A stretch of DNA of 55,056 bases from Patescibacteria group bacterium. Lineage in GTDB: Bacteria; Patescibacteriota; Minisyncoccia; Phycocordibacterales; PALSA-1337. The stretch spans positions 130,640-185,695 of the forward strand of contig JAZKJN010000002.1 in the NCBI GenBank assembly GCA_040384285.1. The letters are read 5' to 3'. Positions 1 through 55,056 of this stretch are shown piece by piece. Every line of letters begins with the position of its first letter. Positions within the stretch are counted from its first letter, which is position 1. The notes under the pieces were generated by a model. That model worked only from the letters and a program-made list of their open reading frames with translations, was not told the DNA's origin and searched no databases. A program made the translations under genes and the position numbers.

Positions 1-1
1 C

Positions 2-523
2 ATTCTTCACAGCAAAATGAAGCCCGCTGAGAAAGACCGGGTGATGCTGGATTTTAAATCTGGGAAGATTCATATTCTCTGCGCCACATCTGTAGTGGAA
101 GTAGGTGTAAATGTTCCAAACGCCACGGTCATCATACTTGAAGGGGCAGAGCGTTTCGGTCTTGCTCAACTTCACCAGTTACGCGGACGAGTGATCCGGT
201 CAAATCATCAAGCGTATTGCTTTGTCTTTACCGAAACACAATCAGACAAAACAGTGGAGCGACTCACTGCTTTGAAAACCGCAAAAAATGGATTCGAACT
301 TGCAGAATACGATCTCAAATTCCGAGGAGCCGGAGAACTTTCTGGAGGTAAGCAATGGGGTGTATCAGATATTGCAATGGAAGCGCTTAAGAATATAAAA
401 ATGGTGGAAGCTGCACGGACTGAGGCGCAGAAACTGGTTGCCACGGACTCATCTCTTGCCGACTATCCTCTCCTACGCACCGAGCTCAAGAAAAGAAAAA
501 GTGATCTGAAACATTTTGAATAA
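2..523 (+). CDS. recG: ATP-dependent DNA helicase RecG, C-terminal part (gene begins before the window)
   Basis: Frame is open from position 2 (ILHSKMK...). Helicase motifs ATSVVEVGVNVPNA and ERFGLAQLHQLRGRV, plus RecG TRG region DLKFRGAGELSG. Confidence 0.95.
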   Translation: MLHSKMKPAEKDRVMLDFKSGKIHILCATSVVEVGVNVPNATVIILEGAERFGLAQLHQLRGRVIRSNHQAYCFVFTETQSDKTVERLTALKTAKNGFELAEYDLKFRGAGELSGGKQWGVSDIAMEALKNIKMVEAARTEAQKLVATDSSLADYPLLRTELKKRKSDLKHFE

Positions 524-536
524 CAAAAAAGGGGCG

Positions 537-770
537 TTAGCCCTGTGTGTTTGATTTTCCTCCGGATTGGATCCATCTCGTGAGAGGTCCTGTGGCAAGT
601 TTGAGAACTCTCTTGCGACGAGAAGTGATCTGTTTGGTGACAGGTCCTGGTGGAGGAGCCTTCCCGGCTTTCTGACGCTCAAGAGCACGCCGACGCTGCT
701 CTTCGAATCTACGCTGTTCAAGACCATCTCGCAGACCCGCATAGGGTCCATTGCTTTTCCAAGTTGCCAT
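537..770 (-). CDS. Small basic hypothetical protein (77 aa)
   Basis: Fits between recG and the next gene on the same strand as its upstream neighbours; AAGGAAAATT precedes the ATG. No recognisable domain. Confidence 0.4.
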   Translation of the reverse strand: MATWKSNGPYAGLRDGLEQRRFEEQRRRALERQKAGKAPPPGPVTKQITSRRKRVLKLATGPLTRWIQSGGKSNTQG

Positions 771-812
771 AATTTTCCTTTCGTGTGCTGTTCATTCTCA
801 CTCTACCACTTT

Positions 813-3800
813 TTAGGATTTTGAAAAGATGTCTATGATCCAACCCAAAAACCGTGAGAAGAAGTTTTTTTGAGGACTGGGAGGGACAGATTCAGAGACA
901 AGTTCCGGTGTAGCTGTGGCAGGAGCTTTGGGTAGTATATTTTCTGTCACTGGCAGTTGAGAGAAAGTCGGAGGTGTCTGACTTGGGATAGGTTTTGGTG
1001 GGACAGTAGGAAGAATCGTAGTAGGGATATTTTGTGGTACCGGAGCGGGAGCTACAACAGGAGGCGCCACGATCACCTTATTCTTAGGAATACTTCCACT
1101 CCGAGTTCCTCCCGAAAAAGATGCAGCGATAGGACATGCACTTGTAACAAAAGTATCATCTGTAGGATATGTCGAAGTTCCTGCAGAGTTTACTGCGTAA
1201 GGAGCAAAGTGATATGTGGTAGCGCAGGTGAGCGAGGAAAGACTCGAGGTAAAGGAACCTGTAGAGAAAGATCCTGATTCTGTCGTCGTTGCTCCGTAGG
1301 CGTCAGTCAATCCATATACAAAGCCTCGAACAGAAGCATCCTCCCCTCCTGTGTCATCGAGGGAGCCGTTGAGAGTGGCGGAAGTTTCTCCGAGAGATGT
1401 GGCAGAAGATGATGTGACAGTTGGAGGGTTGGGAGATGTGGTGAAGGTTGCATCTGAACCATAGCTTGTACCCGCAGAGTTTGTAGAGTATGCACGGAAG
1501 TGGTACTCGGTGGCAGAAGAAAGACCTGATGTTGTAGATGAGAAACTTCCTACCCCAAATGTTCCGGACTCTGTAGTGGTTGCACCATATGCAGTCGTGA
1601 GTCCATACTGAAAACCTCTCACTGTCGTAGAAGCATATCCATCATCTGTCATGGACCCATTGAGGAGTGCAGATGTAGTTGTTAGCGATGTGGCAGAAGA
1701 TGTGGTGATGGTTGGAGCGACGATGGCGGAGAACATGGCAAATTTTTGGTATTTTGTTAAGCCATTTATAGAGGTGAAAGTTCCATAAATATACATTTTC
1801 AAACTGTCGAGAATAATCTTGCTGACTCCACCGGAAACAATCGTAGGTGTGGAATATGTAGTAGAAGCATTTGCAGTACTCACAACACCTAGACGAGCTA
1901 TAGAGGATTGACCTCCAAGGGCACTAAATATTCCACCCAAATAGAGGGTGGAGTCGTCAGTAGAAAGTGCAACAGTATCTACTCGAGCATTGGCATTTGG
2001 GTTGTAGGAGGGAGTTGCGCTTGCAGTTACTGTATCTACGGCGGCAACGCTGTTGTACGTAACACCTCCGATACTCGTAAAACTTCCTCCAGCATAGAGC
2101 TTTGTATTATCTTGTGACAGGACAATGTCACCCACAGTTCCGTTTGCAACTGGATTAAATGTAGTACTTGCAACTCCGTCAGAAGTACGGATAGCTGCGA
2201 GACGGGTATAACTTACACCACCAACAGTGAGGAAGGATCCACCGATATAGAGGGTACTTTCATCTGAAGAAAGTTTCATTGAGTTCACAGAATGTCCAAG
2301 CGTGGTGCCGAGGTTGGGATTGAAAGATAAAGTGGCACTTGCTGTCGTGGTATCTATGGCGGCGAGGCGGTTGTAAGTCACTCCTCCGACACCGGTAAAT
2401 GAGCCTCCAGTATATAAAAGAGTTTCGGCCGAGTTTAGTACGAGAGCTGAAACGGCACCGCCAGAAGTAATGGTCACGCTAGGATTAAACGAAGAAATTG
2501 CAGCTCCGTTAGATGTGTTGATCGCCGCAAGACGATTGTAGATAACCCCACCAACAGTAGTGAAGTTTCCCCCAGCGTAGAGCCTTGATCCGTCCCGTGA
2601 AAGTGCGAGGGCACCTACCGCATTGTTCATGTTTGGATTAAAGGAAGAGATGACAGATCCGTCAATACTCGAAATAGCGGCGAGATTATTTCTGGGCGTA
2701 CTTCCCATTGCTCGAAACAAACCTCCGGCATACAGGGTTTCACCACTCGAAGAAAGAGCAACGGCACTTACCGTACTGTTCAAATTTGGATTAAAAGCGG
2801 GAGTGGCGCTGGCTGTAGTTGTATTGATTGCAGCAATGTTGTTGTAGGTGACACCCCCGACAGTTGTAAATGTACCGCCGACATAAAGAGTTGTCCCATC
2901 CGAAGATAACTGAAGGGCACTTACGACCCCACCGACATTTGGATTAAAAGCGGGGGTGGCACTGGCTGTAGCTATACTGATTGCCGCAAGACGATTGTAA
3001 GCCACACCACCGATAGTAGTAAACCCTCCGCCCACATACAGTAATGATTCATCGGGAGATAGAGCGAGAGCAGAGGGAATAGAGTTGAGAACCGGGTTGA
3101 AGGATGTGCTTGCCACACCATTGAGAGTACTGATAGCTGCGAGACGGGTATAACTTACACCACCAACAGTGGCAAAGTTTCCCCCTGCATAGAGGGTGCG
3201 GTTGTCGGCCGAAAGCAAAAGAGAGTTGACAGTGGTATTGAGATTGGGATTGAAAGTGGTGCTTGCGACACCCGTTGCAGTATCGATTGCAGCCAATCTG
3301 TTGTAGGTGACACCGCCGACAGTGGTAAAGAATCCCCCAGCATAAATAGTACGGCCATCTGAAGAAAGCTGGAGAGCATTCACCGCTGAACCCATATTGG
3401 GGTTAAAGGTGGTGCTCGCCGCACCGTTTGAAGTCGTGAGCGCGGCCAGACGATTGTAGGTCACTCCTCCGATAGTCGTAAAACTTCCACCAACGTAGAG
3501 CGTCGAACCGTCAGGAGAAAGTGCGATTGCATTGATAGTCGTATTGATAGGAAAAGCCGGAGAAAAATTGGGATCAATAGATCCGCTCGGTAATACGTGT
3601 GCAAGAGACATGTAGGAAACTGAGTCCACCAAGGTAAACAAACCGGCCACATACCATCCGCCCTGTCTATCCGAAACCACTGCATTGATTGACCCCGTCC
3701 CTGTTAGATCATCGAACTTTGGATATGTAGAAGATGCAGCCCCATCTGCAACCTTCAATGGAACCCCTGCCCCACTATATGGTCCAATTTCTGTGAAAGT

Positions 3801-3980
3801 CCCTCCGATATAAATACGAGAAGTACTGGTCGAGACGACCATGCTCGATATCGCGCTGCCTGTTATCACAAAGTTTGCACCGTCAGGCGTAGTCCTATAC
3901 GCCGCCTCTGTTACGATAGGAGAAAAAACAAATATAAAAGCAAGAATGCTCAGCCAACTTTTGACATGAACTTTTTTCAT
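813..3980 (-). CDS. Secreted/surface beta-propeller repeat protein with two FN3-like domains and a Pro/Thr-rich stalk
   Basis: N-terminal signal/TM; ~14 repeats of ~50 aa with a xLSxDxxxLYxGGxF core; two ~95-aa repeats (TxSSATSLxxTSAxLNGS...RGFxYGLTxAYG); Pro-rich tail and amphipathic C-terminus FFSRFLGWIIDIF. Confidence 0.85.
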   Translation of the reverse strand: MKKVHVKSWLSILAFIFVFSPIVTEAAYRTTPDGANFVITGSAISSMVVSTSTSRIYIGGTFTEIGPYSGAGVPLKVADGAASSTYPKFDDLTGTGSINAVVSDRQGGWYVAGLFTLVDSVSYMSLAHVLPSGSIDPNFSPAFPINTTINAIALSPDGSTLYVGGSFTTIGGVTYNRLAALTTSNGAASTTFNPNMGSAVNALQLSSDGRTIYAGGFFTTVGGVTYNRLAAIDTATGVASTTFNPNLNTTVNSLLLSADNRTLYAGGNFATVGGVSYTRLAAISTLNGVASTSFNPVLNSIPSALALSPDESLLYVGGGFTTIGGVAYNRLAAISIATASATPAFNPNVGGVVSALQLSSDGTTLYVGGTFTTVGGVTYNNIAAINTTTASATPAFNPNLNSTVSAVALSSSGETLYAGGLFRAMGSTPRNNLAAISSIDGSVISSFNPNMNNAVGALALSRDGSRLYAGGNFTTVGGVIYNRLAAINTSNGAAISSFNPSVTITSGGAVSALVLNSAETLLYTGGSFTGVGGVTYNRLAAIDTTTASATLSFNPNLGTTLGHSVNSMKLSSDESTLYIGGSFLTVGGVSYTRLAAIRTSDGVASTTFNPVANGTVGDIVLSQDNTKLYAGGSFTSIGGVTYNSVAAVDTVTASATPSYNPNANARVDTVALSTDDSTLYLGGIFSALGGQSSIARLGVVSTANASTTYSTPTIVSGGVSKIILDSLKMYIYGTFTSINGLTKYQKFAMFSAIVAPTITTSSATSLTTTSALLNGSMTDDGYASTTVRGFQYGLTTAYGATTTESGTFGVGSFSSTTSGLSSATEYHFRAYSTNSAGTSYGSDATFTTSPNPPTVTSSSATSLGETSATLNGSLDDTGGEDASVRGFVYGLTDAYGATTTESGSFSTGSFTSSLSSLTCATTYHFAPYAVNSAGTSTYPTDDTFVTSACPIAASFSGGTRSGSIPKNKVIVAPPVVAPAPVPQNIPTTILPTVPPKPIPSQTPPTFSQLPVTENILPKAPATATPELVSESVPPSPQKNFFSRFLGWIIDIFSKS
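2190..2229. repeat. 40-bp exact intragenic direct repeat, copy 1 (copy 2 at 3132-3171)
   Basis: gatagctgcgagacgggtataacttacaccaccaacagtg occurs identically at both positions. Confidence 0.9.
3132..3171. repeat. 40-bp exact intragenic direct repeat, copy 2
   Basis: Identical to 2190-2229. Confidence 0.9.
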
Positions 3981-4025
3981 TACGTTAGACTCAAGTATAC
4001 CAAAAAATATCCTGATCTGATTCCT

Positions 4026-5819
4026 TTATGTCGATATCGCCGGTTCAGAGTGATATGTTTCGAGTTTGTAGAAATGCACCTGCGCAGTTCCCATCCATGA
4101 CTGTGAAGCATAGTTCCCTGCTTTGAAATAGTTTCCGTATGTCCATCCGGCATTGATCTGATAGTCCAGACATGTTTGCATTGGCTGCCCAACACGACCC
4201 GCCTTCACAATCATGCGTCCATTTATAATACTGATATCTGCATCAAAGGTGTTGTAGTCAATATCTGTATTTGGACAAAGAACGGAAGCATCCGCGAGAC
4301 CGAGTGCATCTGTCTTGTAGTGAGCCTTCAACTGTCGAGCTCCGAGCCCTATTGGATACCATACAAGTCGTAGGAGTGGTGGCTTTGAAGGATACGGATG
4401 TATCTGAAGTATCGTGATCTGTGCACCGTTGTATGTCGGTCCTGGGGCAATACGGATACGTGAACTGAGTGTAGAAGTCCCTACAAGTGCTGACCAATTT
4501 TTATCATTACGGCTTCCATCCATGACTTCTCGAAGTTCTGTACGCAACCATCCACTACCATCATTTGTTGTCGATGCGTTGAGCCAGAAGAGCATCGATC
4601 CATCTGTAGTATCTGTGCGGAACCAGGGAGCAACGGCTTCGCCATCTGAAGCAGATATATTTCGGAGGAGGTAGTCTGTGGTGCCAGATTTTGCAGTGGC
4701 CTGAAGTTTCCAAGTTGTTAGATTAAAATTCTGCCAAGGTTTTTTGGTTGGATCGAGCCCAGCATTTGCCACCGTCACATTGACCACGAGTGATGTGGTG
4801 ACATTCCCTGCTGTGTCGCGAGCAATTGCTCGGAGTGCGTGGATGGAGTTTGAAGAAGCGCGAGTGTTCCATGCATATGAGTACGGAGCAATTGTATCTT
4901 CAGCACCAAGTACTACGTTGTCGAGAGTAAATTGCACACCCGCGACTCCTACGTTGTCACTGGCATTTGCAGTGATTGTCGTAGTACCAGAGACAGTGCT
5001 GTTTGGAGTGGGTGCAGTGAGAGCAACGAGTGGAAAGACGGCATCAGGCACCGAAATAGTCGTCACAGAAAGTGGTGTCGATGATGCAGAATAGACTGAC
5101 TTGTTTGATATTTCTTTTGCTACGTAGCTATATGTCAGTCCGGGAACAAGTCCTGTATCTCGATAAAAATAGCTATCGGTTCCGGTCCCAATTGCTCCAA
5201 GAGAAAATGGGATGGTAGCGATCAGTACACCGTCTCGGTAGAGAGCATACGACATCGGAGTCATCTGATAATTATAATCATGTTTCCAGATGAGGTTTAC
5301 ACTGGAAGTCGAAAGTGCTCGTGCTGTCATACTGTAGGGCGTAGGAGGCACTAACTCGAGGGGCTTAGGCTCTGACTTTGGAAGTGTATCAGGTGCAGTT
5401 ATAGAAACTCGTTTTGAAAGTGAAGATTCATTGCCAGCAAGATCATAGGCTGACACTCTATAGTAGTGCCTTACCGACCGTTCAAAGTTTACATCAGTAA
5501 AAGAGTTTTTTGATGTCAAAGAATAAAAAGAAATATCCTTCTCAGACATTCCTCGGTACACTCGATATCCTGTCACACCCACATTATCAGAAGACCTTTC
5601 CCAGTCGAGAACTATCGCCCCTCCTTCAATATCTGCATCGAGGTCATCAGGCTTGCTCGGTTTCTTTGTATCAGAAGGAGCAATTAGCAAAACTTTTGAG
5701 CTTTGGGCTATCGCCTCGCCAGTGGATACCGACTGAAACACTGTTCGTATCGAAGGAAAAGAAATAATAATAAGAACGGCAATCATGAGGGAGAATGCCC
5801 CTAGTTGTGATGATTTCAT
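4026..5819 (-). CDS. Membrane-anchored FN3-FN3-Ig protein with C-terminal polysaccharide lyase family 7 (alginate lyase) domain
   Basis: N-terminal TM; FN3 motifs (LDWERSSDNVGVTGYRVYR, YRVSAYDLAGNES); Big-type Ig (ASDNVGVAGVQF...ARDTAGN); PL7 signature motifs LRTELRE, QIH and YFKAGNY. Confidence 0.85.
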   Translation of the reverse strand: MKSSQLGAFSLMIAVLIIISFPSIRTVFQSVSTGEAIAQSSKVLLIAPSDTKKPSKPDDLDADIEGGAIVLDWERSSDNVGVTGYRVYRGMSEKDISFYSLTSKNSFTDVNFERSVRHYYRVSAYDLAGNESSLSKRVSITAPDTLPKSEPKPLELVPPTPYSMTARALSTSSVNLIWKHDYNYQMTPMSYALYRDGVLIATIPFSLGAIGTGTDSYFYRDTGLVPGLTYSYVAKEISNKSVYSASSTPLSVTTISVPDAVFPLVALTAPTPNSTVSGTTTITANASDNVGVAGVQFTLDNVVLGAEDTIAPYSYAWNTRASSNSIHALRAIARDTAGNVTTSLVVNVTVANAGLDPTKKPWQNFNLTTWKLQATAKSGTTDYLLRNISASDGEAVAPWFRTDTTDGSMLFWLNASTTNDGSGWLRTELREVMDGSRNDKNWSALVGTSTLSSRIRIAPGPTYNGAQITILQIHPYPSKPPLLRLVWYPIGLGARQLKAHYKTDALGLADASVLCPNTDIDYNTFDADISIINGRMIVKAGRVGQPMQTCLDYQINAGWTYGNYFKAGNYASQSWMGTAQVHFYKLETYHSEPAIST

Positions 5820-5880
5820 ATCATCATTATCCTCCCATGTCAGCTTTTAATCAACCGGCACCTATGCACACTTACTTCTG

Positions 5881-5954
5881 TGCGCCTGCTTGGACTCGAA
5901 CCAAGGACCCTCGAGGTATAAGCTCGATGCTCTAACCAACTGAGCTACAGGCGC
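5881..5954 (-). tRNA. tRNA-Ile, anticodon UAU; CCA not encoded
   Basis: Reverse complement GCGCCTG-TA-GCTCAGTTGGTTAGAGC-A-TCGAG-CT-TAT-AC-CTCGA-GGGTC-CTTGG-TTCGAGT-CCAAG-CAGGCGC-A folds into a full cloverleaf. Confidence 0.95.
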
Positions 5955-5970
5955 ATGTGATATAAAAATA

Positions 5971-7902
5971 TCACACCTGATGCTCTATATCCAATTTCTT
6001 TTTAAGAGGAATTCCGTGAGTAATGATGATTTTTTCATATTCATCGCGCTCAATTGTCTCTGTTTCTACGAGTCGCAGAGCAATAGCATCCAGGGCTTTC
6101 TTGTGTTCTGTGACAATATTTTGTGCCTTTGTATATGCCTCACTCATGATGCGAGCAACTTCGCTGTCTACATCTGCACTTATTTTCTCAGAATACTGTC
6201 CGTCCTCAACACCCTTTCCAAACATAGCTCGTCCTCCAGTTCCTTCGAGTGCAAGTACGCCGATCTTTTCTGACATTCCGTACTTTGTGACCATATCACG
6301 GGCAAGAGCTGTTGAAACCTGAAGGTCATTTGATGGACCAGTTGTCACATCATTGAACATAATCTTTTCTACCACATATCCTCCGAGAGATACGGCAATA
6401 TCATCGAGGAATTCTTTTTTTGATTGCATCTTTCGATCTTCGAGAGGAAGGTGCAATGTATAGCCAGCAGCACGGCCTCGAGAAATGATAGAAATCTTGT
6501 GCACGGGATCTGCAAATGGAAGGACGGATGCAACAAGAGCATGCCCTGCTTCGTGGTATGCAGTGATTTCTTTTTCTTTCTTTGAGAGAAGGTGGCTTTT
6601 TCGTTCAGGTCCGAGCATGACTTTTTCAATTGCTCTGATGAGGTCAAACTGTGCAACCTTTGTTCGCTCTTCACGCGCAGCAAGGATGGCTCCTTCGTTC
6701 ATGAGAGAGTAGAGATCGGCTCCAGAGAAACCTGGGGTACGCTCAGCGATCACTCGAAGATTCACGTCTTCAGCAAAAGGCTTTTTTGCAGAATGGATCT
6801 TCAAAATCTCTTCACGGTCGTTTCTGTCAGGGAGATCGATGGTCACTCGTCGGTCAAAACGTCCTGGGCGGAGAAGTGCGGGGTCGAGTACATCTGGTCT
6901 GTTTGTAGCAGCCATGACGATTACTTTTTCATTTGGTTCAAATCCATCCATCTCCACGAGGATCTGGTTTAAAGTTTGTTCTCGCTCATCGTTTCCTCCT
7001 CCTACACCTGTACCTCGGACACGCCCGACAGCATCGATCTCATCAACGAAAATAATTGCTGGTGCTGATTGCTTTGCCATCTTGAAAAGATCTCGCACGC
7101 GAGAAGCTCCAACTCCCACAAACATTTCTACGAACTCCGATCCAGAGATCGCAAAGAAAGCAACATTTGCCTCCCCTGCCACAGCCCGTGCAAGCAAAGT
7201 CTTTCCTGTACCGGGCGCACCCATGAGAAGAATTCCTTTTGGGATCACTGCACCGATATCCAAAAACTTTTTGGGATTTTTCAAAAAGTCTACGATCTCT
7301 GCGAGTTCCTGCTTTGCCTCTTTTGCTCCAGCCACATCTTTAAATGTTACTTTTTGTTTTGCATCGTCAGGTAGAGTGATGCGCGCTTTCGATTGACCGA
7401 AAGAAAATGCTTGCATACCGGCACCCTTCACTTGTCGGGTGAGAAACCAAATAATGAGTGCGAGAAAAATGAGAGGTACAAGGAATGGTGTGAGTTGTGC
7501 AAGCCAGAAGATGGTGCCACTCGGACCTTCTACATTGATCTTTACTGCGTTCAATTTTTCAGGAGTGAGTCCGTACGCAGCAAAAGTTTCTGTGATGGCG
7601 GCATCATTTTCTTTGTTTGTCTGCTTTGTCGTACCGTCGACATAGTTTGCAATAAGATCATCTCCTTTTATCGTAATCGCGGTAACTGTCCCCTTCTGCA
7701 CGTCACTTACAAGCTCAGAGAGAGTGATTTCGGTGGCTGGGTTTGTCTGGTCCGCTATGACTGAGTAGATACCAGAGATCAAAAAAAGAATGAGGAGTCC
7801 GAGGGACATAGTCTGGAGCAAGCCAAAACGTGAGGGCTTTTTAGGAGCCTTGTTTTGGGGATTCTGGTGGGCGGGGTTTGGAGTGTGGGGATTATTTTGC
7901 AT
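5971..7902 (-). CDS. ftsH: ATP-dependent zinc metalloprotease FtsH
   Basis: Two TM segments, Walker A GAPGTGKT, Walker [35 protein letters not shown] zinc motif. Confidence 0.98.
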
Positions 7903-7914
7903 AGGTTGATTATA
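7903..7914 (-). promoter_or_regulatory. -10 box TATAAT 6 nt upstream of the ftsH ATG (leaderless-type promoter)
   Basis: Minus strand reads TATAAT-caacct-ATG with no Shine-Dalgarno. Confidence 0.6.
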
Positions 7915-7977
7915 CGGAAAAGGAATAAAAAAGCCACCGCCCAGACAAGCTAGGTGGTGGTGAAATTCAAACTTGAG

Positions 7978-8178
7978 TTAACGAATCCAGAGGTTCCCGT
8001 TTTCGAAAACCACAGGTCCGTGAGGACCGAGCACGGAATCGATAGTATCTCTCAGTTTCCTCATGCGTGGGTTACTCGGAGTGAGATCGAAGCGGGCTAT
8101 CATCTCATCGATGGAAACCGGATTATCGATATGCCGCCCGAGCAGCAAGGAAAGAACGTTGTCAGAGTTGATTTCCAT
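7978..8178 (-). CDS. Small hypothetical protein (66 aa)
   Basis: Starts 5 nt after the stop of 8184-8591 on the same strand. The overlapping + strand ORF 7954-8187 is the alternative. Confidence 0.45.
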   Translation of the reverse strand: MEINSDNVLSLLLGRHIDNPVSIDEMIARFDLTPSNPRMRKLRDTIDSVLGPHGPVVFENGNLWIR

Positions 8179-8183
8179 GGCGG

Positions 8184-8591
8184 TTAGGCAGCTGCAGCAA
8201 TGTGGTCAGAGACAGAAGCTTTGAAAGGCTCTGCGAAAACATTATCGAGTCCAGCGCTTTTACGAAGTCCGACAATGATCTCGCCTCCCCAGTCAAAATC
8301 CGTCTTGGGTTTTTTGTCGAGTGCTTCGCGAGTGAGGAACTTATCCTTCACCTCGACGGTGACATGGTGATGGTGTGTCTTGCACTGGCGAAACACTACG
8401 ATCCGGCACGGTTTCGTGCCAGAAGGAGTGTGAGGGGTCGTACGCAACTGCAAGATGCGAGTAGTTTTTTCTGTCTTGCACCCACACAAGAGACAGCGGT
8501 GACGCCGACCTTGAGCGATGGCAAGGATGGCGCCACTGAGGGCGACGGTTCCTACAAAGCCATGAATAAGTCCGAGACTATAAGCTTCCAT
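8184..8591 (-). CDS. Hypothetical protein with N-terminal TM and CxxC...C..H cluster
   Basis: Hydrophobic N-terminus, CLLCGC motif; fills the gap divergent from smpB. Confidence 0.6.
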   Translation of the reverse strand: MEAYSLGLIHGFVGTVALSGAILAIAQGRRHRCLLCGCKTEKTTRILQLRTTPHTPSGTKPCRIVVFRQCKTHHHHVTVEVKDKFLTREALDKKPKTDFDWGGEIIVGLRKSAGLDNVFAEPFKASVSDHIAAAA

Positions 8592-8716
8592 AGATTTTGC
8601 ACTTTCTACTTTGAATTTTTGATTTTGGTTTTATTGAAGCTCACAACAAGCTTTCTAATGTAGAAATTACCATAGGTTCACAAAGAAGTCAAATAGTGCT
8701 ATAGTAGGCTCTATCT

Positions 8717-9166
8717 ATGAGCGCAACACTGATTGCAAACAAGAAAATAGGGCTTGACTATGAGATCCTCGAGACCTTCGAGGCTGGTATTGAGCTGCTC
8801 GGAATCGAAGTCAAAAGTCTCCGCAAAAACCAAGGTTCCCTTCTGGGCTCTCATGTCATCATCCGTGGCGGTGAAGCTTTTATCATTGCCTCTACCATTC
8901 CTCCGTATCAAGAAAAAAATACTGACGAGAGCTACGATCCAAAGCGCAATCGAAAAATTCTTCTTTCAAAAGCAGAGATTCAAAAGCTCGCATCACTTGA
9001 AACAAAGAATGGTTTGACAATAGTGCCTGTATCGATGTATAATAAAGGTAAGAAGATCAAGGTTGAAATAGCTGTTGTGCGTGGAAAGAAAAAGCATGAC
9101 AAGCGTGAAGCAATCAAGAAGCATGACACTGACCGTGATCTTCGTCGACAATTTTCAGATCGTTAA
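8717..9166 (+). CDS. smpB: SsrA-binding protein SmpB
   Basis: EAGIELLGIEVKSLR, RNRKILLSKAEI, GKKKHDKRE; lies directly upstream of tmRNA. Confidence 0.98.
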   Translation: MSATLIANKKIGLDYEILETFEAGIELLGIEVKSLRKNQGSLLGSHVIIRGGEAFIIASTIPPYQEKNTDESYDPKRNRKILLSKAEIQKLASLETKNGLTIVPVSMYNKGKKIKVEIAVVRGKKKHDKREAIKKHDTDRDLRRQFSDR

Positions 9167-9184
9167 CAATTTAGTTTTTAATAT

Positions 9185-9591
9185 GGGGATGAAAGGCCTC
9201 GACAGTTGAGGTACTTCCCTATGCGCATTGTAGAGCCCTACGGTCTCTTTAATCCCGTGGAAATCGTAACTGCACAATCAGCAATTACAAAAGTTAAGTC
9301 TTCTGTATCTCCATATTTTGGAGTGCAGGATCTTGCTTTCTCTTACGCTACGGTGTAAGTGACGCTCCGCACTTGGTGTCAAAATGAGTGTTGGAGTGAT
9401 ATAACCTTTGACTAGAAATTCAAGTCCCTTCCCTGCTTGAGTTTTGAAACTTCGGGAATCGCCTGCATATGTTTTGCAAACTTTAGAGTATGCAGGTTAA
9501 AAGAGGGCGACCTCGTGAAAGTCTGATATACAATGTAGAAGCGTAGTGAAACCTTATCTGCACGGCGGTTCAATTCCGCCCATCTCCACCA
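9185..9591 (+). ncRNA. ssrA: tmRNA (one-piece, 407 nt)
   Basis: 5' GGGGATG pairs with 3' CATCTCC-ACCA; T-arm GGCGG-TTCAATT-CCGCC; follows smpB; internal tag ORF present. Confidence 0.95.
9272..9358 (+). other. tmRNA tag reading frame AQSAITKVKSSVSPYFGVQDLAFSYATV*
   Basis: Resume context AATCGTAACT-GCA; 28 codons then TAA; hydrophobic C-terminus. The resume codon is inferred from the usual AACT-GCA context. Confidence 0.75.
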
Positions 9592-11085
9592 TCTGGAAGT
9601 TTGGGCAGAAATGTCAGAGGAGTCGCGCACCGCGACCACGGTTTCAGCCAATGAATTCCAGGGTTTAGTGAAGGAAACGGTTAGAGTTTGAGCGCGCAAA
9701 ATGCGGTTCGAGCCAACCTTTTTAAGAAATGACTTCATTTCTAACCGGTTGTCTTGCAAAGCCCATGTTTCTGCCTCATTTGCCAGCAAAACCCACTTTT
9801 TTAGGGGTTCGAGCCGACTCGTTTTACTCTTCTCCAACATCACGATCTGCTGGTCGAGTTCGACCTTTTTCGGAACAAGTGGGTTTTTCATTTCCTTGAA
9901 CTCTGCGAGGTCAAGGCCGCCGTCTGCGAAGGCGGTATTGAGTCGGTCCAACTTTGTCTTGAGAGACGCCTGCTCCGCGCGTAGCGCGTCAATGCGCTTC
10001 TGCTTTGCCTGAGATTCTTCGCCCTCCCACGTTTCGATTCTTGCAAGGAACCGTTCCTTCCATTTGTTCGGAATGGTGACAAGGCCGACATTCCGCTTCA
10101 CCTCCAGCCCGAACTTTTCCTCTCGCGTAAAGCTGCGGTCCTCGCACGGCACGTTTTTGTTCTTACGCGTGCAACGATAGTAGTGGAAGCGAAGGCCACT
10201 TTTTTTGACGTGCCGTTCACCCGTGATACAGTATCCGCATGACCCGCAGGTTGCGAAATCCAGAAAGGTCAGTTCCCTGTTCCCCTTCGTGTGCCGGGTC
10301 TTTCCGACTTTCAAAAGAGCCGCTTGAATTCTGTCGAAGGTTTCTTTGGAGATGAGCGGAACGTGGACGCCTTGGTGTAATTCGCCCGTGTGGGTGAAGA
10401 CACCGTAGTAGAACGGGTTGCGAAAAATCCTGACGATGGTCCCGAAGGTAAGCGGCTTGCCGCTAAGGTTTCCGACAATCCCGATCTTCTCAAATTCGAG
10501 TTGAATGGCTCTGAGCGAAAACGCACCAGTCGCAAACTTCCCAAAGATAGCTTTCATCTTTGGGAAGACCTCTGGATCAGGTTCCACTGTGCGAAGTTTG
10601 GGTTCGTTGAAGTATCCCATCGGCGCGAGGCCAGAATATACTCCACGGCGAACTTTCTCTCGGATGCCACGGCGGATGTCTCGGGACAAATCTCGCACGT
10701 ATTGATTCGCGATGCCGAATTCGAGCGCCATCATGATGACGTTGTCAGAAGGAAGATAAACACGCTCGAAGGTGCGAATTTCCTTAATCTGCGCTCGCTG
10801 GAGAAGGCCGATGATTCTTCCGCCGTCGTCAAAGTTGCGAGCGATGCGATGAAGCGCCCAGCATAAAATTCCATCCGCTTCACCCAACTCAATGCGTCGA
10901 AGCATGTCGTTGAAGACCGGACGGCCTGGCCCTTTCGCACTTTTGCTTTCCTCCAAGCGATCAACAATGACGAGGCCCTTTTCGAGAGCGATTTGGTTTA
11001 GCTCGGCATACTGAGCATCAATGGAAAGAAGCTGGCGATCTTCATCCTCGCTCGACTTGCGGCAATAAATGAAATACTTGAGCAT
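9412..11085 (-). CDS. Large serine recombinase (integrase); C-terminal 57 aa are read from the antisense strand of ssrA
   Basis: Catalytic YCRKSS, ESKSAKGPGRPVF, HRIARN; recombinase domain GLAPMGY; Zn ribbon CGSCG...YYRC...C; coiled coil. Likely start is MLKYF at 11085 (ORF track starts at 11091). Confidence 0.95.
   Translation of the reverse strand: MLKYFIYCRKSSEDEDRQLLSIDAQYAELNQIALEKGLVIVDRLEESKSAKGPGRPVFNDMLRRIELGEADGILCWALHRIARNFDDGGRIIGLLQRAQIKEIRTFERVYLPSDNVIMMALEFGIANQYVRDLSRDIRRGIREKVRRGVYSGLAPMGYFNEPKLRTVEPDPEVFPKMKAIFGKFATGAFSLRAIQLEFEKIGIVGNLSGKPLTFGTIVRIFRNPFYYGVFTHTGELHQGVHVPLISKETFDRIQAALLKVGKTRHTKGNRELTFLDFATCGSCGYCITGERHVKKSGLRFHYYRCTRKNKNVPCEDRSFTREEKFGLEVKRNVGLVTIPNKWKERFLARIETWEGEESQAKQKRIDALRAEQASLKTKLDRLNTAFADGGLDLAEFKEMKNPLVPKKVELDQQIVMLEKSKTSRLEPLKKWVLLANEAETWALQDNRLEMKSFLKKVGSNRILRAQTLTVSFTKPWNSLAETVVAVRDSSDISAQTSRWWRWAELNRRADKVSLRFYIVYQTFTRSPSFNLHTLKFAKHMQAIPEVSKLKQGRDLNF
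9584..9706. repeat. 123-bp perfect inverted repeat, left arm (last 8 nt of ssrA + integrase 3' region)
   Basis: Base-by-base reverse complement of 11602-11724; flanking bases differ on both sides. Confidence 0.97.
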
Positions 11086-11100
11086 AGACACATTTTACCA
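11086..11100 (-). promoter_or_regulatory. Extended -10 (TGgTAAAAT) 6 nt upstream of the integrase ATG
   Basis: Minus strand reads TGG-TAAAAT-gtgtct-ATG. Confidence 0.55.
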
Positions 11101-11127
11101 GAAGACAAAAGTAATTGCGACCATCAA

Positions 11128-11535
11128 ATGACATTCACGCCCAAAAAAGTTTCTAAACATCTGCTCGCATCGTTGCGAGGCACTTCCCCAAACGAGCGAG
11201 TGCTTCACCGGTTGCATAGCGTTGTGCTTGTGCTCAAGGGATTCTCCTGTTCGGACGCGGCGAGACTGTATGGAAATTCAGAGCGTATCGTGGCGTATTG
11301 GCTCAAGCGCTTTGAGGAACATGGAATTAATGGCTTGCGTGAAGGTGCTCGAAGTGGGCGTCCAAGCACGCTCACTCCAAAGCAACTTCGCGCAGTTCAG
11401 TCCTTCGTTCGGGCAGCGCAGTCGAAGAATGAAGACGCCACTGGACCTTCGCTGGCAGCATTCTTGAAATCGACCTTCAAGGTGTCGCTCACGAAACGTC
11501 AATGCAGACGAATTCTGAACCAGATTTCTTTTTAA
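11128..11535 (+). CDS. Stand-alone IS630-type helix-turn-helix protein (no DDE domain)
   Basis: AARLYGNSERIVAYWLKRFEEHGINGLREGARSGRPSTLT and a second wHTH (SLAAFLKSTFKVSLTKRQCRRIL); no catalytic domain follows. Confidence 0.8.
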   Translation: MTFTPKKVSKHLLASLRGTSPNERVLHRLHSVVLVLKGFSCSDAARLYGNSERIVAYWLKRFEEHGINGLREGARSGRPSTLTPKQLRAVQSFVRAAQSKNEDATGPSLAAFLKSTFKVSLTKRQCRRILNQISF

Positions 11536-11601
11536 CCGGTTAATCTCCTTCCTGGCTCGAAGTCGAATTGTGAGACGAGATGACAGAAGTGATTTATGTC
11601 T

Positions 11602-11724
11602 CCGCATTTTGCGCGCTCAAACTCTAACCGTTTCCTTCACTAAACCCTGGAATTCATTGGCTGAAACCGTGGTCGCGGTGCGCGACTCCTCTGACATTTC
11701 TGCCCAAACTTCCAGATGGTGGAG
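11602..11724. repeat. 123-bp perfect inverted repeat, right arm
   Basis: ccgcattttgcgcgctcaaac...cttccagatggtggag is the reverse complement of 9584-9706. Confidence 0.97.
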
Positions 11725-11773
11725 CATGTTGGAGTTAGCTCGAACCTTTTTCGATGAAAACCCAAGCGCTTGA
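11602..11773 (+). pseudogene. Detached copy of the integrase 3' end with an alternative C-terminus (...SRWWSMLELARTFFDENPSA*), attP-like
   Basis: Translation RILRAQTLTVSFTKPWNSLAETVVAVRDSSDISAQTSRWW is identical to the integrase, then diverges. Confidence 0.85.
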
Positions 11774-12488
11774 CCCATGCAATGACCAGGACTCGAACGA
11801 GCGTGAGGGTATCTCCACACCCCTCCCCGCAGTGGGGACAAGCGTGCATGTCAAAATCTCCTGACTGGTTAATGTTTTCTCTGCGTTTCCATGTGCTTGC
11901 ACCACCCCCGACATCGGTCGGTTTCCGGCTCGCACGGCGCTGGTATTTTCAGCGCGGTGCCGTGCTCGCCTCCAACCTCCCTCGTCGCTCACGCGACCAA
12001 CGAGTTCCCCCGACGGACGGTATTGGAGAATGTGAATGGCCTTCCCTCCGTCGTGAGACGGATCAAAGCTTGGTCACAAGCCTTCAAGGTGAACGCCGCC
12101 GTGTCGGCGGCTGGGTGGTTTCGGAATGCAAATATATTTTGGTCGTACTGTTGGCGATTTAGTTTGTTTATTTCCCGGCTCTCCCGCTCTGCGCCTCGCC
12201 ATCCAGCTTTCACCCCATATCCATCACCACGGTGTCTCTGCGACAACTGCATCACTTGCGCAGCGTGTTGAGGTAAAGGGCAACGCTGCGCTGGTGTGTT
12301 GGTTGGGCGCTCCGTGTGTATCGGAGCGCCCTTTTGTCGTCTTGAATTCCAACCCTCTGCCTGCTCAACATTCTCTCGGCAACCCGTTGTTGCCGTTCCC
12401 TAAGTTGGGGCGCTCGGCGTTGTTTCCGAGCGCCCTTTTCGTTGCCACTCCCCACAGATGTCTGAACCACTGGCGCAACGTCGCGCCC

Positions 12489-12707
12489 ATGGCATTCGGT
12501 GGAGCACAATACTTTCGTCGGCGTGAAGACTGCGTGGCGCGGACCACGCCGGCAGACAGCCCGCATCGTCAGTTCACGATCTATTGTGTGAAGTGCGACA
12601 GCTACATGGTGCGGGTGATCGCCGGCTACAATGAGGAAAGCGGCAGCGTGCAAATCGTGCTGCGCTGTGGGCAGTGCGGGAATGCGGAGTGCGTGGCGAA
12701 CGCCTGA
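12489..12707 (+). CDS. Small zinc-ribbon protein (72 aa)
   Basis: CVKC...CGQC in the C-terminal part of ORF 12126-12707; ATG at 12489 chosen as the plausible start. Confidence 0.55.
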   Translation: MAFGGAQYFRRREDCVARTTPADSPHRQFTIYCVKCDSYMVRVIAGYNEESGSVQIVLRCGQCGNAECVANA

Positions 12708-12710
12708 CGC

Positions 12711-13367
12711 TCAGAGCGAATCGGGAAGCGGTCGCAAACATTCCGGCCCATTGAAGGCTGGCGTGTTCATGCGGCGATCCACGGGATAGAACTCGAACCC
12801 TGTGAGTAATGGCTTTTCCAGAATGCTGCGGAAGCGGTCGCTCTTGGTGTCGAGCCATTCGCCTAGTAAGTCGTCGGGAACGACCACGGGCATTCGGTTA
12901 TGCACGAAGGTTAGCTCGGACGAAGCCTCGCGCGTCACGATGGCGAAGGTGTCCGTGGCTTCACCGCCCGGCTCGGCGTGCGCGTAGATGCCCGCGAAGT
13001 AGATCGGTTTCTCTTTCTGGCGGATGATGCGGTAGGGTTGCTTGCCGCCATTCTCGGTTTTCCATTCGTACCAGCCGCTTGCGGGCACAAGGCACCGTCG
13101 TCCGCCGATGGCTCCGCGAAAGAGCGGGCTGGTGGTGATGCCTTCCACGCGGGCGTTGATCGGTTTTACCTTCGGATTCTCTTTGGCCCAATGGGGAATA
13201 AAGCCCCATCGGAAACCTTCGCCCACGATTTCCTCACCACGCGGGAAGATGACGCCCGCGCGCTGGCTTGGTGCGAGGTTGAAGTTTTTTTGGAACTGGA
13301 AGGCAAAGCGTTCGCCGTGGATCGCCACGCGCATTTCCTCGCCGTTCTGGCTGAAACGTCCGCACAT
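12711..13367 (-). CDS. SOS response-associated peptidase (SRAP/HMCES/YedK family; abasic-site protection)
   Basis: N-terminal MCGRF (catalytic Cys2), NARVE, RCLVPASGWYEW, HNRMPV. Confidence 0.95.
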   Translation of the reverse strand: MCGRFSQNGEEMRVAIHGERFAFQFQKNFNLAPSQRAGVIFPRGEEIVGEGFRWGFIPHWAKENPKVKPINARVEGITTSPLFRGAIGGRRCLVPASGWYEWKTENGGKQPYRIIRQKEKPIYFAGIYAHAEPGGEATDTFAIVTREASSELTFVHNRMPVVVPDDLLGEWLDTKSDRFRSILEKPLLTGFEFYPVDRRMNTPAFNGPECLRPLPDSL

Positions 13368-13370
13368 GGG

Positions 13371-13577
13371 TCAAAGAGGGAGCGCTGGAAAGACCACGCG
13401 TTGCATCTCCTGTTGCGCGGCCAGAAAGTCAGCCTCCGCCTTTTGCCAGCGCTGCACGGTAGCGTCATCAACCTCCACCTCGACAGACGCAGAGTGGGTG
13501 CTTGCGAGATCGGCCAACTCGCCCACGTACCAGAACTGCGTGTCGTCTTGATTCAGGCGAAGTTTCATGGCGAACAA
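13371..13577 (-). CDS. Small hypothetical protein co-transcribed with SRAP
   Basis: Stop lies 3 nt before the SRAP ATG; protein-like composition. Confidence 0.6.
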   Translation of the reverse strand: MFAMKLRLNQDDTQFWYVGELADLASTHSASVEVEVDDATVQRWQKAEADFLAAQQEMQRVVFPALPL

Positions 13578-13795
13578 ATAACGCCGCGCGGGGACGGGCG
13601 CAACGGGAAGCCGGGGGTGCGATCACAGATGTTTTGCCCGATAGCACATCTGTCAAACCGGGTTGAATTAGCGCGGTGCATTCCACATGCGCGCGATAAG
13701 GAGCGGCGTAGGTTTCCCCGTCGCCGTGGGTTCGGTCCATTTCCCACCTGCGACAAACCCAGGCGGGGCCAGATGCGTTGCTGGCCTCGCCACTT

Positions 13796-14332
13796 TTATT
13801 TTGGCAGCAGTCCGATTTCAGGCCAGAGCGGTTCAAGATCCTTTTCGTCCAGCGCGGTGAGCTTCCAATGCTTCTCCGTGCCGTTGCGCTCCGCAACTTC
13901 AAGCGCGGTGTCCAGCCAACTGCGCGCCTCGGCCATCTTTCCAATCTGGCAGTTGTAGCAGGCGAGAGTGAACGGCAGCAGCGGTTCGTCCGGGAAGTCG
14001 TTGATTGCGTCGAGCAAGAGCGCCAGCGCGCTTTCGATGCCACCGGTCGGCATCCTGCGCGCGGAATACGAGCGCCATGCGAACACCTCGGCGTCATCAG
14101 GCAGAAGCCGCGTCAGTCCCTCCGCCACGCTAAACGCCATCTCATGCTTGTTGGCTTGGTTGAAGATCCGCCAGCGCAGTTTCAGCACGTCGGGCCGGGC
14201 GCGCTCTCGCGAAGACAACTGCTCCAATTCCTCGTAGGCGCTCAGGAAATCGCCGAGTTCAATCCAGCCCTCGGCGGCGCGGATGTGCTGCTCAGTGCGG
14301 GCGTCCGTGTTCAATGCGGCGGACGCTAGCAA
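13796..14332 (-). CDS. Tetratricopeptide-repeat protein
   Basis: HIRAAEGWIELG, AFSVAEGLTRLLPDDAEVFAW, LPFTLACYNCQIGKMAEARSWL helical repeats. Confidence 0.8.
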   Translation of the reverse strand: MLASAALNTDARTEQHIRAAEGWIELGDFLSAYEELEQLSSRERARPDVLKLRWRIFNQANKHEMAFSVAEGLTRLLPDDAEVFAWRSYSARRMPTGGIESALALLLDAINDFPDEPLLPFTLACYNCQIGKMAEARSWLDTALEVAERNGTEKHWKLTALDEKDLEPLWPEIGLLPK

Positions 14333-14379
14333 GGCAACGGCGGGCTTGCCAGTCGCGCGTGAACGTGAAGGATTGGCGC

Positions 14380-14967
14380 GTGAAAATCCCCGGCTGCCTG
14401 CTGGCCCTGCTGCTGTCTGTCGTCTGCGCTGTTGGCGCGACGGTGCAGGACTACGCGGACAAGATCGCGCCGCTCATTGATCCGGCCAAACTGGCGGAAC
14501 TTCGGGAGCGTGGAGCAAATCAGCGCGTCCAGAAAATCACCTACTACCTTTACTCCGCCAAAAAGGATCGGCTGGATGCCACCGCCGTTGCCAGAGCGGC
14601 AGTCAAGGACGTGCGGATGAAGAAAGCCGCTGGCGATCTGACGGTGTTAGCCATGATGCGCAACGTGAGGATTGCGGAGCAGTTGGGCTGCACTGATGCC
14701 GCCGGGTTGTCTGAAATGCGCAAAGGCAATGCGGCCACGGTACGCTTTGGTCCTTACGCGGGCGATCAACTCTCGGTGGACCACATCATTCCGTTTTCAG
14801 TCGTGCCGGAACTCGACAAGGTGATCGCGAATTTGGAGTTGATGCCCTCGCGGATGAACTCGAAGAAAAGCGCGAGCGTTGGGCAGCGGCAGCGAGACCT
14901 TGCGACGAAGCTGAACAAGGCCGGGCTGCTCAGTGACGTGGGCTTGAGGGCAGTGGCAAGTCGCTAG
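14380..14967 (+). CDS. Exported protein with a C-terminal HNH-like motif
   Basis: Hydrophobic N-terminus IPGCLLALLLSVVCAVGA (GTG start inferred); SVDHIIP...ANLELMPSRMNSKK. Confidence 0.7.
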   Translation: MKIPGCLLALLLSVVCAVGATVQDYADKIAPLIDPAKLAELRERGANQRVQKITYYLYSAKKDRLDATAVARAAVKDVRMKKAAGDLTVLAMMRNVRIAEQLGCTDAAGLSEMRKGNAATVRFGPYAGDQLSVDHIIPFSVVPELDKVIANLELMPSRMNSKKSASVGQRQRDLATKLNKAGLLSDVGLRAVASR

Positions 14968-15011
14968 GGGCGCTGCATGTTTAGGCGCAACGCCAAACTC
15001 GAACAAACCAG

Positions 15012-16172
15012 TCACAGCTTTTTCAACCGGTAAAAACGGGCGCTTTCCGAAGCGTTGTTCGTGACGAACCATTGCCCCTCACTAAGAACGGGCGGATTGG
15101 TCACATCACCCCAAGCGGCATTCGAAGTCAAAACAAGCGTCGATTGCAGGCAGAACGCGGAGGCATACGCGGGCCAGATGAGAACGACATCGCCTCCGTT
15201 CCACCTCGTCTGCAACGAGACAGGGAAGCCCACCAAGGCAGCAGAATTATAACCGCCGGCGGCCACCGCCGTCACTCCCGTCAAACCGGCGGGCGCTGCG
15301 GTCTGACCGTAGCCGTTAAATCCCCAGGCCACCACGGTACCGTCACCCTTCAAGGCCAGCATGTGCCCTCCTTCATCGCTATCTCCTCCTCCGGCTATGG
15401 CTTTGACTCCGCTTTGCGCGGCCAGCGGCACGACTCTTTCGCCATGACTGCTGGGACCCCAGACCAAAACCAGACCGTTCGATTTCAAAACCGCGCTGTG
15501 CAAATACCCTGCGGCCATGGCCATGTTCGTGAATCGAGCCGAGTAAGGAACCTCCAGCGGCTCGTCGGGATCGTCGCGATTGTCCCCCCACTCGGACACC
15601 AAACCGTTGGCTTGCATGATTAAACTGTGATCGCCACCGGCGGCGATGGCTGTGACTCCGGTCGAACCGGTCGGCCCTGTAACCTGATCATAGAAGTCAT
15701 ATCCCCACCCCACGACCGTGCCGTCGTTTTTCAAAGCGAGACTGTGATCAAGCCCGGCCGCGATAGCCACCACCCCGCCTTGAGCTGCCACCGGGACATC
15801 AGTCTGGCCGTCCCCATTATATCCCCAAGCCACCACCGAACCGTTGGTTTTCAGGGCCAAGGTATGAAAACCTCCCGCGGCAATCGCCGCGACCCCGCTC
15901 TGTGCCGCGACTGGGACCGTCGCCTGACCGGTGTCATTCCGGCCCCACGCCACCACGGAGCCATTAGTCTTCAAAGCCACCACATGCCCGCCTTCGTAAT
16001 CTCCTCCCACGGAAATCGCGATCACGCCGCCCCGCGCCGCCATGGGAACATTCGTTTGGCCGTCAATGCTCCATCCCCACACGATCACCGTGCCCGGATC
16101 GACCGCGAAGGCAGCCATCGCCCCTGTGCATGCTCCGAGGAACGTCATCAATGGGAACCAATATCTTAGCAT
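15012..16172 (-). CDS. Secreted RCC1/BLIP-II-like 7-blade beta-propeller with a C-terminal ...RFYRL domain
   Basis: Signal peptide; repeats AIAAGxxHxLALKxxGxVVAWGxNxxGQ; C-terminal LIWP...LQST...WGDVTN...RFYRLKK. Confidence 0.9.
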   Translation of the reverse strand: MLRYWFPLMTFLGACTGAMAAFAVDPGTVIVWGWSIDGQTNVPMAARGGVIAISVGGDYEGGHVVALKTNGSVVAWGRNDTGQATVPVAAQSGVAAIAAGGFHTLALKTNGSVVAWGYNGDGQTDVPVAAQGGVVAIAAGLDHSLALKNDGTVVGWGYDFYDQVTGPTGSTGVTAIAAGGDHSLIMQANGLVSEWGDNRDDPDEPLEVPYSARFTNMAMAAGYLHSAVLKSNGLVLVWGPSSHGERVVPLAAQSGVKAIAGGGDSDEGGHMLALKGDGTVVAWGFNGYGQTAAPAGLTGVTAVAAGGYNSAALVGFPVSLQTRWNGGDVVLIWPAYASAFCLQSTLVLTSNAAWGDVTNPPVLSEGQWFVTNNASESARFYRLKKL

Positions 16173-16365
16173 CGGGGGTTTATCGTCGGATATCTGTGAC
16201 TACCTAAGAAGGTGAACCATGCTGACGCGTAACGACCCAAGCTCAGCGACTAACGCCGAGAGGCAAGGTGGGGCGCACGAGACGTGTCCAAATTGCCGCC
16301 CCGCTCTTCTGTTCGGAGCGGGGCGGCTGTTCGAGCTAGCACATGTTTGGCCATCGCCTTGGTTG

Positions 16366-17811
16366 TTACTTACCGTCCGGCTGAAATGGTGGTGGATCTC
16401 CAGCGCAGGCTGGTTTGTCATCCAGCGTAATTGCTGTCCGATACGTGGCTAAACGACACGCGGCGGATGGGTGAGAACAAATCCCAGCGGTCGCTTTGGG
16501 TTTCGGCAGGTCGAACAGATTTCCAGCCATCAATCCGTAAGCGAATAGGTTGTAAAGCTGGTCGCCTCCCTTCCGAATTTGCTCGATTGCAAATGGCCCC
16601 CACCAAACACGGCGCTGCGCGACCATCGCTCCCCAGTAGTCCGCTTGCCCCTCACAGGACGCCCACGAATTTTCACCTGGATATTGCGGCGGGCCACCGA
16701 AGTGGTGCCCAATCTCATGAGCAAGCACAAGACCGGCGCCCTCGACCTGAACGTATCGGTGACGCAACAGACCTCCCTTGAGAGCGACATGACGTGTGCT
16801 GCCCTCACGCCACGCGTAGGCGTTTACGGTGTCGTCATTCCAGTCAACATGATAGATAACATCGGAATAGCTCCTCTTGTAGTTTGAGACCAAATACTCA
16901 GCAACTTCGTAGGGCACCGAGTTGTCAAGTGGCTCCAGCAACTCTGCTTTCGGGGTCTCATACTCTGGAGGGAGGAAATTGATCGCTCCCGCTGGTACTT
17001 TGACTGGCTGATACGGCTCAAAGAACTCGTCAGCCGCTATGGTAATTTTGGACTTCAGAAGACTGAGACCAAACGCGGCCTGACCCATCAGTGCGTCCTT
17101 GTGCATCACTCGATACTGTCCCGAACCCACCTGTGGACGGCTCAATCCGGTGTCGAGTCGCTTGGCGAATGTCTGAAGGTAATAATCCGCCGACACAACT
17201 CCTTTGGTGTTGATGAAGTGACCGTCGGCATTGACCTGCTGCATGTCCCATTTCCCGACCGCGATGTGGTGAAATGCCCCCTTGTAGTATCCGGCCACAA
17301 CCGCCTGAATTGAAACGGGCTTCAGACTTGCATCAACCAATTTGTCAGACGGTGAAAGGCGGTCAGCGCGAACCAAGCCCTTGGCCGGCGTCATGAAAAG
17401 ATGGTCAGGCGTGACGAGCAGATCCGTATCGTTTTCAAGCTTCACATAGATGGCGTAATAAATCGGCTTTGGGCTGTAGTGCGTTCCTTGGCTGTACACC
17501 ACTGATGATTTTTGCCATGTTCCGTCCTTTTGTAGAGCCAGAACGGTTTCGCCAACTTTGATGCCGTGAATCTCCTTGGACGCGTTGGCATCGACCGCGA
17601 CAAGTGTTCTTCCTTCAAGGCAGCTGCACTTGCAGTAGCACATCGAACCGTCGGGAAGCTCGAAATAAACCAGTCCGCCAACTGAGTGGCAGACGGCGTC
17701 AATCTTCTTCCGCTTCTGGTTGCATAAGTCCTCTGAGCAAGGGCCAGCTTGAGAGTAGGCGTCTTGGGCAAGCAGCGCGGTTGCGAGGACGGCGAGCATG
17801 TAGGCTTTCAT
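16366..17811 (-). CDS. Secreted precursor: Cys-rich peptide + Hint domain + zincin (M48-like) metallopeptidase
   Basis: Signal aa 1-20; Hint start CLEGRTLV (Cys64), block B TPDH (134-137), end HFINTKGVVSADY; LAHEIGH and EGQADYW. Confidence 0.85.
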   Translation of the reverse strand: MKAYMLAVLATALLAQDAYSQAGPCSEDLCNQKRKKIDAVCHSVGGLVYFELPDGSMCYCKCSCLEGRTLVAVDANASKEIHGIKVGETVLALQKDGTWQKSSVVYSQGTHYSPKPIYYAIYVKLENDTDLLVTPDHLFMTPAKGLVRADRLSPSDKLVDASLKPVSIQAVVAGYYKGAFHHIAVGKWDMQQVNADGHFINTKGVVSADYYLQTFAKRLDTGLSRPQVGSGQYRVMHKDALMGQAAFGLSLLKSKITIAADEFFEPYQPVKVPAGAINFLPPEYETPKAELLEPLDNSVPYEVAEYLVSNYKRSYSDVIYHVDWNDDTVNAYAWREGSTRHVALKGGLLRHRYVQVEGAGLVLAHEIGHHFGGPPQYPGENSWASCEGQADYWGAMVAQRRVWWGPFAIEQIRKGGDQLYNLFAYGLMAGNLFDLPKPKATAGICSHPSAACRLATYRTAITLDDKPACAGDPPPFQPDGK

Positions 17812-18025
17812 TTTCTCCTTTTTTGTTTTGTTGTTTTGTTGGTTTGTGCGTTCTTACGGAAATCCATTTCTTGTTTGTCGTTGTGCGCGTCGGGATGTCC
17901 AACGTCCGAAGTTGGTGGCCCGCTCACCAACTACATGGTAATTCCGCAGCTAAGGTTGCGGATTTTCTTTCACCCCAAGTGACGCCAGTTCTGGCGCCGG
18001 TTCTGCAAGGGCTTTTCCCGGCAGC

Positions 18026-18052
18026 AAAAAGGCGCGACGGTGAGGTCGCGCC
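18026..18052 (-). terminator. Intrinsic terminator (8-bp stem + U5 on the minus strand)
   Basis: Minus strand GGCGCGAC-ctcacc-GTCGCGCC-TTTTT, downstream of 18229-19221. Confidence 0.7.
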
Positions 18053-18228
18053 CTGTCCGCAAAAGAATATCGCCGGGCTTCGCACCCGGCGGCTGTGACT
18101 TGGCTTCCTGCCATGGAGTCGGTTGCCGCGCTAAAAAACGCTATTTTGAGGCATGATTCCCCCCGTTTGGACTAATCGATTGCGTCGACAATTCGACTCA
18201 GGCGAGGATGAATTTCACCATTACGCTC

Positions 18229-19221
18229 CTAGTCAGTTTCGATGTTGCAGATGAGGTTGTGAATTGTTGCTTCACCCGATTGACCGTCGAAAGCGCTCCC
18301 GAGAACCAATTCGAGTTGCAAACGACTCGCACCTTTTGAAGCAGTTCCGTTTTTAGGCGGAATAAATTTGATTGTCGCCGTGGTGGAGTCCGAGGGTTTT
18401 ATCTCAGTTGCTTTTACAAAAAAACCATGTTGCCCGTGATCAGTCTCAACTCCTCTGACCAAGCTGTAATCGCTCCGAAACTCCGCTCCGTTGGCGTCAG
18501 TGATCGTTCCTCTCAAACCACTTTGAGAATCCAATCTCACTGCGACCCAAATACTTTTCTTCTGATTTTGATTCGCGAAGTTCAAGGCGAGCGAAAAATC
18601 GGTTTCGTTTACGATCCGCAGTGATTTCACCTCCACACGCAAGTCTCCAAACGTCTTTGCGAATTTGACTTTTTGCGCGCCTACGTCGGCGTCCTTCACT
18701 TCGCTTGCCGGTTTCGCCAAAAGTTGCTGCGCGGGCAAATCAGCTTTGAATTTGATTCGTGCTGCACCGGCTATCACCGCCGTATCCGTCGCAATGATTT
18801 TGGCGGTAATTTCTACGGACTGGTCCATGGAAACAATAGTTCCCAGAATGAGTGCATCAACGCCTGCGAATTGCCCAAGCTTTTTGGCGTTTTCCGGTGC
18901 CACGAGTCCGGTCGCGGTGAGTTTGTGCTCTGCCAGAATACTTTTGAGGTTAGCTCGGTCGAGAACGGAGTAGTTGGTCTGTTGAAGCACGAGGTTCACG
19001 GTGATTTGCTCGGCCAAGTATCTGCCAAGCTCGCTTGAGTTGCCCTGCAAATCAGTGAAGTCGAGCACCGTCACCTTCTTCTTTCCCTGCTGGCTTACTT
19101 GGGATGCAAGCTTCGTCGTCAATTCGGCAAGTCCACTCTCCATGTTTGCCACCTGCGCCGATACGTTGGGGCAGACGAGCAGACACAAAATCAAGATCAA
19201 GGTGGTCCATTTTGTATTCAT
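18229..19221 (-). CDS. Exported FlgO/CsgG-like domain protein with a C-terminal beta-sandwich
   Basis: Signal peptide; KVTVLDFTDLQG...GRYLAEQI, VLDRANLKSILAEHKL, KKLGQFAGVDALILGTI. Confidence 0.75.
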   Translation of the reverse strand: MNTKWTTLILILCLLVCPNVSAQVANMESGLAELTTKLASQVSQQGKKKVTVLDFTDLQGNSSELGRYLAEQITVNLVLQQTNYSVLDRANLKSILAEHKLTATGLVAPENAKKLGQFAGVDALILGTIVSMDQSVEITAKIIATDTAVIAGAARIKFKADLPAQQLLAKPASEVKDADVGAQKVKFAKTFGDLRVEVKSLRIVNETDFSLALNFANQNQKKSIWVAVRLDSQSGLRGTITDANGAEFRSDYSLVRGVETDHGQHGFFVKATEIKPSDSTTATIKFIPPKNGTASKGASRLQLELVLGSAFDGQSGEATIHNLICNIETD

Positions 19222-19229
19222 GGGCGCGA

Positions 19230-20003
19230 TTAGGGAGTGATGGGTTCAGTCAAGGTGAAGAGCATGTTGGTTTCAGCTGCGATGGCTGCAATGAGTCGTT
19301 CTTCGGCCATGGCACGAGCTTGTGGTTCCTTAAATCCGGCTCCGCTGGCGCTGAACGTCCAGCTGTGGCTTACGGTCGAGCCGGTGATGGCCAGAGCTAC
19401 GATTTCAAGCTGCGCACTCGCGGTCATCACATTTTGTAAATCTGGATTGGTTGAAACTTGAACGCTGTGCCGAGCAAGAAGAACTTGGTCCAGCACGCCC
19501 GCAAGCTCCAGCCGGTCGAGGACGTTTTGCGAGCCGCTGAAGGCGTGCTCAAACATTCCATCCGAGACAAATTCCAAGGTGAACACCCCGGTCAACACAC
19601 TCACTTTCTTGGGGCGAAGGTGATTTGAAATCGCAGTCGCGAGCGCACCATTGAGAATCTTGGCGTCAGTCGCAACGACAACACCAATCGTTGTACCTGA
19701 TTTCGGCGGAAGGTTTGGTCTCACGTATCGCGTCAAGAAAGCCCTGCGCGTCGCTGCGGGGTCTTCGAGCACGGGCTTCACGCTGGGCTTGCTTCCAAGA
19801 AGTTGTTCCCACTCCTTGCGTCGTGATTCCGATTCAGCCCTGGGTCGGGATTCTTGCTCGTTCACGACAACGCGTCGGGGCGCTCTTTCTTCAGACGTCA
19901 CCTGTTGCTGCCGAAACGCGGTCACGCCGGATTTAATGATTAACGCAACGACAAGGAGGCTGCCGACGAACATGAGTGATTTCCATTTTTCAACGGGCTT
20001 CAT
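19230..20003 (-). CDS. Membrane-anchored hypothetical protein, co-transcribed with the FlgO-like gene
   Basis: N-terminal TM; 8-nt gap to the downstream gene. Confidence 0.7.
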   Translation of the reverse strand: MKPVEKWKSLMFVGSLLVVALIIKSGVTAFRQQQVTSEERAPRRVVVNEQESRPRAESESRRKEWEQLLGSKPSVKPVLEDPAATRRAFLTRYVRPNLPPKSGTTIGVVVATDAKILNGALATAISNHLRPKKVSVLTGVFTLEFVSDGMFEHAFSGSQNVLDRLELAGVLDQVLLARHSVQVSTNPDLQNVMTASAQLEIVALAITGSTVSHSWTFSASGAGFKEPQARAMAEERLIAAIAAETNMLFTLTEPITP

Positions 20004-20246
20004 GGGGCCAATGTGCGTGTGTGCTGAGAAAATTTGCCAATGTGCGATTTTCAGGCAAGCACAAATCGTTATGCACAGGACAGCGCGCGCAGGAGTGCGC
20101 TATAATTGATTTGCCTCATTTTTTCCGGACAAGCCTCTATTACCATGCCGGCTCGTAACACGTTTGCCGGCATTCCATTTTGAATATGTTTTTCAAGGTG
20201 CATGTTCTTTCTGGCGGGGTTTCTCGTGGAGTAGGGGCTTGTCTGG

Positions 20247-21512
20247 ATGGAATTTGAAAACGACTACATTACTTTCGGTAATCGACACCAATGGGGGGCA
20301 GAAGTCCCCTGGGGGCTAGATGCGCACTCGCGCCGCCAGCATACCTACATCGTCGGCCAGACCGGCACCGGCAAATCAACTTTGCTTCGCAATCTCATTC
20401 TTCAGGACATTGAGCAAGGTCACGGGGTCGGCCTCATCGACCCGCACGGAGACCTGGCTCAAGACATACTCGACCACATTCCGCCGTGGCGAACGGACGA
20501 CGTGGTGTATCTCGATCCCACGTCAGATGCTCCGGTGGGGATAAACTTGTTTCGTGCGACCGGACAGGATTGGCATCTCGTGGCGGCCGGTATCGTTTCC
20601 GCTTTCAAAAAGATCTGGGGTGATTCCTGGGGGCCGCGTCTCGAATACATCTTGTTCGCCACGCTTGCGGCACTCATCCAGTGTGAAAACACGAGCCTCT
20701 TGGGAGTTTCCCGAATGCTTTACGACGCCCGCTATCGCTCGTGGGTCGTTCGACAGATTAAAGACCCGATGGTGCTGTCGTTCTGGGTGAATGAATTTGA
20801 AAGCTACGAGCGACGCTTCATGCAGGAGGTCGTGTCTCCGGTTCAGAACAAAGTGGGACAGCTTCTTCTGTCGCCGCCCTTGCGTCATGTGTTGGGACAG
20901 GTGGGAACGAAAATCGACTTTCGTTTCATGATGGATCGCCGTCGTATCTTCATCGCAAATCTTCGGAAGGGCCAGTTGGGCGAGACGCACAGCAGCCTTC
21001 TTGGTTCTCTTTTGGTTACGGCCTTTGAAATCGCCGCCCTTTCTCGTTCGGATTTGCCCCCAGAGAAGCGGCAAGATTTCCACCTCTACGTTGATGAGTT
21101 CCAAAACTGCGCAACCGAATCTTTCGGAAGCATTCTTTCTGAGGCCCGCAAGTATCGACTCTGCCTAACTTTGGCGCATCAATACACCGGGCAGCTAAGC
21201 GAGGAAACCAGCAAAGCGGTTTTCGGTAACGTGGGAACCTTGATTTCATTTCGTGTCGGCGAAGCGGACGCCTCGATGCTTGAACGGCAGTTCGGCGGTG
21301 GGTATGCTCGCGCACAATTCACGGGGCTGGAAAACTTTGAAGTATGCGCTCGATTGCTCAACCGAGAGCCGTTCCTAGGCAGGTCTTTGCCGCCGGTTTT
21401 GTCCACGCGAAACCGACGCAAGATCATCCAAAAGCGTTCGCGTCAGAAGTACGGAACGCGGCGCACTCTGGTGGAAGAGAAAATCGAAAAGTGGCTCCGC
21501 AAACGTCATTGA
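20247..21512 (+). CDS. VirD4/TraD-like coupling ATPase (HerA/FtsK superfamily), copy 1
   Basis: HTYIVGQTGTGKS, LIDPHGDLA, LYVDEFQN, LSEARKYRLCLTLAHQY, FGNVGTLISFRV. Confidence 0.9.
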   Translation: MEFENDYITFGNRHQWGAEVPWGLDAHSRRQHTYIVGQTGTGKSTLLRNLILQDIEQGHGVGLIDPHGDLAQDILDHIPPWRTDDVVYLDPTSDAPVGINLFRATGQDWHLVAAGIVSAFKKIWGDSWGPRLEYILFATLAALIQCENTSLLGVSRMLYDARYRSWVVRQIKDPMVLSFWVNEFESYERRFMQEVVSPVQNKVGQLLLSPPLRHVLGQVGTKIDFRFMMDRRRIFIANLRKGQLGETHSSLLGSLLVTAFEIAALSRSDLPPEKRQDFHLYVDEFQNCATESFGSILSEARKYRLCLTLAHQYTGQLSEETSKAVFGNVGTLISFRVGEADASMLERQFGGGYARAQFTGLENFEVCARLLNREPFLGRSLPPVLSTRNRRKIIQKRSRQKYGTRRTLVEEKIEKWLRKRH

Positions 21513-21519
21513 GATTCGC

Positions 21520-22254
21520 ATGACCATTCCACCATTAAATGCTCGGCTGTTTTTCAGCGTCCGCACCCTCATCAATTGCGCCATCATCGGCGCAATCTTC
21601 ATTCCACTAACCGTGCTCTTTCATGGAGTTATTGGTGGCTGGATTGCGACCTTGCTGCTCATCGGCGCCCTCTACTTCCTTTTCTTTAATGTGTTGCAGA
21701 AGTTGCCAGTCACAATTGACTGTCCGCACTGCCGCGAGAACCTCGTTACGAACACACCCTGGGTGTGCGGGGAGTGTGGCAAAACAAACCGGGATGTTGA
21801 CGCCTTTCCTTTTGTCCACCGGTGCTCGCACTGCTCTGCCGAACCAAAGGCTTACCGGTGCCATCATTGCACCGAACTCATTTTTCTCGGAAGCGACCAT
21901 CGGAAACAGAATTTTGCATACTCGCTCGACAATCGGCCTCCTGACCAAACACCGCCGGCTGAGGACGACAGCGTGAAGCAGCGCAAGGCGCGAGAAGCGC
22001 TCATCCACGAGATCAAAATGGCTGAACTGGCCTTCCAGCTTGAAGAAAACAAGCAACGCGCTGAATTCGGAAAGAAGAAAACTCCAGTCGAAGAAATCGA
22101 AATGAGCTTCTCAAAGTTTTACGCGCGTGCCATGGGCTCTCAGGAATTCGCACAGCGCAAACGCGCGGAGGCCGACGAAACTTACAAAGATCAGCCTGAC
22201 TTCCGGAAGCGTGCTCACGAGACGATTGATAACTGGCTTCGAGAGCGGGCCTGA
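21520..22254 (+). CDS. Two-TM protein with multiple CxxC zinc knuckles
   Basis: Two hydrophobic segments then CPHC, CGEC, CSHC, CHHC; directly follows the VirD4-like gene. Confidence 0.75.
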   Translation: MTIPPLNARLFFSVRTLINCAIIGAIFIPLTVLFHGVIGGWIATLLLIGALYFLFFNVLQKLPVTIDCPHCRENLVTNTPWVCGECGKTNRDVDAFPFVHRCSHCSAEPKAYRCHHCTELIFLGSDHRKQNFAYSLDNRPPDQTPPAEDDSVKQRKAREALIHEIKMAELAFQLEENKQRAEFGKKKTPVEEIEMSFSKFYARAMGSQEFAQRKRAEADETYKDQPDFRKRAHETIDNWLRERA

Positions 22255-22406
22255 TTTCCGCAGTGCTCACTTAGTAATTATCTGACATCGGCTATTTCTC
22301 GGGCGCGTTCGCGGTGCGAGCAGTTTTCCGCAAGACAACTTTCTGTTAAAATGAAGCCGGAACAGTTCGTTCCTTAACTTCAACTTCAACCCACAGGAGA
22401 TCAGCA

Positions 22407-22706
22407 ATGGAAACTCAGCTTCGACCTGTCACAAGGTCATTGGCAAAATTTTGCCCCGGAGAGATCGTGGCTACGCCCAACGCCCTCGCGCAAATTCCTC
22501 ACGACGAAATTCTGCATTCGCTCGGTCACCATGTTCAAGGTGACTGGGGCCAATTGGATACGGAAGATTTGCAGTCAAACGAGCGTGCTTTGAAACAAGG
22601 AGGTCGCTTGTTCTCGCAATACTTCTCGGTTCAAAGAATCAAATTCTGGATCATTACCGAAGCGGACCGCTCGGTCACGACAGTGCTACTCCCGGAGGAC
22701 TACTGA
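22407..22706 (+). CDS. Small plasmid/ICE-associated conserved protein (HxxGDWG...IITEADRSxTTxLLPxxY type)
   Basis: Motif as stated; GGAG RBS; overlaps the primase start (TGATG). Confidence 0.8.
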   Translation: METQLRPVTRSLAKFCPGEIVATPNALAQIPHDEILHSLGHHVQGDWGQLDTEDLQSNERALKQGGRLFSQYFSVQRIKFWIITEADRSVTTVLLPEDY

Positions 22707-23719
22707 TGAGCATTTGGATCGACTTCAAAGAACTGCGCTCAAAGCTCAGTTTCGAGCAAGTGCTTCAGCACTACAAAGTGGAGCTCAAAACCAAGGGTTC
22801 ACAGCATCATGGGTTCTGCCCACTCCCGAATCACGAGGGGAAGAAAAACTCACCGTCATTCTCGGCGAGCTTGGAAAAGAAAATCTTCCAATGCTTTGGC
22901 TGCGGAGCAAAGGGCAACATACTCGACTTCGCCGTCCTCATGGAAGGTGGCAAGCCTGGCGACGGTGACAAATTGAGAAACGTGGCGGTGGCGCTTCGAC
23001 AACGGTTTGGACTGGAGAAAAATACTAAGTCCTCACCATCAAAAGAAGCCATGACTGCCCTGCCTGCTAAAAAGGCGGGCACCGTTCTTGTGAATGCCAA
23101 ACTTGATTTCGAGTTAAAGACGCTCGACTTCGATCATCCGTACTTACGAAGTCGTGGCTTTACCGATGAAACCATTCATCACTTTGGCCTTGGCTATTGC
23201 TCGAAGGGGTTTCTTCAAGGACGCGTTGCTGTGCCCTTGCACGACCAACTCGGACGATTGGTAGGCTATGCAGGACGAATCGTCGATGATTCAATCATCG
23301 ACGAAGATAACCCTCGCTACAAGTTTCCCGGACAGCGAGAGCACAAGGGGATTACTTACGAGTTTCGGAAATCGGAATTTCTGTACGGCGGCTACCGCAT
23401 CAAAGAGCCTGTCGATGACCTCGTGGTTGTCGAAGGATTCCCTTCGGTATGGTGGTTTCATCAACTCACGATTCCAAACTGCGTGGGGCTCATGGGGTGG
23501 AGTTGTAGCGAAGCCCAGGCGAAACTCATCATTGGGCACACGAAACCAAACGGCCGCGTCTGGCTGCTGTCCGATGGTGATGACGCTGGAATTCGTTGTG
23601 CCGAAAGCTTTTCTCGACTGGTGGCTCGGGATCGATTTATTCGATGGATAAAGCTTCACCAAGGCAAGCAGCCGACAGATTACCAAGAGGCGCAATTGCG
23701 GAATTGTTTGAACCAGTAG
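22706..23719 (+). CDS. DnaG-like primase: CHC2 zinc finger + Toprim
   Basis: CPLPNH...FQCFGCG; YLRSRGF; VVVEGF and DGDDAG Toprim motifs. Confidence 0.9.
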   Translation: MSIWIDFKELRSKLSFEQVLQHYKVELKTKGSQHHGFCPLPNHEGKKNSPSFSASLEKKIFQCFGCGAKGNILDFAVLMEGGKPGDGDKLRNVAVALRQRFGLEKNTKSSPSKEAMTALPAKKAGTVLVNAKLDFELKTLDFDHPYLRSRGFTDETIHHFGLGYCSKGFLQGRVAVPLHDQLGRLVGYAGRIVDDSIIDEDNPRYKFPGQREHKGITYEFRKSEFLYGGYRIKEPVDDLVVVEGFPSVWWFHQLTIPNCVGLMGWSCSEAQAKLIIGHTKPNGRVWLLSDGDDAGIRCAESFSRLVARDRFIRWIKLHQGKQPTDYQEAQLRNCLNQ

Positions 23720-23734
23720 AACACAGTACCTTAC

Positions 23735-23764
23735 ATCGCGGCGCGTGGGCGTCGCGATTTTAAT
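23735..23764 (+). terminator. Probable intrinsic terminator after the primase
   Basis: ATCGCGGCGC-gtgg-GCGTCGCGAT followed by TTTAATT. Confidence 0.6.
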
Positions 23765-23878
23765 TATCACGAAATCTAATCTTACAATAATCCTCGCAGA
23801 TTCATGAAAGATCGGCGCCTAGTTGGATTAACAAATCACCCCCGGCCTCTGGATAAGGTAGCTGTGGTGGGTACACGG

Positions 23879-24220
23879 TCACTTCACGTTATCGGAACAT
23901 TTACGGGGAAAAATAAAAAAAGAAATCATAAAAATAGCCAGAACACATTGAATCCAATGCATTAAACTCGGCATAACGAAGGCTAGATAGAATGAGCTGC
24001 TTAGAACTGCGCCGGTGCCACACATTGCGAGGGCTAACCGTTTTCGGGTACTCGTTCTTTTGGATAGCAAAGGCTCTATCGCGCACAACACGGAGCCAAA
24101 GGGGGGTAGCAAATAGAGAAGCATCGGCGCGGCTGGATCCTTCCAAAATAAGAATAATACGGCGAGTAATAGCCACCCTGCGCTTTCGACGAGCATATAA
24201 TATTTAGTTTTTTCTATCAT
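23879..24220 (-). CDS. Putative RHS immunity protein (113 aa, ~4 TM)
   Basis: ATG at 24220 overlaps the RHS stop (ATGA); strongly hydrophobic; AT-richer than the RHS core. Confidence 0.75.
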   Translation of the reverse strand: MIEKTKYYMLVESAGWLLLAVLFLFWKDPAAPMLLYLLPPFGSVLCAIEPLLSKRTSTRKRLALAMCGTGAVLSSSFYLAFVMPSLMHWIQCVLAIFMISFFIFPRKCSDNVK

Positions 24221-27200
24221 GGAGAACACCGTGTAGGGTTGCAACGTCCATGCGCTGTTGAGCATCTGCCCATGGCTGTACCTAAATCTTCCGCAATACT
24301 CCAAAACTCTTTAATACCACACATTGTTATTGCCGCTAAAGCTGCCCATTTGCAAGCAACCGGATTTCTTGTCGTTCTACATACTTTTATCGCCACAAAG
24401 ACTTCCGCAGCGCAGAATCTTGTGTCTGGCTTGCAGGGGTTGTGTATACAGCCGAACTCTTCGAGAACGCATGAGTCAAAATGCATTTCGGTTTGCCGTT
24501 GACTACCAGCTGGACATGGCGCGGGGGGGCCTGATTCCGGCCATTCATCGTCTGCAAATAGTCCATAAGGGTCGATGCTGTGTACGGGCCTATTCTTTAC
24601 AAAACCGTAAAGATTTAACCCACCCTTCTCCTCTATTGGATCTCTATTTATCCACCGCTGCAAACTCGGCTCATAGTAGCGATAGAAGTAGTGCGCCAAC
24701 CCACTCGGTTCGTGGACTTCTTTGCTGGAAAATCGGTAAGTGTTGGCTTCAGCGAGGGGACCGTTCATGGCGATGAGTCGCCCGAAAGGCTCATAGAGAT
24801 AACGTCCAGCTACTTGTTGGTTCGTGCCCACTAGCGATGTCACGTTTCCAACCATGTCGGCATGATAGAAAACGGTCGAAAGTGATGAAGTAATTGTCGA
24901 ATGTTCACTACGAGCCAACATCCCTCCGATGCCGCCAGCGCCCTGCCAGCTGCCACTGAGGTCCGGCCCGCGCGTGTAGGTGACAGTGCGCTGCGGAAAA
25001 CTCGTCGGCACAGCTCCCTCGAAATGCCGTTCTTGCACAACCAAGTTGACATCGTACAGGTAACGCACTTCAAGTGTCTGGTGCCACATCCCCGTCCAGG
25101 CATATTCCTTCCGCACTCGTCGACGCTTTTTACCGTCGTAGACAAACTCGCTCTTGGTCTGGTTGGTCACTACCACTTGGGTCAACTGGTTCTCATCGTC
25201 GTAGGTGAAATGCTTGCGCCCGCCGCGGACCATGTTGCCATTCAAATCGTAGTCGTAGCCGGGGGCATCATCAAGGAAAAGTGTGATGCTATGGGTGTCA
25301 ACCCTTCCCAGCGCGTCCTGAGCAGTAGCGCTGAAGGCATTTATAGAGCCCCCGGACCAGTTCTCGCGGCGGGCAAAGGAATGGTCGGCATACAAGTCCG
25401 CTAAGTTTCCATTGACGCTCACACTGGTTGGCGTGCCCAAAATCATGCCTGCCACCGTCAGGTCACCACCAGTGCCGTTTTCCGTGACTTGATTCAAGCT
25501 GTTGTTGTCGAACGTTTGCTCCATGGCACCATTAGTCTTAATGTGCAAACTACCTGCTGTATCGTATCGGTAACCGAACTGTTCGTGCAAGCGATCTGTG
25601 CCTCCACTTTCTTTTGCTGTCGCGCGCGTCAATTGTCCAGCGGGGTCGTAGAGGTAGCTTATCCGGTCACCCGACTGACGCAACAAATTGGTGCGCTGTC
25701 CGCTCAAGCTAAAAAGATACTCTTGCGAATCCAGCATCGTGCCGCCACTTTGGCGATAAGCGGACATCAGGGTGCGCCCGACGGCATCAAACCGGTTAGA
25801 AATGCTCATCCCACCCGGGAGAGCCAGGTTCGTGAACAGATGGCCTGCCCGCCAATGGTTGTAGGTGTAAATGCCTTCTGAAGCGGTCAGCAATTTCGGG
25901 CGCTTGCCGGGGTCATAACCGTACGACTGCTGCCAGGAAGGGACCATGAGGGCGCCAGCCACCGTCATGCTGCTGCGCAACTGGTTTGTGTAGCCGTAAC
26001 TGACGGCGTCATTGCTCCAGGGCCCGTCTTCTCCGGCCAGTAATCCAACGCTGGTATAGTTGAAGGCGGTGGTTCCAAGGGCGTCCACCATGTTGGTCAG
26101 CCGGTCAACGGCGTCGTAGGCGAAGTGCAGGTCGGTGCTAAGGTTGTAATCCACGACAGTGAGGTTGCCTACGGCGTCGTAGCCGTAATAAGTGTTTTGC
26201 TTGGCAGGCGTCCAGCGATTGGTCAAACGCCCGTCCGCGTCATAGCGATAAACAAAAATCACGTTGTTGGCCGCGTCAATTTTGTTGGTCACCCGCCCAT
26301 ATTCGTCGTAGCCCCACTGGGTCACGGAAGCCCGAGCGTCGGTGAGGCTGACCAGGTCGCTCGCAGCGTTGTACGCAAAATGCACAATTTCGTTGTTGGC
26401 GTTGGTTTCCCGCAGCTTTCTTCCCGCCACGTCGTAAGCGTATCCAGTGACATGATCCAATTGGTTGGTGTGCAGAAGCCGACCTGTAGGTTGGTGGTAA
26501 AAGCGTTCCACGCCACCGTCCGCGTGCGTGCGGCGGACCATACGGTCCAAGGCGTCATAGCTCATCGCAATTACGACGCCATTAGCGTCAACCGAGTTCG
26601 TCACGCGATCCTGGTGGTCGTAATGAGTGGCATAGAGTCTCCCGATGCCATTGGAAGTTGTAGTGAGCATGCCTTGGACGTTGTACCAGTTCGTCACGCT
26701 TGTACCGGCACTGTCGATGACGTTGGTCAGTCGTCCGGCGCGGTCGTATCGGTTAGTGGTCCAACTCAAGTCCGGAAACTCCGTGGCCACCCGTCGCCCG
26801 GCCTTGTCGTAATAAAAATAGGTGGTGTTGTTGAGCGCATCTGTCGTGGAATCCAGAGCACCGCAGGCGCAGTAGTTATAAAGCGTGACATGACCCCGAG
26901 CGTTGGTCACAGAAGTTTGCTGCTGCACCGAGTCGTAGCCAAACGAAGTCCAATCGCCCATGCGGTCACGCGTGGCGGCGAGGTTCAGGCGGCTATAAGC
27001 ATTGGAGACGTAGGTGCCATCGGGATAAAGCTTCGCCGTGAGGCGCTGTAGGCCGTCGTAGAAATTTGTCGTCGTCAGGTTCCGTTCGTCGGTATGGGTG
27101 AAAACTAAACCCTTGGAGTAAGTGAAGGAATTAGTGCGGCTGATCTCGAGATCAATCATCTTGGCGAGCCTCCCGTCTCCATCGTAAATATTGGTGATGG

Positions 27201-29952
27201 TCAGTCCTGTGGGCAAGATGATGCGGATGACGCGCAAATCGGAGTTGTAGAGATAGGCGGTCACATCGCCCACCGCGTTCGTTATAAACAACGGCTGATG
27301 ATTCGCATTGTAAGCGTACGCGGCCTCCCGAATTCCCGAAGCATTGGTTTTGAGCAGTAGATCGATTTCATTGGCAGCATAGACGTATCTATTAGTTCGA
27401 AAATACACGCCCGTTTCTGAAGATCCGGTCGTTACCTCCAGCAGGGGCTTTTGCATCCGGTTGTATTGGTAAAACGTGTAGTTGGTTCTGCCGTCCGGCA
27501 GTATTTTTGCGACGACCGTAGGCATCTGGTTGGTGCCTTCGTCATTGAAATAGCTCTTGCCATGATACCCGTACCAAGTCCGCTGCCCTGCTGTGGCACC
27601 GTCCGGGCTGGGCTCCTGTTCCATGTTAAGCATGTTCCCCGTGGAATAATGTGTGCCTGAAGGCATGCCTGACAAATTGGTGGAAAAAATTGACGCCGCC
27701 CCGGTGACTGGATTGATGGAAACTAAATGCAGATAATTCCGACGGCGAGCCTGCAGGTAGTCCGTCGCCGTAAAGCTGCCTGGGTTCGTCGTGGACAGAT
27801 TGCCATATTGCCGTGGTCCCCAATAAAACGAGTTGCGATACCACATATGAATATTTCCCATTTCAAACCCAGTGGTGTTTCCAGGATAATCGCTTTCGCT
27901 GTAAGGCAAGTTGGGAGTCGTAGACTGGCTGGTGTCCCGATAAGCAAAGAGATGTCTTGCCAGATTGGGCAGCGTGATTAGCACGGAGCGACCCACTCCC
28001 GCCATGCCGCTCTCCCCGGTCAAATCTCCACCGGCTTTGCCCGTGAATTTGAAGTGATTTGTGCCATAAGGCGTGATCATGCGAACAATTTCGGGCGTTG
28101 TAATTCGGCTGGTGTCGTAGATGAAGCCAGAGGCGAGTCCGACCATGTCCGTGATGTTGGTCAACAGTCCGCTCGTGTCATATTCAAACGTCACGGTGTT
28201 CCCGTAGGAATTGGTGATTTTTGTAATCTGCAATGGGAAGCTACCATTTTCGTAAAAGAGGTGATTGGTCCGCCCGTCGGCATCCACCGCCCAGCGCATA
28301 ATGACGACGCTGTTGGTCAGAGCGTATTCGTAACGGTTTGTGTAGCCGGGCAGCACGATGTGTTCCGTCAAAAATGCCCGAACCCGCCCACCGCTCAGGC
28401 TGAAAAGATACTTGTAGATGCGCTCGTCCCCGCTGCCTTCAGTAAGCTTGAATCCTTCCAGCGTGGAGCCGTTCCACAGGCGCTCCAATTTCGTCGCATG
28501 GCGCGGTTCACGTGCCGTGCCGCCGCTGCCTGACGCTGCCTTGTACTTCCATCCACCGCCTCCGTTGCCCACAAAACGCGTTGCATTGTAAGAAGAGTAA
28601 TCAGTAATTCCAGCATCCGGGTTGATTTCAAGAAACTCCACCCAGCCCCCGCTCCAGTAAGGGCCGAAGCCTGGATACTGATCGTCGTAAGTTCGTGAAT
28701 CCCTCTGGCGGTAGGATAACTTGAGTTTGAATTCCTCGCCGCGCGCCGGTCGGTAGAAAAAGGGCGTGTCATAAAGGGCCAGTGAGGTGTCGGGTTCAGT
28801 GACGTCCCACACTGGCATGCCTCTTCCCACCTTCGACGAGTAGCACCAGCCTCCGCAACCGGGCGGGCTTCCTCCTCCCCCGCCTCCTCCGGCCCCGCTG
28901 CCTCCGGGAGGACAAGGACACGTTTCACAGGGGGGAGGAGGAGGGCCAAAATCGTAATTGGGGAAGCCTCGTCCAAACACAGTGGCGGCCTCACTGCTTT
29001 CCAGCAGGCTCCAATCATCCGGCACATTTTTTTGAGGGACGAGGAAATATCCGCTGGCTTCCTCATTTATTATTTCAGCGCTGATCCACTTGCTTTCCCC
29101 AAAGGTGGGATCGATCACTAGGCAATAGGCGTCCCGACGCTCGAGGATCGCCGCATAGTGGTTCTGACGCCAATGCACCACGCTGGGGACGATGATGGTT
29201 TGTCCCTTCGTCCGACGCACGGCCCGCAACGCCATGCCGTTGGTCCGGGCAATTTGTTCCAGCATGGAAAGAGAAAAACCGCTTCGGGGGGAGGGAATTT
29301 TCAGCAAGTTCCTCATTTCGTGTTGGTTGGTTGCGACCAACAGGTGACCGACATGAAACAGTGAATAGGTGCCGCAACGAAACGAAACACCCGCTTCTTC
29401 GCGCATGGATTCGGCCGCCTGTTGGACCTCCGCCAAGCTCCTCTGCCAATCAAAGCGGCGCAATCTGCGTCCCCCCACTTGACCCATGATTTCCTGCAGC
29501 TCGTTTTCCCTTCCTAAACTGGCCAGAAGCCGGGGCCAGTACGCCAGAACAAAATCCCCCAATTCTTTTGATCCGCGATCCGAGTGGTCGGCGACGGATT
29601 TCCATGCCGCCTCCCAATGTTCTAATGCCTTGCTGTAACGGCCCGATTCCTTGAAATGATGAGCCAGATTGGCCCGTACGGAGGGGGTCCAAGGCGAGGC
29701 CGGATGCCGCTTCAAAAACTCAAGGAATGGTTGATGGAAGTCTGACCGATCCATTTTGACCGCCTCGTCCATCGCTCCAAGGAGCGCGGCGGTTTCCGCA
29801 GACGAAGGATTGGTCGAACCTACCCACCGTAGCCGGTCTTCAAACAGGTTGGAGGTCGTGATGCGCTCCTCGCTTGCGCCAACGGCGCGAAGTTCAGGCG
29901 AAAGGAAGTGGAGCCAGCACAGGCAGAACCACAGGGCGGCAGGTGTTTTCAT
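24217..29952 (-). CDS. RHS/YD-repeat polymorphic toxin with Sec signal and N-terminal C39-like cysteine peptidase
   Basis: Signal peptide; RCG..HWRQNHY..IDPTFG (C39 Cys/His/Asp); many YD repeats; RHS core YRYYEPSLQRWINRDP...NLYGFVKNRPVHSIDPYGL; 113-aa Cys-rich tip. Confidence 0.93.
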   Translation of the reverse strand: MKTPAALWFCLCWLHFLSPELRAVGASEERITTSNLFEDRLRWVGSTNPSSAETAALLGAMDEAVKMDRSDFHQPFLEFLKRHPASPWTPSVRANLAHHFKESGRYSKALEHWEAAWKSVADHSDRGSKELGDFVLAYWPRLLASLGRENELQEIMGQVGGRRLRRFDWQRSLAEVQQAAESMREEAGVSFRCGTYSLFHVGHLLVATNQHEMRNLLKIPSPRSGFSLSMLEQIARTNGMALRAVRRTKGQTIIVPSVVHWRQNHYAAILERRDAYCLVIDPTFGESKWISAEIINEEASGYFLVPQKNVPDDWSLLESSEAATVFGRGFPNYDFGPPPPPCETCPCPPGGSGAGGGGGGGSPPGCGGWCYSSKVGRGMPVWDVTEPDTSLALYDTPFFYRPARGEEFKLKLSYRQRDSRTYDDQYPGFGPYWSGGWVEFLEINPDAGITDYSSYNATRFVGNGGGGWKYKAASGSGGTAREPRHATKLERLWNGSTLEGFKLTEGSGDERIYKYLFSLSGGRVRAFLTEHIVLPGYTNRYEYALTNSVVIMRWAVDADGRTNHLFYENGSFPLQITKITNSYGNTVTFEYDTSGLLTNITDMVGLASGFIYDTSRITTPEIVRMITPYGTNHFKFTGKAGGDLTGESGMAGVGRSVLITLPNLARHLFAYRDTSQSTTPNLPYSESDYPGNTTGFEMGNIHMWYRNSFYWGPRQYGNLSTTNPGSFTATDYLQARRRNYLHLVSINPVTGAASIFSTNLSGMPSGTHYSTGNMLNMEQEPSPDGATAGQRTWYGYHGKSYFNDEGTNQMPTVVAKILPDGRTNYTFYQYNRMQKPLLEVTTGSSETGVYFRTNRYVYAANEIDLLLKTNASGIREAAYAYNANHQPLFITNAVGDVTAYLYNSDLRVIRIILPTGLTITNIYDGDGRLAKMIDLEISRTNSFTYSKGLVFTHTDERNLTTTNFYDGLQRLTAKLYPDGTYVSNAYSRLNLAATRDRMGDWTSFGYDSVQQQTSVTNARGHVTLYNYCACGALDSTTDALNNTTYFYYDKAGRRVATEFPDLSWTTNRYDRAGRLTNVIDSAGTSVTNWYNVQGMLTTTSNGIGRLYATHYDHQDRVTNSVDANGVVIAMSYDALDRMVRRTHADGGVERFYHQPTGRLLHTNQLDHVTGYAYDVAGRKLRETNANNEIVHFAYNAASDLVSLTDARASVTQWGYDEYGRVTNKIDAANNVIFVYRYDADGRLTNRWTPAKQNTYYGYDAVGNLTVVDYNLSTDLHFAYDAVDRLTNMVDALGTTAFNYTSVGLLAGEDGPWSNDAVSYGYTNQLRSSMTVAGALMVPSWQQSYGYDPGKRPKLLTASEGIYTYNHWRAGHLFTNLALPGGMSISNRFDAVGRTLMSAYRQSGGTMLDSQEYLFSLSGQRTNLLRQSGDRISYLYDPAGQLTRATAKESGGTDRLHEQFGYRYDTAGSLHIKTNGAMEQTFDNNSLNQVTENGTGGDLTVAGMILGTPTSVSVNGNLADLYADHSFARRENWSGGSINAFSATAQDALGRVDTHSITLFLDDAPGYDYDLNGNMVRGGRKHFTYDDENQLTQVVVTNQTKSEFVYDGKKRRRVRKEYAWTGMWHQTLEVRYLYDVNLVVQERHFEGAVPTSFPQRTVTYTRGPDLSGSWQGAGGIGGMLARSEHSTITSSLSTVFYHADMVGNVTSLVGTNQQVAGRYLYEPFGRLIAMNGPLAEANTYRFSSKEVHEPSGLAHYFYRYYEPSLQRWINRDPIEEKGGLNLYGFVKNRPVHSIDPYGLFADDEWPESGPPAPCPAGSQRQTEMHFDSCVLEEFGCIHNPCKPDTRFCAAEVFVAIKVCRTTRNPVACKWAALAAITMCGIKEFWSIAEDLGTAMGRCSTAHGRCNPTRCSP

Positions 29953-29972
29953 ACGCGTTGGTTTTAAGAAGT

Positions 29973-32957
29973 TCAGGGAATGACTGAATTGCTTTTTGGC
30001 CTAGTGATGTAAATACGAAGTCCTTGATCGTTGGCATCCCGCCAATCGGTTTCGCCGGAATCCACGCCGCCATTGCCGTTCCAGTCCTCCCAGTAGTCAG
30101 GAACGCCATCCCCGTCGTAATCGAGCGGAGTGCCATTGGCATCGGTGGCCACATAGTGAAAACCCATGTCCACCACGCTGTTGGTTTCCTTCACGTTGTT
30201 GGTCGTCATCGTAAAGTGATAAAGACCGGCGTTCGTGGCGTTACGGCTGCCGGCATTAAGCACGGCGAGATTGGTCGCCACGTAGTATTTGCCCAAAGCA
30301 CCCCGCTGGTAGGTGAGGTTGGTTAACAGCACATCGCTGCCCAAGGTGCCCGAGAGAACAGAATTGCTGTGATAGGCGTTGTGCGAGACCAAATTGCCGG
30401 AACTGGTCAACTGCGCCATCCGGTCAAAGAGGTTGTCCTGAATAGTCCAGTTGGTCGTGCCTCCAGTCACCGAGAGGTAGGATTCGACCATGGTGTTGTT
30501 GCGCACGTGGACGCGCGCGCCGGAACCCGAAGGCGCCGCCCAGATGCCACTGCGGTCGAAGATGTTGTTGGTCAGGGTGATGACTTGATTGGCGCTATCC
30601 CCCAGACCCATGCCCGCATAGTACAGGTCGCAGTGAGTCCATTCGAGGGTTTTCCACGAACCATAGCCATAGAACATGTAGCCGTCGTCGACCATGATGG
30701 CCAACTGGGTGAACCGGAAACGGGCCTGCGAATCTCCCTGCGTGGGATCGCCGGGTGCGTTGTCATAAAAGAGAGCGTAGCCGGCTCCAGCGTTTCCCCT
30801 CCAGGACTCTTGGACATTGTGCGCCCTCACGATGGCATTCATGGCCGTTGCAGAGCCCGAGGAAACGAATCCGCCGGAACTTAAAATAAAGCCAGCGGCA
30901 AAAAAATCTGAGTCGAGCACCGTGTAATCCACGCCTACGGCGACGCCGTTGGTCAGCGTGAGTACGGCGTTCGAACGAATGACGCAATGGCTCACGATGT
31001 AGTCGAGGGGTGCGTAATGGTAGCCGAGATCCGGAAGTCCTTGGTCGCGGTATAGAGGCGTCCAAGTGGCGTCGGTCGTGATGGCATTGGTGAAGAAAAT
31101 CGGTGCATAGGTTGTAGAGCGCGTTATTTCCGTTCGCAGCGCGGACACGATGTTGGTGGTGCCGGCATCCCGCAGAGCGCTAGAGTCGGCGAGGTAGTAG
31201 TGCCCACCCACACTCACCTGGAAATCCGACAGACTGGCCGGCACATTGCCACTCCCGCCCGGAATGGCTGGGGTTCCGTTGGTTCCCAAGTAGCTTCCGA
31301 GAACATTGTTCGTAGAACCGCTTACGTTGACCAGAATGCTGTTGGTCAACGTCAAACGACCGGGTGAGCCGGAAAGCTGGGCTAATGAACTCACCCCATG
31401 AGCTGTGACATGCTGGGCATTAATGACGGTGTTGTCGCCCACGAACAGGTTCACCACGTTGGTGGCAAGGATGTTGTGGACAAAATTAGTGCCACCGTTG
31501 CTGCGCCGGATGGCGTTAGAGCAGTTCATGAACTGCAGGTTATAAAAGCGCTCGGTGCTGCCCTCCCAGTCAATGGCGGTCTGCGCGAAGTTGAAACGCA
31601 AGTCATGCAACTCGCCTGTGACCGTGGTTGAGGCCCGCAGGGCAGTCCGAGCGTAGTAAGAACCAACGGGCCCCGTGAAATCCGGGAAGAACTGGCCTGC
31701 ATCATCTATGGCCGTGAAGATCGCCGGACGATAGGGCGTCGTATCGCAAACCACGGCGCCGTTGAGGGAAATGTACGGGTTGGAGGCAGTGGCATAGTAA
31801 TAAACCACAGCCCCGCCCTTGATCGTGGTGGTGCCATACATTTGAACCGGCCCCGTGATGGTGTAGCTAGCTCCCGGCTCGAAGGTGTAATTGGTTTTCC
31901 CGGAAGTGAGTGTCATGTTGTAGTCGATGACCACGCCTGGCTGTTTCTGAAGTTGCGCCGTCTGCCGCGTCGGAATTGGTCTGGCTTGGGCGCGCTGACT
32001 CGGGGCCTTCGGAAATGAGCGCCCAACCACTTTCCGTCCCGGCGCAGTGGGCAAGGCCGCTCTTTGAAAACCGTTGCTCGGCCTTGCTTGGGCTCGCCTC
32101 CCAGCAGGCAAAGTCTGAAGAGCCGGTTGCAACGCCGGAATTTCCACGGCCTCGATGAGCACCGAACGGCCGTTCAACACCTCCCAGCTTTTCCCGACCG
32201 CAATGTCAAACGAACCGTCCAAAGCAAAGGCCCGTCCTTCGCCGATTTTCATGGCCCCAAAGTGCAGTGTTTGGTCCGCGAAATCCGGGAGCGCCATCAC
32301 TTGGCGCAACGCAGGATTCTCCTCTGCGCGAAGCAGTTTGGTGGTTACGCTTCCTTCCGGAGCGTTCACATATTCCGTCAGCACCTCCAGCCGGGTGGTT
32401 TCAGGGTTCAGTCCGAATCCGGCCGGTGAAGGGAGTTGCTCCCGCAGAATGATGTCCTGTTCAAAGCCATCGCGACGATAAGTGTAGCGAACATCGGCCT
32501 GAAGATCAGTAAACGCATCTGCGTAAAGAATTTGATTGGGAGGCAGGATTTGCCCCGTGGAATCCTTGACGGCTGCGATGAGCACGCTTTCGCCCGTGCC
32601 TGCGTCGGTGTAGGCCAACCCCAACACATGACTGGTGAATTGTTGGCCGTTCTCATCCAACAGTTGGATCGCTCCGTAGGTGTTCAAGTTGGCGGCGAAA
32701 GTGACCTTGTGGGGACCGTAGGAGGCGGCGGCACCTCCAGGAGCCGCTTCAATCACTTCCCGCGTTTCGATCCACGCTTCCCCGCTGCGATAATGCAGGC
32801 CGGTGGCCAGTTCCACTTTCCGTGCCTGCGCCCCTGCCTGTCCTCCGCCCACGACCGTGGTCCGGTGATGTGGACCCCGTTCAAGAACGGGTTCTGCTGC
32901 CCTTACGCCAAATACTCCGAGCATCGTAAACAGAAACCATGCGTGCTGTATTTTCAT
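29973..32957 (-). CDS. Large secreted protein: conserved N-terminal domain, parallel beta-helix repeats, C-terminal DxDGDG Ca-binding motifs
   Basis: Signal peptide; Asn/Thr-rich beta-helix-like repeats; DYDGDGVPDYWEDWNGNG. Confidence 0.8.
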   Translation of the reverse strand: MKIQHAWFLFTMLGVFGVRAAEPVLERGPHHRTTVVGGGQAGAQARKVELATGLHYRSGEAWIETREVIEAAPGGAAASYGPHKVTFAANLNTYGAIQLLDENGQQFTSHVLGLAYTDAGTGESVLIAAVKDSTGQILPPNQILYADAFTDLQADVRYTYRRDGFEQDIILREQLPSPAGFGLNPETTRLEVLTEYVNAPEGSVTTKLLRAEENPALRQVMALPDFADQTLHFGAMKIGEGRAFALDGSFDIAVGKSWEVLNGRSVLIEAVEIPALQPALQTLPAGRRAQARPSNGFQRAALPTAPGRKVVGRSFPKAPSQRAQARPIPTRQTAQLQKQPGVVIDYNMTLTSGKTNYTFEPGASYTITGPVQMYGTTTIKGGAVVYYYATASNPYISLNGAVVCDTTPYRPAIFTAIDDAGQFFPDFTGPVGSYYARTALRASTTVTGELHDLRFNFAQTAIDWEGSTERFYNLQFMNCSNAIRRSNGGTNFVHNILATNVVNLFVGDNTVINAQHVTAHGVSSLAQLSGSPGRLTLTNSILVNVSGSTNNVLGSYLGTNGTPAIPGGSGNVPASLSDFQVSVGGHYYLADSSALRDAGTTNIVSALRTEITRSTTYAPIFFTNAITTDATWTPLYRDQGLPDLGYHYAPLDYIVSHCVIRSNAVLTLTNGVAVGVDYTVLDSDFFAAGFILSSGGFVSSGSATAMNAIVRAHNVQESWRGNAGAGYALFYDNAPGDPTQGDSQARFRFTQLAIMVDDGYMFYGYGSWKTLEWTHCDLYYAGMGLGDSANQVITLTNNIFDRSGIWAAPSGSGARVHVRNNTMVESYLSVTGGTTNWTIQDNLFDRMAQLTSSGNLVSHNAYHSNSVLSGTLGSDVLLTNLTYQRGALGKYYVATNLAVLNAGSRNATNAGLYHFTMTTNNVKETNSVVDMGFHYVATDANGTPLDYDGDGVPDYWEDWNGNGGVDSGETDWRDANDQGLRIYITRPKSNSVIP

Positions 32958-33193
32958 AAAAAACTCCGGGAATTTTGACTGGGACGAGACGAGCTCTCAG
33001 ACGATGGACTCCGAAACATCGAAATCAGTCGCTCATTTGTAAATGCGTTGAGGCTCACATAAACAGTACGCAGCGAGTTGGCGGATCTTTCAAAAAAAGT
33101 GTTAAAAAGTTTTTTGGGATCGAAAAGACCATTCCGGTTTGCAGAGGAACCGTTGGCCACTTTCCTGACGATGGAACCCTTAATCCAAGGGAG

Positions 33194-33796
33194 TCAACGC
33201 GCCAGCTTTTCCAGACGAGTAACCTCGCGTTTGAGTGAAATTAACACGCGAAATTTCACAAGATAGACTTGCGGGCGGCTCATCTTCAGGCTTCGGGCAA
33301 CCCGCGCCACCGGCCATGCCTTCAAGGTCACGAGATCGAAAACCTGATAGTGTTTTAATGGTAGATCGTGACGAAGCTTTTGCAGGGCCGCAGTCATCAG
33401 GGCTTCGCGCCATTCGTGCTCCCATTGGTCAGCGGGGGCGGTAGTCAACTCTGCGGGTGTGAATTCCTCAAAGGCCACCTCTTCGACGGGCAAAGCAGCC
33501 GGACGTCTACGACGGAATTGGGCGAGGATGCGCCATCGCGCCAAGCGGTAGAGCCAGCCCTTGAACGAACCGTTTTCCTTGCGGTAATCGAAGGTCTTGA
33601 TGCGCTCCGCTAGTTCGATCATCGTTTCCTGCACCGCCTCCTTGGACTCATCCTCCGTCAGGCCAGCTTTGATAGCCTGGCCGTAAATGAGATTTCCGTA
33701 GATGTCCTGGAAGGTCTGCCAACTGGCCGCATCCTCGGGATTTTTCACCCGCCGGAGCAGGGTGGTTCGGGTGGCGTTGTCCCGGCTTTTTCGCAC
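33194..33796 (-). CDS. ECF-type RNA polymerase sigma factor
   Basis: Region 2: AVQETMIEL...GSFKGWLYRLARWRI; region 4: YQVFDLVTLKAWPVARVARSL...QVYLVKFRV. Confidence 0.92.
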   Translation of the reverse strand: MRKSRDNATRTTLLRRVKNPEDAASWQTFQDIYGNLIYGQAIKAGLTEDESKEAVQETMIELAERIKTFDYRKENGSFKGWLYRLARWRILAQFRRRRPAALPVEEVAFEEFTPAELTTAPADQWEHEWREALMTAALQKLRHDLPLKHYQVFDLVTLKAWPVARVARSLKMSRPQVYLVKFRVLISLKREVTRLEKLAR

Positions 33797-33979
33797 GAAA
33801 GTTATCTCATCGATCCTCCCGATTTTGGCAACAAAATTTCGTTTTTTAATAGATACAAATACTTAGAAGCATGGGGTTTATTTGGTTTTTTCAATTCCCT
33901 AGAGCACTCGATACGCGAAGCGGGCGAGCTCCTGCGAGATTCAGCGCCTGACTCCATGTTTCTGCGACTGGAACGGTAC

Positions 33980-34062
33980 GGAGTGGAAAAGTCAGGGCGT
34001 GGAGCGGTTCGCGCCGTGGCTTTGAAGCAGAGTGGAGTGGAACGAGTAGAAATGTGGAGTGA
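33980..34062. repeat. Iteron-like GGAGTGGAA/GTGGAG repeats downstream of the relaxase
   Basis: GGAGTGGAA at 33980 and 34034; GTGGAG at 33999 and 34054 (54-55 bp period). Confidence 0.45.
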
Positions 34063-34197
34063 GGCAAGATTCTCCGCGCCGGCAGTCTGCCAGCATTGCG
34101 AAGGCCCAGACGCGCAGGAACGAGCATCGTAGCTGAAGCAGATGCGGGCAGTCTGACGGCGCAACTCGTTGCTCTAATCGCGTGAGTGTCGGGAGTT

Positions 34198-35172
34198 TTA
34201 CCTTTCCGATTTGAACAACCGCCACTTTTTGAGACGCGAGGCAACTAGGTTCTCGCGTTCCATTTGCCTCGCATATACCCACTGCTTTGTTCGCCTTTCA
34301 GAATCGAAGTTCGTTCCGCTGGTGATTTTTTTGTAGTCCTCTGGATACATCCAAATATCGCCGAGCGGGTTCTCAGTCACTTCGTCAATGGTTGAGAGGC
34401 AAATTGGCCAAGAGACAGGTGGCGTAAGTTGAAGCAGACGTTCCGCGAGATTGTTGCGCCTCTCCGCTGTTCTGAAGACGATAAGCACACGGAACGGATA
34501 TTCCCTAAACTGAGAACGTGCGGCACCGTGCAAGTTTGCGAACCCACCAGATTTGTAGAAATCGACGTAGCAGGTAATTTTGGCCACGAGCATTTCCTGT
34601 GTTTCCGTCGATCGGTCCACTTCTAAATAGAAACTGTGCTGAGAGAGACCATTGCCCGATTCCTTTTCGTTCACGCAAATGAATCCGTCGGGTTTGACCG
34701 GTACTTCAAGGCCACGGCCAGAACGCAAGGCTTTGAACTGGTAGAGCAGGGGCCAGGTGCTGAACTGTTCGATGGAAAATTTCTTGGACTTTGCGAGCGC
34801 GGAATGGAACGCCGCCTTCACGTCCATCACTTGAAGCTCATGACGTTCCGTCAGCTCGCTCACGCGTGATCTCTTGTCCAGATTGACGGGGCCAAGCGAC
34901 TGGTATTTGTTGATTTCTCCTCGCTTGGCCAAAACATCCAACCCTTTGCGCGAGAGAAAGAGGAGGGCCGGCTGGGTTACGTGTCTTCCCCGCTTGCTGA
35001 TTAGACCTGCCGCCTTGAGCTTCGCGAGTCTCTTTTTCGTCGCCTCTCTTTTTCCGTCGAAATACAGAACGGCTACGTGCGCAGCGGTCATGAGGCGCGA
35101 TTCAAAAAGACCGCGTAAGATTTCGATGTCCCGATCCTGAAGAAGCACGCCTTCGATTTGTTGCGAAGCCAT
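34198..35172 (-). CDS. Replication-relaxation (Replic_Relax) family protein
   Basis: N-terminal wHTH (RDIEILRGLFESRLMT...KRLAKL), HELQVMD, KPDGF, FYLEVDRSTE. Confidence 0.88.
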   Translation of the reverse strand: MASQQIEGVLLQDRDIEILRGLFESRLMTAAHVAVLYFDGKREATKKRLAKLKAAGLISKRGRHVTQPALLFLSRKGLDVLAKRGEINKYQSLGPVNLDKRSRVSELTERHELQVMDVKAAFHSALAKSKKFSIEQFSTWPLLYQFKALRSGRGLEVPVKPDGFICVNEKESGNGLSQHSFYLEVDRSTETQEMLVAKITCYVDFYKSGGFANLHGAARSQFREYPFRVLIVFRTAERRNNLAERLLQLTPPVSWPICLSTIDEVTENPLGDIWMYPEDYKKITSGTNFDSERRTKQWVYARQMERENLVASRLKKWRLFKSER

Positions 35173-35187
35173 GAGATGAGTATATCA
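35173..35187 (-). promoter_or_regulatory. Extended -10 TGaTATACT 6 nt upstream of the relaxase ATG
   Basis: Minus strand reads TGA-TATACT-catctc-ATG. Confidence 0.65.
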
Positions 35188-35261
35188 AATTTCCTGCGGA
35201 CATTTCAGCGGTCACGAAATGGTTTTCAAGCTGAATTGAGCGCCGGTGGGGTGCAACTTCC

Positions 35262-35702
35262 CTATCGATGTTTCTCGATGAAGCTCACGTAATCTTCTGC
35301 GTGGAACTGCTTCATTGATTCCCAAACAGCGCGAGGGATTGGCCGTCCGAAGAAGCTCTGGATGTCGAGTCCGATCTTGCTGGGCAACTTGTAATTACCC
35401 TCCCTGGCTGCTCGATAGTTGGCAGCGAAATGGAGAATGATGAAGTTGACGCTTCTGCGCTCGTCATCAGTGACCGGATGGCTCGCGAGGTCAGCTTGAT
35501 GGTCAAATATCCGCTTCAGTTCCGGCTGAGAATGAATCCACGTCCATAGCTCTCGGTGCTGCTTGGTGAACTCCAGGAGATTGCCGATCCGGCGTGTCCT
35601 CGCGTCTATTAACAACGCGAAGCCAGCGAAAAACAACCCGACTACGGTGACGGTGTTCTGGAGGGAAAAACCATTGTCCTGAAGCCAAGTCAGGAAATCC
35701 AT
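35262..35702 (-). CDS. Hypothetical protein with N-terminal TM
   Basis: TM segment then QHRELW...PELKRI; co-oriented with 35745-36017. Confidence 0.75.
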   Translation of the reverse strand: MDFLTWLQDNGFSLQNTVTVVGLFFAGFALLIDARTRRIGNLLEFTKQHRELWTWIHSQPELKRIFDHQADLASHPVTDDERRSVNFIILHFAANYRAAREGNYKLPSKIGLDIQSFFGRPIPRAVWESMKQFHAEDYVSFIEKHR

Positions 35703-35744
35703 GCTGGGCAGTATAGCCCGAAAGCAGCGGAAAACGCAAACCCG

Positions 35745-36017
35745 TCAGCTTCGATCTGGAATGTCTGCCTTAGCCCCGATGAGCAAATTCCTCGGAATGC
35801 GGATGATTCGTTCATCCGGTCCGCACCCAGCGGTGGGCGGCAAACTGGCGGCGAACTGAGTGATGTCCACGCCGATTACCGCAAAATCTCCGTCGCCCAG
35901 CTCGAAAATGTCAGGGCAGCCTTCAAGCGATTCGGTTTTTGCGCCGTTGGCATGTGGGTCGAGGCCAAGTCTCCGCACAAACTTCGGGGCCATTTCGTTA
36001 GTTTGTTGCTTGCTCAT
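35745..36017 (-). CDS. Small conserved hypothetical protein (CPDIFEL..G.FAVIG motif)
   Basis: Start reassigned to MSKQQ (36017), which avoids overlap with the XRE gene. Confidence 0.75.
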   Translation of the reverse strand: MSKQQTNEMAPKFVRRLGLDPHANGAKTESLEGCPDIFELGDGDFAVIGVDITQFAASLPPTAGCGPDERIIRIPRNLLIGAKADIPDRS

Positions 36018-36067
36018 TTCGCGAGCGGATTGCCTAAGCGCACATCGCCTGCAACCGCGCCAGATAC

Positions 36068-36397
36068 TTGACCATAGCAAAGTATCTGGTCAAGCGAAGA
36101 CTTTGCCATGCTCAGTTCGTGGCTAAATGTGGGCATCACGAAGCGGTTGTAGCGGAGGTGATCCGGCTTCTCAAGCATGAGCGAGAGCGTCGGAAAATGT
36201 CGAACTATGCCGTATCGCAGATCTCCGGCGTTTCTGAGTCGATGTTAAGTTTGGTTGAACGTGGGCTTCGTAATCCTAGCCTTGAATTGTTGCTTTGTAT
36301 CGCAGCTGCATTGGGGGTTAAGTTGTCGCAAATAATCAAAAAAGCGGAGGTTACGTTAAAGTTACAGTTGCGAAATCAAGTGCGAGATGACGGCTAA
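36068..36397 (+). CDS. XRE-family HTH transcriptional regulator
   Basis: LKHERERRKMSNYAVSQISGVSESMLSLVERGLRNPSLELLLCIAAALGV. Confidence 0.9.
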   Translation: MTIAKYLVKRRLCHAQFVAKCGHHEAVVAEVIRLLKHERERRKMSNYAVSQISGVSESMLSLVERGLRNPSLELLLCIAAALGVKLSQIIKKAEVTLKLQLRNQVRDDG

Positions 36398-36445
36398 CCA
36401 AAACTGTTTGGTAAGCCAGCCCTGTGGGTTTAAAAAATTAAGTGC

Positions 36446-37660
36446 TTGAAAAATGATTCGTGTTGCTCCCCCAATATATTTCAATATTTCAACAAACTCC
36501 CTACACCCTTGCGCTCAACCTCCAAAAAAAGAATCGATAGCAGCAAAACATCTTTCAATCTTGAATCGATTAACTCGAAGATCAGAAACAAGCAGGCGAA
36601 GGATTTTGTTTTACCTTTGAGTGAATTCACAGGTGAAAAACTTTTTTCAGAAGGACGGCTTCTGGGTCTTCTTGGATCTGTTCGAGAAGAAAAAGTCGGA
36701 CTAACAATTAAACTACAAGCGGAACTCCCTTCATTTCAAAAGTGTCCACAACATAAATATTGGGATTTCTTTCTAAATTCAATTCAGGGGGTTGTTCTGT
36801 CCGACGTCGGGGTGCAGTTTTTAGACCCCAAAAAACAGGATCGGCAGCCCGAGATAGCGAAGGAACAAGCATCACGAATTTTTACAAATCGGGGTCTCGT
36901 TTACTCCGGCAAACAAGTTGCAGTCCCAGTATGGGATAGTTTTCATTCTCCACCCCCCGCGCCTTTTTTGATAGCTGGGGACATCCATTCGTTCTATGGC
37001 GCTTTGAGTGGATTCATTTTTGAACACTTAGGCTTACGAACTGCAAGAGAATTTTCTATCCACAAAATATGCGAGTTCGCGCGCGAAGCATATCAGAACT
37101 CCCAGCTTCATGGTTCAGTGACGCTCGACAATGAACCAATATCAGCGCTTAGGTTTATCTCATTAAAACGACAGAATGTGCCACACGGAAATTCTAGTTT
37201 GTTACAGTTAAGTTCTCTATCTGATGAAGCGGAATATTCTCAATACATTGCGCTACTGGGTGAAAAGTGGCGAAAAACTGTTCCAAAGTATTTGGTTCAT
37301 TTAACGGTTGCCGACTCAGGCGTAGGAATTGCAGCAAAAATGGCACGCGCGGAAGGGGTGGAAAACATTTACGCAGGTAGCTATGCGGAGGAATCCGCAA
37401 TTTTGCTTAAAGCATTTACTAAGCACGGCACTTCACGTCCAAAATCGGAGGCTGGCGTTGGCATGGGTCTTTTCAAAATTCTGCAAGCAACGAAAGAACT
37501 GGATGGTTTCTTATCGGTAAGATGCGGACGACTTTGGATGCAACGGCATTTCTTGTCACCATCTCTTTATAGGTTTTCCACAGACGTATTTCCGATGGAT
37601 GCTAATGAATATTCGCTTATCGTTGGCACGTCAGTACATCTAGTATTTCCTTGGTGGTAG
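36446..37660 (+). CDS. GHKL/histidine-kinase-like ATPase (no H-box or TM)
   Basis: N-box REAYQNSQLH, G1 LTVADSGVGI, F-box AFTKHGTSR, G2 GVGMGLFKI, LSVRCG. Confidence 0.85.
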   Translation: MKNDSCCSPNIFQYFNKLPTPLRSTSKKRIDSSKTSFNLESINSKIRNKQAKDFVLPLSEFTGEKLFSEGRLLGLLGSVREEKVGLTIKLQAELPSFQKCPQHKYWDFFLNSIQGVVLSDVGVQFLDPKKQDRQPEIAKEQASRIFTNRGLVYSGKQVAVPVWDSFHSPPPAPFLIAGDIHSFYGALSGFIFEHLGLRTAREFSIHKICEFAREAYQNSQLHGSVTLDNEPISALRFISLKRQNVPHGNSSLLQLSSLSDEAEYSQYIALLGEKWRKTVPKYLVHLTVADSGVGIAAKMARAEGVENIYAGSYAEESAILLKAFTKHGTSRPKSEAGVGMGLFKILQATKELDGFLSVRCGRLWMQRHFLSPSLYRFSTDVFPMDANEYSLIVGTSVHLVFPWW

Positions 37661-39885
37661 GTAAGAGTGTGGCTAATTCACTTCTAAATATAGTCGTCGC
37701 GGATTTATCATCGCAATCGATGACGTATGCTTGCGAGATTAACGTCACCAATACAGCAGGTAAAATACCTAACAACATTCTTTACTTGCTCGTTCCTCGA
37801 CGAAAACCGTTGGAGCAGCTTGATAACCTAATCAATGAGTTGCCCTCTGCGCTCAGAAGGTCCGTGGATGTTGTTGTTTTGCGCGCTCATCCAGTAGAGG
37901 CTAGGCGTTTGCTCAAGGAGGAGCAACTTCTGCAGTTGCTTCAGCATCGTTTTGAAGGACGTCCGATTTGGATTGTTTATTTGGATGGAAAACGCATAGG
38001 ATTAAAAACGTTGACTTCATCCGCCCCGCTTCCCACAGGCGAGAGCAGGACTAGCCTTCTCAAGGCCTTGAGAGAGGCCGAGATAAGTGGGTTGTTACAG
38101 TTGCCCGGTGTAGTTCTTGAGAAGACTAGTGATTACCATTACGAGGGGCCGAGCGGAATTCATTACGAAAGCTTTCTTCGAATCGGTAATAGTCTTTTGT
38201 CCGTGCAGGCTCTGGATGCGATTGCGTTCTGGTTAATTCAGCACGTTAAGAATCACGACGTTATCTGTTTTGATTCGCCGACCATGCTTTCCGCTGGCTA
38301 CTACCTGAACAACTACTTGCAGGAGTTTAAAGGCAGACGCGCACAGAAGCTTTTGCAAGTCGTTTGTCTCCAGTCCTACAAGGATACAAAGGAAGCGATT
38401 ATTAGTACTGTTAGCGACTGTGTTCCTGATATTACAAGCGCTAAAGTCTTATTTGTTTGCTCAGTTAACAGCAGGGGGGTCCTGACAGAAAGAATGGTCA
38501 GCACGCTCAAGTCTGTGAAAGCGGCAGCAATTACTTCAATTGCGCTTTTTGAGGCGCCGATAAGAAATTCCCTTACAAAAGATATTTTTTGCCGAATAGA
38601 TGATTCGTTTGCGGGTATGGTTCCTTGCAAACTTTGCGCAGAAGGCAACCCCACCATCGGCATTGATCCGAAGACCTTTCAACTCGATATTTCCGCCAAT
38701 ATCCGTAAAGTGTTTCTTCGGAGACAAGATGCGACGGACCCTTTTGCGTTCTTAAGCGCATATGGAGGCAGCCACAGCGTTACAATCCATAAGAATCAAA
38801 TTGACCAGTCTCGGCATCACATGATCCATGTCGATGTGGGTGCTTTGCTCAAAACCAGCAGGTTTAACGAGAAACTTAAGGAAACTGTGCTTTCTTTTGG
38901 ACAAAAGCCGGATTTGGTTTTATGCACCTCTCACGATGCAGCTTCGAATTTAGCAAGAGCTGTAGCTGATATCCTGGGGGGAGTTAAGCTACTTCAATGT
39001 GATGAAAGTCAGCTGTTGGAACTTGATTGGCAGCAAAAGGAAGCGCTGAATGCAGCTAGGAATGTTTTGCTGGTGGACGATGTTACAATCACTGGCAATC
39101 GCCTTCGAGGTTACAAGCAGTTTCTGGCACGAGGAAAATTTGTGAGAGCCGGCACTGTGTTGAAGTGTCTGATCGGCGTCGCGCGTACGGCAAGCAGTAA
39201 GACTTTGAAGATGATCGCCGACATGTTTCATTCGCCAGATAACTTTAAATGTGTCGAGAAACTTTTGCTTCCAGATTGGGGCAAAAAAATGTGTCCGTGG
39301 TGCAAGGAGTCAGAGCTTATCACCCGCCATCGGGCATTTTTACAGGGGAGCGAACCAATGCAACTGAGAGCTGGGAGACTTGCTAACGTGCGTGAGGGAA
39401 TGAGGGATAGCTTATTTCTTCATTGGGACGCCGAGACCCCTGATGCATGGCGACTTGGGCCCGAATCGGTATTTGGTGACGATAAATTTGAATCCCTTTC
39501 CCAAGCGGAAGTCTTCTTGGGAGTTGCTGGAACACTCCAAGTTTTACGGGACAAAGGTGATCTGCACGAGAACTTCAATGTTCCTACTTGCCGAGTGCTA
39601 GACCCTGAGGCATTTCTTGTTGGACGGTACTATGCCCCGATTATTTGCGCGTCGATCTTCCGGGCCTCGAACATGCACGATCTGCGTTCCGCTGCGGTAG
39701 ATAAATCTTTGGAAGCGCAACTCGGCTCCAACCTTGCCTCGCTTGCGGAATTACCTTTGCGTGGCGAAATGCTTTTTGGCATGGCACAGGGCAAGCTCCC
39801 TAAAGCTAGCTGTGTCAACCAGGATTACCTATCGTCAAGCGAAGAGGGCATAAGTGCTTTTTTTAGAAGAATATTAGATATGTGA
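37651..39885 (+). CDS. Tandem phosphoribosyltransferase-domain protein with CxxC knuckles
   Basis: OPRT-like hood HYEGPSGIHYESFLRIG; degenerate first PRPP loop VLFVCSVNSRG; CKLC; second domain NVLLVDDVTITG; CPWC. Overlaps the upstream gene by 10 nt. Confidence 0.8.
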   Translation: MVVGKSVANSLLNIVVADLSSQSMTYACEINVTNTAGKIPNNILYLLVPRRKPLEQLDNLINELPSALRRSVDVVVLRAHPVEARRLLKEEQLLQLLQHRFEGRPIWIVYLDGKRIGLKTLTSSAPLPTGESRTSLLKALREAEISGLLQLPGVVLEKTSDYHYEGPSGIHYESFLRIGNSLLSVQALDAIAFWLIQHVKNHDVICFDSPTMLSAGYYLNNYLQEFKGRRAQKLLQVVCLQSYKDTKEAIISTVSDCVPDITSAKVLFVCSVNSRGVLTERMVSTLKSVKAAAITSIALFEAPIRNSLTKDIFCRIDDSFAGMVPCKLCAEGNPTIGIDPKTFQLDISANIRKVFLRRQDATDPFAFLSAYGGSHSVTIHKNQIDQSRHHMIHVDVGALLKTSRFNEKLKETVLSFGQKPDLVLCTSHDAASNLARAVADILGGVKLLQCDESQLLELDWQQKEALNAARNVLLVDDVTITGNRLRGYKQFLARGKFVRAGTVLKCLIGVARTASSKTLKMIADMFHSPDNFKCVEKLLLPDWGKKMCPWCKESELITRHRAFLQGSEPMQLRAGRLANVREGMRDSLFLHWDAETPDAWRLGPESVFGDDKFESLSQAEVFLGVAGTLQVLRDKGDLHENFNVPTCRVLDPEAFLVGRYYAPIICASIFRASNMHDLRSAAVDKSLEAQLGSNLASLAELPLRGEMLFGMAQGKLPKASCVNQDYLSSSEEGISAFFRRILDM

Positions 39886-39922
39886 TGTACTTTAGTTTGA
39901 TAGTATATTATAATAACCCAAG

Positions 39923-40225
39923 ATGGATAATCAACCTGATTTATGGAATAGCCATTGCATTGGGCGCATTCCCCGGTTCTCCTTAGGAAGGCTAGAGTTT
40001 TCTGAAATGTTTTCCGCGGCCTGTGCAGCGCAATGTGTTGTTCAAGCGCTGTGCAGGCATTGTTGCGGGGATTGGCTCGACAGCGAAATGTTAGCAAACG
40101 GGAATGCCCTTCGGTATCGCGCGTCAATCATTAGTGAGCATCAAGACGCGCGCTCCGTGCTGTTCTACATTGTGACGAATGCCGATAGAACCGTAACAAA
40201 AGTTATGCTGCCCTCTGAATACTGA
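39923..40225 (+). CDS. Paralogue of 22407-22706 (RHxxGDW...IVTNADRTVTKVMLPSEY)
   Basis: Shared HxxGDW, N..AL, and I.T.ADR.VT..LP..Y motifs. Confidence 0.75.
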   Translation: MDNQPDLWNSHCIGRIPRFSLGRLEFSEMFSAACAAQCVVQALCRHCCGDWLDSEMLANGNALRYRASIISEHQDARSVLFYIVTNADRTVTKVMLPSEY

Positions 40226-40294
40226 CGCTATTGCATGGCGTTTTTTTTGTGCGGGTTGCAACGGCTGCGTGTGGTGTGTGTCGTCTAGGCGTGA

Positions 40295-40318
40295 TAAAAA
40301 AAGGCCGTTTAACGGCCT
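40295..40318 (-). terminator. Intrinsic terminator after the MTase
   Basis: Minus strand AGGCCGT-taa-ACGGCCT followed by a T run. Confidence 0.65.
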
Positions 40319-40348
40319 GTTCAGTTTTGCGCTAGTGTCGTCGAGGTG

Positions 40349-40990
40349 TTATGTATCCATGCGCGATTGCCTTCGAGATAACGTCGCTTCGAGTTCGATC
40401 AGGATGTAGTCTCTTCCAGTTAATTTTGCCGCCACCCCCGTGCTCCCAGAGCCTGCAAACGGGTCTAGGACTATCCCCCTTTCTGGGGAGAATGTCTGGA
40501 TCAGTAGCCTAATTACCCCTACAGGCTTTTGAGTCGGGTGCAACACATTGTTGGTACACTGCCATCGTAAGACGTCCGAAATTGGATTCGCTGGCGCGGC
40601 TGGCTTTCCCTTTGCCAGCAAAAACGCTACTTCGTGAAAGCTGCGAGTGTAGCCTGAGCGAGACGGATAATCTTTCACGCATATGATGTGGCTTACTGGT
40701 CTAAATCCCACCCGCTTCCATGTCCCCATGAACTGATCAACCTGGGGCCAGCCGTAGAAGCTCACGCAAAAGGAATTGGGTTTCAGGACTCGATAGATTT
40801 CAGCAAATGAGGGATGGAGCCAGTTATTGCTTCTGTCGCTCTCGACAGTGCGCCCGTCGCGTGGTCGGTAGTTCACGAGATACGGCGGGTCGGTCACGCA
40901 AAGGTCAATGCTTTCCGAGGGTAGGGCGGGTAACACACGAAGACAGTCCCCGTGAGTCACTTTGTTCAAAAATGGTGCGAGCGGATTCAA
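40349..40990 (-). CDS. Beta-class N6/N4 DNA methyltransferase
   Basis: HGDCL, TDPPY (motif IV), HPTQKP, DPFAGSGST (motif I). TTG start after a GGAG RBS is inferred. Confidence 0.9.
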   Translation of the reverse strand: MNPLAPFLNKVTHGDCLRVLPALPSESIDLCVTDPPYLVNYRPRDGRTVESDRSNNWLHPSFAEIYRVLKPNSFCVSFYGWPQVDQFMGTWKRVGFRPVSHIICVKDYPSRSGYTRSFHEVAFLLAKGKPAAPANPISDVLRWQCTNNVLHPTQKPVGVIRLLIQTFSPERGIVLDPFAGSGSTGVAAKLTGRDYILIELEATLSRRQSRMDT

Positions 40991-41132
40991 CTTGGATACT
41001 CCTTTCTTGGGGTTGTGGGTTTGAAGAACGAAGAAGCCCGCTCCTGATTGTAGCACGCGGGAAAACACGGCCTGGTTGTGGAAAACTAAAAAAGACTCGC
41101 TCGAACGAATCGAGTGAGTCTTGTCTTACTGC

Positions 41133-41900
41133 TTAACCAAACGGCAACTCTTGCTGGCCAAGAGCAACTTGGATGGCTGCCACTTCGGCAGGCTGAGGCG
41201 GCTCTCCTTGCACGACCGCTGCACGCGGACCTGGAAGAGACATTGCAGACGCGGGATGCATCGGCACGAGACTGAGCCATGGCAGAATCCAGTGGATGTT
41301 TGACCACGCGGCCCAGCATTCCATGGATATGGTGTTGCCGTGAATGACCCGCGTTGGAATACCCCAGAGCGTCGTGTTAATGAACGTCATGTGGCAAGCT
41401 GTGCGGTTGATGTCGATGGCGGTTACCCGCAGGCGACGACGGACTTCTGGAGGACAGGCTTCAGCCAGGGACAGAATCATCGCGCCGGCTCCACAAGCCG
41501 GCTCACAAACTGTGATCGGGCCTTCGGGCGGGAGCGACTCCATTTCCCCTGCGGTCATCCTCGCCATCAGGTCGCAAATAGGTTTGGGAGTGTGAAATTC
41601 CCCGTTCCATTGCTGTCCCTTTTGCGAGAGTGCGAACTCCATGTAGTATCCCCCGATGATGTCCTCGAAGGGATGTGCTTCCATTTCAAGGACGAGGGCA
41701 GCGAAAGCTTCCGCAAATAAATCCAGATCAGTCCGTTCCCAGCGTTTAACTTCTTCGAGGTATTCCTCTTCACGAGTCTGCGCCGCTAGGGCACATGCCG
41801 TGAAGCAGAGAAAAGCATCGAAGACACGACGAGTGTCGTGACGGTGGGAGAGACGGCCGAGGATTTTGCGGAAGTCGCGGTCTGGCGACTTCGCTTTCAT
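41133..41900 (-). CDS. HsdM-like (N6_Mtase) SAM-binding protein lacking the NPPY motif
   Basis: GEFHTPKPICDLM, EPACGAGAM, IDIN, HGNTI; no NPP(Y/F) in the remaining sequence. Confidence 0.85.
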   Translation of the reverse strand: MKAKSPDRDFRKILGRLSHRHDTRRVFDAFLCFTACALAAQTREEEYLEEVKRWERTDLDLFAEAFAALVLEMEAHPFEDIIGGYYMEFALSQKGQQWNGEFHTPKPICDLMARMTAGEMESLPPEGPITVCEPACGAGAMILSLAEACPPEVRRRLRVTAIDINRTACHMTFINTTLWGIPTRVIHGNTISMECWAAWSNIHWILPWLSLVPMHPASAMSLPGPRAAVVQGEPPQPAEVAAIQVALGQQELPFG

Positions 41901-41904
41901 GAGG

Positions 41905-42234
41905 TTAGAGGCGGTAGTCCTCGAAGGTGGCCGCAAGGCCGTCTTCGTCGTCACCCATAAGTTCCTCAAGCGCCTGCTTAGTGGCGAGGCGGTCGAGATT
42001 GGGTCGAGCTTCCTTGGGGCAACATGGGCAGCGGATGACGTTTATCACCGATTGCCCGAATTCCCATCCGGCCGATTTGAATGCGGCGCGGTAACGGTCG
42101 TTCAGCTTTTGAACGCGAGGCAGTCGTTGCCAAGCTTCCGCTTCTTCTTGGGTTAAACCGGTTTCAAATACGGCATCGTGCCAGAGATGATGAATATCCC
42201 AGGGTTCCTGACAGGTGGTGCAATGAACGTCCAC
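41905..42234 (-). CDS. Hypothetical protein with CxxC pairs (109 aa)
   Basis: GTG start after AAAGGAAC; CTTC and CPCC; stop 4 nt before the HsdM-like ATG. Confidence 0.7.
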   Translation of the reverse strand: MDVHCTTCQEPWDIHHLWHDAVFETGLTQEEAEAWQRLPRVQKLNDRYRAAFKSAGWEFGQSVINVIRCPCCPKEARPNLDRLATKQALEELMGDDEDGLAATFEDYRL

Positions 42235-42356
42235 AGTTCCTTTCTTGGGGGTTGAGGTTGAAGGACGAAAGTCCGTCTTCGATTTTAACACGAAGCCGCA
42301 CTTCCCCACGCTGTGGAAAAGAGACTACTGACTGCCTGGTAAGGAAATCTGGACTG

Positions 42357-44099
42357 CTAACGAATGCGTCGCTTCACCGACGGGGGTGCTGCAATAAACT
42401 CGTCGAGATGCTTGGTGGAAAAACTTGCCGCTGTTTCGGCAAGTTGCTTCTGCGCCTTGGCGCGAGGCATGGCAAACGGAAGCTTCTCGTAGCAGCGTTC
42501 AAGAAACTTCTGCGTGCGTTCCTTAGACGCAGGAGTTTTTTCAACGGTCGGTGTGTAAATGGATACAGGGGCATTCATCCCGACGAGTCGCGCCACTCCC
42601 TGCCGCTGCTTCTGGTCAAAAAGGACGGCCATCGCACGAAACAATTGTTCGTCGAGCGAGCGAAACTGCACATGAGACAATTCTTTCCCAAACACTGGAA
42701 TGAGCGTCGGAACCAGGCTGCGCGACTCGCTCACGCTCTCAGACCATGAGTCGCTTTCACTCTCAGATTCAGACTGAAATACACTCTGCGATTCACTCGT
42801 GCTGAGTGTTTCAACTCCGTCGAAAAATCCTGCCGTGCCGCCGATGCCGGCACCACCTGCTAGGCCCCGCTGAGAACCGCGGCTTTGGCCAGATGACCGG
42901 CTTTCGGAAATCACTTCCTTTAGCTCCTCGCGGTAGGACATCACCTTGGTCGAATACAGTTCGTGTTTGATCTGCTCCGGGTCCATCACGCCCATGAAAA
43001 GCCACTGCGCCATCATTCGCAGGTTTTCTTCGTAGGAAAGTCGGAAAGCTACTTTGCTCGAAGCATTTTCCATCACGGAGGTAAATACCCGCCGTCCGTT
43101 TTCATTTTCATCAATCAACTGGAGCGGAAATTGATTTGCCATCGTGAGGTGGAGGCCAAAGCCGCGCGCCTGATCGAGGTTTTTGGAAATTGTCGGGGTG
43201 ATAAATTCCTGGAACTCGTCGAGGTAGACGTAGAAGGGTTTTACATTGTCCCGCTTCCCGCGTTCCTTCGCGGCAATCCAAAGGTCGCTGAACATAAGGG
43301 TGGCAAAAAGTTTCGCATTATCCGGCGACACTTTGGCGCCCTCAGTCGCCAGATTTACCAAAATGATTGAGCCCTCCTCCAATGCGTTCCCCAAATCCAT
43401 CGATACGGTGGGTTGGCCAAGCATTGAACGGATGAGTTCGTTGCCGATGAAGGGCCGCAGCCGGTTCACCGTGCTTCCGATTTGCGTCTCAAAATCCTTG
43501 GCACTGAGAGTGTCCGCAAATTCCCAATCTTGGCGCGAAGGCTTGTTTCGCAAGTCATGCGTCAGTGCGTAACGGGCTTGTTTGCCTACGCGGTCGATCA
43601 AATGTTCAGCGTCGATGAGAGTGAGTTTCTTTTCGTAAAGTGCTCTAAGCACATTTCCAACCCACCGTGCAAACAGGGGCGTCTGGCTAGTTCCGGTCTG
43701 ACCCCAAACATACGCCATCGCATCCGTGAGATTGTCGACCAAAACCGCAGGGTCTGCCTGGCTGCGTTGCCGAAGCAAGTTGTACGAGACAACCCAGTCA
43801 TCTCTTCGCAAATCAATTGGGACAATGGGAACTTTGAGCGCATCTTCGTTCCATGCCATCCACTCCATGAGGTTGTCGTAAAGGTTGCCATGCGGGTCGA
43901 AGAGAATCAGTCCGCAACGGGTTTTGTGCCATTGCTTGATGTCCTGACGAATTAGGTGTTCAAGAAATTTGCTTTTGCCAGTTCCCGTGCCTCCACAGAC
44001 GTAGAGGTGTTTGTCGCGCTCGATGCGGGAAAAGGAAAGCGAAGCGTTTCTGCCGGGAAGCAGACCCAGATCGAGATCGTTGCCAGGTTGCGATGGCAT
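42357..44099 (-). CDS. VirD4/TraD-like coupling ATPase, copy 2
   Basis: HLYVCGGTGTGKS, FDPHG, VYLDEFQE, ARGFGLHLTMANQ; Ser/Glu-rich insert. Confidence 0.9.
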   Translation of the reverse strand: MPSQPGNDLDLGLLPGRNASLSFSRIERDKHLYVCGGTGTGKSKFLEHLIRQDIKQWHKTRCGLILFDPHGNLYDNLMEWMAWNEDALKVPIVPIDLRRDDWVVSYNLLRQRSQADPAVLVDNLTDAMAYVWGQTGTSQTPLFARWVGNVLRALYEKKLTLIDAEHLIDRVGKQARYALTHDLRNKPSRQDWEFADTLSAKDFETQIGSTVNRLRPFIGNELIRSMLGQPTVSMDLGNALEEGSIILVNLATEGAKVSPDNAKLFATLMFSDLWIAAKERGKRDNVKPFYVYLDEFQEFITPTISKNLDQARGFGLHLTMANQFPLQLIDENENGRRVFTSVMENASSKVAFRLSYEENLRMMAQWLFMGVMDPEQIKHELYSTKVMSYREELKEVISESRSSGQSRGSQRGLAGGAGIGGTAGFFDGVETLSTSESQSVFQSESESESDSWSESVSESRSLVPTLIPVFGKELSHVQFRSLDEQLFRAMAVLFDQKQRQGVARLVGMNAPVSIYTPTVEKTPASKERTQKFLERCYEKLPFAMPRAKAQKQLAETAASFSTKHLDEFIAAPPSVKRRIR

Positions 44100-44260
44100 A
44101 GTTCGTTTTTATTCACCTATCCGGCAGGCATTATGGACTTCAGAATTAAAATTTAACGGTAGAGCGCGGGATGTGAAACTCTGAAGCGGCTAAACTTGAC
44201 TTTTAGGAGAGTTCCAAGAAAGAATTGCTGACTCAAACAAAAAACACCAAGGGTGGTGTG

Positions 44261-44470
44261 TTAACTACTATGGATCATGATGAAAACCGCCAAAACTACT
44301 TCAATCAGCCCAATTGCCATCAGTATGTCCAGAAGCAGATCCGATGGACGTCGAATTGGCGCTGGCAGAAACAGCTTTCTTAAAGACATAAAATTCCTTT
44401 CGTTGCGTACTTTGTTGCCGAGGACGTTCGAAGTTAGCCAAAACTTGACCAACTCGAATATCCCAAGCAT
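44261..44470 (-). CDS. Possible small membrane protein
   Basis: C-terminal hydrophobic helix only; competing ORFs overlap it. Confidence 0.3.
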   Translation of the reverse strand: MLGIFELVKFWLTSNVLGNKVRNERNFMSLRKLFLPAPIRRPSDLLLDILMAIGLIEVVLAVFIMIHSS

Positions 44471-44544
44471 CAGAAGCGAAAGGAAGCTCTACCCTCCTAA
44501 TTGAATCAATTTTTCGAGCAGAATGCAAGCACTCTTTTTGCACA

Positions 44545-46722
44545 ATGCAAGCCACGACAAATACGCAAATTGCTCCCAAAAACAGATCCGAAGAGGCTGT
44601 TGATCCGCTAGAACTGGCAGCGGTTGTGCTGTCAGCATTTCGGCTTGTGATTGCAGGGGTGACGGTAGCGCTATTGATAAACCATTCAAATTGGTTCGTC
44701 TTCACGGCACTACTTTTTTACGTCTGTATTGCTGGGCTAAATTGGGCCGCTCTGCGACGGTTTTTGTTAGTGGGGATTGGTCAACGGTTTTTTGTAATCA
44801 CAGACGTATTGATGATTTCCCTAGTCCTTCTTCTTTATGACAAAACGTCTACTGATTTAGCATTTTTTTACGCTGTACCTCTTGTAGCCGCGGTGGGGCT
44901 GCTGTCATTTAAAGATAACTACCTCCTTTGCGGGTTTACCGTCGCCTGTTACCTAGCCGTTGCAGGGATTAACGTATATAAATACGGCCATATAACCTGG
45001 GGACCCATACTGACGGCGTTTACTCGAAGTATACTATTTGGAATAGTGTGGATACCAGTGTCCTACATCGTAGAACGAGATCGGCTCGTCCGTGGACGAA
45101 GGGCCGCATTTTTGGCTCTTTTTGCCGAAATGTCCCAAAAAGCATCGGAATTGGAGGTTTTAAAAACACTAGTGCAACATTCCCATCAATTGGGTTTTGA
45201 GCGGATGCGGATTTGGCTTCTCCCAACTTCACCAGAGCAGGGTGTTCTATTTCGAAGCTTTCTTTGCACAAATAATCACGACTGCGCAGCCGAGTTTAAT
45301 GCTGGAAATGAAAGAGTTTTTGAGAACGACGCTACAGGTTACTTGTGTTTGGAAAAAAATCAGGTGCTTCGGTGCCGCTATTACCCGAGATGGTTTGACC
45401 GTATGCGTTTCCCGGGCGAATGGGTCAACGTTTTACCAGAGCTTGATCCCGCCCGGGCTAAATTGGGTAAATCCGAATCAACCGAATGGCTCGAAATGCC
45501 TCTTCGTAGAGGGAGCGTGAGCTTAGGTAAAGTCTCTCTCGATAACGCTATTACAAACCGAGGAACGTTGACGAGTGATGTCGCAAACTTTACCCAACTA
45601 GCGGAGTTTCTAGCAGTCGTGTTTCAGCGCCTTCAATCACATGAGGAGGCTCAACGGAAGGACGCTCAACACGAACGTGTGCTTGACACGCTTCCCATAG
45701 CTGTATTTTTTAAAGATGTAGACGGCCGCTTCCAATTCGTCAATCGAACCTGCGAACGGTACATTGGACGCGCCAAAGACTACATTAACGGGAAGACAGA
45801 CTTGGAATTATTCCCTTCTGACCTAGCAAAAAAGTATTGGGATAATGACCGAAATGTAATCACTGAACAGAGTATATTTACTGATCGAGATGAAACATTT
45901 CAAATGCCTAACGGAAGTAGGGTGTCGATAAGTGTGGTTAAAGTGCCTCTCTTTACTAGCGTTGCAGGGCGTTCAATTGTAAATGGTGTTTTAGGGTACT
46001 TTACCCCATCTAATGATGCTCGAGTGGTTGAAGCTGAGAGTGCAGAACGCCAATTCAAAATGTTCAGGTGGTTTACGCACGATTCCAACGAATTGATTAA
46101 ATCCATACGCTCTACTTTGCCGCTAATCCCCTTTGAAATGCGTTCAAAGCCAATAAATACTCAGCGAGTAAACAATTATATTGATGAGATCGCTCGCAAT
46201 GTTGAACTGACGCTTTGTGGTTATCATGCTTACGGGTATTGGGGTGCGAAAAAGCGCTACAGTTGGGAAACTTCGCAACAACCCATGCTGATATCTGAAC
46301 TTGTGGGACGTATTGTGGAAGTATGCCTGACAAACAACGATCGCGTTGTCTTGGTTGCTCAAGTGGAGCCTCAAAACCTATCTGTTTGCGTAGATGACTT
46401 TAAGTTCACATTCATGGTTATGCAACTTGTCACCAACGCGATTAAAGCAGTTGACAAGCGAAGTAGTACTGGTGAGCGCAAAGTGGTTGTTTCGATTTAC
46501 ACTCAGGGCGATGTCTTGGTAACCTTGGTCAAGGACAACGGTTGCGGATGCCCTCCAGAAGAACAGAAAAAAGTCGGGGAAGAAGAATTTTCAACTTGGA
46601 ATGGAAGCGGTTTAGGCCTCCAAATAGTTCGTGCTTTCGCAAATATGACAGGCGGCTCTTTCTCGAAGAAATTTCCCCCCGAGGGGGGGGCGGAATTCTG
46701 TGTAAAAATAAGAATTGTATGA
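44545..46722 (+). CDS. Membrane sensor histidine kinase (multi-TM, GAF-like, PAS/PAC, HATPase)
   Basis: 5-6 TM; PAS VLDTLPIAVFFKDVDGRFQFVN...GKTDLELFP; H-box FTHD; N-box QLVTNAIKA; DNGCG; GSGLGLQIV. Confidence 0.92.
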   Translation: MQATTNTQIAPKNRSEEAVDPLELAAVVLSAFRLVIAGVTVALLINHSNWFVFTALLFYVCIAGLNWAALRRFLLVGIGQRFFVITDVLMISLVLLLYDKTSTDLAFFYAVPLVAAVGLLSFKDNYLLCGFTVACYLAVAGINVYKYGHITWGPILTAFTRSILFGIVWIPVSYIVERDRLVRGRRAAFLALFAEMSQKASELEVLKTLVQHSHQLGFERMRIWLLPTSPEQGVLFRSFLCTNNHDCAAEFNAGNERVFENDATGYLCLEKNQVLRCRYYPRWFDRMRFPGEWVNVLPELDPARAKLGKSESTEWLEMPLRRGSVSLGKVSLDNAITNRGTLTSDVANFTQLAEFLAVVFQRLQSHEEAQRKDAQHERVLDTLPIAVFFKDVDGRFQFVNRTCERYIGRAKDYINGKTDLELFPSDLAKKYWDNDRNVITEQSIFTDRDETFQMPNGSRVSISVVKVPLFTSVAGRSIVNGVLGYFTPSNDARVVEAESAERQFKMFRWFTHDSNELIKSIRSTLPLIPFEMRSKPINTQRVNNYIDEIARNVELTLCGYHAYGYWGAKKRYSWETSQQPMLISELVGRIVEVCLTNNDRVVLVAQVEPQNLSVCVDDFKFTFMVMQLVTNAIKAVDKRSSTGERKVVVSIYTQGDVLVTLVKDNGCGCPPEEQKKVGEEEFSTWNGSGLGLQIVRAFANMTGGSFSKKFPPEGGAEFCVKIRIV

Positions 46723-47240
46723 GCATTTGTACTAGAGTGGTAGTTTGTCAGGACGCAAGAACCCGACAATTAAAGCGCGTAGCTACAGAGAATGAATTAA
46801 ATGCCTTTCCTTTTGACGCAGTACTCAGAGAGCGTCTTAGGGAGCAATGTAACCGCGATCTTGCGTTGATGTTGCTCCTGCGTGAGAAAGATCGTGAGGT
46901 GTGGTTGTTTGACGGTTATGAGGACGACCTTGTCACACCCATAAAAACTCCCGCTCTAGGCGCGGACAAACTAAATGCACTCATTACTCAGAACGCAGCA
47001 AATGGTTTGGTGTTTGACCTGGCATATTTTGGAGATTTTGAATACGGGATGGAGATGCTGCGTGCCCTTCAGAAGATGGGTACTCTTCACTCTCTGACCA
47101 AACTTGTGGTTGTATCCTGGTTTTTGCACGAGCAGATGCATGATTTTCCTCGCAGACTTTCTGACGAATTCAATGTGCAGCCTGAACGGCTTGTTTATGC
47201 GCTGCGGGCTCCGATTGACCACATCGAGTCGCTACTTTAG
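46719..47240 (+). CDS. Atypical receiver-domain protein translationally coupled to the kinase
   Basis: ATGA overlap at 46719; WLFDGYEDD, LVFDLAY (Asp), GMEMLRAL, KLVVVSW; no KP motif. Confidence 0.65.
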   Translation: MSICTRVVVCQDARTRQLKRVATENELNAFPFDAVLRERLREQCNRDLALMLLLREKDREVWLFDGYEDDLVTPIKTPALGADKLNALITQNAANGLVFDLAYFGDFEYGMEMLRALQKMGTLHSLTKLVVVSWFLHEQMHDFPRRLSDEFNVQPERLVYALRAPIDHIESLL

Positions 47241-47276
47241 TGGGTTTTCGACTCTGCCGGAAGATTTCCCATAGGT

Positions 47277-47379
47277 TCCCCTTGGGGAGGAATCCGGCAG
47301 GGGGTCGGAGACGCCCCTCGGTCAGCCATCGCACGCACGAAAAAGCCCCGCCTTCATGCCGGGCAGTTCCGAGACTGAA
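47277..47379. repeat. ~100-bp imperfect direct repeat, copy 1 (contains a minus-strand terminator)
   Basis: ggggaggaatccggcagggggtcggagacgcccctcggtcagcca..gcac.cacgaaaaagccccgc...agactgaa is shared with 50711-50822. Confidence 0.85.
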
Positions 47380-47405
47380 TACACGAGTCCATTGCGCAAC
47401 TTGAA

Positions 47406-48116
47406 TTATTTTCTCTTAGGACTGCACAGCACTGTGTAGGTCAGAAACAACTCGCCTCGCAGCACTTTCAACTTTTTCAGCTTAAGCCTGATCGCACCTC
47501 TGATCGATTTCACGCCCTCCCCATCACAAAATGTTGGAGCGTGGCTTCCGCACAGCACCAGAGGACAGATGGTCAAACGCACTTCGTCAACGACACCCGC
47601 TTGCAGAAGTGCCGCATTTGTTTTCCCTCCGCCTTCGCACAGGAGTCGTTTGATTTTCAGTTCACGGCGCAACCATCGAAATGCGCTCGGGAAACTCAGT
47701 TTCTTTCTTCCAAAAGCTTTTACGGTTGCTAAGCCCTTCAATCGGGTGGAGCACTTTCTGAATGCCTTTTCCGTTGTGAGAACTATCACTGGTGATGCGC
47801 ACTTGTGAAAAATTTCAGCGTGCGGATCGATATTGCCATCCTCACACCCCAAGACCCGCAAGGGCTCTGACGAAAGCCCGCGCTTTAGGCGTTGCTTGCG
47901 CCTCGCATTTGAACCGGGGCCGAGATCGAGTGAGAAAGCTTTAACCGTGTTTGCGCCACAAAGAACGGCATCGGCAGTCGCACGAAGTTGCAGAACGAAT
48001 TGTTGGTCGCGAGCACTGCTGAACTGGATCACCGTGCGATTCTCCAAAGCCAACTTTCCATCTGCCGACACGGCACCATTCATAAATACAAACGGCAGAA
48101 CATGTTGGCGAGACAT
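47406..48116 (-). CDS. RibD C-terminal-like reductase (DHFR fold), stand-alone
   Basis: MNGAVSADGKLA, LRATADAVLCGANTV, RLLCEGGGKTNAALLQAGVVDEVRLTICP. Confidence 0.9.
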   Translation of the reverse strand: MSRQHVLPFVFMNGAVSADGKLALENRTVIQFSSARDQQFVLQLRATADAVLCGANTVKAFSLDLGPGSNARRKQRLKRGLSSEPLRVLGCEDGNIDPHAEIFHKCASPVIVLTTEKAFRKCSTRLKGLATVKAFGRKKLSFPSAFRWLRRELKIKRLLCEGGGKTNAALLQAGVVDEVRLTICPLVLCGSHAPTFCDGEGVKSIRGAIRLKLKKLKVLRGELFLTYTVLCSPKRK

Positions 48117-48268
48117 TGAGTGACGTCACTGTAGCCTCCGATAGAGCAACGACAATTCAATTTGCCCTTCGATTACCTCTCCTGGGTTGGAACACCCTTC
48201 CGTTGGCGAGTTATGGCAAAAACAGGGTGAAAAACCTGTGAAGAAGTGTGAACAAAATAATCTTGCCC

Positions 48269-48316
48269 CCGCAAGCTGTAGTGCGAACATCGTCACACCT
48301 CAACTAGATGTTGTGG
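48269..48316. promoter_or_regulatory. Tandem NrdR-box-like operators, 32 bp apart
   Basis: ccgCAAgcTgTAGtgc (48269-48284) and caaCTAgATgTTGtgg (48301-48316) versus consensus acaCwAtATaTwGtg. Confidence 0.55.
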
Positions 48317-48317
48317 G

Positions 48318-48492
48318 TCAACGGCCTCTGTGAAGCTGTTGAATTCTGCACGGCGACGAGGCAAGCCCGCCGCCGTGCAGGTTAAACGGGTCAGCGTGAG
48401 CCAACCGCGTCTGGACAACAAAGGTTAGGCTCACGCTCGACCCTTCAACAATAAAAAGTTGCTCACATTCGGTATGGCTTGCCGGTGAGCAA
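48318..48492 (+). ncRNA. Candidate structured RNA / 5' leader of the lamin-tail gene
   Basis: Stems 48346-48355/48371-48380 (10 bp), 48388-48406/48423-48443 (~19 bp, 2 bulges), 48337-48343/48444-48450, 48459-48466/48485-48492, and an alternative stem 48318-48325/48335-48342. Strand is inferred from the downstream gene. Confidence 0.5.
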
Positions 48493-48506
48493 GTGGAGAA
48501 CAGTCC

Positions 48507-49025
48507 ATGAACAACTCATTGTTCATTCATCGGGCCAAGCCTAATCCGCTTGGCAAAGACACGGCTCAACACATTCCTAAGCCAGAACAGTTGCTGGGCG
48601 AATGGGTTGATCTGGTCAACAACAGTAACGCGGGCATAAACCTTGGAAATTACTCCTTGGCTAACCTGCAATTCGATTCGCGGTGCGCCCCAGTCGGGCC
48701 GCCGCAAATCTACTGGTCAGGAGACGCGGCAATAACACTGGGACCGGGGCAAATAGTCCGTATCCATACAGGACGGGCCGCCGATTGGTGGGTGGCTCAT
48801 CAAGAGGACAAAACTGGAGTTCATTACCACTCCTGTGCCGAGCGCGGCTCATTCGTACTCAATAACCGCTGTGGCGACACAGTGAGTATCTGGACGAAGG
48901 ACCGGCTGGGGAATTGGCAGAACGTCGATATTGCTTCGTACGATCCCAATCCGCCCGAAGGTGCCATACTTGAACGGTCGGGTAGCAAGTTGGTTGTAGG
49001 TGTTCGTTCTAGGCTCTACGCCTAG
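48507..49025 (+). CDS. Lamin-tail-domain (LTD)-like protein
   Basis: GEWVDLVN...INLGNYSL, ITLGPGQIVRIHTG, VLNNRCGDTVSI; GGAGA RBS. Confidence 0.75.
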   Translation: MNNSLFIHRAKPNPLGKDTAQHIPKPEQLLGEWVDLVNNSNAGINLGNYSLANLQFDSRCAPVGPPQIYWSGDAAITLGPGQIVRIHTGRAADWWVAHQEDKTGVHYHSCAERGSFVLNNRCGDTVSIWTKDRLGNWQNVDIASYDPNPPEGAILERSGSKLVVGVRSRLYA

Positions 49026-49207
49026 TCCACGGTTCCTCTTCGAACAGGAGAGCCACTTCGGTGGCTCTCCCTTTTTGTCTTGGTAATTGGGAAAGCCTTT
49101 GTCGGACTCCGCTTGCGCTGAAATGGCTCGGTTCAATCGCTCGTTAATGACGAAGCATGTCAGTTTTAGGGAAACATGCAGTATTGCCATAGAAACTAAA
49201 GTTTGTA

Positions 49208-49501
49208 GTGTCGGTCATGCAAAAGGCCGCGCGATTCATCGTGATAGCTGCGCTTTGTTTGGTCGCGACCGTCAACCAGCTCTATGCTGACTCCATCGCG
49301 ATTTCCTCAAGCAGTAGCGCAAATAGCGCCATCAATTTTGGCTCTCCCCCTTCGGAGTCCAACAACGATGTTCTGATTGCTGTCGTAAGCGGAATGTTCG
49401 GCCTTGCAGGAGTAGTCCTCACCGCCTTTATCGCTCAAAATCGTAAATCGCGTACCGGCGCTCGCTCGCGCAATGCAAAAGCGCGTGGAAAATCTGACTG
49501 A
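49208..49501 (+). CDS. Small exported/membrane protein (97 aa)
   Basis: Signal-like N-terminus, Ser-rich linker, TM, basic tail. Confidence 0.55.
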   Translation: MSVMQKAARFIVIAALCLVATVNQLYADSIAISSSSSANSAINFGSPPSESNNDVLIAVVSGMFGLAGVVLTAFIAQNRKSRTGARSRNAKARGKSD

Positions 49502-49579
49502 ATCATGGAGAATTAATGCCAACGATGCACTTGATTCGCCCTTGACGGCCTTGCGGTTTAGGTCAAAAAAGTCTCCAAA

Positions 49580-50422
49580 ATGATCTCCATCAAACTTAAG
49601 AAAGTTTCACTGATAGCTTTCTCGCTGATGAGTGGAGTATTGTCAGCACAATCTGAGGTAACTCTCGCAACTCTCCGGGCAGAGATTCAGGGAACTTTGC
49701 GTGCCTACTCCGATCCAGCGTCGGAGTTAAAAACCACCCTCACACTTCTTACCAACGACGTCTTGATTATCGAAACAACGAAAATTGAGGCCCGGAATCA
49801 GGTGACGGAATATCGGCTGCTCGATTTAGGCTCCGGCAGACGTGTAGCTATGACGCTTGGAGGCAAGCGTGCAGTGGAACTACACATCGAAGCAGTTGAT
49901 CGCAACGTAATGACAACAGGGTATTCAGTTCAAAGAGGGAAAACTAATCAACTGACAAGAACGCAATTGCAAGAGCTCCAGTTTAATTTCAAACCTGCTC
50001 AAGCTCTGTACGCCAGCCAATGCGCGGAGCTCTGGAAGGAGCTCTTCGAGAAAGTTGGCTTGGAGGTAAGATTTTTTGATGAAATCCCGGCAGAACCGCC
50101 CGTGGATCGAATCCCGCGCTCTTCTCCACCGGTCCGGTCGCCGAGGTCAAATCCGCCCTCAAGCGAAGAAGAGGCGTCGGTATTTGTCACCGTGGAAAAA
50201 GAGCAAATAACAGGCGCCACGTTTGTAGGATTCAACCATTTCATAAGAAACAAGCACAAGAGCAAAGCAATTCAAGTACGAGTGCTTGGATCGACCACAG
50301 GGAGCGGTTATGTAGATCCCAGTCCCAAAGTTGTGGTCGTTCAACCACAGGATAGAGTGTCCTTGGGCACGACTGATGCGTTTGTTACTTACAAAATTCT
50401 CCACTCGGAGTTTAGAAATTGA
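49580..50422 (+). CDS. Exported two-domain hypothetical protein (280 aa)
   Basis: Signal peptide (..VLSA-Q); Pro-rich linker between two beta-rich domains. Confidence 0.7.
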   Translation: MISIKLKKVSLIAFSLMSGVLSAQSEVTLATLRAEIQGTLRAYSDPASELKTTLTLLTNDVLIIETTKIEARNQVTEYRLLDLGSGRRVAMTLGGKRAVELHIEAVDRNVMTTGYSVQRGKTNQLTRTQLQELQFNFKPAQALYASQCAELWKELFEKVGLEVRFFDEIPAEPPVDRIPRSSPPVRSPRSNPPSSEEEASVFVTVEKEQITGATFVGFNHFIRNKHKSKAIQVRVLGSTTGSGYVDPSPKVVVVQPQDRVSLGTTDAFVTYKILHSEFRN

Positions 50423-50694
50423 ATCGACTCACTATGCTAACAATTCTGAAAAAGACTCACGTGCTACTCCTGCTCGGCATTTTTGCAGTAAGCATGGGCT
50501 GCCATACGGTAAGAGATACAAAAACCAACTCCTTAAACGCCAAAAACGCTCAAGGCAATCCTTGTGCGATTTGTAAATGTACAGGCTTTGCTCCGGATCC
50601 CAATGATGAGTTGATCTGTATCGCTCCGCAGGCAAGGCCCGGCGGCGGCAGATGTCAGCATTCGTACATAAACCATCCAGCTAAGAAGGGATAA
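50419..50694 (+). CDS. Small lipoprotein with a Cys/His cluster
   Basis: Lipobox-like VSMG-C; CAICKC...C...CQH...H; overlaps the upstream stop. Confidence 0.7.
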   Translation: MNRLTMLTILKKTHVLLLLGIFAVSMGCHTVRDTKTNSLNAKNAQGNPCAICKCTGFAPDPNDELICIAPQARPGGGRCQHSYINHPAKKG

Positions 50695-50710
50695 AGCCGG
50701 TCAGAGAATC

Positions 50711-50822
50711 TCCCCCTGGGGGAGGAATCCGGCAGGGGGCAGGGGGTCGGGGACGCCCCTCGGTCAGCCAACGCACACACGAAAAAGCCCCGCTTCGCAG
50801 CGGGGCGATTTCGCAGACTGAA
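50711..50822. repeat. ~110-bp imperfect direct repeat, copy 2 (minus-strand terminator GCCCCGCT-GCGA-AGCGGGGC-TTTTT)
   Basis: Aligns with 47277-47379; has an extra CAGGGGG duplication. Confidence 0.85.
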
Positions 50823-50826
50823 GCTA

Positions 50827-51009
50827 TCAGTCCTTCGGAGGCAAATTGAGTTCTTTGCGCAATTCATCGAGACTGGCTCGGAGATGATTAATCGACGCAT
50901 CTCGAAGGCCGAGCGCGGTTTGAATGTCTCCGCGAATGTGATGAAACGCCTCGGTAAGCTCCTCAATTTGGATTTCGCAATAATCCAATCTGTCTTCCAG
51001 TGGCGTCAT
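50827..51009 (-). CDS. Small coiled-coil protein, paralogue 2 (60 aa)
   Basis: MTPLED...LRDASINHL...LRKELNLP resembles 51099-51320. Confidence 0.7.
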   Translation of the reverse strand: MTPLEDRLDYCEIQIEELTEAFHHIRGDIQTALGLRDASINHLRASLDELRKELNLPPKD

Positions 51010-51034
51010 TGACATGTGTTTTTGAAGTAGCTGG

Positions 51035-51069
51035 TAATGCAGGCTCACGACTACCAAGCCTGTGAGGGA
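51035..51069. repeat. 35-bp hairpin-containing repeat A
   Basis: taatg-caggctcacgactaccaagcctgtgaggga; CAGGCT/AGCCTG stem. Confidence 0.8.
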
Positions 51070-51098
51070 GAAGGCGGGGACAATCCCATCAGGGATGT

Positions 51099-51320
51099 CT
51101 ATTCCTCCGCGCCTGGGAGTTTGAGTTCCCTTCGGAAATCCTCAAAGTCCTCGCCTAACGTGAACACTTCGTCGGTAAGCCTGGAAATCTCATGGTCTCG
51201 ATAGTTGCACGTGGCCTTTACGAGGTCACGAAGGCGCGCCACGTCTTGGATTAGTGCGTCGACGTCGCCGATGCAGCGATTAACTTTTTTCTCCAATTGC
51301 TCATGGGGAGTGAGGTTCAT
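51099..51320 (-). CDS. Small coiled-coil protein, paralogue 1 (73 aa)
   Basis: LTPHEQ...YRDHEISRL...FRRELKLP. Confidence 0.7.
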   Translation of the reverse strand: MNLTPHEQLEKKVNRCIGDVDALIQDVARLRDLVKATCNYRDHEISRLTDEVFTLGEDFEDFRRELKLPGAEE

Positions 51321-51339
51321 GGGTGCGTGTGATGATTGA

Positions 51340-51375
51340 TAATGGCAGGCTCGCGACTACTGAGCCTGTGAGGGA
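51340..51375. repeat. 36-bp hairpin-containing repeat B
   Basis: taatggcaggctcgcgactactgagcctgtgaggga; matches 51035-51069. Confidence 0.8.
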
Positions 51376-51554
51376 AAACCGCGTCGGCGGCTCTGTCCCT
51401 GGCGCTTCACCGTTACGCCTTTCTGGCCGGCGGTGATGCCGTTCCTGTAGCTTTCGAGGACTTTCTCGGAAACCCATCGGACGATAGCGAACTCGTCTTC
51501 GCTCCCGTTGAGCTTCTTCAAAAGCTCTGCTTCAAACTCCTGAATGTATGTCAT
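51357..51554 (-). CDS. Small hypothetical protein (65 aa, MTYIQEFEAEL...FPSQAQ)
   Basis: ATG at 51554 after an A/C-rich leader; helical composition. Confidence 0.65.
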   Translation of the reverse strand: MTYIQEFEAELLKKLNGSEDEFAIVRWVSEKVLESYRNGITAGQKGVTVKRQGQSRRRGFPSQAQ

Positions 51555-51798
51555 GTGTTTGTGCGTTTGGCTGATAAGAATCGACCTTTGTGCGTGGCGT
51601 CTGAGCGCCTCCGCACTCTGAACGCACCGGCCGAAGTCACAGGTTGGGCGAGCGCGGTGGAACGAATCCGACCGGGCTGGGCTGGAGCGACCTTGACCGG
51701 ACGGTACAATGGGAAGAGGGCGGGCGCGAATGGACCCGAGGGGCGTGGGGCTAAATGGTTCCGTAATTTCGGAGCCGTTCTCTCTTTTCGTGGAAACG

Positions 51799-52533
51799 CT
51801 ACACCCTTTGCGGTGGGGCCACGGAGTCGAAATTTGCGCGGACGAGATCAACCACTCCTTGCATACAAATGTTCCAGTGCTTGGCTAACGCTTGATAAAC
51901 CACATCTACGTCTGTCGGTTTGCATGGTGATCCTCCAGTCTTTGCGAATGGGCCGTCAGATTCTACCAAGACCCGGTCGGGGGGCGTGCATTCCAAAATT
52001 CGTTTTCCCTTAGCAGTGCATAGCATCGCTGGATTGATTGAAACAAAATGACCATCGGAAATTACTTCAAGAAGAACTTTCTCAGTTCCTGTGAACCAAT
52101 GGAATACGGACTTTCTGATTTTGTGGCGTCGAAGCGCCTCCATAACCGCACTCTCAGCCCCTCGGCTGTGCAACGTGATAAATCGTGGACGATCATTGAG
52201 GGCGCAAAGAACCTCCTCGAAAACACGCACTTGAATGGGCTTCGATGCCAGTCCTTGCCGCGAGAAATCGAGGCCGATTTCCCCAATGAAGTGAGAGTAA
52301 GGCGCCATCTGCTTAAATGCGCCCAGTTCGCGGATGCCTTCAGCCGCGAAGAGTGGATGCATCCCCAAAGCCGGAGATACAAGTTTGTGCCCGCAGAGCC
52401 TGTCGGCAGCGACTGCGAAGTGCGAAGGAAGATTCGTGACAGCAACGACTCGTATCGCGCTCCTCTCACACTCCCGGATCACTTCTTCGGGCGAAGGAAA
52501 CTGGTCAATGTGACAGTGTGTGTCGATCAGCAT
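51799..52533 (-). CDS. qatD: QatD, TatD-family nuclease
   Basis: IDTHCH, ALGMHP, IGEIGLD, TLHSRG, VFHWFTG, VESDGP; last gene of a qat-type operon. Confidence 0.9.
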   Translation of the reverse strand: MLIDTHCHIDQFPSPEEVIRECERSAIRVVAVTNLPSHFAVAADRLCGHKLVSPALGMHPLFAAEGIRELGAFKQMAPYSHFIGEIGLDFSRQGLASKPIQVRVFEEVLCALNDRPRFITLHSRGAESAVMEALRRHKIRKSVFHWFTGTEKVLLEVISDGHFVSINPAMLCTAKGKRILECTPPDRVLVESDGPFAKTGGSPCKPTDVDVVYQALAKHWNICMQGVVDLVRANFDSVAPPQRV

Positions 52534-53864
52534 GCTCTAACTTCGTTCTTCAAATACGCCGAGCCGCTTGCTTTTAACCAAGTGAGCACTTCGGCACGCA
52601 TTCGTTTAACCAAATCCACGTACAACGTAAGCTGGTCTAGTGGCAGTGAACCATTTCCGAGAAGGCCGGCAGCAATCTCTCGATCGGGTGGGTTTCGTCG
52701 TACGAACGTCAGGAGAGCTAAAACATCCAAGGGAGTGCTACTGAGGGAAGTGATTGCCTCAATCCGCTTGCCATACGCCTCATCGTCCCGACCGCTGCTG
52801 TGCAGTGAAGCCCGACGAAAAAGGCAAGGGATGCAAACGCCGCAAGATCGGGCCTTTCGATCACTCCATGCCTCGCGGTGGTTTGCTTTTGCGCACGAAC
52901 GAGATAACGCATAGGTGTCGTTCAGGAAAGTTTGATCCTGGCACTCGTCAACCATTTCGCCTTTTGTTTTCAGCTCGTATGGATTTTGGACGGGATTCAA
53001 AATATTCACCCGTTCTAAGATACGATTAAGGTCCGCAATAAAATGGGGGTGAACCGTTCGGGTGCTACAGGAGCCACGGCGCGCAGGGGTAAGGGGAAAA
53101 TTTAAGGCGATAGGACCGTTCTCGGGAATTAAAATAGGTATTCGTTCTCCGAGAAGTTCCCCAAAGTAACAACCAAGCGCGACGAAGAGTAGTGAACGGC
53201 TGCGAAAATTAGTGTCCGCGCTACCCGATGAAAGTCCAACCTGAGTTTGAGCCAATTCAAATCGCCCGTTAAATTTCAAGCGCACGGCGTCTTCTAAAGC
53301 TCGCTGATCCACGCCTGGACCTGAGACGTGCCTGTCATAGTGCCCAACTAAAAGTAATTTTTCGCTGGGATTTTCGGTGAGCCAGTCCACTGCTCCGATG
53401 AAGGAATCCAACCCTCCTGAGAAGAGGCAAACAGCTTCACCAGTGGCACGCTTAAACTTAACGCTGCGCTGTCTGGGCTTCTTTTGAACTAAACGCTTCT
53501 CACCGTGCCTGAAAGTGATTTCCCAACGATCGCCAGTTAAGAAGCTGATACAGTCCGATAGGTCATTAACGACATTGGTCCAAGTGCCCACATGCTCGAC
53601 AGGAATTTCGATGGCTAGGTGTCGGGTCCACTTATCTTCCGCTCCATCCCTTGGCACCGCTTTGTCCGCAGCGTAGACGCACGAGGCAATGCACAGAAAA
53701 TCCTGAGCTAGGTCCGGCACGGTCCGCGATACTTTAAGAAGCGCGGTCGCATCTACATCGAGAACAACGTTTTCGGTTTGTCCGTCGAAATGGAGAGCAA
53801 GCTTGGCGGTCTCTTTCCTGAAATCAGCCTCCGGCGCGATCGTTATGGTGATGTCTTTTCTCAT
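52527..53864 (-). CDS. qatC: QatC, QueC-like protein
   Basis: LFSGGLDS, RSRSLLF, PENGPIALN, TKGEM, SCAK...CGVCIPCLFRR. Confidence 0.92.
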   Translation of the reverse strand: MRKDITITIAPEADFRKETAKLALHFDGQTENVVLDVDATALLKVSRTVPDLAQDFLCIASCVYAADKAVPRDGAEDKWTRHLAIEIPVEHVGTWTNVVNDLSDCISFLTGDRWEITFRHGEKRLVQKKPRQRSVKFKRATGEAVCLFSGGLDSFIGAVDWLTENPSEKLLLVGHYDRHVSGPGVDQRALEDAVRLKFNGRFELAQTQVGLSSGSADTNFRSRSLLFVALGCYFGELLGERIPILIPENGPIALNFPLTPARRGSCSTRTVHPHFIADLNRILERVNILNPVQNPYELKTKGEMVDECQDQTFLNDTYALSRSCAKANHREAWSDRKARSCGVCIPCLFRRASLHSSGRDDEAYGKRIEAITSLSSTPLDVLALLTFVRRNPPDREIAAGLLGNGSLPLDQLTLYVDLVKRMRAEVLTWLKASGSAYLKNEVRAC

Positions 53865-54667
53865 AGCTGCTCTCCGAAGATCTCAATCGTGTCCGCGACG
53901 ATACCGTCCACAATCGCTGCCCCGCTAACGCCATTCCAATCCACAGATGAAAGTTTATGCGACGCTTGCAGTCCGCCGATTTTTGCATTGATGAAATCTC
54001 GAATCTGGCCAGCCATGCTATTAGCTTTTTCAAAGCCGTGGGTGGCTAGGACGCCCTGATAACCGACGGTCTTGAAAACCTCGAAAATGTAATGCCCGAA
54101 AAAGTCATGAAGCGCGCCTTCAATATTTTGGGCGATGTTTGTTACCGACTCGATCAAACCATTGATTCCTTGCACGCCCTCTGACCATTTGAGAACCATT
54201 TCCATGAGGGCACCACGCAGCGCGGTTTGCTCAATCAGGCTCGCAGGACCGCCAAGCAGATCAGCTAGTGCCAGCGCGATTTCATCCGGGGTCTTGCCGG
54301 TCAAATCGGTCAATCCACGCTCGGCAAGCGCCTCACGAAATCCTTTAGTTCCAACATCTGCGAGAAAGCCGCCGACTCCGCGTGCAACAGTACGCGCAGA
54401 TCCAGCAATCCGGCGGGTTCCGCCGCCACCTCCTCCCCCGCCGACACCGGATCCACTTCCGCCTGAGGTAGCGGTTGAATTTCTTCCCTGAGGAGAAAGG
54501 GGCGTTCCGAAACCTAGTTGTGAAGCCCTCGCCATCTGCGCGACAAAGCCACTGACAACCGACGCGGCTTTCTGGGGCGTGACATGCCCTGCGCCTCCTG
54601 CTCGGGTAGCTTCATTTTTTGCGGGACTCCAGTTTGGCGAGCCCGAGTAATTAGTTGACGTGCCCAT
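53861..54667 (-). CDS. qatB: QatB
   Basis: N-terminal MGTS, Gly-rich segment, helical body; sits between the ATPase and QatC with an ATGA overlap. Confidence 0.85.
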   Translation of the reverse strand: MGTSTNYSGSPNWSPAKNEATRAGGAGHVTPQKAASVVSGFVAQMARASQLGFGTPLSPQGRNSTATSGGSGSGVGGGGGGGGTRRIAGSARTVARGVGGFLADVGTKGFREALAERGLTDLTGKTPDEIALALADLLGGPASLIEQTALRGALMEMVLKWSEGVQGINGLIESVTNIAQNIEGALHDFFGHYIFEVFKTVGYQGVLATHGFEKANSMAGQIRDFINAKIGGLQASHKLSSVDWNGVSGAAIVDGIVADTIEIFGEQL

Positions 54668-54670
54668 AGG

Positions 54671-55056
54671 TCATCTTTGTTTCTGTTTGAGCGCTTTGCC
54701 GAAGAGCGTTTTGTTGTCTTCAGCAAAATCGTTCGTGATCGCCCGACATGCTTCTCCCAGTGCGTTCGGCTTCGTCGCTAGCGATTGAATCTCTATAGCC
54801 AGTGCTGGTGGTAGTTCAGCTCTTGGAATTCTGGCAACAAGCGCTCGAAAGCTCTCAGCAGCGCTCCCGTCAATAGTTGCTATCTCGGTCAGCGCACGAA
54901 ACGGTTTAATTTGATTTGGTTTTTGTTGCGCGTGCGAAATGAGCAATTGAGCCAAACTCGCGCGCTCCAATGGCTGAAGCCTCGAAATTTCTTTTCGCGC
55001 AGCGACGTCGCCCATGTCACTCAGTAACTTCTTGAAAATTTCACGCACGATGGTTG
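54671..55056 (-). CDS. qatA: QatA (KAP-family ATPase), C-terminal fragment; gene starts beyond the window
   Basis: Frame open to the window edge, stop 3 nt before qatB. The call rests on operon position; the ATPase motifs are outside the window. Confidence 0.7.
   Translation of the reverse strand, partial: TIVREIFKKLLSDMGDVAARKEISRLQPLERASLAQLLISHAQQKPNQIKPFRALTEIATIDGSAAESFRALVARIPRAELPPALAIEIQSLATKPNALGEACRAITNDFAEDNKTLFGKALKQKQR

What the first reader, a model, noticed from the sequence alone, without database searches (positions are those of the whole stretch)
9584..11773. Integrase cassette bounded by a perfect 123-bp inverted repeat: possible flip switch that swaps the recombinase C-terminus and spares tmRNA
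Seen: the arms 9584-9706 and 11602-11724 are exact reverse complements. Both end in CTCCACCA, the last 8 nt of tmRNA. As assembled, the recombinase has 502 shared residues (counted from the ORF-track start at 11091) and then a 57-aa tail read antisense through 180 nt of ssrA (RWAELNRRA...DLNF). Flipping the 2.1-kb segment would give a 16-aa tail, SMLELARTFFDENPSA*, leave ssrA intact, stop antisense transcription into ssrA, and point the integrase promoter into the cargo. Known: in elements whose att site lies in the integrase 3' end, the partner half-site is normally a direct repeat at the far end of the element. Inference: an inverted, intact attP-like site 2 kb away is atypical. It may be a phase-variable switch of integrase activity or stability, or a retained attP able to capture further DNA.
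Basis: partly seen in the sequence, partly recalled or inferred. Interest (0 to 1): 0.85.

Follow-up and report, generated by a model that had tools for sequence, protein, structure and literature searches.

The report
Integrase cassette with spare inverted attP
The 123-bp inverted repeat is real: it arises because this mobile element, inserted at the end of the tmRNA gene, keeps a second, upside-down, intact copy of its own attachment site and integrase gene end, a layout shared by almost all of about 60 informative related elements and not found in my literature searches.

Summary
Observation confirmed. The arms 9584-9706 and 11602-11724 are exact reverse complements. An independent k=31 assembly of the likely source run shows the arm at twice the depth of the segment between the arms, and both inner junctions are covered. 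The gene is a large serine recombinase (LSR) whose crossover site lies in its own WW codons (TGGTGG, the complement of CCACCA). Arm A is attL (tmRNA/integrase). Arm B plus its flank is an intact inverted attP that also encodes the conserved native C-terminus. The same layout occurs in 56 of about 60 informative related loci (Verrucomicrobiae, Patescibacteria), including a complete chromosome of a MAG and loci with imperfect arms, so it is not an assembly artefact. Single contigs (L004, L005, L038) show the full plan: attR, cargo, inverted attP, integrase, attL. The excised circle would therefore carry twin inverted attP sites, like the yeast 2-micron plasmid. The arms evolve in concert, which implies recombination between them. 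Actual flipping could not be tested because no raw reads were available. Every contig over 100 kb among the best 120 relatives whose integrase end could be read shows the tmRNA/tRNA-fused state, which argues against a balanced phase switch. I found no published description. Earlier notes of this scan describe the same family.

The parts
8717..9166 (+). smpB (host context, Patescibacteria-like chromosome)
   Evidence: Pfam SmpB, E 2.5e-47. The neighbouring FtsH is 87% identical to a Patescibacteria MAG protein.
9185..9591 (+). ssrA (tmRNA), complete; its 3' end is the B half of attL
   Evidence: ARAGORN. Rfam RF00023, 100.8 bits, model positions 1-374.
9584..9591 (.). Core at attL: CTCCACCA, shared by tmRNA and element. 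The crossover probably lies within the CCA-complement TGG.
   Evidence: Sequence. In L004, L005 and L038 the cores shared by all three sites are TGG, GTGGAC and TGGTGG.
9584..9706 (-). Arm A of IR1: the last 41 shared codons of the integrase (…ILRAQTLTVSFTKPW…SRWW), P half of attL
   Evidence: In run X1 the arm is a separate contig at 2x depth.
9412..9583 (-). 57-codon fused tail of the integrase plus its stop codon, read antisense through ssrA (RWAELNRRA…DLNF)
   Evidence: Relatives have analogous antisense-t(m)RNA tails such as WWRRRELNPRP and WWSRGESNP.
9412..11085 (-). Large serine recombinase gene as assembled (557 aa from MLKY; the ORF track starts at GTG 11091)
   Evidence: Pfam Resolvase, Recombinase and Zn_ribbon_recom. 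More than 2,200 homologues.
11128..11535 (+). Divergent 135-aa HTH gene inside the cassette (regulator or directionality-factor candidate; function unknown)
   Evidence: Pfam HTH_32, HTH_28, HTH_29 and HTH_23. The same gene sits beside the integrase in L020 and L104.
11602..11724 (+). Arm B of IR1: inverted spare copy of the integrase 3' end, P half of the internal attP
11717..11724 (.). Inverted core TGGTGGAG of the internal attP
11723..11773 (+). Native integrase tail SMLELARTFFDENPSA plus stop; also the P' half-site, with GCTCGAAC 5 bp further out than the T-loop on the tmRNA side
   Evidence: The tail peptide is conserved in 23 of 24 spare copies, with synonymous changes. The 5-bp register shift is shown.
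11774..12015 (+). Conserved non-coding stretch after the tail (hairpins, including CCGACnTCGGTCGG followed by TTT). It is part of the long inverted repeat in un-recombined copies such as L020.
   Evidence: Alignment A2 with L019, L020, L038 and L104. The 390-nt IR of L020 runs through it.
11725..55056 (.). Cargo: ICE/IME-like island, 44-61% GC against about 46% in the host flank. It carries two T4CP-like ATPases, a Replic_Relax protein, a primase, methylases, an RHS toxin and an ECF sigma factor. Its far end (attR) is not in the window.
   Evidence: No inverted tail copy in the window. No homologue of a relative's tmRNA-downstream genes in the window.

Best explanation
The finding is the integrase module of an element integrated at the CCA end of the tmRNA gene of a Patescibacteria-like genome.

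Shown:
- The element belongs to a large family of large-serine-recombinase (LSR) elements.
- Their attP lies inside the recombinase ORF at two Trp codons (TGGTGG, the complement of CCACCA).
- They insert at the 3' end of tmRNA or tRNA genes, mostly tRNA-Ala.
- They carry a second, inverted, intact attP together with a spare copy of the gene's 3' end.
- In the integrated state this gives IR1, which brackets the integrase. Where the far end is visible it also gives IR2, which brackets the cargo: attL(tmRNA|arm) - int - inverted attP(arm|tail) - cargo - attR(tail|host).
- Integration replaces the conserved native C-terminal peptide with whatever the antisense t(m)RNA encodes.
- The two arms evolve in concert.

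Inferred:
- The excised form is a circle of two unique segments separated by twin inverted attP-bearing repeats (2-micron-like).
- The arms recombine, at least by host homologous recombination. A crossover between them inverts the cassette and restores the native integrase end without touching ssrA.
- The fused form is the stable resting state. Flipping, if it happens, is rare. It is a reserve route back to a native integrase rather than a balanced phase switch.

My odds: layout and family 0.9; inversion occurs in cells at some frequency 0.55; inversion is a selected control of integrase activity 0.25-0.3.
For: - Exact IR and coordinates.
- Real in the DNA of the sample: arm at 2x depth and both inner junctions covered in an independent k=31 assembly.
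- LSR domains.
- Family-wide layout: all 16 genome loci tested have the integrase 3' end in an IR of 68-197 nt at 89-100% identity, and 14 of them have it abutting a tmRNA or tRNA. They include L001 (contig titled a complete chromosome of a MAG) and loci with imperfect arms. In all, 56 of about 60 loci with enough upstream sequence show it.
- All three sites on one contig: L005 and L004 and L038. L020 has a 390-nt IR at 96% identity that runs through the core, the tail and about 220 nt beyond.
- An attR-type junction (…TATATCACTAT|TGGTGGAG|tail) exists in run X1.
- The tail is the native C-terminus. WWC[LFV]Lxx[AV]R[TK]xF[DE]ENP plus stop is kept in 23 of 24 spare copies, with synonymous and CGA/AGA changes. 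Full-length proteins with this tail exist.
- The tail is a P-type half-site. GAAC lies at +15 from TGGTGG on the t(m)RNA side and at +20/21 on the tail side. This matches the 5-bp rule for LSR attB versus attP half-sites (Rutherford et al. 2013, from memory).
- Concerted evolution: within-locus arm identity has a median of 100%, against 37.5% between loci. Of 224 between-locus differences, 219 are mirrored in the locus's own second arm.
- The insertion is real: a relative with 86% identical FtsH has smpB-tmRNA-next gene with no island.
Against: - No raw reads or long reads were available. Neither orientation counts nor the excised circle were observed.
- Every contig over 100 kb among the best 120 relatives whose integrase end could be read (9 of 10, the window's own included), and the L001 MAG chromosome, show the fused state. 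Native-tail proteins come only from contigs of at most 17 kb that begin in or at the inverted arm, or that lack upstream sequence. These may be excised forms or path ambiguity.
- Canonical LSRs do not recombine attL with attP.
- In X1 the 30-mer after the core has two entries but only one exit, and the cargo depth is 8.8, not about 15. The far end of this particular element is therefore not confirmed.
- Three related loci with ample upstream sequence lack IR1 (L027, L029, L030).
- Whether the fused integrase differs in activity is unknown. The AF2 model is poor overall (pLDDT 63.6).
Confidence: 0.65

Rival explanations
1. Programmed flip switch. The integrase itself, or with the HTH protein, inverts the cassette between attL and the internal attP at appreciable frequency. 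The population then carries both integrase isoforms as a phase variation.
For: - The sites are in inverted orientation with identical P halves and cores.
- Both isoforms of integrases at least 90% identical occur in public assemblies.
- The swap falls in the middle of a predicted C-terminal helix.
- The arms are kept identical.
Against: - The assembled orientation is almost always the fused one, including in contigs over 100 kb and in the L001 MAG chromosome.
- Crossover at the core alone would not homogenise the arms.
- Known LSRs pair only attP with attB, or attL with attR in the presence of an RDF.
- No read-level evidence is available.
Confidence: 0.15
2. The spare attP works without inversion. 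It could be an integrase-binding operator upstream of int (autoregulation), a cis partner that helps attL and attR synapse for excision without a directionality factor, or a live site that captures a second target.
For: - In CPR relatives the spare site sits 100-300 nt upstream of the integrase start.
- The smallest elements (L005 about 3 kb, L038 about 2.8 kb) show no further full-size gene that could serve as an RDF.
- One CPR MAG has three copies at three tRNA-Ala genes, and one integrase cluster is found at several kinds of target.
Against: - An operator or synapsis partner needs about 50 bp, not 70-390 bp kept identical.
- In this window the HTH gene lies between the site and int.
- None of these functions was tested.
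Confidence: 0.12
3. The twin repeats matter mainly in the excised circle. There, 2-micron-like flip-flop during replication amplifies copy number, or two equivalent attP sites are offered for integration. IR1 in the chromosome is then only the leftover.
For: - L020 shows the un-recombined long IR.
- The cargo here encodes a primase and a Replic_Relax protein.
- The geometry equals that of the 2-micron plasmid (from memory).
Against: - Minimal CPR members show no recognisable replication genes.
- If both attPs were used equally, half of the insertions should show the native state, which is not seen.
Confidence: 0.05
4. Assembly artefact or chimera. Either the contig folds back through a repeat, or a CPR chromosome was joined to another organism's island.
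For: - The arm (123 nt) cannot be spanned at k=31, so Logan contigs cannot fix the orientation of the middle segment.
- Some relatives' contigs are obvious fold-backs (L049 and L057, 1.96-kb terminal inverted duplications).
- The island's GC differs from the host's.
Against: - Both inner junctions and both outer junctions are covered at genome depth, and the arm is at 2x.
- Host, cassette and cargo have similar depth, 4.5-8.8.
- The attL contig contains the CPR-type T-arm.
- The same layout has diverged arms (89-98% identity) in other loci and is present in L001, a complete chromosome of a MAG.
Confidence: 0.03

Closest known systems
Large serine integrases of phages and integrative elements (phiC31, Bxb1, A118/LI, SPbeta SprA, TP901-1; TnpX, TndX, CcrAB)
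   Same: - Domain set: Resolvase, Recombinase and zinc ribbon, plus a predicted coiled coil.
- A short common core.
- Pseudo-symmetric attP.
- B-type and P-type half-sites offset by 5 bp.
- Insertion bounded by attL and attR.
   Different: - attP lies inside the integrase ORF.
- The target is the CCA end and T-arm of tmRNA and tRNA genes.
- A second, inverted, intact attP with a spare gene end is kept inside the element.
- No RDF has been identified.
Mx8 IntP/IntX and SSV-type 'suicidal' archaeal integrases (attP inside the int gene)
   Same: Integration through a site inside the integrase ORF changes or splits the gene product. Sources: Mx8 from memory; SSV-type PMC7253208, listed. pTN3-driven inversions are described in PMC5495485 (listed).
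   Different: - Those are tyrosine recombinases.
- They keep no inverted spare copy of the gene end.
- Here only the last 15-18 residues are exchanged.
Yeast 2-micron plasmid (FLP/FRT in two 599-bp inverted repeats) and plastid-type IR genomes
   Same: A circle of two unique segments separated by two long inverted repeats, each holding a recombination site. Flip-flop isomers are expected, and the repeats evolve in concert (comparison from memory).
   Different: - FLP is a tyrosine recombinase acting on identical sites.
- The 2-micron plasmid does not integrate.
- In this family neither the circle nor flipping has been observed.
Hin/Gin/Cin invertible segments and shufflons
   Same: - A serine recombinase gene lies inside or next to a segment bounded by inverted repeats.
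- Inversion would swap a protein's C-terminus, as with the S/U tail-fibre genes of Mu and P1 or pilV.
   Different: - Those use small invertases with 26-bp sites and a Fis enhancer (or the tyrosine recombinase Rci).
- The swapped gene there is not the recombinase.
- The sites there are not att sites.
Genomic islands at ssrA (Williams, 'Traffic at the tmRNA gene', from memory)
   Same: An island at the 3' end of tmRNA, with ssrA kept intact.
   Different: - Those islands use tyrosine integrases and restore the gene with a duplicated 3' segment.
- Here an LSR crosses over in the CCA end itself.

Membership tests
Large serine recombinase (serine integrase) family | N-terminal resolvase catalytic domain with the Ser nucleophile motif | tested here: met
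   PF00239, E 9e-17, residues 7-151. The motif YCRKSSEDEDRQ is invariant in alignment A1 (R11, K12, S13).
Large serine recombinase (serine integrase) family | Recombinase domain plus zinc-ribbon domain with an inserted coiled coil | tested here: met
   PF07508, E 1e-9. PF13408 scores 22.3 bits, just under its cut-off of 25.3, but is annotated on most homologues. AF2 predicts long helices at residues 342-446.
Large serine recombinase (serine integrase) family | attP x attB recombination giving attL and attR with a short common core, and P half-sites 5 bp longer than B half-sites | tested here: met
   By sequence only. The three junction types occur on single contigs. The register shift is +15 versus +20/21. 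No biochemical test was done.
Large serine recombinase (serine integrase) family | Cognate recombination directionality factor for excision | tested here: inconclusive
   No RDF was recognised. A 135-aa HTH gene is the only other gene in the cassette. Minimal relatives show no further full-size gene that could be one.
Twin-inverted-attP tRNA/tmRNA-targeting LSR elements (family defined here and in earlier notes of this scan, not in the literature) | The integrase ORF runs across the core (WW codons) into an antisense t(m)RNA gene | tested here: met
   Window. Relatives.
Twin-inverted-attP tRNA/tmRNA-targeting LSR elements (family defined here and in earlier notes of this scan, not in the literature) | Inverted intact copy of arm + core + native tail on the other side of the integrase gene | tested here: met
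Twin-inverted-attP tRNA/tmRNA-targeting LSR elements (family defined here and in earlier notes of this scan, not in the literature) | attR (tail|core|host flank) at the far end, forming a second IR around the cargo | tested here: inconclusive
   It is not in the window.
Hin/Gin-type invertible-segment systems | Small (about 190 aa) invertase with a C-terminal HTH, 26-bp crossover sites and a Fis-dependent enhancer | tested here: not met
   The recombinase has 557 aa with LSR domains, and the sites are att-like. An enhancer was not looked for.
Phase-variable inverton | Both orientations coexist in one population | not testable with these tools
   Only k=31 contigs are available for the runs that hold the locus. 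The 123-nt arm cannot be spanned.

The most novel reading that the evidence does not exclude
Directionality by DNA inversion instead of a directionality factor.
- Integration through the attP inside the ORF cuts the integrase's conserved C-terminal helix and locks the element in place. This would explain why nearly all chromosomal copies show the fused gene.
- The inverted spare gene end plus attP then lets a rare RecA- or integrase-mediated flip rebuild the native enzyme and license excision or a further move.
- The same design, reading the universal T-loop and CCA end, lets one element family colonise tRNA and tmRNA genes in phyla as distant as Verrucomicrobiota and Patescibacteria. Here that includes an island of at least 43 kb, ICE-like and rich in G+C, in a CPR genome.
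Probability: 0.2. Interest if true: 0.85.

Novelty: new variant of a known kind. Interest (0 to 1): 0.72.

Why it matters
- Serine integrases are major genome-engineering tools, and their one-way behaviour is normally controlled by a separate directionality protein.
It would offer new near-universal landing sites and possibly a new way to control direction.
- It also matters for metagenomics. The repeats break contigs or fold them back, and integrase C-termini are annotated wrongly.
- For CPR biology, it shows a route by which tiny-genome bacteria receive large foreign islands.

Tried and rejected
- Assembly artefact: rejected (depths and junction contigs; diverged arms and the L001 MAG chromosome).
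- Truncated IS630 at 11601: considered because of the HTH_32/HTH_28 hits, then dropped. The HTH gene is a conserved, complete partner of the integrase in L020 and L104.
- The tail flank as a displaced tmRNA 3' fragment: rejected. It does not fold as a T-arm or acceptor, and it is a conserved ORF end.
- attR inside the window: none.
- Exact-protein look-up of the host SmpB to find the empty site: not on record. The empty site was found instead through a FtsH relative.
- Counting orientations: impossible, because all runs are kept as k=31 contigs.
- Native-tail contigs as proof of flipping: rejected as proof, since they can be excised forms or repeat-path ambiguity.
- The AF2 model was too poor to say where the tail docks.
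The rest of the 218-kb contig and the genome could not be read.
Full report
**1. The observation**

The two arms, 9584-9706 and 11602-11724, are exact reverse complements over 123 nt with 1895 nt between them. No other long inverted repeat exists in the 55-kb window.

tmRNA occupies 9185-9591 on the + strand (ARAGORN; Rfam RF00023, 100.8 bits, full model). Its last eight bases, CTCCACCA, are the outer end of arm A. Arm B ends in TGGTGGAG.

The ORF 9412..11091 (-) has 559 aa: 502 residues up to …SRWW, then 57 residues read antisense through the last 180 nt of ssrA. The ORF 11570..11773 (+) ends …SRWWSMLELARTFFDENPSA*. The family's true start is MLKY at 11085.

**2. Is it real DNA?**

One public run (X1, a watershed metagenome) holds 0.97 of the sampled words and is probably the source sample. 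Only Logan's k=31 contigs of it can be laid, so this is an independent assembly of the same reads, not independent data. Its contigs are:

| Contig | Covers | Depth |
|---|---|---|
| 1955 nt | 9677-11631 (crosses both inner junctions by 30 nt) | 6.9 |
| 123 nt | the arm alone | 13.1 |
| 54 nt | tmRNA to arm | 9.9 |
| 52 nt | arm to tail | 8 |

Host, cassette and cargo contigs lie between 4.5 and 8.8. At k=31 the orientation of the middle segment cannot be read. The assembled orientation rests on the original assembler.

**3. What the genes are**

- The recombinase has Resolvase, Recombinase and zinc-ribbon domains and is a large serine recombinase (LSR).
- The divergent 135-aa gene at 11128-11535 is a stand-alone helix-turn-helix protein.
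- To the left lie smpB and ftsH. FtsH is 87% identical to a protein named from a Patescibacteria MAG.
- To the right, G+C rises from about 46% to 52-61%, with AT-richer islets near 45% further along. The genes there are those of an integrative conjugative or mobilisable island: two coupling-protein-like ATPases, a Replic_Relax protein, a DnaG-type primase, two methylases, an RHS toxin and an ECF sigma factor.
- A relative with 86% identical FtsH has smpB-tmRNA-terminator-next gene with no island. Everything right of 9591 is therefore an insertion.
- None of that relative's neighbouring genes occurs in the window. The island is thus at least 43 kb long, unless synteny differs.

**4. Relatives**

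The decisive evidence is comparative. Seventeen loci from species-representative genomes encode relatives at 42-61% identity: Verrucomicrobiae, Saccharibacteria, Berkelbacteria, Paceibacterota and CPR2. In 14 of the 16 with a usable integrase end, that end abuts the 3' end of a tmRNA or tRNA gene on the opposite strand (mostly tRNA-Ala, also Ile and Val). ARAGORN finds no gene at L003 and L004.

All 16 have an inverted repeat of 68-197 nt that brackets the integrase gene, with one arm being the gene's 3' end. Several arms are imperfect (89-98% identity), and L001's contig is titled a complete 5.9-Mb chromosome of a MAG. This cannot be a de Bruijn-graph artefact.

With 80 further metagenome loci, 56 loci show this repeat. 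Only L027, L029 and L030, plus a partial gene in L086, lack it despite ample upstream sequence.

**5. What arm B is**

The sequence outside the upstream arm is conserved among loci that share only about 40% protein identity. Read in frame with the arm, it encodes WWC[LFV]Lxx[AV]R[TK]xF[DE]ENPxx followed by a stop in 23 of 24 spare copies. There is third-position variation and there are CGA/AGA Arg changes, which indicates selection on a peptide. Full-length proteins ending in exactly this tail exist. So the 16-aa tail after arm B is the native C-terminus, and the 57-aa antisense-ssrA tail is a product of integration.

The same flank is also a DNA site. The GAAC of the T-loop lies 15 nt from TGGTGG on the t(m)RNA side in 16 of 21 loci, and 20-21 nt away on the tail side in 17 of 21. 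A 5-bp outward shift is what distinguishes P-type from B-type half-sites of serine integrases (Rutherford et al. 2013, recalled, not re-read).

Arm B plus its tail is therefore an intact attP. Arm A plus tmRNA is attL.

**6. The whole plan**

Three contigs show all sites at once. In L005, L004 and L038, read with the integrase on the + strand, the order is:

host flank | core | tail → cargo → inverted (tail | core | arm) → integrase → arm | core | t(m)RNA

In L005 the three junctions share GTGGAC, in L004 TGG and in L038 TGGTGG, so the crossover lies in the complement of CCA. The tail copies form a second inverted repeat around the cargo. This appears in L004, L005 and L010 and in L038, L048, L054, L055, L062, L063, L068 and L074.

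Some members are tiny. L005 is about 3 kb, with NusA next door. L038 is about 2.8 kb.

L020 carries the un-recombined form: a 390-nt repeat at 96% identity that runs through arm, core, tail and about 220 nt beyond the stop. That "beyond" stretch is conserved and hairpin-rich, and in the window it is 11774-12015.

It follows, by inference, that the excised element is a circle of two unique segments separated by twin inverted repeats that each hold an attP. This geometry equals that of the yeast 2-micron plasmid.

In run X1 a 2,924-nt contig ends …TATATCACTAT|TGGTGGAG|CATGTTGG…. This is the attR junction that the plan predicts, with an AT-rich flank.

**7. Do the arms recombine?**

Over the last 72 nt of the arm in 36 loci, within-locus identity has a median of 100% (28 are perfect), while between-locus identity has a median of 37.5%. 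In 22 pairs of related loci, 219 of 224 differences are mirrored in each locus's own second arm.

Selection cannot copy neutral changes from one arm to the other. Gene conversion or crossing-over between the arms must therefore occur over evolutionary time, and a crossover between inverted repeats inverts the cassette. Some loci in that set are the same element filed in two collections, so the counts are not all independent.

**8. Is it a switch?**

I could not test this. Every run that holds this locus or L001 is kept only as k=31 contigs.

Within clusters of integrases at least 90% identical, both native-tail and t(m)RNA-fused forms occur. One cluster also shows tRNA, tmRNA and other fusions, so a single integrase uses several targets.

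The native-tail genes all lie on contigs of at most 17 kb. Those contigs start in or at the inverted arm (L019, L104-L106), or run out of sequence before it, or are of the un-recombined twin-repeat type (L020, L074). They may be excised circles, flipped cassettes or repeat-path ambiguity. In L104 (k=141, arm 119 nt) the link from the gene body through the arm to the tail is spanned by single k-mers, so a native gene physically exists in that sample.

Among the best 120 relatives, 9 of the 10 proteins on contigs over 100 kb (the window's own included) have a readable WW junction, and all 9 are fused. The tenth could not be read. The L001 MAG chromosome also shows the fused state. This argues against a balanced phase switch, and against equal use of the two attPs followed by neutral persistence. 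It would fit a model in which the fused integrase is the trapped resting state, but that is inference.

An AF2 model of a native-tail relative is poor overall (pLDDT 63.6). It does place the WW codons in the middle of a fairly confident C-terminal helix, residues 494-514 with pLDDT 75-89. The swap would therefore cut a structural element.

**9. What does not fit**

In X1 the 30-mer that follows the core is entered by two contigs (depths 8 and 7.8) but left by only one. That exit contig has depth 8.8, and the rest of the cargo has 5.5-7.3. The plan predicts a second exit, the reverse complement of the cargo's far end. Possible reasons are tip clipping at about 7x coverage, a minority form, or a different far end in this element.

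**10. Comparison with what is known**

This is a member of the large serine recombinases by domain content and att-site logic. It works partly like:
- the attP-inside-the-gene tyrosine systems (Mx8 IntP/IntX, from memory; SSV-type "suicidal" integrases, PMC7253208);
- 2-micron or plastid-type inverted-repeat genomes;
- invertible segments that swap protein C-termini.

It is a member of none of these. Six completed full-text searches found no description of an LSR element with an internal inverted attP or with tRNA/tmRNA CCA-end targeting.

Earlier AI notes of this scan describe the same layout in several CPR genomes. I saw them after deriving the model. They agree with it but are not independent evidence. 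New here:
- the clade shared with Verrucomicrobiae MAGs, with its HTH partner gene;
- the tmRNA target in a CPR host;
- the very large GC-rich cargo;
- the concerted-evolution count;
- the isoform tally within clusters.

**11. Verdict**

The inverted attP is real, intact and family-wide. Its use as a flip switch is plausible but unproven, and if it flips, it does so rarely.

Noticed in passing
window 11725-55056 versus 1-9591: An island of at least 43 kb, ICE/IME-like, at 44-61% G+C (mostly 50-61%), sits in a Patescibacteria-like chromosome of about 46% G+C. Its integrase is 59-61% identical to those of three Verrucomicrobiae MAGs, closer than to the CPR genome loci (42-46%). This may be transfer between phyla, conceivably between host and epibiont.
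   Followed up: partly
window 11774-12015: A conserved, hairpin-rich non-coding stretch follows the native integrase stop (CCCCAC…GTGGGG; CCGACnTCGGTCGG+TTT; GTCGCTCACGCGAC; GTTCACnCACGGACGG). It is shared with L019, L020, L038 and L104 and is part of the long repeat in L020. It could be a terminator plus oriT, an operator or an RNA. Rfam finds nothing there.
   Followed up: partly
run X1, contig ending at window 11746: A 2,924-nt contig (depth 7.8) joins an AT-rich flank to TGGTGGAG+tail (attR type). Only one contig leaves that node, and its depth is 8.8. The far end of the element is unresolved.
   Followed up: partly
L109:8295-8310 versus window 9581-9595: In an uninterrupted relative the tmRNA gene ends …CATCTCCACAGAC, with no encoded CCA. 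In the window it ends …CATCTCCACCA|TCTGG. The element may supply the encoded CCA end of ssrA.
   Followed up: no
L049:1-1960/5655-7614 and L057:1-1955/6229-8183: Two metagenome contigs carry the whole integrase-tRNA end twice, as 1.96-kb terminal inverted duplications at 98.6-99.8% identity. These are most likely assembler fold-backs through the element's repeats. It is a warning for binning and annotation of this family.
   Followed up: no
protein clusters of P0052, P0055 and P0043: Integrases at least 90% identical are fused to different antisense targets (tRNA-type WWSRQESNL, tmRNA-type WWRRRELNPRP, and others). One CPR MAG has copies at three tRNA-Ala genes (L007, L008, L015). The family targets many sites.
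   Followed up: partly
L004:1827-2089/5643-5905; L005:4442-4613/5638-5809: The cargo modules of small CPR members are bracketed by perfect repeats of 172-263 nt. The cargo could therefore be inverted independently of the integrase module, giving four isomers.
   Followed up: partly
window 11570-11773 (+): A 67-codon ORF starts at a GTG 32 nt before arm B and encodes the last 57 residues of the native integrase. If expressed alone, it would be a free C-terminal fragment of the enzyme.
   Followed up: no

What the first reader, a model, noticed from the sequence alone, without database searches (positions are those of the whole stretch)
9412..55056. Verrucomicrobia-style, diderm-adapted cargo integrated in a CPR-like chromosome
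Seen: an abrupt change after ssrA (spot G+C counts: 23/60 at 5401-5460 versus 40/60 at 14041-14100). The cargo includes an ECF sigma factor of the TxxSLL-R..D..AW type, an RCC1 protein ending ...RFYRL, a CsgG/FlgO-like exported protein, a lipoprotein and signal-peptide RHS proteins. I recognise these styles mainly from Verrucomicrobia/PVC genomes (recall, not a search). Known: CPR bacteria are host-dependent episymbionts without an outer membrane. Inference: the element may shuttle between a CPR cell and a PVC bacterium and so could point to the host. A chimeric contig is the competing explanation.
Basis: partly seen in the sequence, partly recalled or inferred. Interest (0 to 1): 0.75.

Follow-up and report, generated by a model that had tools for sequence, protein, structure and literature searches.

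The report
Verrucomicrobia-type island inside a CPR chromosome
A mobile DNA island of at least 45 kb, of a kind otherwise found in large Verrucomicrobia genomes, sits at the end of the tmRNA gene of a tiny Patescibacteria (CPR) bacterium, and the join looks like a real integration rather than an assembly error, so it is a rare, fresh case of cross-phylum transfer into a symbiont.

Summary
The left arm (1-9591) is ordinary Patescibacteria chromosome: GC 0.466, GC3 0.39-0.41, and FtsH 82-91% identical to named Patescibacteria/Paceibacterota proteins. From 9584 onward lies a GC-richer mosaic (GC3 mostly 0.52-0.77).

The join falls exactly after the tmRNA CCA end. That is the junction used by every fetched relative of the large serine recombinase (LSR) at 9592-11091.

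The LSR sits in a clade that holds all three named Verrucomicrobiota genomes (59-74% identity). It is separate from the Patescibacteria clade (43-51%). The HTH gene, both coupling-protein-like ATPases, the primase, Replic_Relax, the methylases, the ECF sigma factor and the RCC1 protein also have their nearest or named relatives in Verrucomicrobia-type elements.

An independent k=31 assembly of the source run holds words joining the CPR-type tmRNA end to the element. Depth is 6-9x throughout. The same assembly holds an attR-like junction from the element to AT-rich DNA.

A chimeric contig is therefore unlikely (about 8%). The idea that the element shuttles and so points to the host is untested: no second host context appears in the sample and no near-identical donor is known.

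The parts
1..9183 (.). Patescibacteria chromosomal arm: RecG C-terminus (2-523 +), 1055-aa surface protein (813-3980 -), 597-aa protein (4026-5819 -), tRNA-Ile(UAU) (5880-5954 -), FtsH (5971-7902 -), SmpB (8717-9166 +)
   Evidence: NCBIfam equivalogs for RecG, FtsH and SmpB. FtsH is 82-91% identical to proteins named Patescibacteria group / Candidatus Paceibacterota. Relatives L106-L108 share the tRNA-Ile(UAU)-FtsH-SmpB-tmRNA order. GC3 is 0.39-0.41.
9185..9591 (+). tmRNA (ssrA) with a long CPR-type tag (AQSAITKVKSSVSPYFGVQDLAFSYATV); it serves as the B arm of attL
   Evidence: ARAGORN. Rfam RF00023, 100.8 bits, full length. CPR relatives carry the tag ATSALSKVKSAVSPYFG.... Verrucomicrobial tags are ANEELALAA-like.
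9584..9706 (.). Proximal arm R of the 123-nt perfect inverted repeat. It consists of the core CTCCACCA (9584-9591, also the tmRNA 3' end) plus the p' arm, which encodes the last shared residues of the recombinase
   Evidence: The Logan unitig for this arm has depth 13.1, about twice its neighbours. The junction unitig 9560-9613 has depth 9.9.
9592..11091 (-). Large serine recombinase (500 shared residues). As assembled, the ORF runs on antisense through ssrA to 9412
   Evidence: Pfam Resolvase, Recombinase and Zn_ribbon_recom. It nests in clade A with the Verrucomicrobiota sequences.
11128..11535 (+). Small HTH protein (HTH_32/HTH_28), divergent from the recombinase gene
   Evidence: Homologues (38-54% identical) occur in 33 clade-A loci and in no clade-B (CPR) locus.
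11602..11724 (.). Distal arm R' of the inverted repeat. Together with 11725-11773 it forms an internal, inverted attP-like site (P-core-p')
   Evidence: The junction unitig 11695-11746 has depth 8.
11725..11773 (+). P arm. It encodes the conserved natural C-terminal tail of the recombinase (…WW-SMLELARTFFDENPSA*), which is in frame only if the cassette is flipped or the element is circular
   Evidence: The motif LAR-x-FFDENP is conserved at the same place in L002, L003, L004 and L014. A 2,924-nt Logan contig (7.8x) joins this arm through CTCCACCA to AT-rich DNA; this is the attR-like junction.
12711..20003 (-). Cargo block 1: SRAP (12711-13367), TPR protein (13796-14332), HNH-like protein (14314-14967 +), RCC1 protein (15012-16172), Hint-zincin protein (16366-17811), CsgG/FlgO-like protein (18229-19221), 257-aa protein (19230-20003)
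   Evidence: Pfam. Six of the eight organism-named RCC1 hits are Verrucomicrobiota, and they share its C-terminal ...F/Y-F/Y-R-L-x-x-P domain. CsgG-like homologues occur in clade-A elements L039, L053, L035 and L098.
20247..23719 (+). Backbone block 1: T4CP-like ATPase (421 aa), 244-aa protein, DnaG-type primase (337 aa)
   Evidence: Pfam. Homologues lie next to clade-A recombinases: 60% in L033/L034/L097; 48% (ATPase) and 39% (primase) in L046; primase 58% in L047. The primase is 52-57% identical in L023-L025.
23879..33796 (-). ECF sigma factor (33194-33796), 994-aa beta-helix-like protein (29973-32957), C39-RHS toxin (24217-29952), small putative immunity protein (23879-24304)
   Evidence: Pfam and NCBIfam. 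The ECF factor is 83% identical, and the 994-aa protein 42%, to genes in the same order in the related element L020/L021.
34198..44099 (-). Backbone block 2: Replic_Relax (34198-35172), 146-aa protein, two DNA methylases (40349-41969), 134-aa protein, T4CP-like ATPase of 580 aa (42357-44099). The block is interrupted by the AT-rich GHKL + PRTase pair (36446-39885 +)
   Evidence: Pfam. The block is syntenic with L020-L022 at 69-91% protein identity. T4CP and Replic_Relax lie side by side next to the recombinase in Verrucomicrobiae L004. The GHKL/PRTase pair matches the PADLOC candidate system PDC-M65.
44545..50422 (.). Variable cargo: PAS histidine kinase (44545-46722), 232-aa protein, RibD_C reductase (47406-48116 -), lamin-tail-domain protein (48507-49025), 280-aa exported protein (49580-50422)
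   Evidence: Pfam. Direct repeats of about 100 nt at 47278-47371 and 50713-50813.
51799..55056 (-). QatABCD anti-phage system. QatD is 51799-52533, QatC 52527-53864, QatB 53861-54667; QatA is cut by the end of the window
   Evidence: NCBIfam QatC, 332 bits against a cut-off of 280. PADLOC QatB, QatC and QatD. The Logan contig ends at exactly the same base.

Best explanation
Positions 9584 to at least 55056 are a site-specifically integrated mobile element of a Verrucomicrobiota-type family. It is inserted at the CCA end of ssrA in a Patescibacteria (Paceibacterota-like) chromosome.

Proposed mechanism (the anatomy is shown; the steps are inferred). The free element is a circle with two inverted attP sites (P-core-p'). 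These split it into a small arc (LSR plus HTH) and a large cargo arc. The LSR recombines one attP with the tRNA-Ala-like acceptor end of a tRNA or tmRNA gene (core ...CTCCACCA). The result is tmRNA-core-p' | LSR, HTH | p'-core-P (internal, inverted) | cargo | P-core-B'.

The target is nearly universal among bacteria, which would let a Verrucomicrobial element integrate in a CPR genome. The element restores the tmRNA 3' end, including a CCA that CPR relatives do not encode.

The cargo consists of two T4CP-like ATPases, Replic_Relax, a primase, two methylases, an ECF sigma/beta-helix/C39-RHS toxin module, secreted RCC1, Hint and CsgG-like proteins, and Qat and PDC-M65-like defence systems. All ORFs are intact and the composition is not ameliorated, so the acquisition looks recent.
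For: Host:
- FtsH, SmpB, the tmRNA tag and the gene order all match named Patescibacteria and CPR relatives.
- Both arms lie on one 218,372-nt contig in the protein collection.

Junction:
- All 24 relatives examined, and the window, join exactly after the tRNA/tmRNA acceptor end, 23 of them after an encoded CCA. The window reads CTCCACCA|TCTGGAAG; Verrucomicrobial tmRNA loci read CTCCACCA|TCTTGAAC.

Independent k=31 assembly of the run:
- A 54-nt unitig (9.9x) spans the CPR-type tmRNA end into the element.
- The 34-nt word shared with another tmRNA has two in-edges (8.4x, 5.4x) and two out-edges (9.9x, 5.8x). These pair by depth as in the window, and both in-edges are CPR-type.
- The repeat arm has only two outer neighbours and twice the depth.
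- Depth is 5.9-8.8x over the long (over 1 kb) pieces across the window.

attR:
- A 2.9-kb contig (7.8x) reads P-CTCCACCA-ATAGTGATATAAT....
- This has the same form as the far ends of L002 and L040, where a second perfect inverted repeat brackets the cargo.

Origin:
- In the LSR tree, clade A (the window plus 24 sequences, including all 3 named Verrucomicrobiota) is split from clade B (43 sequences, including all named Patescibacteria) with 100% SH-aLRT.
- Clade-A flanks have G+C 0.54-0.68 and standard tmRNA tags.
- Backbone homologues occur in clade-A elements, on a 4.26-Mb contig and in an Opitutaceae MAG.
Against: - Everything rests on one low-coverage run (about 7x) that is probably also the source of the contig. 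I could not see raw reads or read pairs.
- At k=31 the link between this particular tmRNA body and the element is resolved only by depth pairing.
- Graph flow at the P arm does not add up (8 + 7.8 in, 8.78 out). It fits only if the far-end P copy was merged or a tip was clipped, which I could not check.
- Only 30 nt of the attR-side contig are known, so that it is CPR DNA is inferred from composition and depth.
- The far end is outside the window.
- Few homologues carry organism names, and the locus search was seeded with peptides of this LSR, so the taxonomic spread may be wider than it appears.
Confidence: 0.77

Rival explanations
1. The contig is chimeric. The assembler crossed from a CPR tmRNA into an element that really sits in a Verrucomicrobial (or other diderm) genome, using the conserved tmRNA 3' end.
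For: A 34-nt word at 9556-9589 is shared with at least one other tmRNA in the sample (depth 32). Many organisms in the sample have similar low depth. The window is the only clade-A element seen next to a CPR-type tmRNA.
Against: Read-derived 31-mers join CPR-specific bases (…CCGCCCAT, where Verrucomicrobial tmRNAs have …CCGCCGC) to the element at 9.9x. Both tmRNA bodies that enter the shared word are AT-rich and CPR-type, and no Verrucomicrobial tmRNA enters it. The join is at the exact canonical att position. An attR-like junction to AT-rich DNA exists. Depth is even across the window.
Confidence: 0.08
2. The linkage is real, but the element is an old resident of this CPR lineage, or of a family native to CPR, rather than a recent import from Verrucomicrobiota.
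For: A sister clade of the same LSR family, with the same inverted-repeat design, is widespread in Patescibacteria. A 40%-identical homologue of T4CP421 occurs in a Patescibacteria MAG (L008). ssrA is also occupied by a different LSR island in a CPR relative (L106).
Against: The window LSR nests inside clade A, not clade B. The HTH gene is found in clade A only. GC3 is 0.52-0.77 against 0.39-0.41 in the host genes, so there is no amelioration. Relatives with 86-88% identical FtsH carry either an empty site or an unrelated AT-rich island. The cargo has no hit in any other run.
Confidence: 0.1
3. Only the 2.1-kb LSR cassette is the mobile unit (an IS-like insertion at ssrA). The GC-rich 43 kb beyond it would then be a separate, unrelated island or chromosome segment.
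For: The cassette, bracketed by 68-197-nt near-perfect inverted repeats, is a self-contained unit in every locus tested. L040 has almost no cargo: only 480 nt lie between the P arms.
Against: The P arm beyond R' is conserved and encodes the LSR tail. In L002 and L040 the second inverted repeat places attR beyond the cargo, so the cargo lies inside the att sites. T4CP421, primase, CsgG-like and methylase homologues travel with clade-A cassettes.
Confidence: 0.05

Closest known systems
Genomic islands and prophages integrated at the 3' end of ssrA/tRNA genes (Williams 2002 classification, as cited in bioRxiv 10.1101/2020.12.28.424599)
   Same: Site-specific insertion at the 3' end of the tmRNA gene. 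The gene stays intact because the element supplies the displaced end. The integrase gene lies next to attL.
   Different: Those elements mostly use tyrosine integrases and leave direct repeats. Here the integrase is a large serine recombinase, the crossover is at the CCA end, and the repeats are inverted and nested.
Tycheposons of Prochlorococcus (bioRxiv 10.1101/2020.12.28.424599)
   Same: Cargo-carrying integrative elements at tRNA and tmRNA genes of a streamlined genome. They carry primase/replication genes and defence or niche cargo, and a minority encode a large serine recombinase (27 of 937).
   Different: There is no sign that tycheposons have two inverted attP sites or an LSR ORF spanning att. 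The hosts are cyanobacteria. The present element also has T4CP-like ATPases and Replic_Relax. I did not test for sequence relationship.
Large-serine-recombinase elements (SCCmec CcrA/CcrB, the XisF fdxN element, Tn4451/Tn5397)
   Same: The LSR domain set is Resolvase + Recombinase + zinc ribbon. The best NCBIfam matches are CcrB (58.7 bits) and XisF (54.8 bits).
   Different: The scores are far below those families' cut-offs (900 and 375), so this is not a member of either. The target is a tRNA-like acceptor end. The cassette is bracketed by 100-200-nt perfect inverted repeats.
Integrative mobilizable elements / actinomycete-type ICEs with an FtsK/TraD-like ATPase plus a Rep/relaxase
   Same: An integrase, a coupling-protein-like ATPase (TrwB_AAD_bind, TraG-D_C), Replic_Relax and a primase are present. 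No mating-pore genes were seen.
   Different: No relaxase of a typed MOB family, no oriT and no T4SS was identified. Transfer ability is inferred only.
Horizontal transfer and genomic islands in Patescibacteria (PMC12455944)
   Same: [quoted passage not shown]
   Different: Its donor table lists Omnitrophota, Bacteroidota and other phyla, and no Verrucomicrobiota. Most of its events are single genes with 4-35% divergence. Here an intact element of at least 45 kb has identifiable att sites.

Membership tests
Large serine recombinase integrative element | Recombinase with Resolvase catalytic domain, Recombinase domain and zinc ribbon | tested here: met
   PF00239 62 bits and PF07508 38.9 bits. 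PF13408 scores 22.3 bits, just under its cut-off.
Large serine recombinase integrative element | attL and attR hybrid sites sharing a short core at a defined target | tested here: met
   attL at 9584-9591 has the same form as 24 relatives. An attR-like junction P-CTCCACCA-B' is present in the run's independent assembly and matches the far ends of L002 and L040. The attR flank is known for only 30 nt.
Large serine recombinase integrative element | Excised circle (attP) and empty site (attB) detectable | tested here: inconclusive
   A P-core-p' junction exists, but it is explained by the internal inverted site. No empty site for this tmRNA was seen: the only exact out-edges are the element and another organism's flank.
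Integrative conjugative element (ICE) | Type IV secretion / mating-pore genes | tested here: not met
   The window holds only two T4CP-like ATPases, Replic_Relax and a primase. The far end of the element was not seen.
ECF sigma factor, Rhodopirellula/Verrucomicrobium family (TIGR02989) | Score at or above the curated cut-off of 124.55 bits | tested here: not met
   37.4 bits; it meets only the generic ECF model TIGR02937.
QatABCD anti-phage system | QatC (QueC-like), QatD (TatD), QatB and QatA in one operon | tested here: met
   QatC NF041925, 332 bits against a cut-off of 280. PADLOC QatB, QatC and QatD. QatA is cut by the window end and gave no hit.
Patescibacteria (host of the left arm) | Housekeeping genes nearest to named Patescibacteria, with conserved local gene order | tested here: met
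   FtsH is 87% and 82% identical to the two named hits, both Patescibacteria. Synteny and the tmRNA tag are shared with L106-L108.
Verrucomicrobiota-type element (origin of the right arm) | Recombinase and backbone genes nest among sequences from named Verrucomicrobiota | tested here: met
   LSR clade A, 100% SH-aLRT. RCC1: 6 of 8 organism-named hits. T4CP580: the only named hit is Opitutaceae. Few sequences carry names.

The most novel reading that the evidence does not exclude
This family of double-attP serine-recombinase elements moves between Verrucomicrobiota and Patescibacteria because the two live in physical contact. The window would then have caught a fresh transfer from a Verrucomicrobial host cell into its episymbiont, and the element would be a usable marker for pairing CPR lineages with their hosts. 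The family-level pattern fits this: the genome search returned only one Verrucomicrobiota clade and one Patescibacteria clade, apart from one fragmentary hit in an unclassified bacterium.
Probability: 0.2. Interest if true: 0.85.

Novelty: new variant of a known kind. Interest (0 to 1): 0.66.

Why it matters
Hosts of most Patescibacteria are unknown. Recent transfers into them of whole mobile elements with recognisable att sites are rarely documented.

A Verrucomicrobia-type element of at least 45 kb, caught unameliorated in a CPR chromosome, shows three things. Large foreign elements can enter and integrate in these reduced genomes. The universal tRNA-Ala-like acceptor end of tmRNA is a cross-phylum landing pad. 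And there is now a concrete, testable candidate for a host link.

The element also brings toxin, sigma-factor and defence modules whose expression in a cell thought to lack an outer membrane can be tested.

The nested inverted-repeat (two-attP) design of the recombinase family does not match any LSR element I know of. It could interest people who develop serine integrases as tools.

Tried and rejected
I therefore could not run a whole-genome search, a marker phylogeny, a search for the attR-side contig in the MAG, or a check of the far end.
- Exact look-ups of FtsH and SmpB found no record. Look-ups of window proteins returned only Logan contigs, not the 218-kb contig.
- Only one run holds the left arm or the cargo, so there is no independent sample. 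One call failed on sequence length.
- Other runs hold only 90-95% relatives of the LSR/HTH or of SmpB/tmRNA. One run (X3) holds both, which is suggestive but shows no linkage.
- The 30-nt flank of the attR-side contig was not found in the window or in any fetched locus. The downstream flanks of CPR relatives are too diverged to recognise it.
- The ECF factor as a PVC-specific family member was rejected.
- My first idea, that X-R' is a degenerate tRNA 3' end, was rejected: it has no T-arm pairing, and the stretch instead encodes the conserved LSR tail.
- Rfam and folding of the gene-poor stretch 11725-12710 gave nothing significant.
- The LSR island at ssrA in CPR relative L106 is a different LSR family, with no tblastn hit at 1e-5.
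- Cluster look-up gave no organism names for the T4CP homologues.


Full report
**Observation**

The composition change is real. G+C is 0.466 for 1-9183, 0.511 for 9584-11724 and 0.529 for the rest. The right arm has 1-kb bins up to 0.61 and AT-richer islets at 36-40 kb and 44-47 kb. GC3 separates the arms more sharply: 0.386-0.407 for the five left-arm genes against mostly 0.52-0.77 on the right. ARAGORN and Rfam (100.8 bits, full length) both place a tmRNA at 9185-9591. One correction: the ECF sigma factor fails the curated Rhodopirellula/Verrucomicrobium family, scoring 37.4 bits against a cut-off of 124.6.

**The left arm is Patescibacteria**

- FtsH is 82-91% identical to many metagenomic proteins. 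The only two that carry organism names are from 'Patescibacteria group bacterium' (87%) and 'Candidatus Paceibacterota bacterium' (82%). The longest contigs among these hits are under 0.83 Mb.
- Three relatives (L106-L108) share the order tRNA-Ile(UAU)-FtsH-SmpB-tmRNA and a similar long tag peptide.
- Earlier notes on other pieces of the same genome also call it Patescibacteria.
- The window's own FtsH, RCC1 and T4CP proteins are all recorded on one contig of 218,372 nt. The independent Logan contig stops at exactly base 55056. So the window is probably the terminal 55 kb of a long CPR contig that ends inside the island.

**What sits after ssrA**

Directly after the CCA end of tmRNA lies a large serine recombinase (LSR, 9592-11091, minus strand) and a divergent HTH gene. 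Both are bracketed by a perfect 123-nt inverted repeat at 9584-9706 and 11602-11724.

Searching species genomes and JGI metagenomes with the LSR returned 17 and 80 loci.
- In the 24 loci where I read the junction, the gene's 3' end abuts a tRNA or tmRNA gene exactly at the acceptor end, 23 of them after an encoded CCA.
- In all eight loci I tested first, and in six of eight tested later, the gene is bracketed by a near-perfect inverted repeat: 68-197 nt in the first set, 111-126 nt in the second.
- The window reads CTCCACCA|TCTGGAAG. Verrucomicrobial tmRNA loci read CTCCACCA|TCTTGAAC.

So the join is a canonical integration junction of this family.

**Origin of the element**

A maximum-likelihood tree splits the LSRs into two clades with 100% SH-aLRT support.
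- Clade A: 24 sequences plus the window, 59-74% identical to the window LSR. It holds all three named Verrucomicrobiota MAGs, one of them a 5.9-Mb chromosome.
- Clade B: 43 sequences, 43-51% identical. It holds every named Patescibacteria MAG.

Clade-A loci always carry the HTH gene. Their tRNA-side flanks have G+C 0.54-0.68, and their tmRNA tags are standard (ANEELALAA-like). Clade-B loci lack the HTH gene and have G+C of about 0.29-0.47.

Clade-A elements also carry homologues of the window's cargo:

| Window gene | Identity | Loci |
|---|---|---|
| T4CP421 | 60% | L033, L034, L097 |
| T4CP421 | 48% | L046 |
| Primase | 58% | L047 |
| CsgG-like protein | 33-42% | L039, L053, L035, L098 |
| Methylase (MT278) | 72% | L053, L035 |

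T4CP580 and Replic_Relax lie side by side next to the LSR in Verrucomicrobiae L004, at 47-48% identity. The segment 30-44 kb is syntenic with elements in other metagenomes (L020-L022):

| Window gene | Identity in L020-L022 |
|---|---|
| T4CP580 | 91% |
| Methylase MT278 | 86% |
| 146-aa protein | 88% |
| Replic_Relax | 83% |
| ECF sigma factor | 83% |

More distant relatives of T4CP580 (66-70% identical) sit on a 4.26-Mb contig and in an Opitutaceae MAG. The 'Verrucomicrobia-style' reading is therefore supported by search, with one caveat: few homologues carry names, and the locus search was seeded with this LSR's own peptides.

**Is the contig chimeric?**

I laid Logan's independent k=31 contigs of the one run that holds the window.
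- Depth is even. The long (over 1 kb) left-arm pieces are 6.1-8.6x (short pieces in the repeat-rich surface-protein gene drop to 4.3x), the cassette 6.9x, the repeat arm 13.1x (twice its neighbours), and the long right-arm pieces 5.9-8.8x.
- A 54-nt unitig (9.9x) runs from the CPR-type tmRNA end into the element, and a 52-nt unitig (8x) runs from R' into the right arm.
- One weakness: a 34-nt word (9556-9589) is shared with another tmRNA. At exact identity it has two in-edges (this tmRNA at 8.4x, another AT-rich CPR-type tmRNA at 5.4x) and two out-edges (the element at 9.9x, another flank at 5.8x). Depth therefore pairs them as in the window, and either way the element is attached to a CPR-type tmRNA.
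- No Verrucomicrobial tmRNA enters that node. Verrucomicrobial tmRNA ends differ at several of the last 30 bases.
- The repeat arm shows only two outer neighbours among the records listed (a few loose ends were not displayed), so the cassette does not appear to be shared with a second genome in the sample.

**The second neighbour of the right arm**

The first 30 bases of the right arm (11717-11746) have a second left neighbour: a 2,924-nt contig at 7.8x ending ...TATATCACTAT. Read on the other strand this is P arm-CTCCACCA-ATAGTGATATAAT..., joined to DNA of about 20% G+C.

The Verrucomicrobia-type loci L002 and L040 explain it. There a second perfect inverted repeat (266 nt and 94 nt) brackets the cargo, and the far end reads P-CCACCA-flank. 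The architecture is therefore B-core-p' | LSR, HTH | p'-core-P (inverted) | cargo | P-core-B'. This is what results when a circle with two inverted attP sites integrates through one of them.

In the window, the extra contig is then attR, and the island is flanked on both sides by AT-rich DNA at the same depth. The far-end P copy must lie beyond 55056, where both assemblies stop dead. One loose end remains: flow at this node does not add up (8 + 7.8 in, 8.78 out) unless Logan merged the repeat after clipping a tip. I had no laying calls left to test this.

**The recombinase tail**

The stretch just beyond R' encodes a conserved peptide, LAR-x-FFDENP, in frame with the repeat. It is present in the window, three Verrucomicrobiota loci and one Berkelbacteria locus. 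So the natural LSR C-terminus lies across the att core. As assembled, the gene reads instead into antisense ssrA. Flipping the cassette, or excising the element, would restore the tail. This belongs to a sister finding (e1-5219981), but it shows that the right arm begins with element sequence.

**Mechanism and meaning**

The target, the tRNA-Ala-like acceptor end shared by tmRNA, is nearly universal, which makes cross-phylum integration plausible. CPR relatives do not encode the CCA (…CTCCAC|A…), while the window does, so the element supplies it. ssrA is also a hot spot in this lineage: relative L106 carries a different, AT-rich LSR island there, and L108 has an empty site.

All cargo ORFs are intact and GC3 is unameliorated, so the acquisition looks recent. 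How the DNA entered the cell is not shown; uptake, or transfer through the T4CP-like ATPases during cell contact, are both possible.

The host-pointer idea has no direct support. There is no second host context in the sample, no near-identical donor is known, and a published survey of transfers into Patescibacteria lists no Verrucomicrobiota donors. I give it about 0.2.

**Comparison with known systems**

The element works like an ssrA-targeting genomic island and like the LSR-bearing minority of tycheposons. It is not an ICE, because the window holds no mating-pore genes. It is not a CcrB or XisF family member, because its scores are far below those cut-offs. The Qat system is a standard member of its family, and the GHKL/PRTase pair matches the PADLOC candidate PDC-M65.

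**Verdict**

This is a real integration of a Verrucomicrobiota-type element into a Patescibacteria chromosome (0.77). A chimera is unlikely (0.08). Whether the element shuttles between the two phyla is open.

Noticed in passing
window 9584-11773; L002 514-11518; L040 1883-4698: The LSR family has nested perfect inverted repeats. One pair brackets LSR+HTH and a second pair (P arms of 94-266 nt) brackets the cargo. This gives three core sites: B/p', P/p' (inverted) and P/B'. The pattern implies a circular form with two inverted attP sites. It also implies an LSR ORF that spans the att core, with a conserved tail LAR-x-FFDENP.
   Followed up: partly
window 11902-12020: A 119-nt stretch in the gene-poor region after the cassette is found letter for letter in two runs of another study (X3, X4), with different flanks on both sides. 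There was no Rfam match, and the fold z-score is only -1.9. It may be a small mobile or conserved element.
   Followed up: partly
L106 6851-8815 (CPR relative, FtsH 88% identical): A different large serine recombinase (531 aa, no detectable similarity to the window's LSR at 1e-5) also reads into the 3' end of ssrA. Behind it lies an AT-rich island carrying MerR, SHOCT and an Eco57I-like methylase. ssrA is therefore a recurrent landing site in this CPR lineage.
   Followed up: partly
window 9584-9591 against L106/L107/L108 tmRNA ends: CPR relatives' tmRNA genes end ...CATCTCCAC without an encoded CCA. The window's gene ends ...CTCCACCA. The terminal CA therefore appears to be supplied by the element.
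   Followed up: partly
window 5880-5954: A tRNA-Ile with anticodon UAU sits next to FtsH. It is 100% identical over 77 nt in relatives L106 and L107 and is present in L108. This is an unusual way to read AUA and is conserved in the lineage.
   Followed up: no
window 36446-39885 against L020 14281-15981: The AT-rich GHKL-ATPase + tandem-PRTase pair occupies a variable slot of the element backbone; the closest relative has an unrelated 566-aa gene there. The pair matches the PADLOC candidate defence system PDC-M65 (B: 68.5 bits; A: 20.7 bits).
   Followed up: partly
window 47278-47371 and 50713-50813: GC-rich direct repeats of about 100 nt (84-96% identical) lie 3.4 kb apart. They bracket the RibD_C, lamin-tail-domain and 280-aa genes. 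They may mark the ends of a small inserted module or be repeated terminator-like elements.
   Followed up: no
run X3, laid on window 8700-11055: One run from another study holds relatives about 91-95% identical to BOTH SmpB/tmRNA and the LSR, at low depth. A soil run (X2) holds LSR, HTH and 11986-12318 relatives but no left arm. No linkage could be shown.
   Followed up: partly
L091 180-255: In one short clade-A contig the tRNA-Ala lies upstream of the LSR start instead of downstream. This is what a flipped cassette would look like.
   Followed up: no

Follow-up and report, generated by a model that had tools for sequence, protein, structure and literature searches.

A six-cysteine module, a Hint domain and an M48-like zincin in one bacterial precursor: a possible new way of peptide maturation

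Introduction

To our knowledge, no protein module other than the Hint domain forms a backbone thioester without ATP and, inteins apart, we know of few uses of it that are well understood: the cholesteroylation of Hedgehog, BUBL conjugation and the release of toxins. BIL domains cleave or ligate in the absence of a +1 nucleophile, and inteins ending in Asp or Gln cleave by cyclisation (PMC4031507). The BIL2 domain hands its N-terminal flank to lysines, again without ATP (PMC8616854). Metallopeptidase toxin domains are known in polymorphic toxin systems (PMC3482391), and a set of bacterial secreted proteins described by Burglin in 2008 as 'novel Hint-like' carries Hint domains classed neither as intein, nor as Hog, nor as BIL (PMC2362128).

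The gene described here lies in a 55,056-nucleotide stretch of DNA (the window) and encodes a leader, a six-Cys module, a Hint domain and a zincin. No description of this family was found in the searchable literature. Judging from its sequences, members of the family probably release the small module by cleavage of a single, defined bond.

Each of the described systems resembles the precursor in part. A-type BIL domains (2LWY; BIL2 of BUBL, 6Y75/6TMM) share with it a Hint fold of about 146 residues, an N-terminal Cys, a block-B TxxH motif, the absence of a nucleophilic +1 residue and a position flanked by two unrelated domains, not within a single host protein. However, the Hint domain of the precursor ends Ser-Ala/Gly-Asp where a BIL ends His-Asn, its N-terminal flank is a fixed six-Cys module with a C-x-C-x-C-S ladder, and its C-terminal flank is a zincin. 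Hedgehog and Hog proteins also combine a signal peptide, a small secreted cargo and a Hint domain, with the predicted thioester at the last residue of the cargo, but the precursor has a zincin in place of the sterol-recognition region, and its junction reads Ser-Cys-Leu compared with Gly-Cys-Phe in Hedgehog. As with the PT-HINT domains of polymorphic toxins (Zhang et al. 2012, PMC3482391), the Hint domain precedes a C-terminal enzyme and is found in mobile or conflict islands; unlike those toxins, the precursor has no long trafficking region, no polymorphic C-terminal domain and no conserved immunity gene beside its exported forms, while its N-terminal flank is conserved and is apparently what processing releases. 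Peptidases of family M48 (HtpX, Ste24, BepA; 3C37, 3CQB) have in common with the C-terminal domain the HExxH motif, the ExxAD Glu, the order of helices and sheets and a PF01435 score above the gathering cutoff, whereas the zincin of the precursor is soluble, has four conserved Cys residues, is fused behind a Hint domain, gives weak Foldseek matches and places its Glu 18 residues past the second His of the motif. The proteins of Burglin, likened to the precursor by their description, also have a signal peptide, a divergent Hint domain and, upstream of it, a conserved region with Cys, but in them Hint is C-terminal and two upstream Cys are conserved (PMC2362128).

Results

Gene and precursor layout

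The precursor is encoded by a complete open reading frame preceded by a Shine-Dalgarno-like sequence:

16366..17811, minus strand: precursor ORF, complete, 481 aa (P0001), comprising leader, Cys module, Hint and zincin
17815..17820, minus strand: AAGGAG, Shine-Dalgarno-like, 3 nt 5' of the ATG
17752..17811, minus strand: Sec-type signal peptide, residues 1-20, MKAYMLAVLATALLAQDAYS, assigned heuristically from sequence

A terminator-like hairpin at 18091-18071 was assigned to the gene upstream. The leader, called by eye and hydrophobicity alone, has K2, a hydrophobic core and a putative cut between AYS and Q or between SQA and G, and would direct export of the precursor by the Sec route. The four-part architecture, noted in the original prediction, is confirmed: the leader at 1-20, the 43-residue module, Cys64, TPDH, SADY and HEIGH are all where they had been placed. 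Since the key residues are near-invariant across 112 full-length homologues, this architecture is not a product of chance. The AlphaFold2 model of the full-length precursor has a pLDDT of 90.2 and a pTM of 0.86. The number of Cys residues is odd, 11 in all: six in the module, Cys64, and four in the zincin. No RNA run with the precursor gene was found, the source metagenome being its sole holder found.

The six-cysteine module

17623..17751, minus strand: six-Cys alpha/beta module, residues 21-63, 43 aa, QAGPC...CYCKCS

The six Cys residues of the module (C25, C30, C41, C58, C60 and C62, followed by the final Ser63) are near-invariant among homologues whose N-terminus is present, and their spacing, which the original prediction had proposed to check, is kept across homologues. 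Judging from its recurrence at C-termini and in genes without Hint, the module is an autonomous domain. Its Hint-less paralogues, proteins of 105-144 aa, terminate with ...CYCYC[S/R/H/C], their last residue falling exactly on Ser63 and one past the C-x-C-x-C ladder; the last module copy of the homologue P0130 likewise ends ...CYCTCH. Free-standing modules of 25-79 aa were sought by profile search and none was found. The module is predicted to hold three disulfides, and a pairing of C30 with C60 is suggested by an extra module copy in the homologue P0003, in which the second and fifth Cys have been lost together.

One complete gene of 237 aa, internal to an 86-kb contig, encodes leader, module and Hint only, so that its Hint domain has only an N-terminal flank available for processing. 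Release of a 43-residue peptide, as first proposed, is therefore plausible: Hint-less paralogues stop at the predicted cut, a comparative finding that is the strongest new support for the cleavage first proposed, and genes with module and Hint only do occur. In P0003 and P0130, on the other hand, modules remain covalently joined to the zincin, so that function does not obviously call for release. Nothing was found that identifies the peptide as a signal, a toxin or an inhibitor, the roles first suggested for it.

The Hint domain

17185..17622, minus strand: Hint (BIL/intein/Hedgehog-fold) domain, residues 64-209, from profile, model and Foldseek
17620..17622, minus strand: Cys64, first Hint residue and predicted nucleophile, with the predicted scissile bond between Ser63 and Cys64, from alignment and conservation
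17401..17412, minus strand: block B, TPDH, residues 134-137 (T134, H137), from alignment and conservation
17185..17187, minus strand: Asp209, last Hint residue, in ...GVVSAD|YY, followed by Tyr210; possible second cleavage site, from conservation and PMC4031507

The predicted structure has a Hint fold at residues 64-209, in line with the original placing at 64-210; the absence of a Hint fold there, named at first as a refutation, is thus not seen. A Foldseek search with the model yielded 58 PDB matches at E<=1e-3, and each of the 50 listed is an intein, a BIL domain or Hedgehog, including BIL2 of Tetrahymena BUBL (E 1e-8), gp41-1, the DnaB and RecA inteins, the Clostridium thermocellum BIL and Hedgehog (1at0/6tyy); TM-scores on the targets are 0.7-0.8, with a maximum of 0.82. 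A profile search with the Hint region found the C. thermocellum BIL 2lwy (E 5.5e-5), and the profile pairs Cys64 with Cys1 of Hedgehog and TxDH/TPDH with its TPAH, bearing out the catalytic assignment made at the outset.

Conservation of these residues is high. Cys64 is present in 96 of the 98 sequences covering that position, T134 in 102/112, H137 in 107/112 and D209 in 111/112, while the +1 residue is Tyr, Phe or Trp in 110/112 and Cys, Ser or Thr in none. The five homologues of the 112 that miss the block-B His show that the canonical Hint mechanism would not be universal in the family; members of Bacillus/Paenibacillus type (three in a 39-sequence alignment) read TPDS, LPDT and TPDT at block B.

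Scores of the precursor against Pfam Hint families all fall below the curated cutoffs: 24.9 against 29.7 for PF01079 (Hint), 14.5 against 27.7 for PF07591 (PT-HINT), and below cutoff also for Intein_splicing. In both structure and profile comparisons, BIL domains and mini-inteins come closest to the domain. The label of Hedgehog-like, given in the original prediction, was accordingly dropped, as the PF01079 score is under its cutoff and there is no sterol-recognition region; true membership of Hedgehog/Hog was rejected on the same grounds. Identity as an intein was also rejected: the +1 residue is Tyr, with no Cys, Ser or Thr among the 112, and the flanks are independent domains, since zincins without a module (P0113-P0119) and stand-alone modules without a zincin both exist. 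Nor does the domain belong to the A-type BIL/PT-HINT profile, where it scores 14.5 against 27.7 and lacks the His-Asn ending.

A profile of Hint blocks F and G, searched against solved structures, picked up no intein, and the equation of Asp209 with the intein Asn (G:7) thus rests on the model, on Foldseek coverage and on inspection by eye. Position F:4 is presumably His or Asn rather than Asp, as read from an alignment made by eye. The SADY ending first reported, in place of the intein His-Asn, is present; the consequence drawn from it, cleavage at the N-terminal junction only, does not follow, since Asp209 is kept in 111/112 and inteins ending in Asp can cleave by cyclisation, making a second cut possible.

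The linker and the zincin

16927..17184, minus strand: linker, residues 210-295, from full-length compared with isolated models
16396..16926, minus strand: M48-like gluzincin, residues 296-472, with conserved Cys 386, 445, 452 and 469
16705..16719, minus strand: HEIGH zinc-binding/catalytic motif, residues 365-369 (H365, E366, H369)
16639..16656, minus strand: CEGQAD, residues 386-391, with E387 the predicted third zinc ligand (M48-type ExxAD)

The full-length model is confident across the linker, a confidence that residues 210-270 do not reach in a model lacking the Hint domain, suggesting that the linker packs on Hint. In full-length homologues the zinc-binding His pair of HExxH is present in 112/112, the catalytic Glu in 111/112 and E387 in 111/111. 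PF01435 matches 20 of the 20 sequences tested, the precursor scoring 23.9-27.5 bits against a cutoff of 20.3, and the ExxAD segment aligns with that of the M48 structure 3c37. The isolated C-terminal domain gave a model of pLDDT 75.8 and only weak Foldseek matches (MATCAP, E 4.5e-3; SprT-type 6mdx, 0.14). The motifs are complete in the precursor, and from them the domain is predicted to have protease activity. The activated metalloprotease first proposed is a putative one: some related clades have lost HExxH, although module, Hint domain and zincin scaffold are retained in them.

Family members and their genomic setting

More than 110 full-length homologues, the set of 112 serving for all conservation counts, span several phyla and keep the Cys spacing, Cys64, the T/H pair, Asp209 and the zinc motif at a sequence identity of only 30-60%. 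They include Bacteroidota (Chitinophagales, Ekhidna), Streptomyces and other actinomycetes, Bacillus, Paenibacillus and Nitrospirillum; a wider search gave 400 cluster representatives. By a heuristic call, about 42 members have a leader and about 41 do not. A scan of genome contigs with the family alignment yielded two weak zincin-only loci and nothing else.

Leaderless relatives have an adjacent partner gene in eight of the eight distinct loci examined. Partners are either proteins of about 145-200 aa ending CxxC...C[GT][LAI]CGC...CP or a fusion of the N-domain of this first type to an Aminotran_5 domain of the cysteine-desulfurase type. The link between the two types rests on one blastp match (L018_186 against the N-domain of the L004 partner, E 4.9e-4 in a tiny database) and a shared DPxF/YLHHL-like motif, their comparison by hhalign being not significant (E 0.04, probability 1.3%). 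Neither partner type was found in the window by tblastn, and the four leader-bearing loci (that of the window gene, L007, L013 and L014) have no partner and no shared conserved neighbour.

A serine recombinase, a coupling-protein-like ATPase and a primase share a mobile island with the precursor gene; homologues occur near Tn7-like, IS66, LXG and SUKH genes, and some distant leaderless relatives lie inside Tc-toxin loci, a setting that the window gene does not share. The mobile island and the relatives in toxin loci suggest a role in conflict between organisms. Identity as a classical polymorphic toxin is not supported, given a C-terminal domain that is constant throughout and the lack of a neighbour common to the four leader-bearing loci.

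Discussion

Proposed maturation

The reading that we favour, with a probability of about 0.6, is that the precursor is a Sec-exported, single-turnover autoprocessing protein which frees its module at the bond between Ser63 and Cys64. After removal of the leader, the 43-residue module would fold with three disulfides, perhaps including C30 with C60, and the four Cys residues of the zincin would pair up; Cys64 would then be the sole free thiol, because those of module and zincin would all be paired. Aided by T134 and H137, Cys64 would convert the Ser63-Cys64 peptide bond to a thioester, attack on which would free the module with Ser63 as its C-terminus. Water would be the default nucleophile, transfer to another being possible. 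Less certainly, Asp209 may cyclise, whereupon the bond between Asp209 and Tyr210 would also be cut and an M48-like zinc protease freed. The original interpretation thus holds as regards the Hint fold, the catalytic residues and the Cys spacing, and not for the affinity to Hedgehog, cleavage at the N-terminal junction only or the identity of the peptide.

Alternative explanations

The thioester at Ser63 might instead be resolved by a specific nucleophile rather than by hydrolysis, as in Hedgehog and BUBL, the module leaving either with a C-terminal amine or lipid adduct or, where sulfur is transferred, as a thiocarboxylate. We regard this as unlikely, yet several observations are in its favour. 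The top structural match, BIL2, conjugates its N-terminal flank to lysines without ATP (PMC8616854), and leaderless relatives have a Cys-rich or desulfurase-fused partner in all eight loci. The zincin-like domain might present the nucleophile, a part taken in Hedgehog by the sterol-recognition region; its retention beside module and Hint in clades with a dead HExxH would then be explained, and the confident modelling of residues 210-270 only alongside Hint is also consistent with such a part. Against this, the window gene, L007, L013 and L014 have neither partner nor conserved neighbour, the chemistry of an adduct is not to be read from sequence, and the desulfurase may serve otherwise, for example in loading the Cys-rich module with metal or sulfur. 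Furthermore, the C-terminus of Hint-less modules is simply the one that their genes encode, and the module itself can thus do without an adduct. A bolder version, which we also hold to be unlikely, makes module and Hint together a bacterial, ATP-independent device for activating a C-terminus towards a chosen nucleophile: in leaderless relatives this would be persulfide sulfur from the partner (the desulfurase fusion or its Cys-rich counterpart), giving a thiocarboxylate, and in exported forms an amine or lipid of the envelope.

If there were no self-processing at all, Hint would act either as a structural spacer or as a sensor of redox state or metal in an intact secreted metalloprotease with a Cys-rich binding module. 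The sub-threshold Pfam Hint scores and the absence of the block-B His from some members fit this account, but a spacer role is hard to reconcile with Cys1, Thr, His and terminal Asp almost strictly conserved at 30-60% identity, and the module has its edge exactly where Hint-less paralogues naturally end; we think it improbable. Splicing of the BIL type, in which both junctions react, the module is ligated to the N-terminus of the zincin and Hint is excised as a by-product, seems to us very improbable. The best profile match is the C. thermocellum BIL, which, according to the title of a work cited in PMC4031507, joins proteins without the help of nucleophilic side chains; Asp209, placed where cyclisation would occur, is invariant, and P0003 and P0130 demonstrate that module and zincin are workable in one chain. 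However, proteins with module and Hint only have no C-extein, zincins (P0113-P0119) and modules each occur alone, the flanks are not halves of one conserved host protein, and the +1 residue is a bulky aromatic in 110/112. Least credible of all is a minimal polymorphic-toxin logic, with Hint as pre-toxin peptidase, the zincin as delivered toxin and the module as a trafficking or targeting head. Polymorphic toxins are known to use HINT as a releasing peptidase (PMC3482391), and the mobile island with its recombinase, ATPase and primase, the Tn7-like, IS66, LXG and SUKH neighbours of homologues and the distant relatives in Tc-toxin loci all speak for it. Yet the C-terminal domain is constant rather than polymorphic and in some clades catalytically dead, the four leader-bearing loci have no conserved immunity-like neighbour, the PT-HINT score is 14.5 against a cutoff of 27.7, and there is no RHS, filamentous or LXG trafficking region.

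Significance

The family pairs Hint with a fixed mini-domain of disulfide type, and release at Ser63 yields a sharply testable prediction, a 43-residue peptide ending in that residue, because the edge of the mini-domain matches the C-terminus of Hint-less paralogues to the residue. It is more than another BIL protein, since leaderless relatives carry a partner gene and one branch lies in Tc-toxin loci; the partner linkage or the embedding in such loci could indicate a new peptide chemistry or an accessory step in toxin systems. The precursor itself may represent a new bacterial way of peptide maturation and, if module and Hint do act as a C-terminus-activating device, they would be a new means of making peptides with a modified C-terminus and, in function, a prokaryotic counterpart of the cholesteroylation of Hedgehog.

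The proposed precursor and its gene

The protein is encoded by an intact ORF, and the strings quoted from it in the original prediction were all found at the residues assigned to them in the 481-residue product. Since the upstream gene has a terminator-like hairpin, the ORF is probably transcribed from a start of its own.

Features of the gene (window positions) and of its product (residues)
16366-17811, minus strand: intact ORF, 481 amino acids
3 nt 5' of its ATG: Shine-Dalgarno-like AAGGAG
18091-18071: terminator-like hairpin of the upstream gene
Residues 1-20: leader
QAGPC...CYCKCS, 43 amino acids: six-Cys module
Cys64: first Hint residue
Residues 134-137: TPDH
Asp209/Tyr210: GVVSAD/YY junction
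16927-17184, residues 210-295: linker
Residues 365-369: HEIGH
Residues 386-391: CEGQAD

Identity of the Hint domain

Pfam evidence alone is only suggestive of a Hint domain (score 24.9 against a cutoff of 29.7, with Intein_splicing and PT-HINT weaker). Its identity is settled by structure prediction: the AlphaFold2 model, built on 39 homologues (pLDDT 90.2, pTM 0.86), is that of a true Hint domain, yielding 58 Foldseek matches in the PDB at E<=1e-3, with all 50 of those listed being Hint domains and TM-scores on such targets reaching 0.7-0.8. The top match is the Tetrahymena bacterial intein-like (BIL) domain BUBL BIL2 (E 1e-8), accompanied by the gp41-1, DnaB and RecA inteins, a C. thermocellum BIL domain and Hedgehog (1at0/6tyy). 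A profile built from the Hint region of the family also reached the C. thermocellum BIL domain (E 5.5e-5), and in alignment with Hedgehog placed Cys64 on its Cys1 and TxDH on its TPAH. The Hint fold, whose absence at residues 64-210 was to count against the original prediction, is thus present in the model. The label Hedgehog-like needs correcting: the domain resembles BIL domains and mini-inteins more closely than Hedgehog and, unlike the latter, has no sterol-recognition region.

At the other end of the domain, the model, the Foldseek coverage and a by-eye match to intein blocks F and G suggest that Asp209 is equivalent to the intein Asn; a sequence profile of this segment found no intein. 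The ending SADY in place of HN had been read as restricting the domain to N-terminal cleavage. This does not follow, since Asp is the last Hint residue in 111/112 homologues, and cyclisation allows inteins with a terminal Asp or Gln to cut at their C-terminal junction (PMC4031507). According to references cited in that paper, BIL domains are also capable of cleavage or ligation when no +1 nucleophile is present. A second cut at Asp209/Tyr210, or even ligation, is possible.

The zincin domain and linker

The C-terminal domain is a divergent zincin. Its M48 Pfam score is just over the cutoff, PF01435 is matched by 20/20 family sequences tested, CEGQAD lines up with ExxAD, the third-ligand motif in the M48 structure 3c37, and helices and strands follow one another in the full-length model as they do in zincins. 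When residues 210-481 were modelled separately (pLDDT 75.8), Foldseek returned only weak zincin matches (MATCAP, E 4.5e-3; SprT-type 6mdx, 0.14). The linker has pLDDT values of 85-96 in the full-length model versus 46-62 over approximately its first 60 residues when the Hint domain is omitted. Since residues 210-270 are confidently modelled only in the full-length protein, this suggests that they pack on, or wrap, the Hint domain.

Family distribution and conservation

A word-indexed search yielded some 120 relatives, from Bacteroidota (Chitinophagales, Ekhidna), Streptomyces, Kitasatospora, Nonomuraea, Nitrospirillum, Bacillus pumilus, Paenibacillus polymyxa and many metagenomes; those that carry a name are annotated 'Hint domain-containing protein', 'M48 family metalloprotease' or as hypothetical proteins. 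In the literature searched, this architecture was not described, the bacterial Hint-like group of Burglin 2008 (PMC2362128) being, by its description, different.

Conservation in 112 full-length homologues
Cys64: 96/98
T134: 102/112
H137: 107/112
D209: 111/112
Residue following Asp209 Tyr, Phe or Trp: 110/112 (never Cys, Ser or Thr)
Both zinc-binding His of HExxH: 112/112
E387: 111/111
Four zincin Cys: nearly all

The block-B His is absent from 5/112, including Bacillus/Paenibacillus-type members reading TPDS, LPDT or TPDT. Conservation of the module's Cys spacing, proposed earlier as a check, proved near-invariant as C-x4-C-x10-C-x15-19-C-x-C-x-C-S followed by the Hint Cys. Approximately 42 members have a signal-like leader, as here, and approximately 41 begin just 2-8 residues ahead of the first module Cys.

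With residues 21-215 as the query, exhaustive searching by phmmer gave 400 cluster representatives at E<=1e-3. Their architectures include membrane-anchored forms, additional C-terminal module copies (one in protein P0003, two in P0130), an extra metzincin-like domain (P0129 adds one, HEIGHLQGARHN) and leaderless proteins of 550-730 residues, several of which have lost HExxH although their module persists and their Hint domain is intact. In P0124, P0125, P0145 and P0192, HExxH is changed to HCLAS, HHLAA, QGLAR or HLISR, whereas the module persists together with Hint Cys1 and TxDH; catalysis by the protease is thus dispensable in these clades. Activation of the protease through processing, part of the original prediction, is hypothetical. 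P0113-P0119 are exported stand-alone zincins with neither module nor Hint domain. A tandem second copy at locus L011 (6533-7354), 81% identical across module, Hint domain and linker, stops ahead of the zincin, which makes it a truncated gene or else a form that is naturally short.

The predicted cleavage site

For the site of the cut, comparison of homologues is the most informative line of evidence. Adjoining a distant relative at locus L017 are two small Hint-less genes (8626-8943 and 9008-9373), with a degenerate half-copy and a full copy of the module, whose products terminate in ...CYCYCS and ...CYCYCR. Five further Hint-less module proteins from other samples terminate in ...CYCYC[R/H/C], and the last module copy of P0130 in ...CYCTCH. 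Since all end there, the natural C-terminus of the module lies one residue past the C-x-C-x-C ladder, at the position of Ser63, the exact cut expected if the Hint domain performs an N-S acyl shift at Cys64. There also exist genes of leader, module and Hint domain only, one a complete 237-residue example internal to an 86-kb contig, in which the Hint domain has the N-flank alone to process. Together, these termini and genes argue for the central proposal of the original prediction, that the Hint domain releases the module or, at the minimum, processes its C-terminus.

The protein contains exactly 11 Cys residues: the module has six, the C-terminal domain four, and the remaining one is Cys64. 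The count being odd, Cys64 would be the only thiol left unpaired in an oxidising compartment, in agreement with module processing. A further minor point in agreement is that the extra module copy of P0003 has lost the second and fifth Cys together, implying a C30-C60 disulfide.

Genomic context

The surroundings of the gene resemble a mobile island (9412-23719) and include a TPR protein gene, a CsgG/FlgO-like lipoprotein gene upstream and, immediately downstream, an RCC1-repeat protein gene. GC across the window ranges from 0.45 to 0.61.

9412-11091: serine recombinase
12711-13367: SRAP peptidase
20247-21512: coupling-protein-like ATPase
22706-23719: primase-like gene

Comparison of four leader-bearing loci (the window, L007, L013 and L014) revealed no common neighbour. 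Among relatives without a leader, an adjacent partner gene of one of two forms is present in 8/8 distinct loci examined. The first (~145-200 residues; Streptomyces, Nitrospirillum, L006, L017, L018) has a C-terminal CxxC...C[GT][LAI]CGC...CP cluster, bears a DPxFLHHL-like motif in its N-terminal part, weakly matches DUF6171 (PF19668) and is conserved even where the accompanying Hint proteins share just ~30% identity. The second (Paenibacillus polymyxa, Bacillus pumilus, metagenome contig L011) fuses a ~130-residue N-domain with a similar motif to Aminotran_5 of cysteine-desulfurase type; homology of the two N-domains is weakly supported by sequence.

Partner and accompanying genes, by locus
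L001:7454-8062, first form
L006:7348-7872, first form
L012:6395-6832, first form
L017:7801-8355, first form
L018:9630-10190, first form
L004:7459-9018, second form
L010:6460-8016, second form
L011:3351-4895, second form
L001:8059-8430, third small gene
L012:6825-7097, third small gene
L011:7426-7722, minus strand, third small gene

The third, conserved gene (90-123 residues, weak DUF6748 match), found beside Hint and partner genes in three leaderless loci, could encode an inhibitor or immunity protein.

Fate of the predicted thioester

Transfer of the Ser63 thioester to a nucleophile other than water would be more novel than hydrolysis. The idea comes from the BUBL precedent (PMC8616854) and from the sulfur-handling partners of leaderless relatives; where the second form adjoins Firmicute Hint proteins (L004, L010), the latter no longer have the block-B His (LPDT, TPDS), a hint of sulfur chemistry at the thioester or at the Cys module. 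We consider such transfer unlikely in the window protein.

Release of a toxin, ligation of the flanks and the absence of any processing are lesser rivals. Distant relatives P0124 and P0140 (loci L017:1-13692 and L018:1-13773) each lie directly 3' of a TcA-like Tc-toxin gene, with a TcB-like gene after the same cluster in L017 and two tandem copies at L018. Neither has a leader; in both the junction reads CCCSC and the tail is Ig-like, the zincin motif being retained in P0140 and lost in P0124. Tc genes and partner genes are alike absent from the window.

Hydrolytic release of the module is the reading we favour, at a probability of about 0.6. The precursor would be exported, disulfides would form in the module and in the zincin, and Cys64 would generate a thioester at Ser63, the resolution of which, with water as the default nucleophile, would free the 43-residue module; Asp209 may free the zincin too.

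Follow-up and report, generated by a model that had tools for sequence, protein, structure and literature searches.

A candidate family of structured leader RNAs upstream of standalone lamin-tail-domain genes in bacterial defence islands

We describe a structured RNA in the 5' leader of a lamin-tail-domain (LTD) gene in the window (the whole stretch of 55,056 nucleotides of Patescibacteria group DNA analysed here). With a probability of roughly 0.6, the leader is a member of a structured RNA family absent from Rfam and tied to the LTD protein family, and would represent a new family of cis-regulatory leader RNAs in a one-gene unit made up of leader, LTD gene and terminator. In the searches performed, the linkage of the leader to LTD genes was exclusive. 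An earlier, sequence-only reading of this DNA had proposed a new structured RNA of cis-regulatory type ahead of the LTD gene, and this proposal is borne out by a structure that is conserved, co-varying and strand-specific.

Architecture of the leader and its transcription unit

The cassette and its surroundings comprise the following features (positions in the window):

47406-48116, - strand: divergent RibD_C (DHFR-fold reductase) gene, Pfam E = 3.5e-35
48272-48281, + strand: box 1, CAAGCTGTAG, one mismatch to CWANATNTWG; its 16-mer, CCGCAAGCTGTAGTGC, agrees with the NrdR consensus at 10/16 positions
48304-48313, + strand: box 2, CTAGATGTTG, exact match to CWANATNTWG, 11/16 of the NrdR consensus, within hairpin P0
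48298-48316, + strand: hairpin P0 (CC-CAAC uagau GUUG-GG) of the minimum free energy (MFE) fold, including box 2
48318-48342, + strand: hairpin P0' of the MFE fold (stem 48318-48325/48335-48342, already recognized in the sequence-only reading)
48337-48343, + strand: 5' arm of a 7-bp closing stem specific to the window, pairing with 48444-48450 (100% complementary)
48346-48380, + strand: hairpin A, 13-bp GC-rich stem (48346-48358/48368-48380), 92% complementary
48388-48443, + strand: hairpin B, the conserved core, GGGUCAGCG-UGAGCC ... GACAAC ... UUAG-GCUCA-CGCUCGACCC, from fold and complementarity
48459-48492, + strand: hairpin C, 8-bp stem UUGCUCAC/GUGAGCAA (arms 48459-48466/48485-48492), 3' end 2 nt before the Shine-Dalgarno (SD) sequence
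48495-48509, + strand: SD GGAGA (48495-48499) and start codon ATG (48507-48509), from the sequence
48507-49025, + strand: standalone lamin-tail-domain gene (product of 172 aa, Ig-like fold, no signal peptide)
49047-49080, + strand: intrinsic terminator, 10-bp stem followed by CTTTTTGTCT, from a terminator scan

Positions 48298-48506 would form the 5' untranslated leader of the one-gene unit. The predicted family core (48342-48492) consists of a GC-rich, variable hairpin A, the long hairpin B, an A-rich linker and hairpin C beside the ribosome binding site. The strong stems, and the last hairpin immediately before GGAGA, had been picked out from the sequence alone and were all recovered in place. 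At -111 kcal/mol, the fold of the 261-nt leader is far better than those of shuffled sequences (-80.6 +/- 5.0 kcal/mol; z = -6.0), and none of 200 shuffles folded as well. At the position of P0', three relatives (L015, L016, and L117) carry a hairpin of unrelated sequence.

The sequence-only reading had also described two mutually exclusive stems and proposed that the leader switches between them. Both are present in the window, where the closing stem and the stem of P0' share positions 48337-48342. The switch itself did not hold: the closing stem has no counterpart in 24 other leaders, and complementarity of the flanks that would form it in relatives was 2.9 for cognate versus 3.0 for non-cognate pairs.

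The intrinsic terminator follows the LTD gene and closes a one-gene transcription unit; the scan detected no terminator between the RNA hairpins and the gene. A promoter scan found no sigma-70 site. Sequence inspection suggests a tentative promoter that could comprise TTGCCC (48264-48269) and GAACAT (48285-48290), with box 1 in the spacer. In two relatives (L074 and L084), TTGACA-N17-TAnGAT lies ~20 nt upstream of hairpin A. A search of RNA-seq runs returned none that covers the region, and DNA contigs from four runs contributed nothing decisive.

The assignment of the downstream gene to the lamin tail domains, and that of the divergent gene to the DHFR-fold reductases, were both upheld. The match of the LTD protein to PF00932 (E = 1.3e-7; 32.4 bits) is under the Pfam gathering score of 34.3, and PF00932 is precomputed on many of its close relatives. 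An AF2 model (pLDDT 89.2) returned lamin Ig-folds as its top 15 Foldseek matches. As in the Ig-folds of lamins A/C and B (PDB 1IFR, 3UMN, and 2LLL), the protein has an Ig-like beta sandwich and an N-terminal NPxGxD...EW[VI]EL.N motif (Foldseek probability 1.0; E about 2e-4). Unlike them, it stands alone, is cytoplasmic and ~170 aa long, contains insertions (TM-score of 0.4-0.5 on the query length), and has its own set of invariant His, Cys, and Asp residues. In bacteria, LTDs usually form part of secreted nucleases or surface proteins.

Conservation and covariation of the leader family

The arrangement of hairpins A, B, and C recurs 5' of ~40 homologous LTD-only genes of ~165-175 aa, including homologs with 40-74% identity. 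Carriers belong to Blastocatellia, Verrucomicrobia, and Kiritimatiellia, or are unassigned metagenome contigs. About half of 89 LTD-family loci have different upstream regions. In leaders with this arrangement, hairpin C always adjoins the start codon.

A covariation test on homologous leaders and an Rfam scan had been proposed alongside the sequence-only reading. The test used a MAFFT alignment of 19 leaders with a structure for hairpins A and B that we supplied, and both hairpins co-vary. Of the cells designated as paired, 86.6% could pair, compared to 77.4% in shuffles, and 18 pairs had changed on both sides, compared to 7.2 +/- 1.7 in shuffles (0/500 shuffles as high). Sliding the structure along the same alignment reduced pairing to 21-46%. 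In helix A, changes on both sides were observed in 12/12 pairs (alignment A5). In hairpin B, the CAG, GC, and TAGC.CA columns are invariant among the 19 leaders, and helices H1 and H2 hold the most conserved nucleotides (GC 19/19; CG 19/19). U-G pairs are common in the alignment; for example, UG occupies columns 63/117 in 11 sequences. Applied to MAFFT alignments, RNAalifold found hairpins A and B only in part, owing to misalignment of hairpin C and of the loops; this is why we supplied the structures.

A covariance model (R1) was built from 16 leaders, with the clade of the window left out. R1 detected the leader of the window at 48342-48452, on the + strand only (27.7 bits; E = 7e-6). Over 93 loci it yielded 30 + strand matches, and scores on the - strand were far lower throughout (e.g., 116 versus 19 bits at L060). 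When 401 Acidobacteriota genomes were scanned with the motif first, the single match lay ahead of an LTD gene of 169 aa, at a distance of 62 nt. Six leaders (L001, L002, L015, L016, L027, and L097) are missed by R1 and were placed in the family by eye and by folding; R1 also found no match in the ten genomes behind L001-L010, to whose variants it is blind. Since hairpin A was misaligned in most rows of a broader MAFFT seed (A8), R1 remained the only model. Profiles (nhmmer) of the three closest leaders had no match outside the subclade of the window, indicating that primary sequence is too divergent for such searches. A scan of IMG/VR with the conserved 3' strand of hairpin B returned one match, which lay inside a coding region and was rejected by the model.

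No family in Rfam matched the window or its relatives. The best scores of the 4227 Rfam 15 families against the window were 14-18 bits (E >= 2), from unrelated eukaryotic or viral families. Among the relatives, 16 had no match at the gathering threshold and 8 had no match inside the motif at E <= 1.

Pairing between the loops of hairpins A and C

The loop of hairpin A (48359-48367) contains GGCAAGCC, and that of hairpin C holds GGCUUGCC (48476-48483), which is complementary to 48360-48367. In the branch of the family to which the window belongs, these loops are predicted to form a helix of 6-8 bp that would connect the hairpin at the SD and AUG with the leader's 5' end. Loop A-loop C pairing of 6-8 bp, with a sequence that differs between loci, was identified at 11 or more loci. 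Among loci that were initially picked by eye, complementarity averaged 7.1 bp for cognate loops and 3.8 bp for non-cognate loops, and 0/20,000 permutations reached the observed sum. Loci that were fetched later and have a canonical hairpin B also pair their loops (UGUAGC/GCUACG in L103 and L118; GUCGCC/GGCGAC in L106). Complementarity between the entire A and C regions (85 nt versus 54 nt) was too noisy (6.0 versus 5.7), and only the test restricted to the loops is informative.

The Blastocatellia branch is without loop A-loop C pairing. There, CCUU flanking hairpin C would pair with AAGG of the SD; hairpin C and this anti-SD pairing are 86.8% paired and are conserved without covariation.

Proposed mechanism and the nature of the effector

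We infer that the leader is transcribed and that control is exerted at the level of translation. Acting in cis, the leader would affect the initiation of translation and perhaps also the stability of the mRNA. The helices of hairpin B, its UU(A)G bulge, and its apical loop of the GACAAC type are conserved in sequence across phyla, and this hairpin would serve as the recognition module for a trans-acting effector. As the output, the A-C pairing together with hairpin C would gate access of the 30S subunit. In the predicted fold of the window, the sole helix touching the SD is a 4-bp UGGA/UCCA helix, and the SD is not clearly sequestered. Conservation of the helix sequence of hairpin B fits recognition by a protein, and we tentatively favor a protein effector, most simply the LTD protein itself in a feedback loop.

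The next option, which we consider rather unlikely, is a small-molecule ligand. The leader would then be a riboswitch whose aptamer, formed by hairpin B and the A-C pairing, binds a metabolite or signalling nucleotide and thereby alters ribosome access. In favor of such a reading, the fold is conserved and co-varying, includes a loop-loop helix over a long range, and keeps nucleotides of the bulge and loop; it is also placed directly 5' of the SD and found across several phyla with a single dedicated gene family downstream. However, the best conserved nucleotides are within the Watson-Crick helices H1 and H2 of hairpin B rather than in junctions, there is no alternative terminator/anti-terminator and no SD-sequestering switch that is conserved across clades, and the downstream gene offers no metabolic clue. 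Riboswitch aptamers closed by kissing loops, such as that of the purine riboswitch, likewise have hairpins around a junction whose distal loops pair. In the leader, in contrast, the loops form 6-8 Watson-Crick pairs that co-vary freely and join the first and last hairpins across a 55-nt hairpin, and one branch of the family lacks this helix.

NrdR-like boxes upstream of the hairpins

The sequence-only reading had interpreted two boxes, one exact and one with a single mismatch, as NrdR sites through which dNTP status controls the cassette. The boxes and their 32-bp spacing were verified. The NrdR consensus (Rodionov and Gelfand 2005) is reportedly acaCwAtATaTwGtgt, in tandem 16-bp boxes that lie 31-32 bp apart centre to centre upstream of nrd genes; one genuine pair of sites served to check it. 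That genuine pair, at a ribonucleotide reductase (RNR) gene in a Pirellulaceae genome, scores 13/16 in each box, with 31 bp between them. Occurrences of the CWANATNTWG core in the window are close to background (exact, 6 versus 2.7 expected; one mismatch, 65 versus 55), and an exact site with a partner of at most one mismatch at 31-32 bp occurred in 1.3% of simulated windows.

A pure-chance reading of the boxes was dropped since relatives show the same pair. The pair recurs at the same offset, 31-32 bp apart, in the four nearest leaders: the window (10/16 and 11/16), L015 (14/16 and 11/16), L016 (10/16 and 11/16), and L117 (10/16 and 10/16). On this comparison, the box pair appears to be a conserved feature of the subclade of the window. 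These four leaders are alignable orthologs, so the recurrence partly reflects common descent. Most other leader clades are without boxes, including leaders L001, L002, L027, L036, L053, and L097.

It is quite unlikely, in our view, that the boxes are NrdR operators through which dNTP/ATP status represses or derepresses the cassette, with the RNA as a second layer. The two imperfect palindromes do resemble such operators in their C-w-A...T-w-G cores, their 32-bp spacing, and their proximity to a likely promoter, whose spacer box 1 could occupy. Further, one box of L015 is comparable to the genuine Pirellulaceae sites, 16-mers with at least 10/16 consensus matches are rare (0.26% of window positions), and NrdR is encoded by 11/11 tested LTD-carrying genomes of other phyla. 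However, NrdR (TIGR00244; zinc ribbon plus ATP-cone) had 0 matches in the genome of the host (97% complete) and none above the cut-off in 30 relatives, with positive controls in 9 known genomes. The window boxes are weak, and box 2 doubles as an arm and the loop of hairpin P0. The arms of P0 vary among relatives while its position is kept, with CACAAC/GTTGTG in L016 and L117, CTACC/GGTAG in L015, and CTCCTA/TAGGGG, including a U-G pair, at the same place in L103 and L118. This covariation, relative to CAAC/GTTG in the window, indicates RNA-pairing behavior rather than a fixed operator.

The cassette neighborhood, as had been remarked, contains no nrd gene; the flanking genes are those for the LTD protein and RibD_C, and the only RNR-like gene of the genome (C2:26098-27708) is far outside the window. 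Because the host encodes no NrdR, box 1 cannot be served by NrdR here, and dNTP-status sensing cannot run through NrdR in this host. NrdR control would at best be ancestral, and box 1 may have come, as an operator, from a donor that carried NrdR.

Genomic setting in defence islands

The cassette belongs to an element integrated at tmRNA. Direct repeats of 95 bp flank the cassette, and QatB, QatC, and QatD (PADLOC-DB v2) lie 2.8 kb downstream of it. PADLOC-DB v2 returned no match for the LTD protein, RibD_C, or the two small genes downstream. A TraG-like gene is present on the element, which is probably conjugative. The left end of the window is core chromosome of the host genus, and the host assignment thus holds. 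RibD_C neighbors the cassette in the window only, and other loci have different contexts. In relatives, the cassettes adjoin restriction-modification, Pycsar-like, and other defence genes as well as toxin genes. The phage/defence context suggested by the sequence-only reading is borne out by this residence of the LTD gene family in defence islands. A literature search on the lamin tail domain together with RNA motifs, riboswitches, or defence found nothing relevant.

This setting raises the question of whether the RNA is itself a functional partner, i.e., a stable non-coding RNA that complexes with or antagonizes the LTD protein, as in retrons or type III toxin-antitoxin systems. Strict linkage to one small protein family in defence islands, and conserved helices suited to protein recognition, would agree with such a role. 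We nonetheless judge it very unlikely: neither a terminator nor a processing repeat separates RNA and gene, hairpin C is always next to the start codon, no conserved reverse transcriptase or nuclease partner is nearby, and the leader, unlike type III toxin-antitoxin loci, has no tandem or direct repeats.

More speculatively, the leader might be a sensor RNA, a riboswitch-like receptor of a phage-derived factor or of a signal of nucleotide type, that switches on a standalone LTD-fold effector. Leader and gene together would in that case make up a self-contained one-gene module, horizontally mobile and serving phage defence or counter-defence, with one subclade additionally wired to dNTP status via NrdR-type operators. 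We regard this as a long shot.

That the hairpins act as DNA (an operator, a recombination site, or a single-strand promoter of the conjugative element), as the element and the repeats around the cassette might suggest, or are fortuitous GC-rich palindromes, is extremely improbable. Model scores are strongly strand-asymmetric, and each U-G pair would read as an A-C mismatch on the opposite strand. Most carrier loci are chromosomal and lack transfer genes, the hairpins keep a constant place with respect to the start codon, and folding energy together with covariation excludes chance.

Relation to known leaders and significance

The proposed cis-regulatory leader most resembles autoregulatory or orphan structured 5' leaders, such as ribosomal-protein leaders, the thrS operator, and the orphan riboswitch candidates of Weinberg and Breaker. 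With these it shares a conserved 5' UTR of several hairpins that reaches to the SD, stems that co-vary, long-range pseudoknot-like pairing, and a single dedicated gene family downstream. It differs from them in matching none of the Rfam 15 families and in preceding an uncharacterized LTD-only protein in defence islands. A freely co-varying loop-loop helix of 6-8 bp is rare, and its free covariation makes tests by compensatory mutation simple.

If this reading holds, a broad structured RNA family, spanning Acidobacteriota, Verrucomicrobiota/Kiritimatiellia, and an island in a small-genome bacterium, would join the short list of orphan leaders. The repeated occurrence of ~170-aa cytoplasmic LTD-only proteins amid restriction-modification, Qat, Pycsar-like, and toxin genes would provide a handle on the intracellular role of bacterial lamin-tail domains.

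Organization of the LTD cassette

The lamin-tail-domain (LTD) gene is separated from a divergent reductase gene by 390 bp, which contain the NrdR-like boxes, stems and ribosome-binding site (RBS) listed in the sequence-only reading of this DNA. A terminator directly follows the LTD gene, and the unit therefore comprises a leader, a single gene and a terminator.

Features of the LTD cassette (window positions)
47406-48116, minus: RibD_C reductase gene, divergent (PF01872, E = 3.5e-35)
48298-48316: hairpin P0
48346-48380: hairpin A
48388-48443: hairpin B
48459-48492: hairpin C
48495-99: GGAGA, 5' of the LTD ATG
48507-49025: LTD gene, 172 aa, ATG at 48507
49047-49070: clean intrinsic terminator, 3' of the LTD gene
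49208-49501 and 49580-50422: two small genes with hydrophobic N-termini, no Pfam match

Direct repeats of ~95 bp (84-96% identical; 47278-47371 and 50713-50813), each with a terminator-like GC hairpin, flank a 3.4-kb block comprising RibD_C, the leader and LTD gene, and the two small genes.

A Pfam search detected LTD at E = 1.3e-7, slightly below the gathering score. When an AlphaFold2 model of the protein (pLDDT 89.2; alignment of 20 sequences) was compared to the PDB with Foldseek, the best 15 matches were the Ig-fold domains of lamins A/C, B1, and B2 (probability 1.0, E about 2e-4). The protein lacks a signal peptide and matched no PADLOC model. At least 155 full-length relatives (160-185 aa) were identified; those with a named source come from Verrucomicrobia, Kiritimatiellia, and one Paceibacterota bin, and a second branch is formed by Blastocatellia/Acidobacteria.

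Structure and conservation of the leader RNA

The predicted folding energy of the 261-nt leader is -111 kcal/mol, compared to -80.6 +/- 5.0 in dinucleotide shuffles (z = -6.0). Folding and a stem search recovered every stem reported from sequence alone (48318-25/48335-42, 48337-43/48444-50, 48346-58/48368-80, about 48388-48443, and 48459-66/48485-92). The second of these had been proposed to form a switch with the first. While the two are mutually exclusive in the window, a conserved switch was not recovered: a stem closing A and B was absent from 24 other leaders (cognate 2.9 vs non-cognate 3.0), and the minimum-free-energy fold retains the 48318-42 hairpin. The closing stem is accordingly treated as fortuitous.

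The order hairpin A, long hairpin B, hairpin C, start codon recurs 5' of homologs, initially at loci L001, L002, L015, and L016 and later at ~40 of 89. The sequence of hairpin B is kept across phyla (GG.CAGC..GAGCU ... (G)ACAAC ... UYUUAGCUCA..GCUG.CC), whereas hairpins A and C keep shape alone. When 19 leaders were aligned with plain MAFFT and our structure for A and B was applied, 86.6% of cells were paired (77.4% in shuffles; 21-46% in slid controls), and 18 of 30 pairs showed double-sided changes, compared to 7.2 +/- 1.7 in shuffles, none of 500 of which was as high. U-G pairs are frequent in the helices, which also points to an RNA of the same sense as the gene.

A covariance model (R1), built from 16 leaders with the window's clade left out, identified exactly 48342-48452 on the plus strand (27.7 bits, E = 7e-6 over the whole window). 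Across 93 loci it yielded 30 plus-strand matches; minus-strand matches always scored far lower. A weak second match at 32049-32133 (plus; 15.5 bits, E = 0.018 in the window alone) covers outer stems only, lies inside an RHS region, and is probably due to chance.

The Infernal/Rfam scan and the covariation analysis of collected homologous leaders had both been suggested as checks in the sequence-only reading. Nothing similar was found in Rfam 15 for the window or 24 relatives, and literature searches turned up no description of the leader. The earlier proposal of a new structured cis-regulatory RNA holds; the element is of an established type, and the leader family is new.

An ATG-started frame of 25 codons (48309-48386, plus) covers P0 to hairpin A. 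Because the homologous locus L117 lacks an ATG at this position, the frame probably does not encode a leader peptide.

A helix between loops A and C

Loop A and loop C complementarity in the window and at homologous loci
Window: loop A GGCAAGCC (48360-67), loop C GGCUUGCC (48476-83), exact complements
L015, L016, L117: loop A GACAGG(U), loop C CCUGUC
L001: loop A GUAGCC, loop C GGCUAC
L002, L030: loop A GAUAGCC, loop C GGCUAUC
L027: loop A GUUGCCC, loop C GGGCAAC
L036: loop A GCCGAGCC, loop C GGCUCGGC
L039: loop A CGGCAGCC, loop C GGCUGCCG
L097: loop A GUCGCCC, loop C GGGCGAC
L053: loop A GUAGACA, loop C UGUCUAC

Cognate loops share a mean of 7.1 bp and non-cognate loops 3.8 bp, with 0 of 20,000 permutations reaching the observed sum. 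These loci were first spotted by eye, and fresh loci were then fetched as a test. Pairing was again present in those with a canonical hairpin B (L103/L118 and L106); L104 and L105 have entirely different leaders.

Loop pairing is absent from the Blastocatellia branch, where pairing is possible between a CCUU on the 5' side of hairpin C and the Shine-Dalgarno AAGG. In this branch 86.8% of cells are paired, but sequence similarity is too high for much covariation. A promoter (TTGACA-N17-TAnGAT) ~20 nt before hairpin A in L074 and L084, which belong to this branch, would place the motif at the mRNA 5' end.

Linkage of the leader to the LTD gene

A motif-first search of 401 Acidobacteriota genomes with R1 returned a single match, with a 169-aa LTD gene 62 nt downstream of it. 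A lone IMG/VR pattern match was rejected as a coding-region accident. In several lineages (L001, 2452-2826; L002, 2431-2856; L105, 3393-3818; L030; L031; L099) a 124-141-aa protein is encoded on the same strand just 5' of the motif. These proteins are 43-49% identical between loci, have no Pfam or PADLOC match, and have no homolog in the window's genome. In another branch (L021, L025, L040, L088), the LTD gene lacks the motif and directly follows a small ORF ending ...GRDG.IRDKDS.G.D..PP.D..., which may resemble DUF2188.

NrdR-like boxes

The two boxes are as originally described: CTAGATGTTG (48304-13) is an exact CWANATNTWG and CAAGCTGTAG (48272-81) has one mismatch, at 32-bp spacing. They were initially attributed to pure chance, as the core pattern occurs at background frequency in the window, such a pair appears in 1.3% of simulated windows, and NrdR was found neither in the window's genome nor above cut-off in 30 relatives. 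This verdict was revised because that pair also occurs, with 31-32-bp spacing and at an equal distance from the start codon, in the three nearest relatives with enough upstream DNA. Of 16 consensus positions, boxes 1 and 2 match 10 and 11 in the window, 14 (GCACTACATATAGTGT) and 11 in L015, 10 and 11 in L016, and 10 and 10 in L117; as a yardstick, the two boxes upstream of a Pirellulaceae ribonucleotide reductase gene match 13 each, 31 bp apart.

The claim of NrdR control fails for this genome, which has no NrdR to bind the boxes. A link in donor lineages is possible, given that all 11 tested LTD-carrying genomes of other phyla encode NrdR and that the pair recurs in L015, L016, and L117. However, these leaders and the window's are alignable orthologs, such that recurrence partly reflects descent, and other leader branches lack boxes. 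Moreover, box 2 makes up the loop and 3' arm of P0, whose arms co-vary as in an RNA (CAAC/GTTG, CACAAC/GTTGTG, CTACC/GGTAG, and, including a U-G pair, CTCCTA/TAGGGG).

Box 1 is overlapped by a short hairpin, CTTGCccccGCAAG (48262-48275), followed on the minus strand by ATTATTTTGT (terminator-like). The block around it, GTGAAYAAA(T)AATC(C)TTGYC, is conserved in L117.

Genomic context

The window is a single contig. Its left 9 kb belongs to the core chromosome of a genus with small genomes (about 0.6-0.8 Mb, GC 44%), and a gene in this part shows 80-87% identity to its counterpart in most of the 20 other genomes of the genus that were searched. From about 9.4 kb on, after the tmRNA gene, GC climbs from about 44-46% to 52-56%, continuing past the right end into the scaffold's next contig. 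This identifies an integrated element, of ~60 kb in a ~0.78-Mb genome. The island is probably conjugative.

Features of the integrated element and its border (window positions)
9185-9591: tmRNA gene
42357-44099, minus: TraG/TrwB-type coupling protein (PF10412, PF12696; PADLOC mad8-like)
51799-52533, minus: QatD/TatD DNase
52527-53864, minus: QatC/QueC-like
53861-54667, minus: QatB
54671-55054+, minus: next ORF, presumably QatA, start cut by the contig end

The region 51799-55054 is a QatABCD-type defense operon. Elsewhere, LTD relatives adjoin defense-type genes: in L097 a type I restriction-modification system, in L098 a PycTM-domain gene and AAA_15 ATPase, and in L099 a methyltransferase, ResIII helicase, zeta-like kinase, and MNT-type nucleotidyltransferase. 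The defense context proposed earlier holds; the LTD neighborhood is that of a defense island, without pointing to a function.

Proposed mechanism and significance

The leader structure is conserved, sense-stranded, and fixed in position at the RBS, and LTD was its sole partner family in the searches done; from this we infer a cis-acting leader. Such a leader would set translation, and perhaps also mRNA stability, of the LTD mRNA, with hairpin B as a putative recognition module and the A-C helix and hairpin C as the part that may gate ribosome access. The best-conserved nucleotides of hairpin B sit within helices rather than junctions, and a protein effector is preferred for this reason over a small-molecule riboswitch, which seems less likely. 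The simplest such effector, to which we assign a probability of about 35%, would be the LTD protein itself, acting by feedback. The leader family is of note: it is broadly distributed, its loop-loop helix co-varies cleanly, and the protein to which it is tied is an unstudied one of defense islands.
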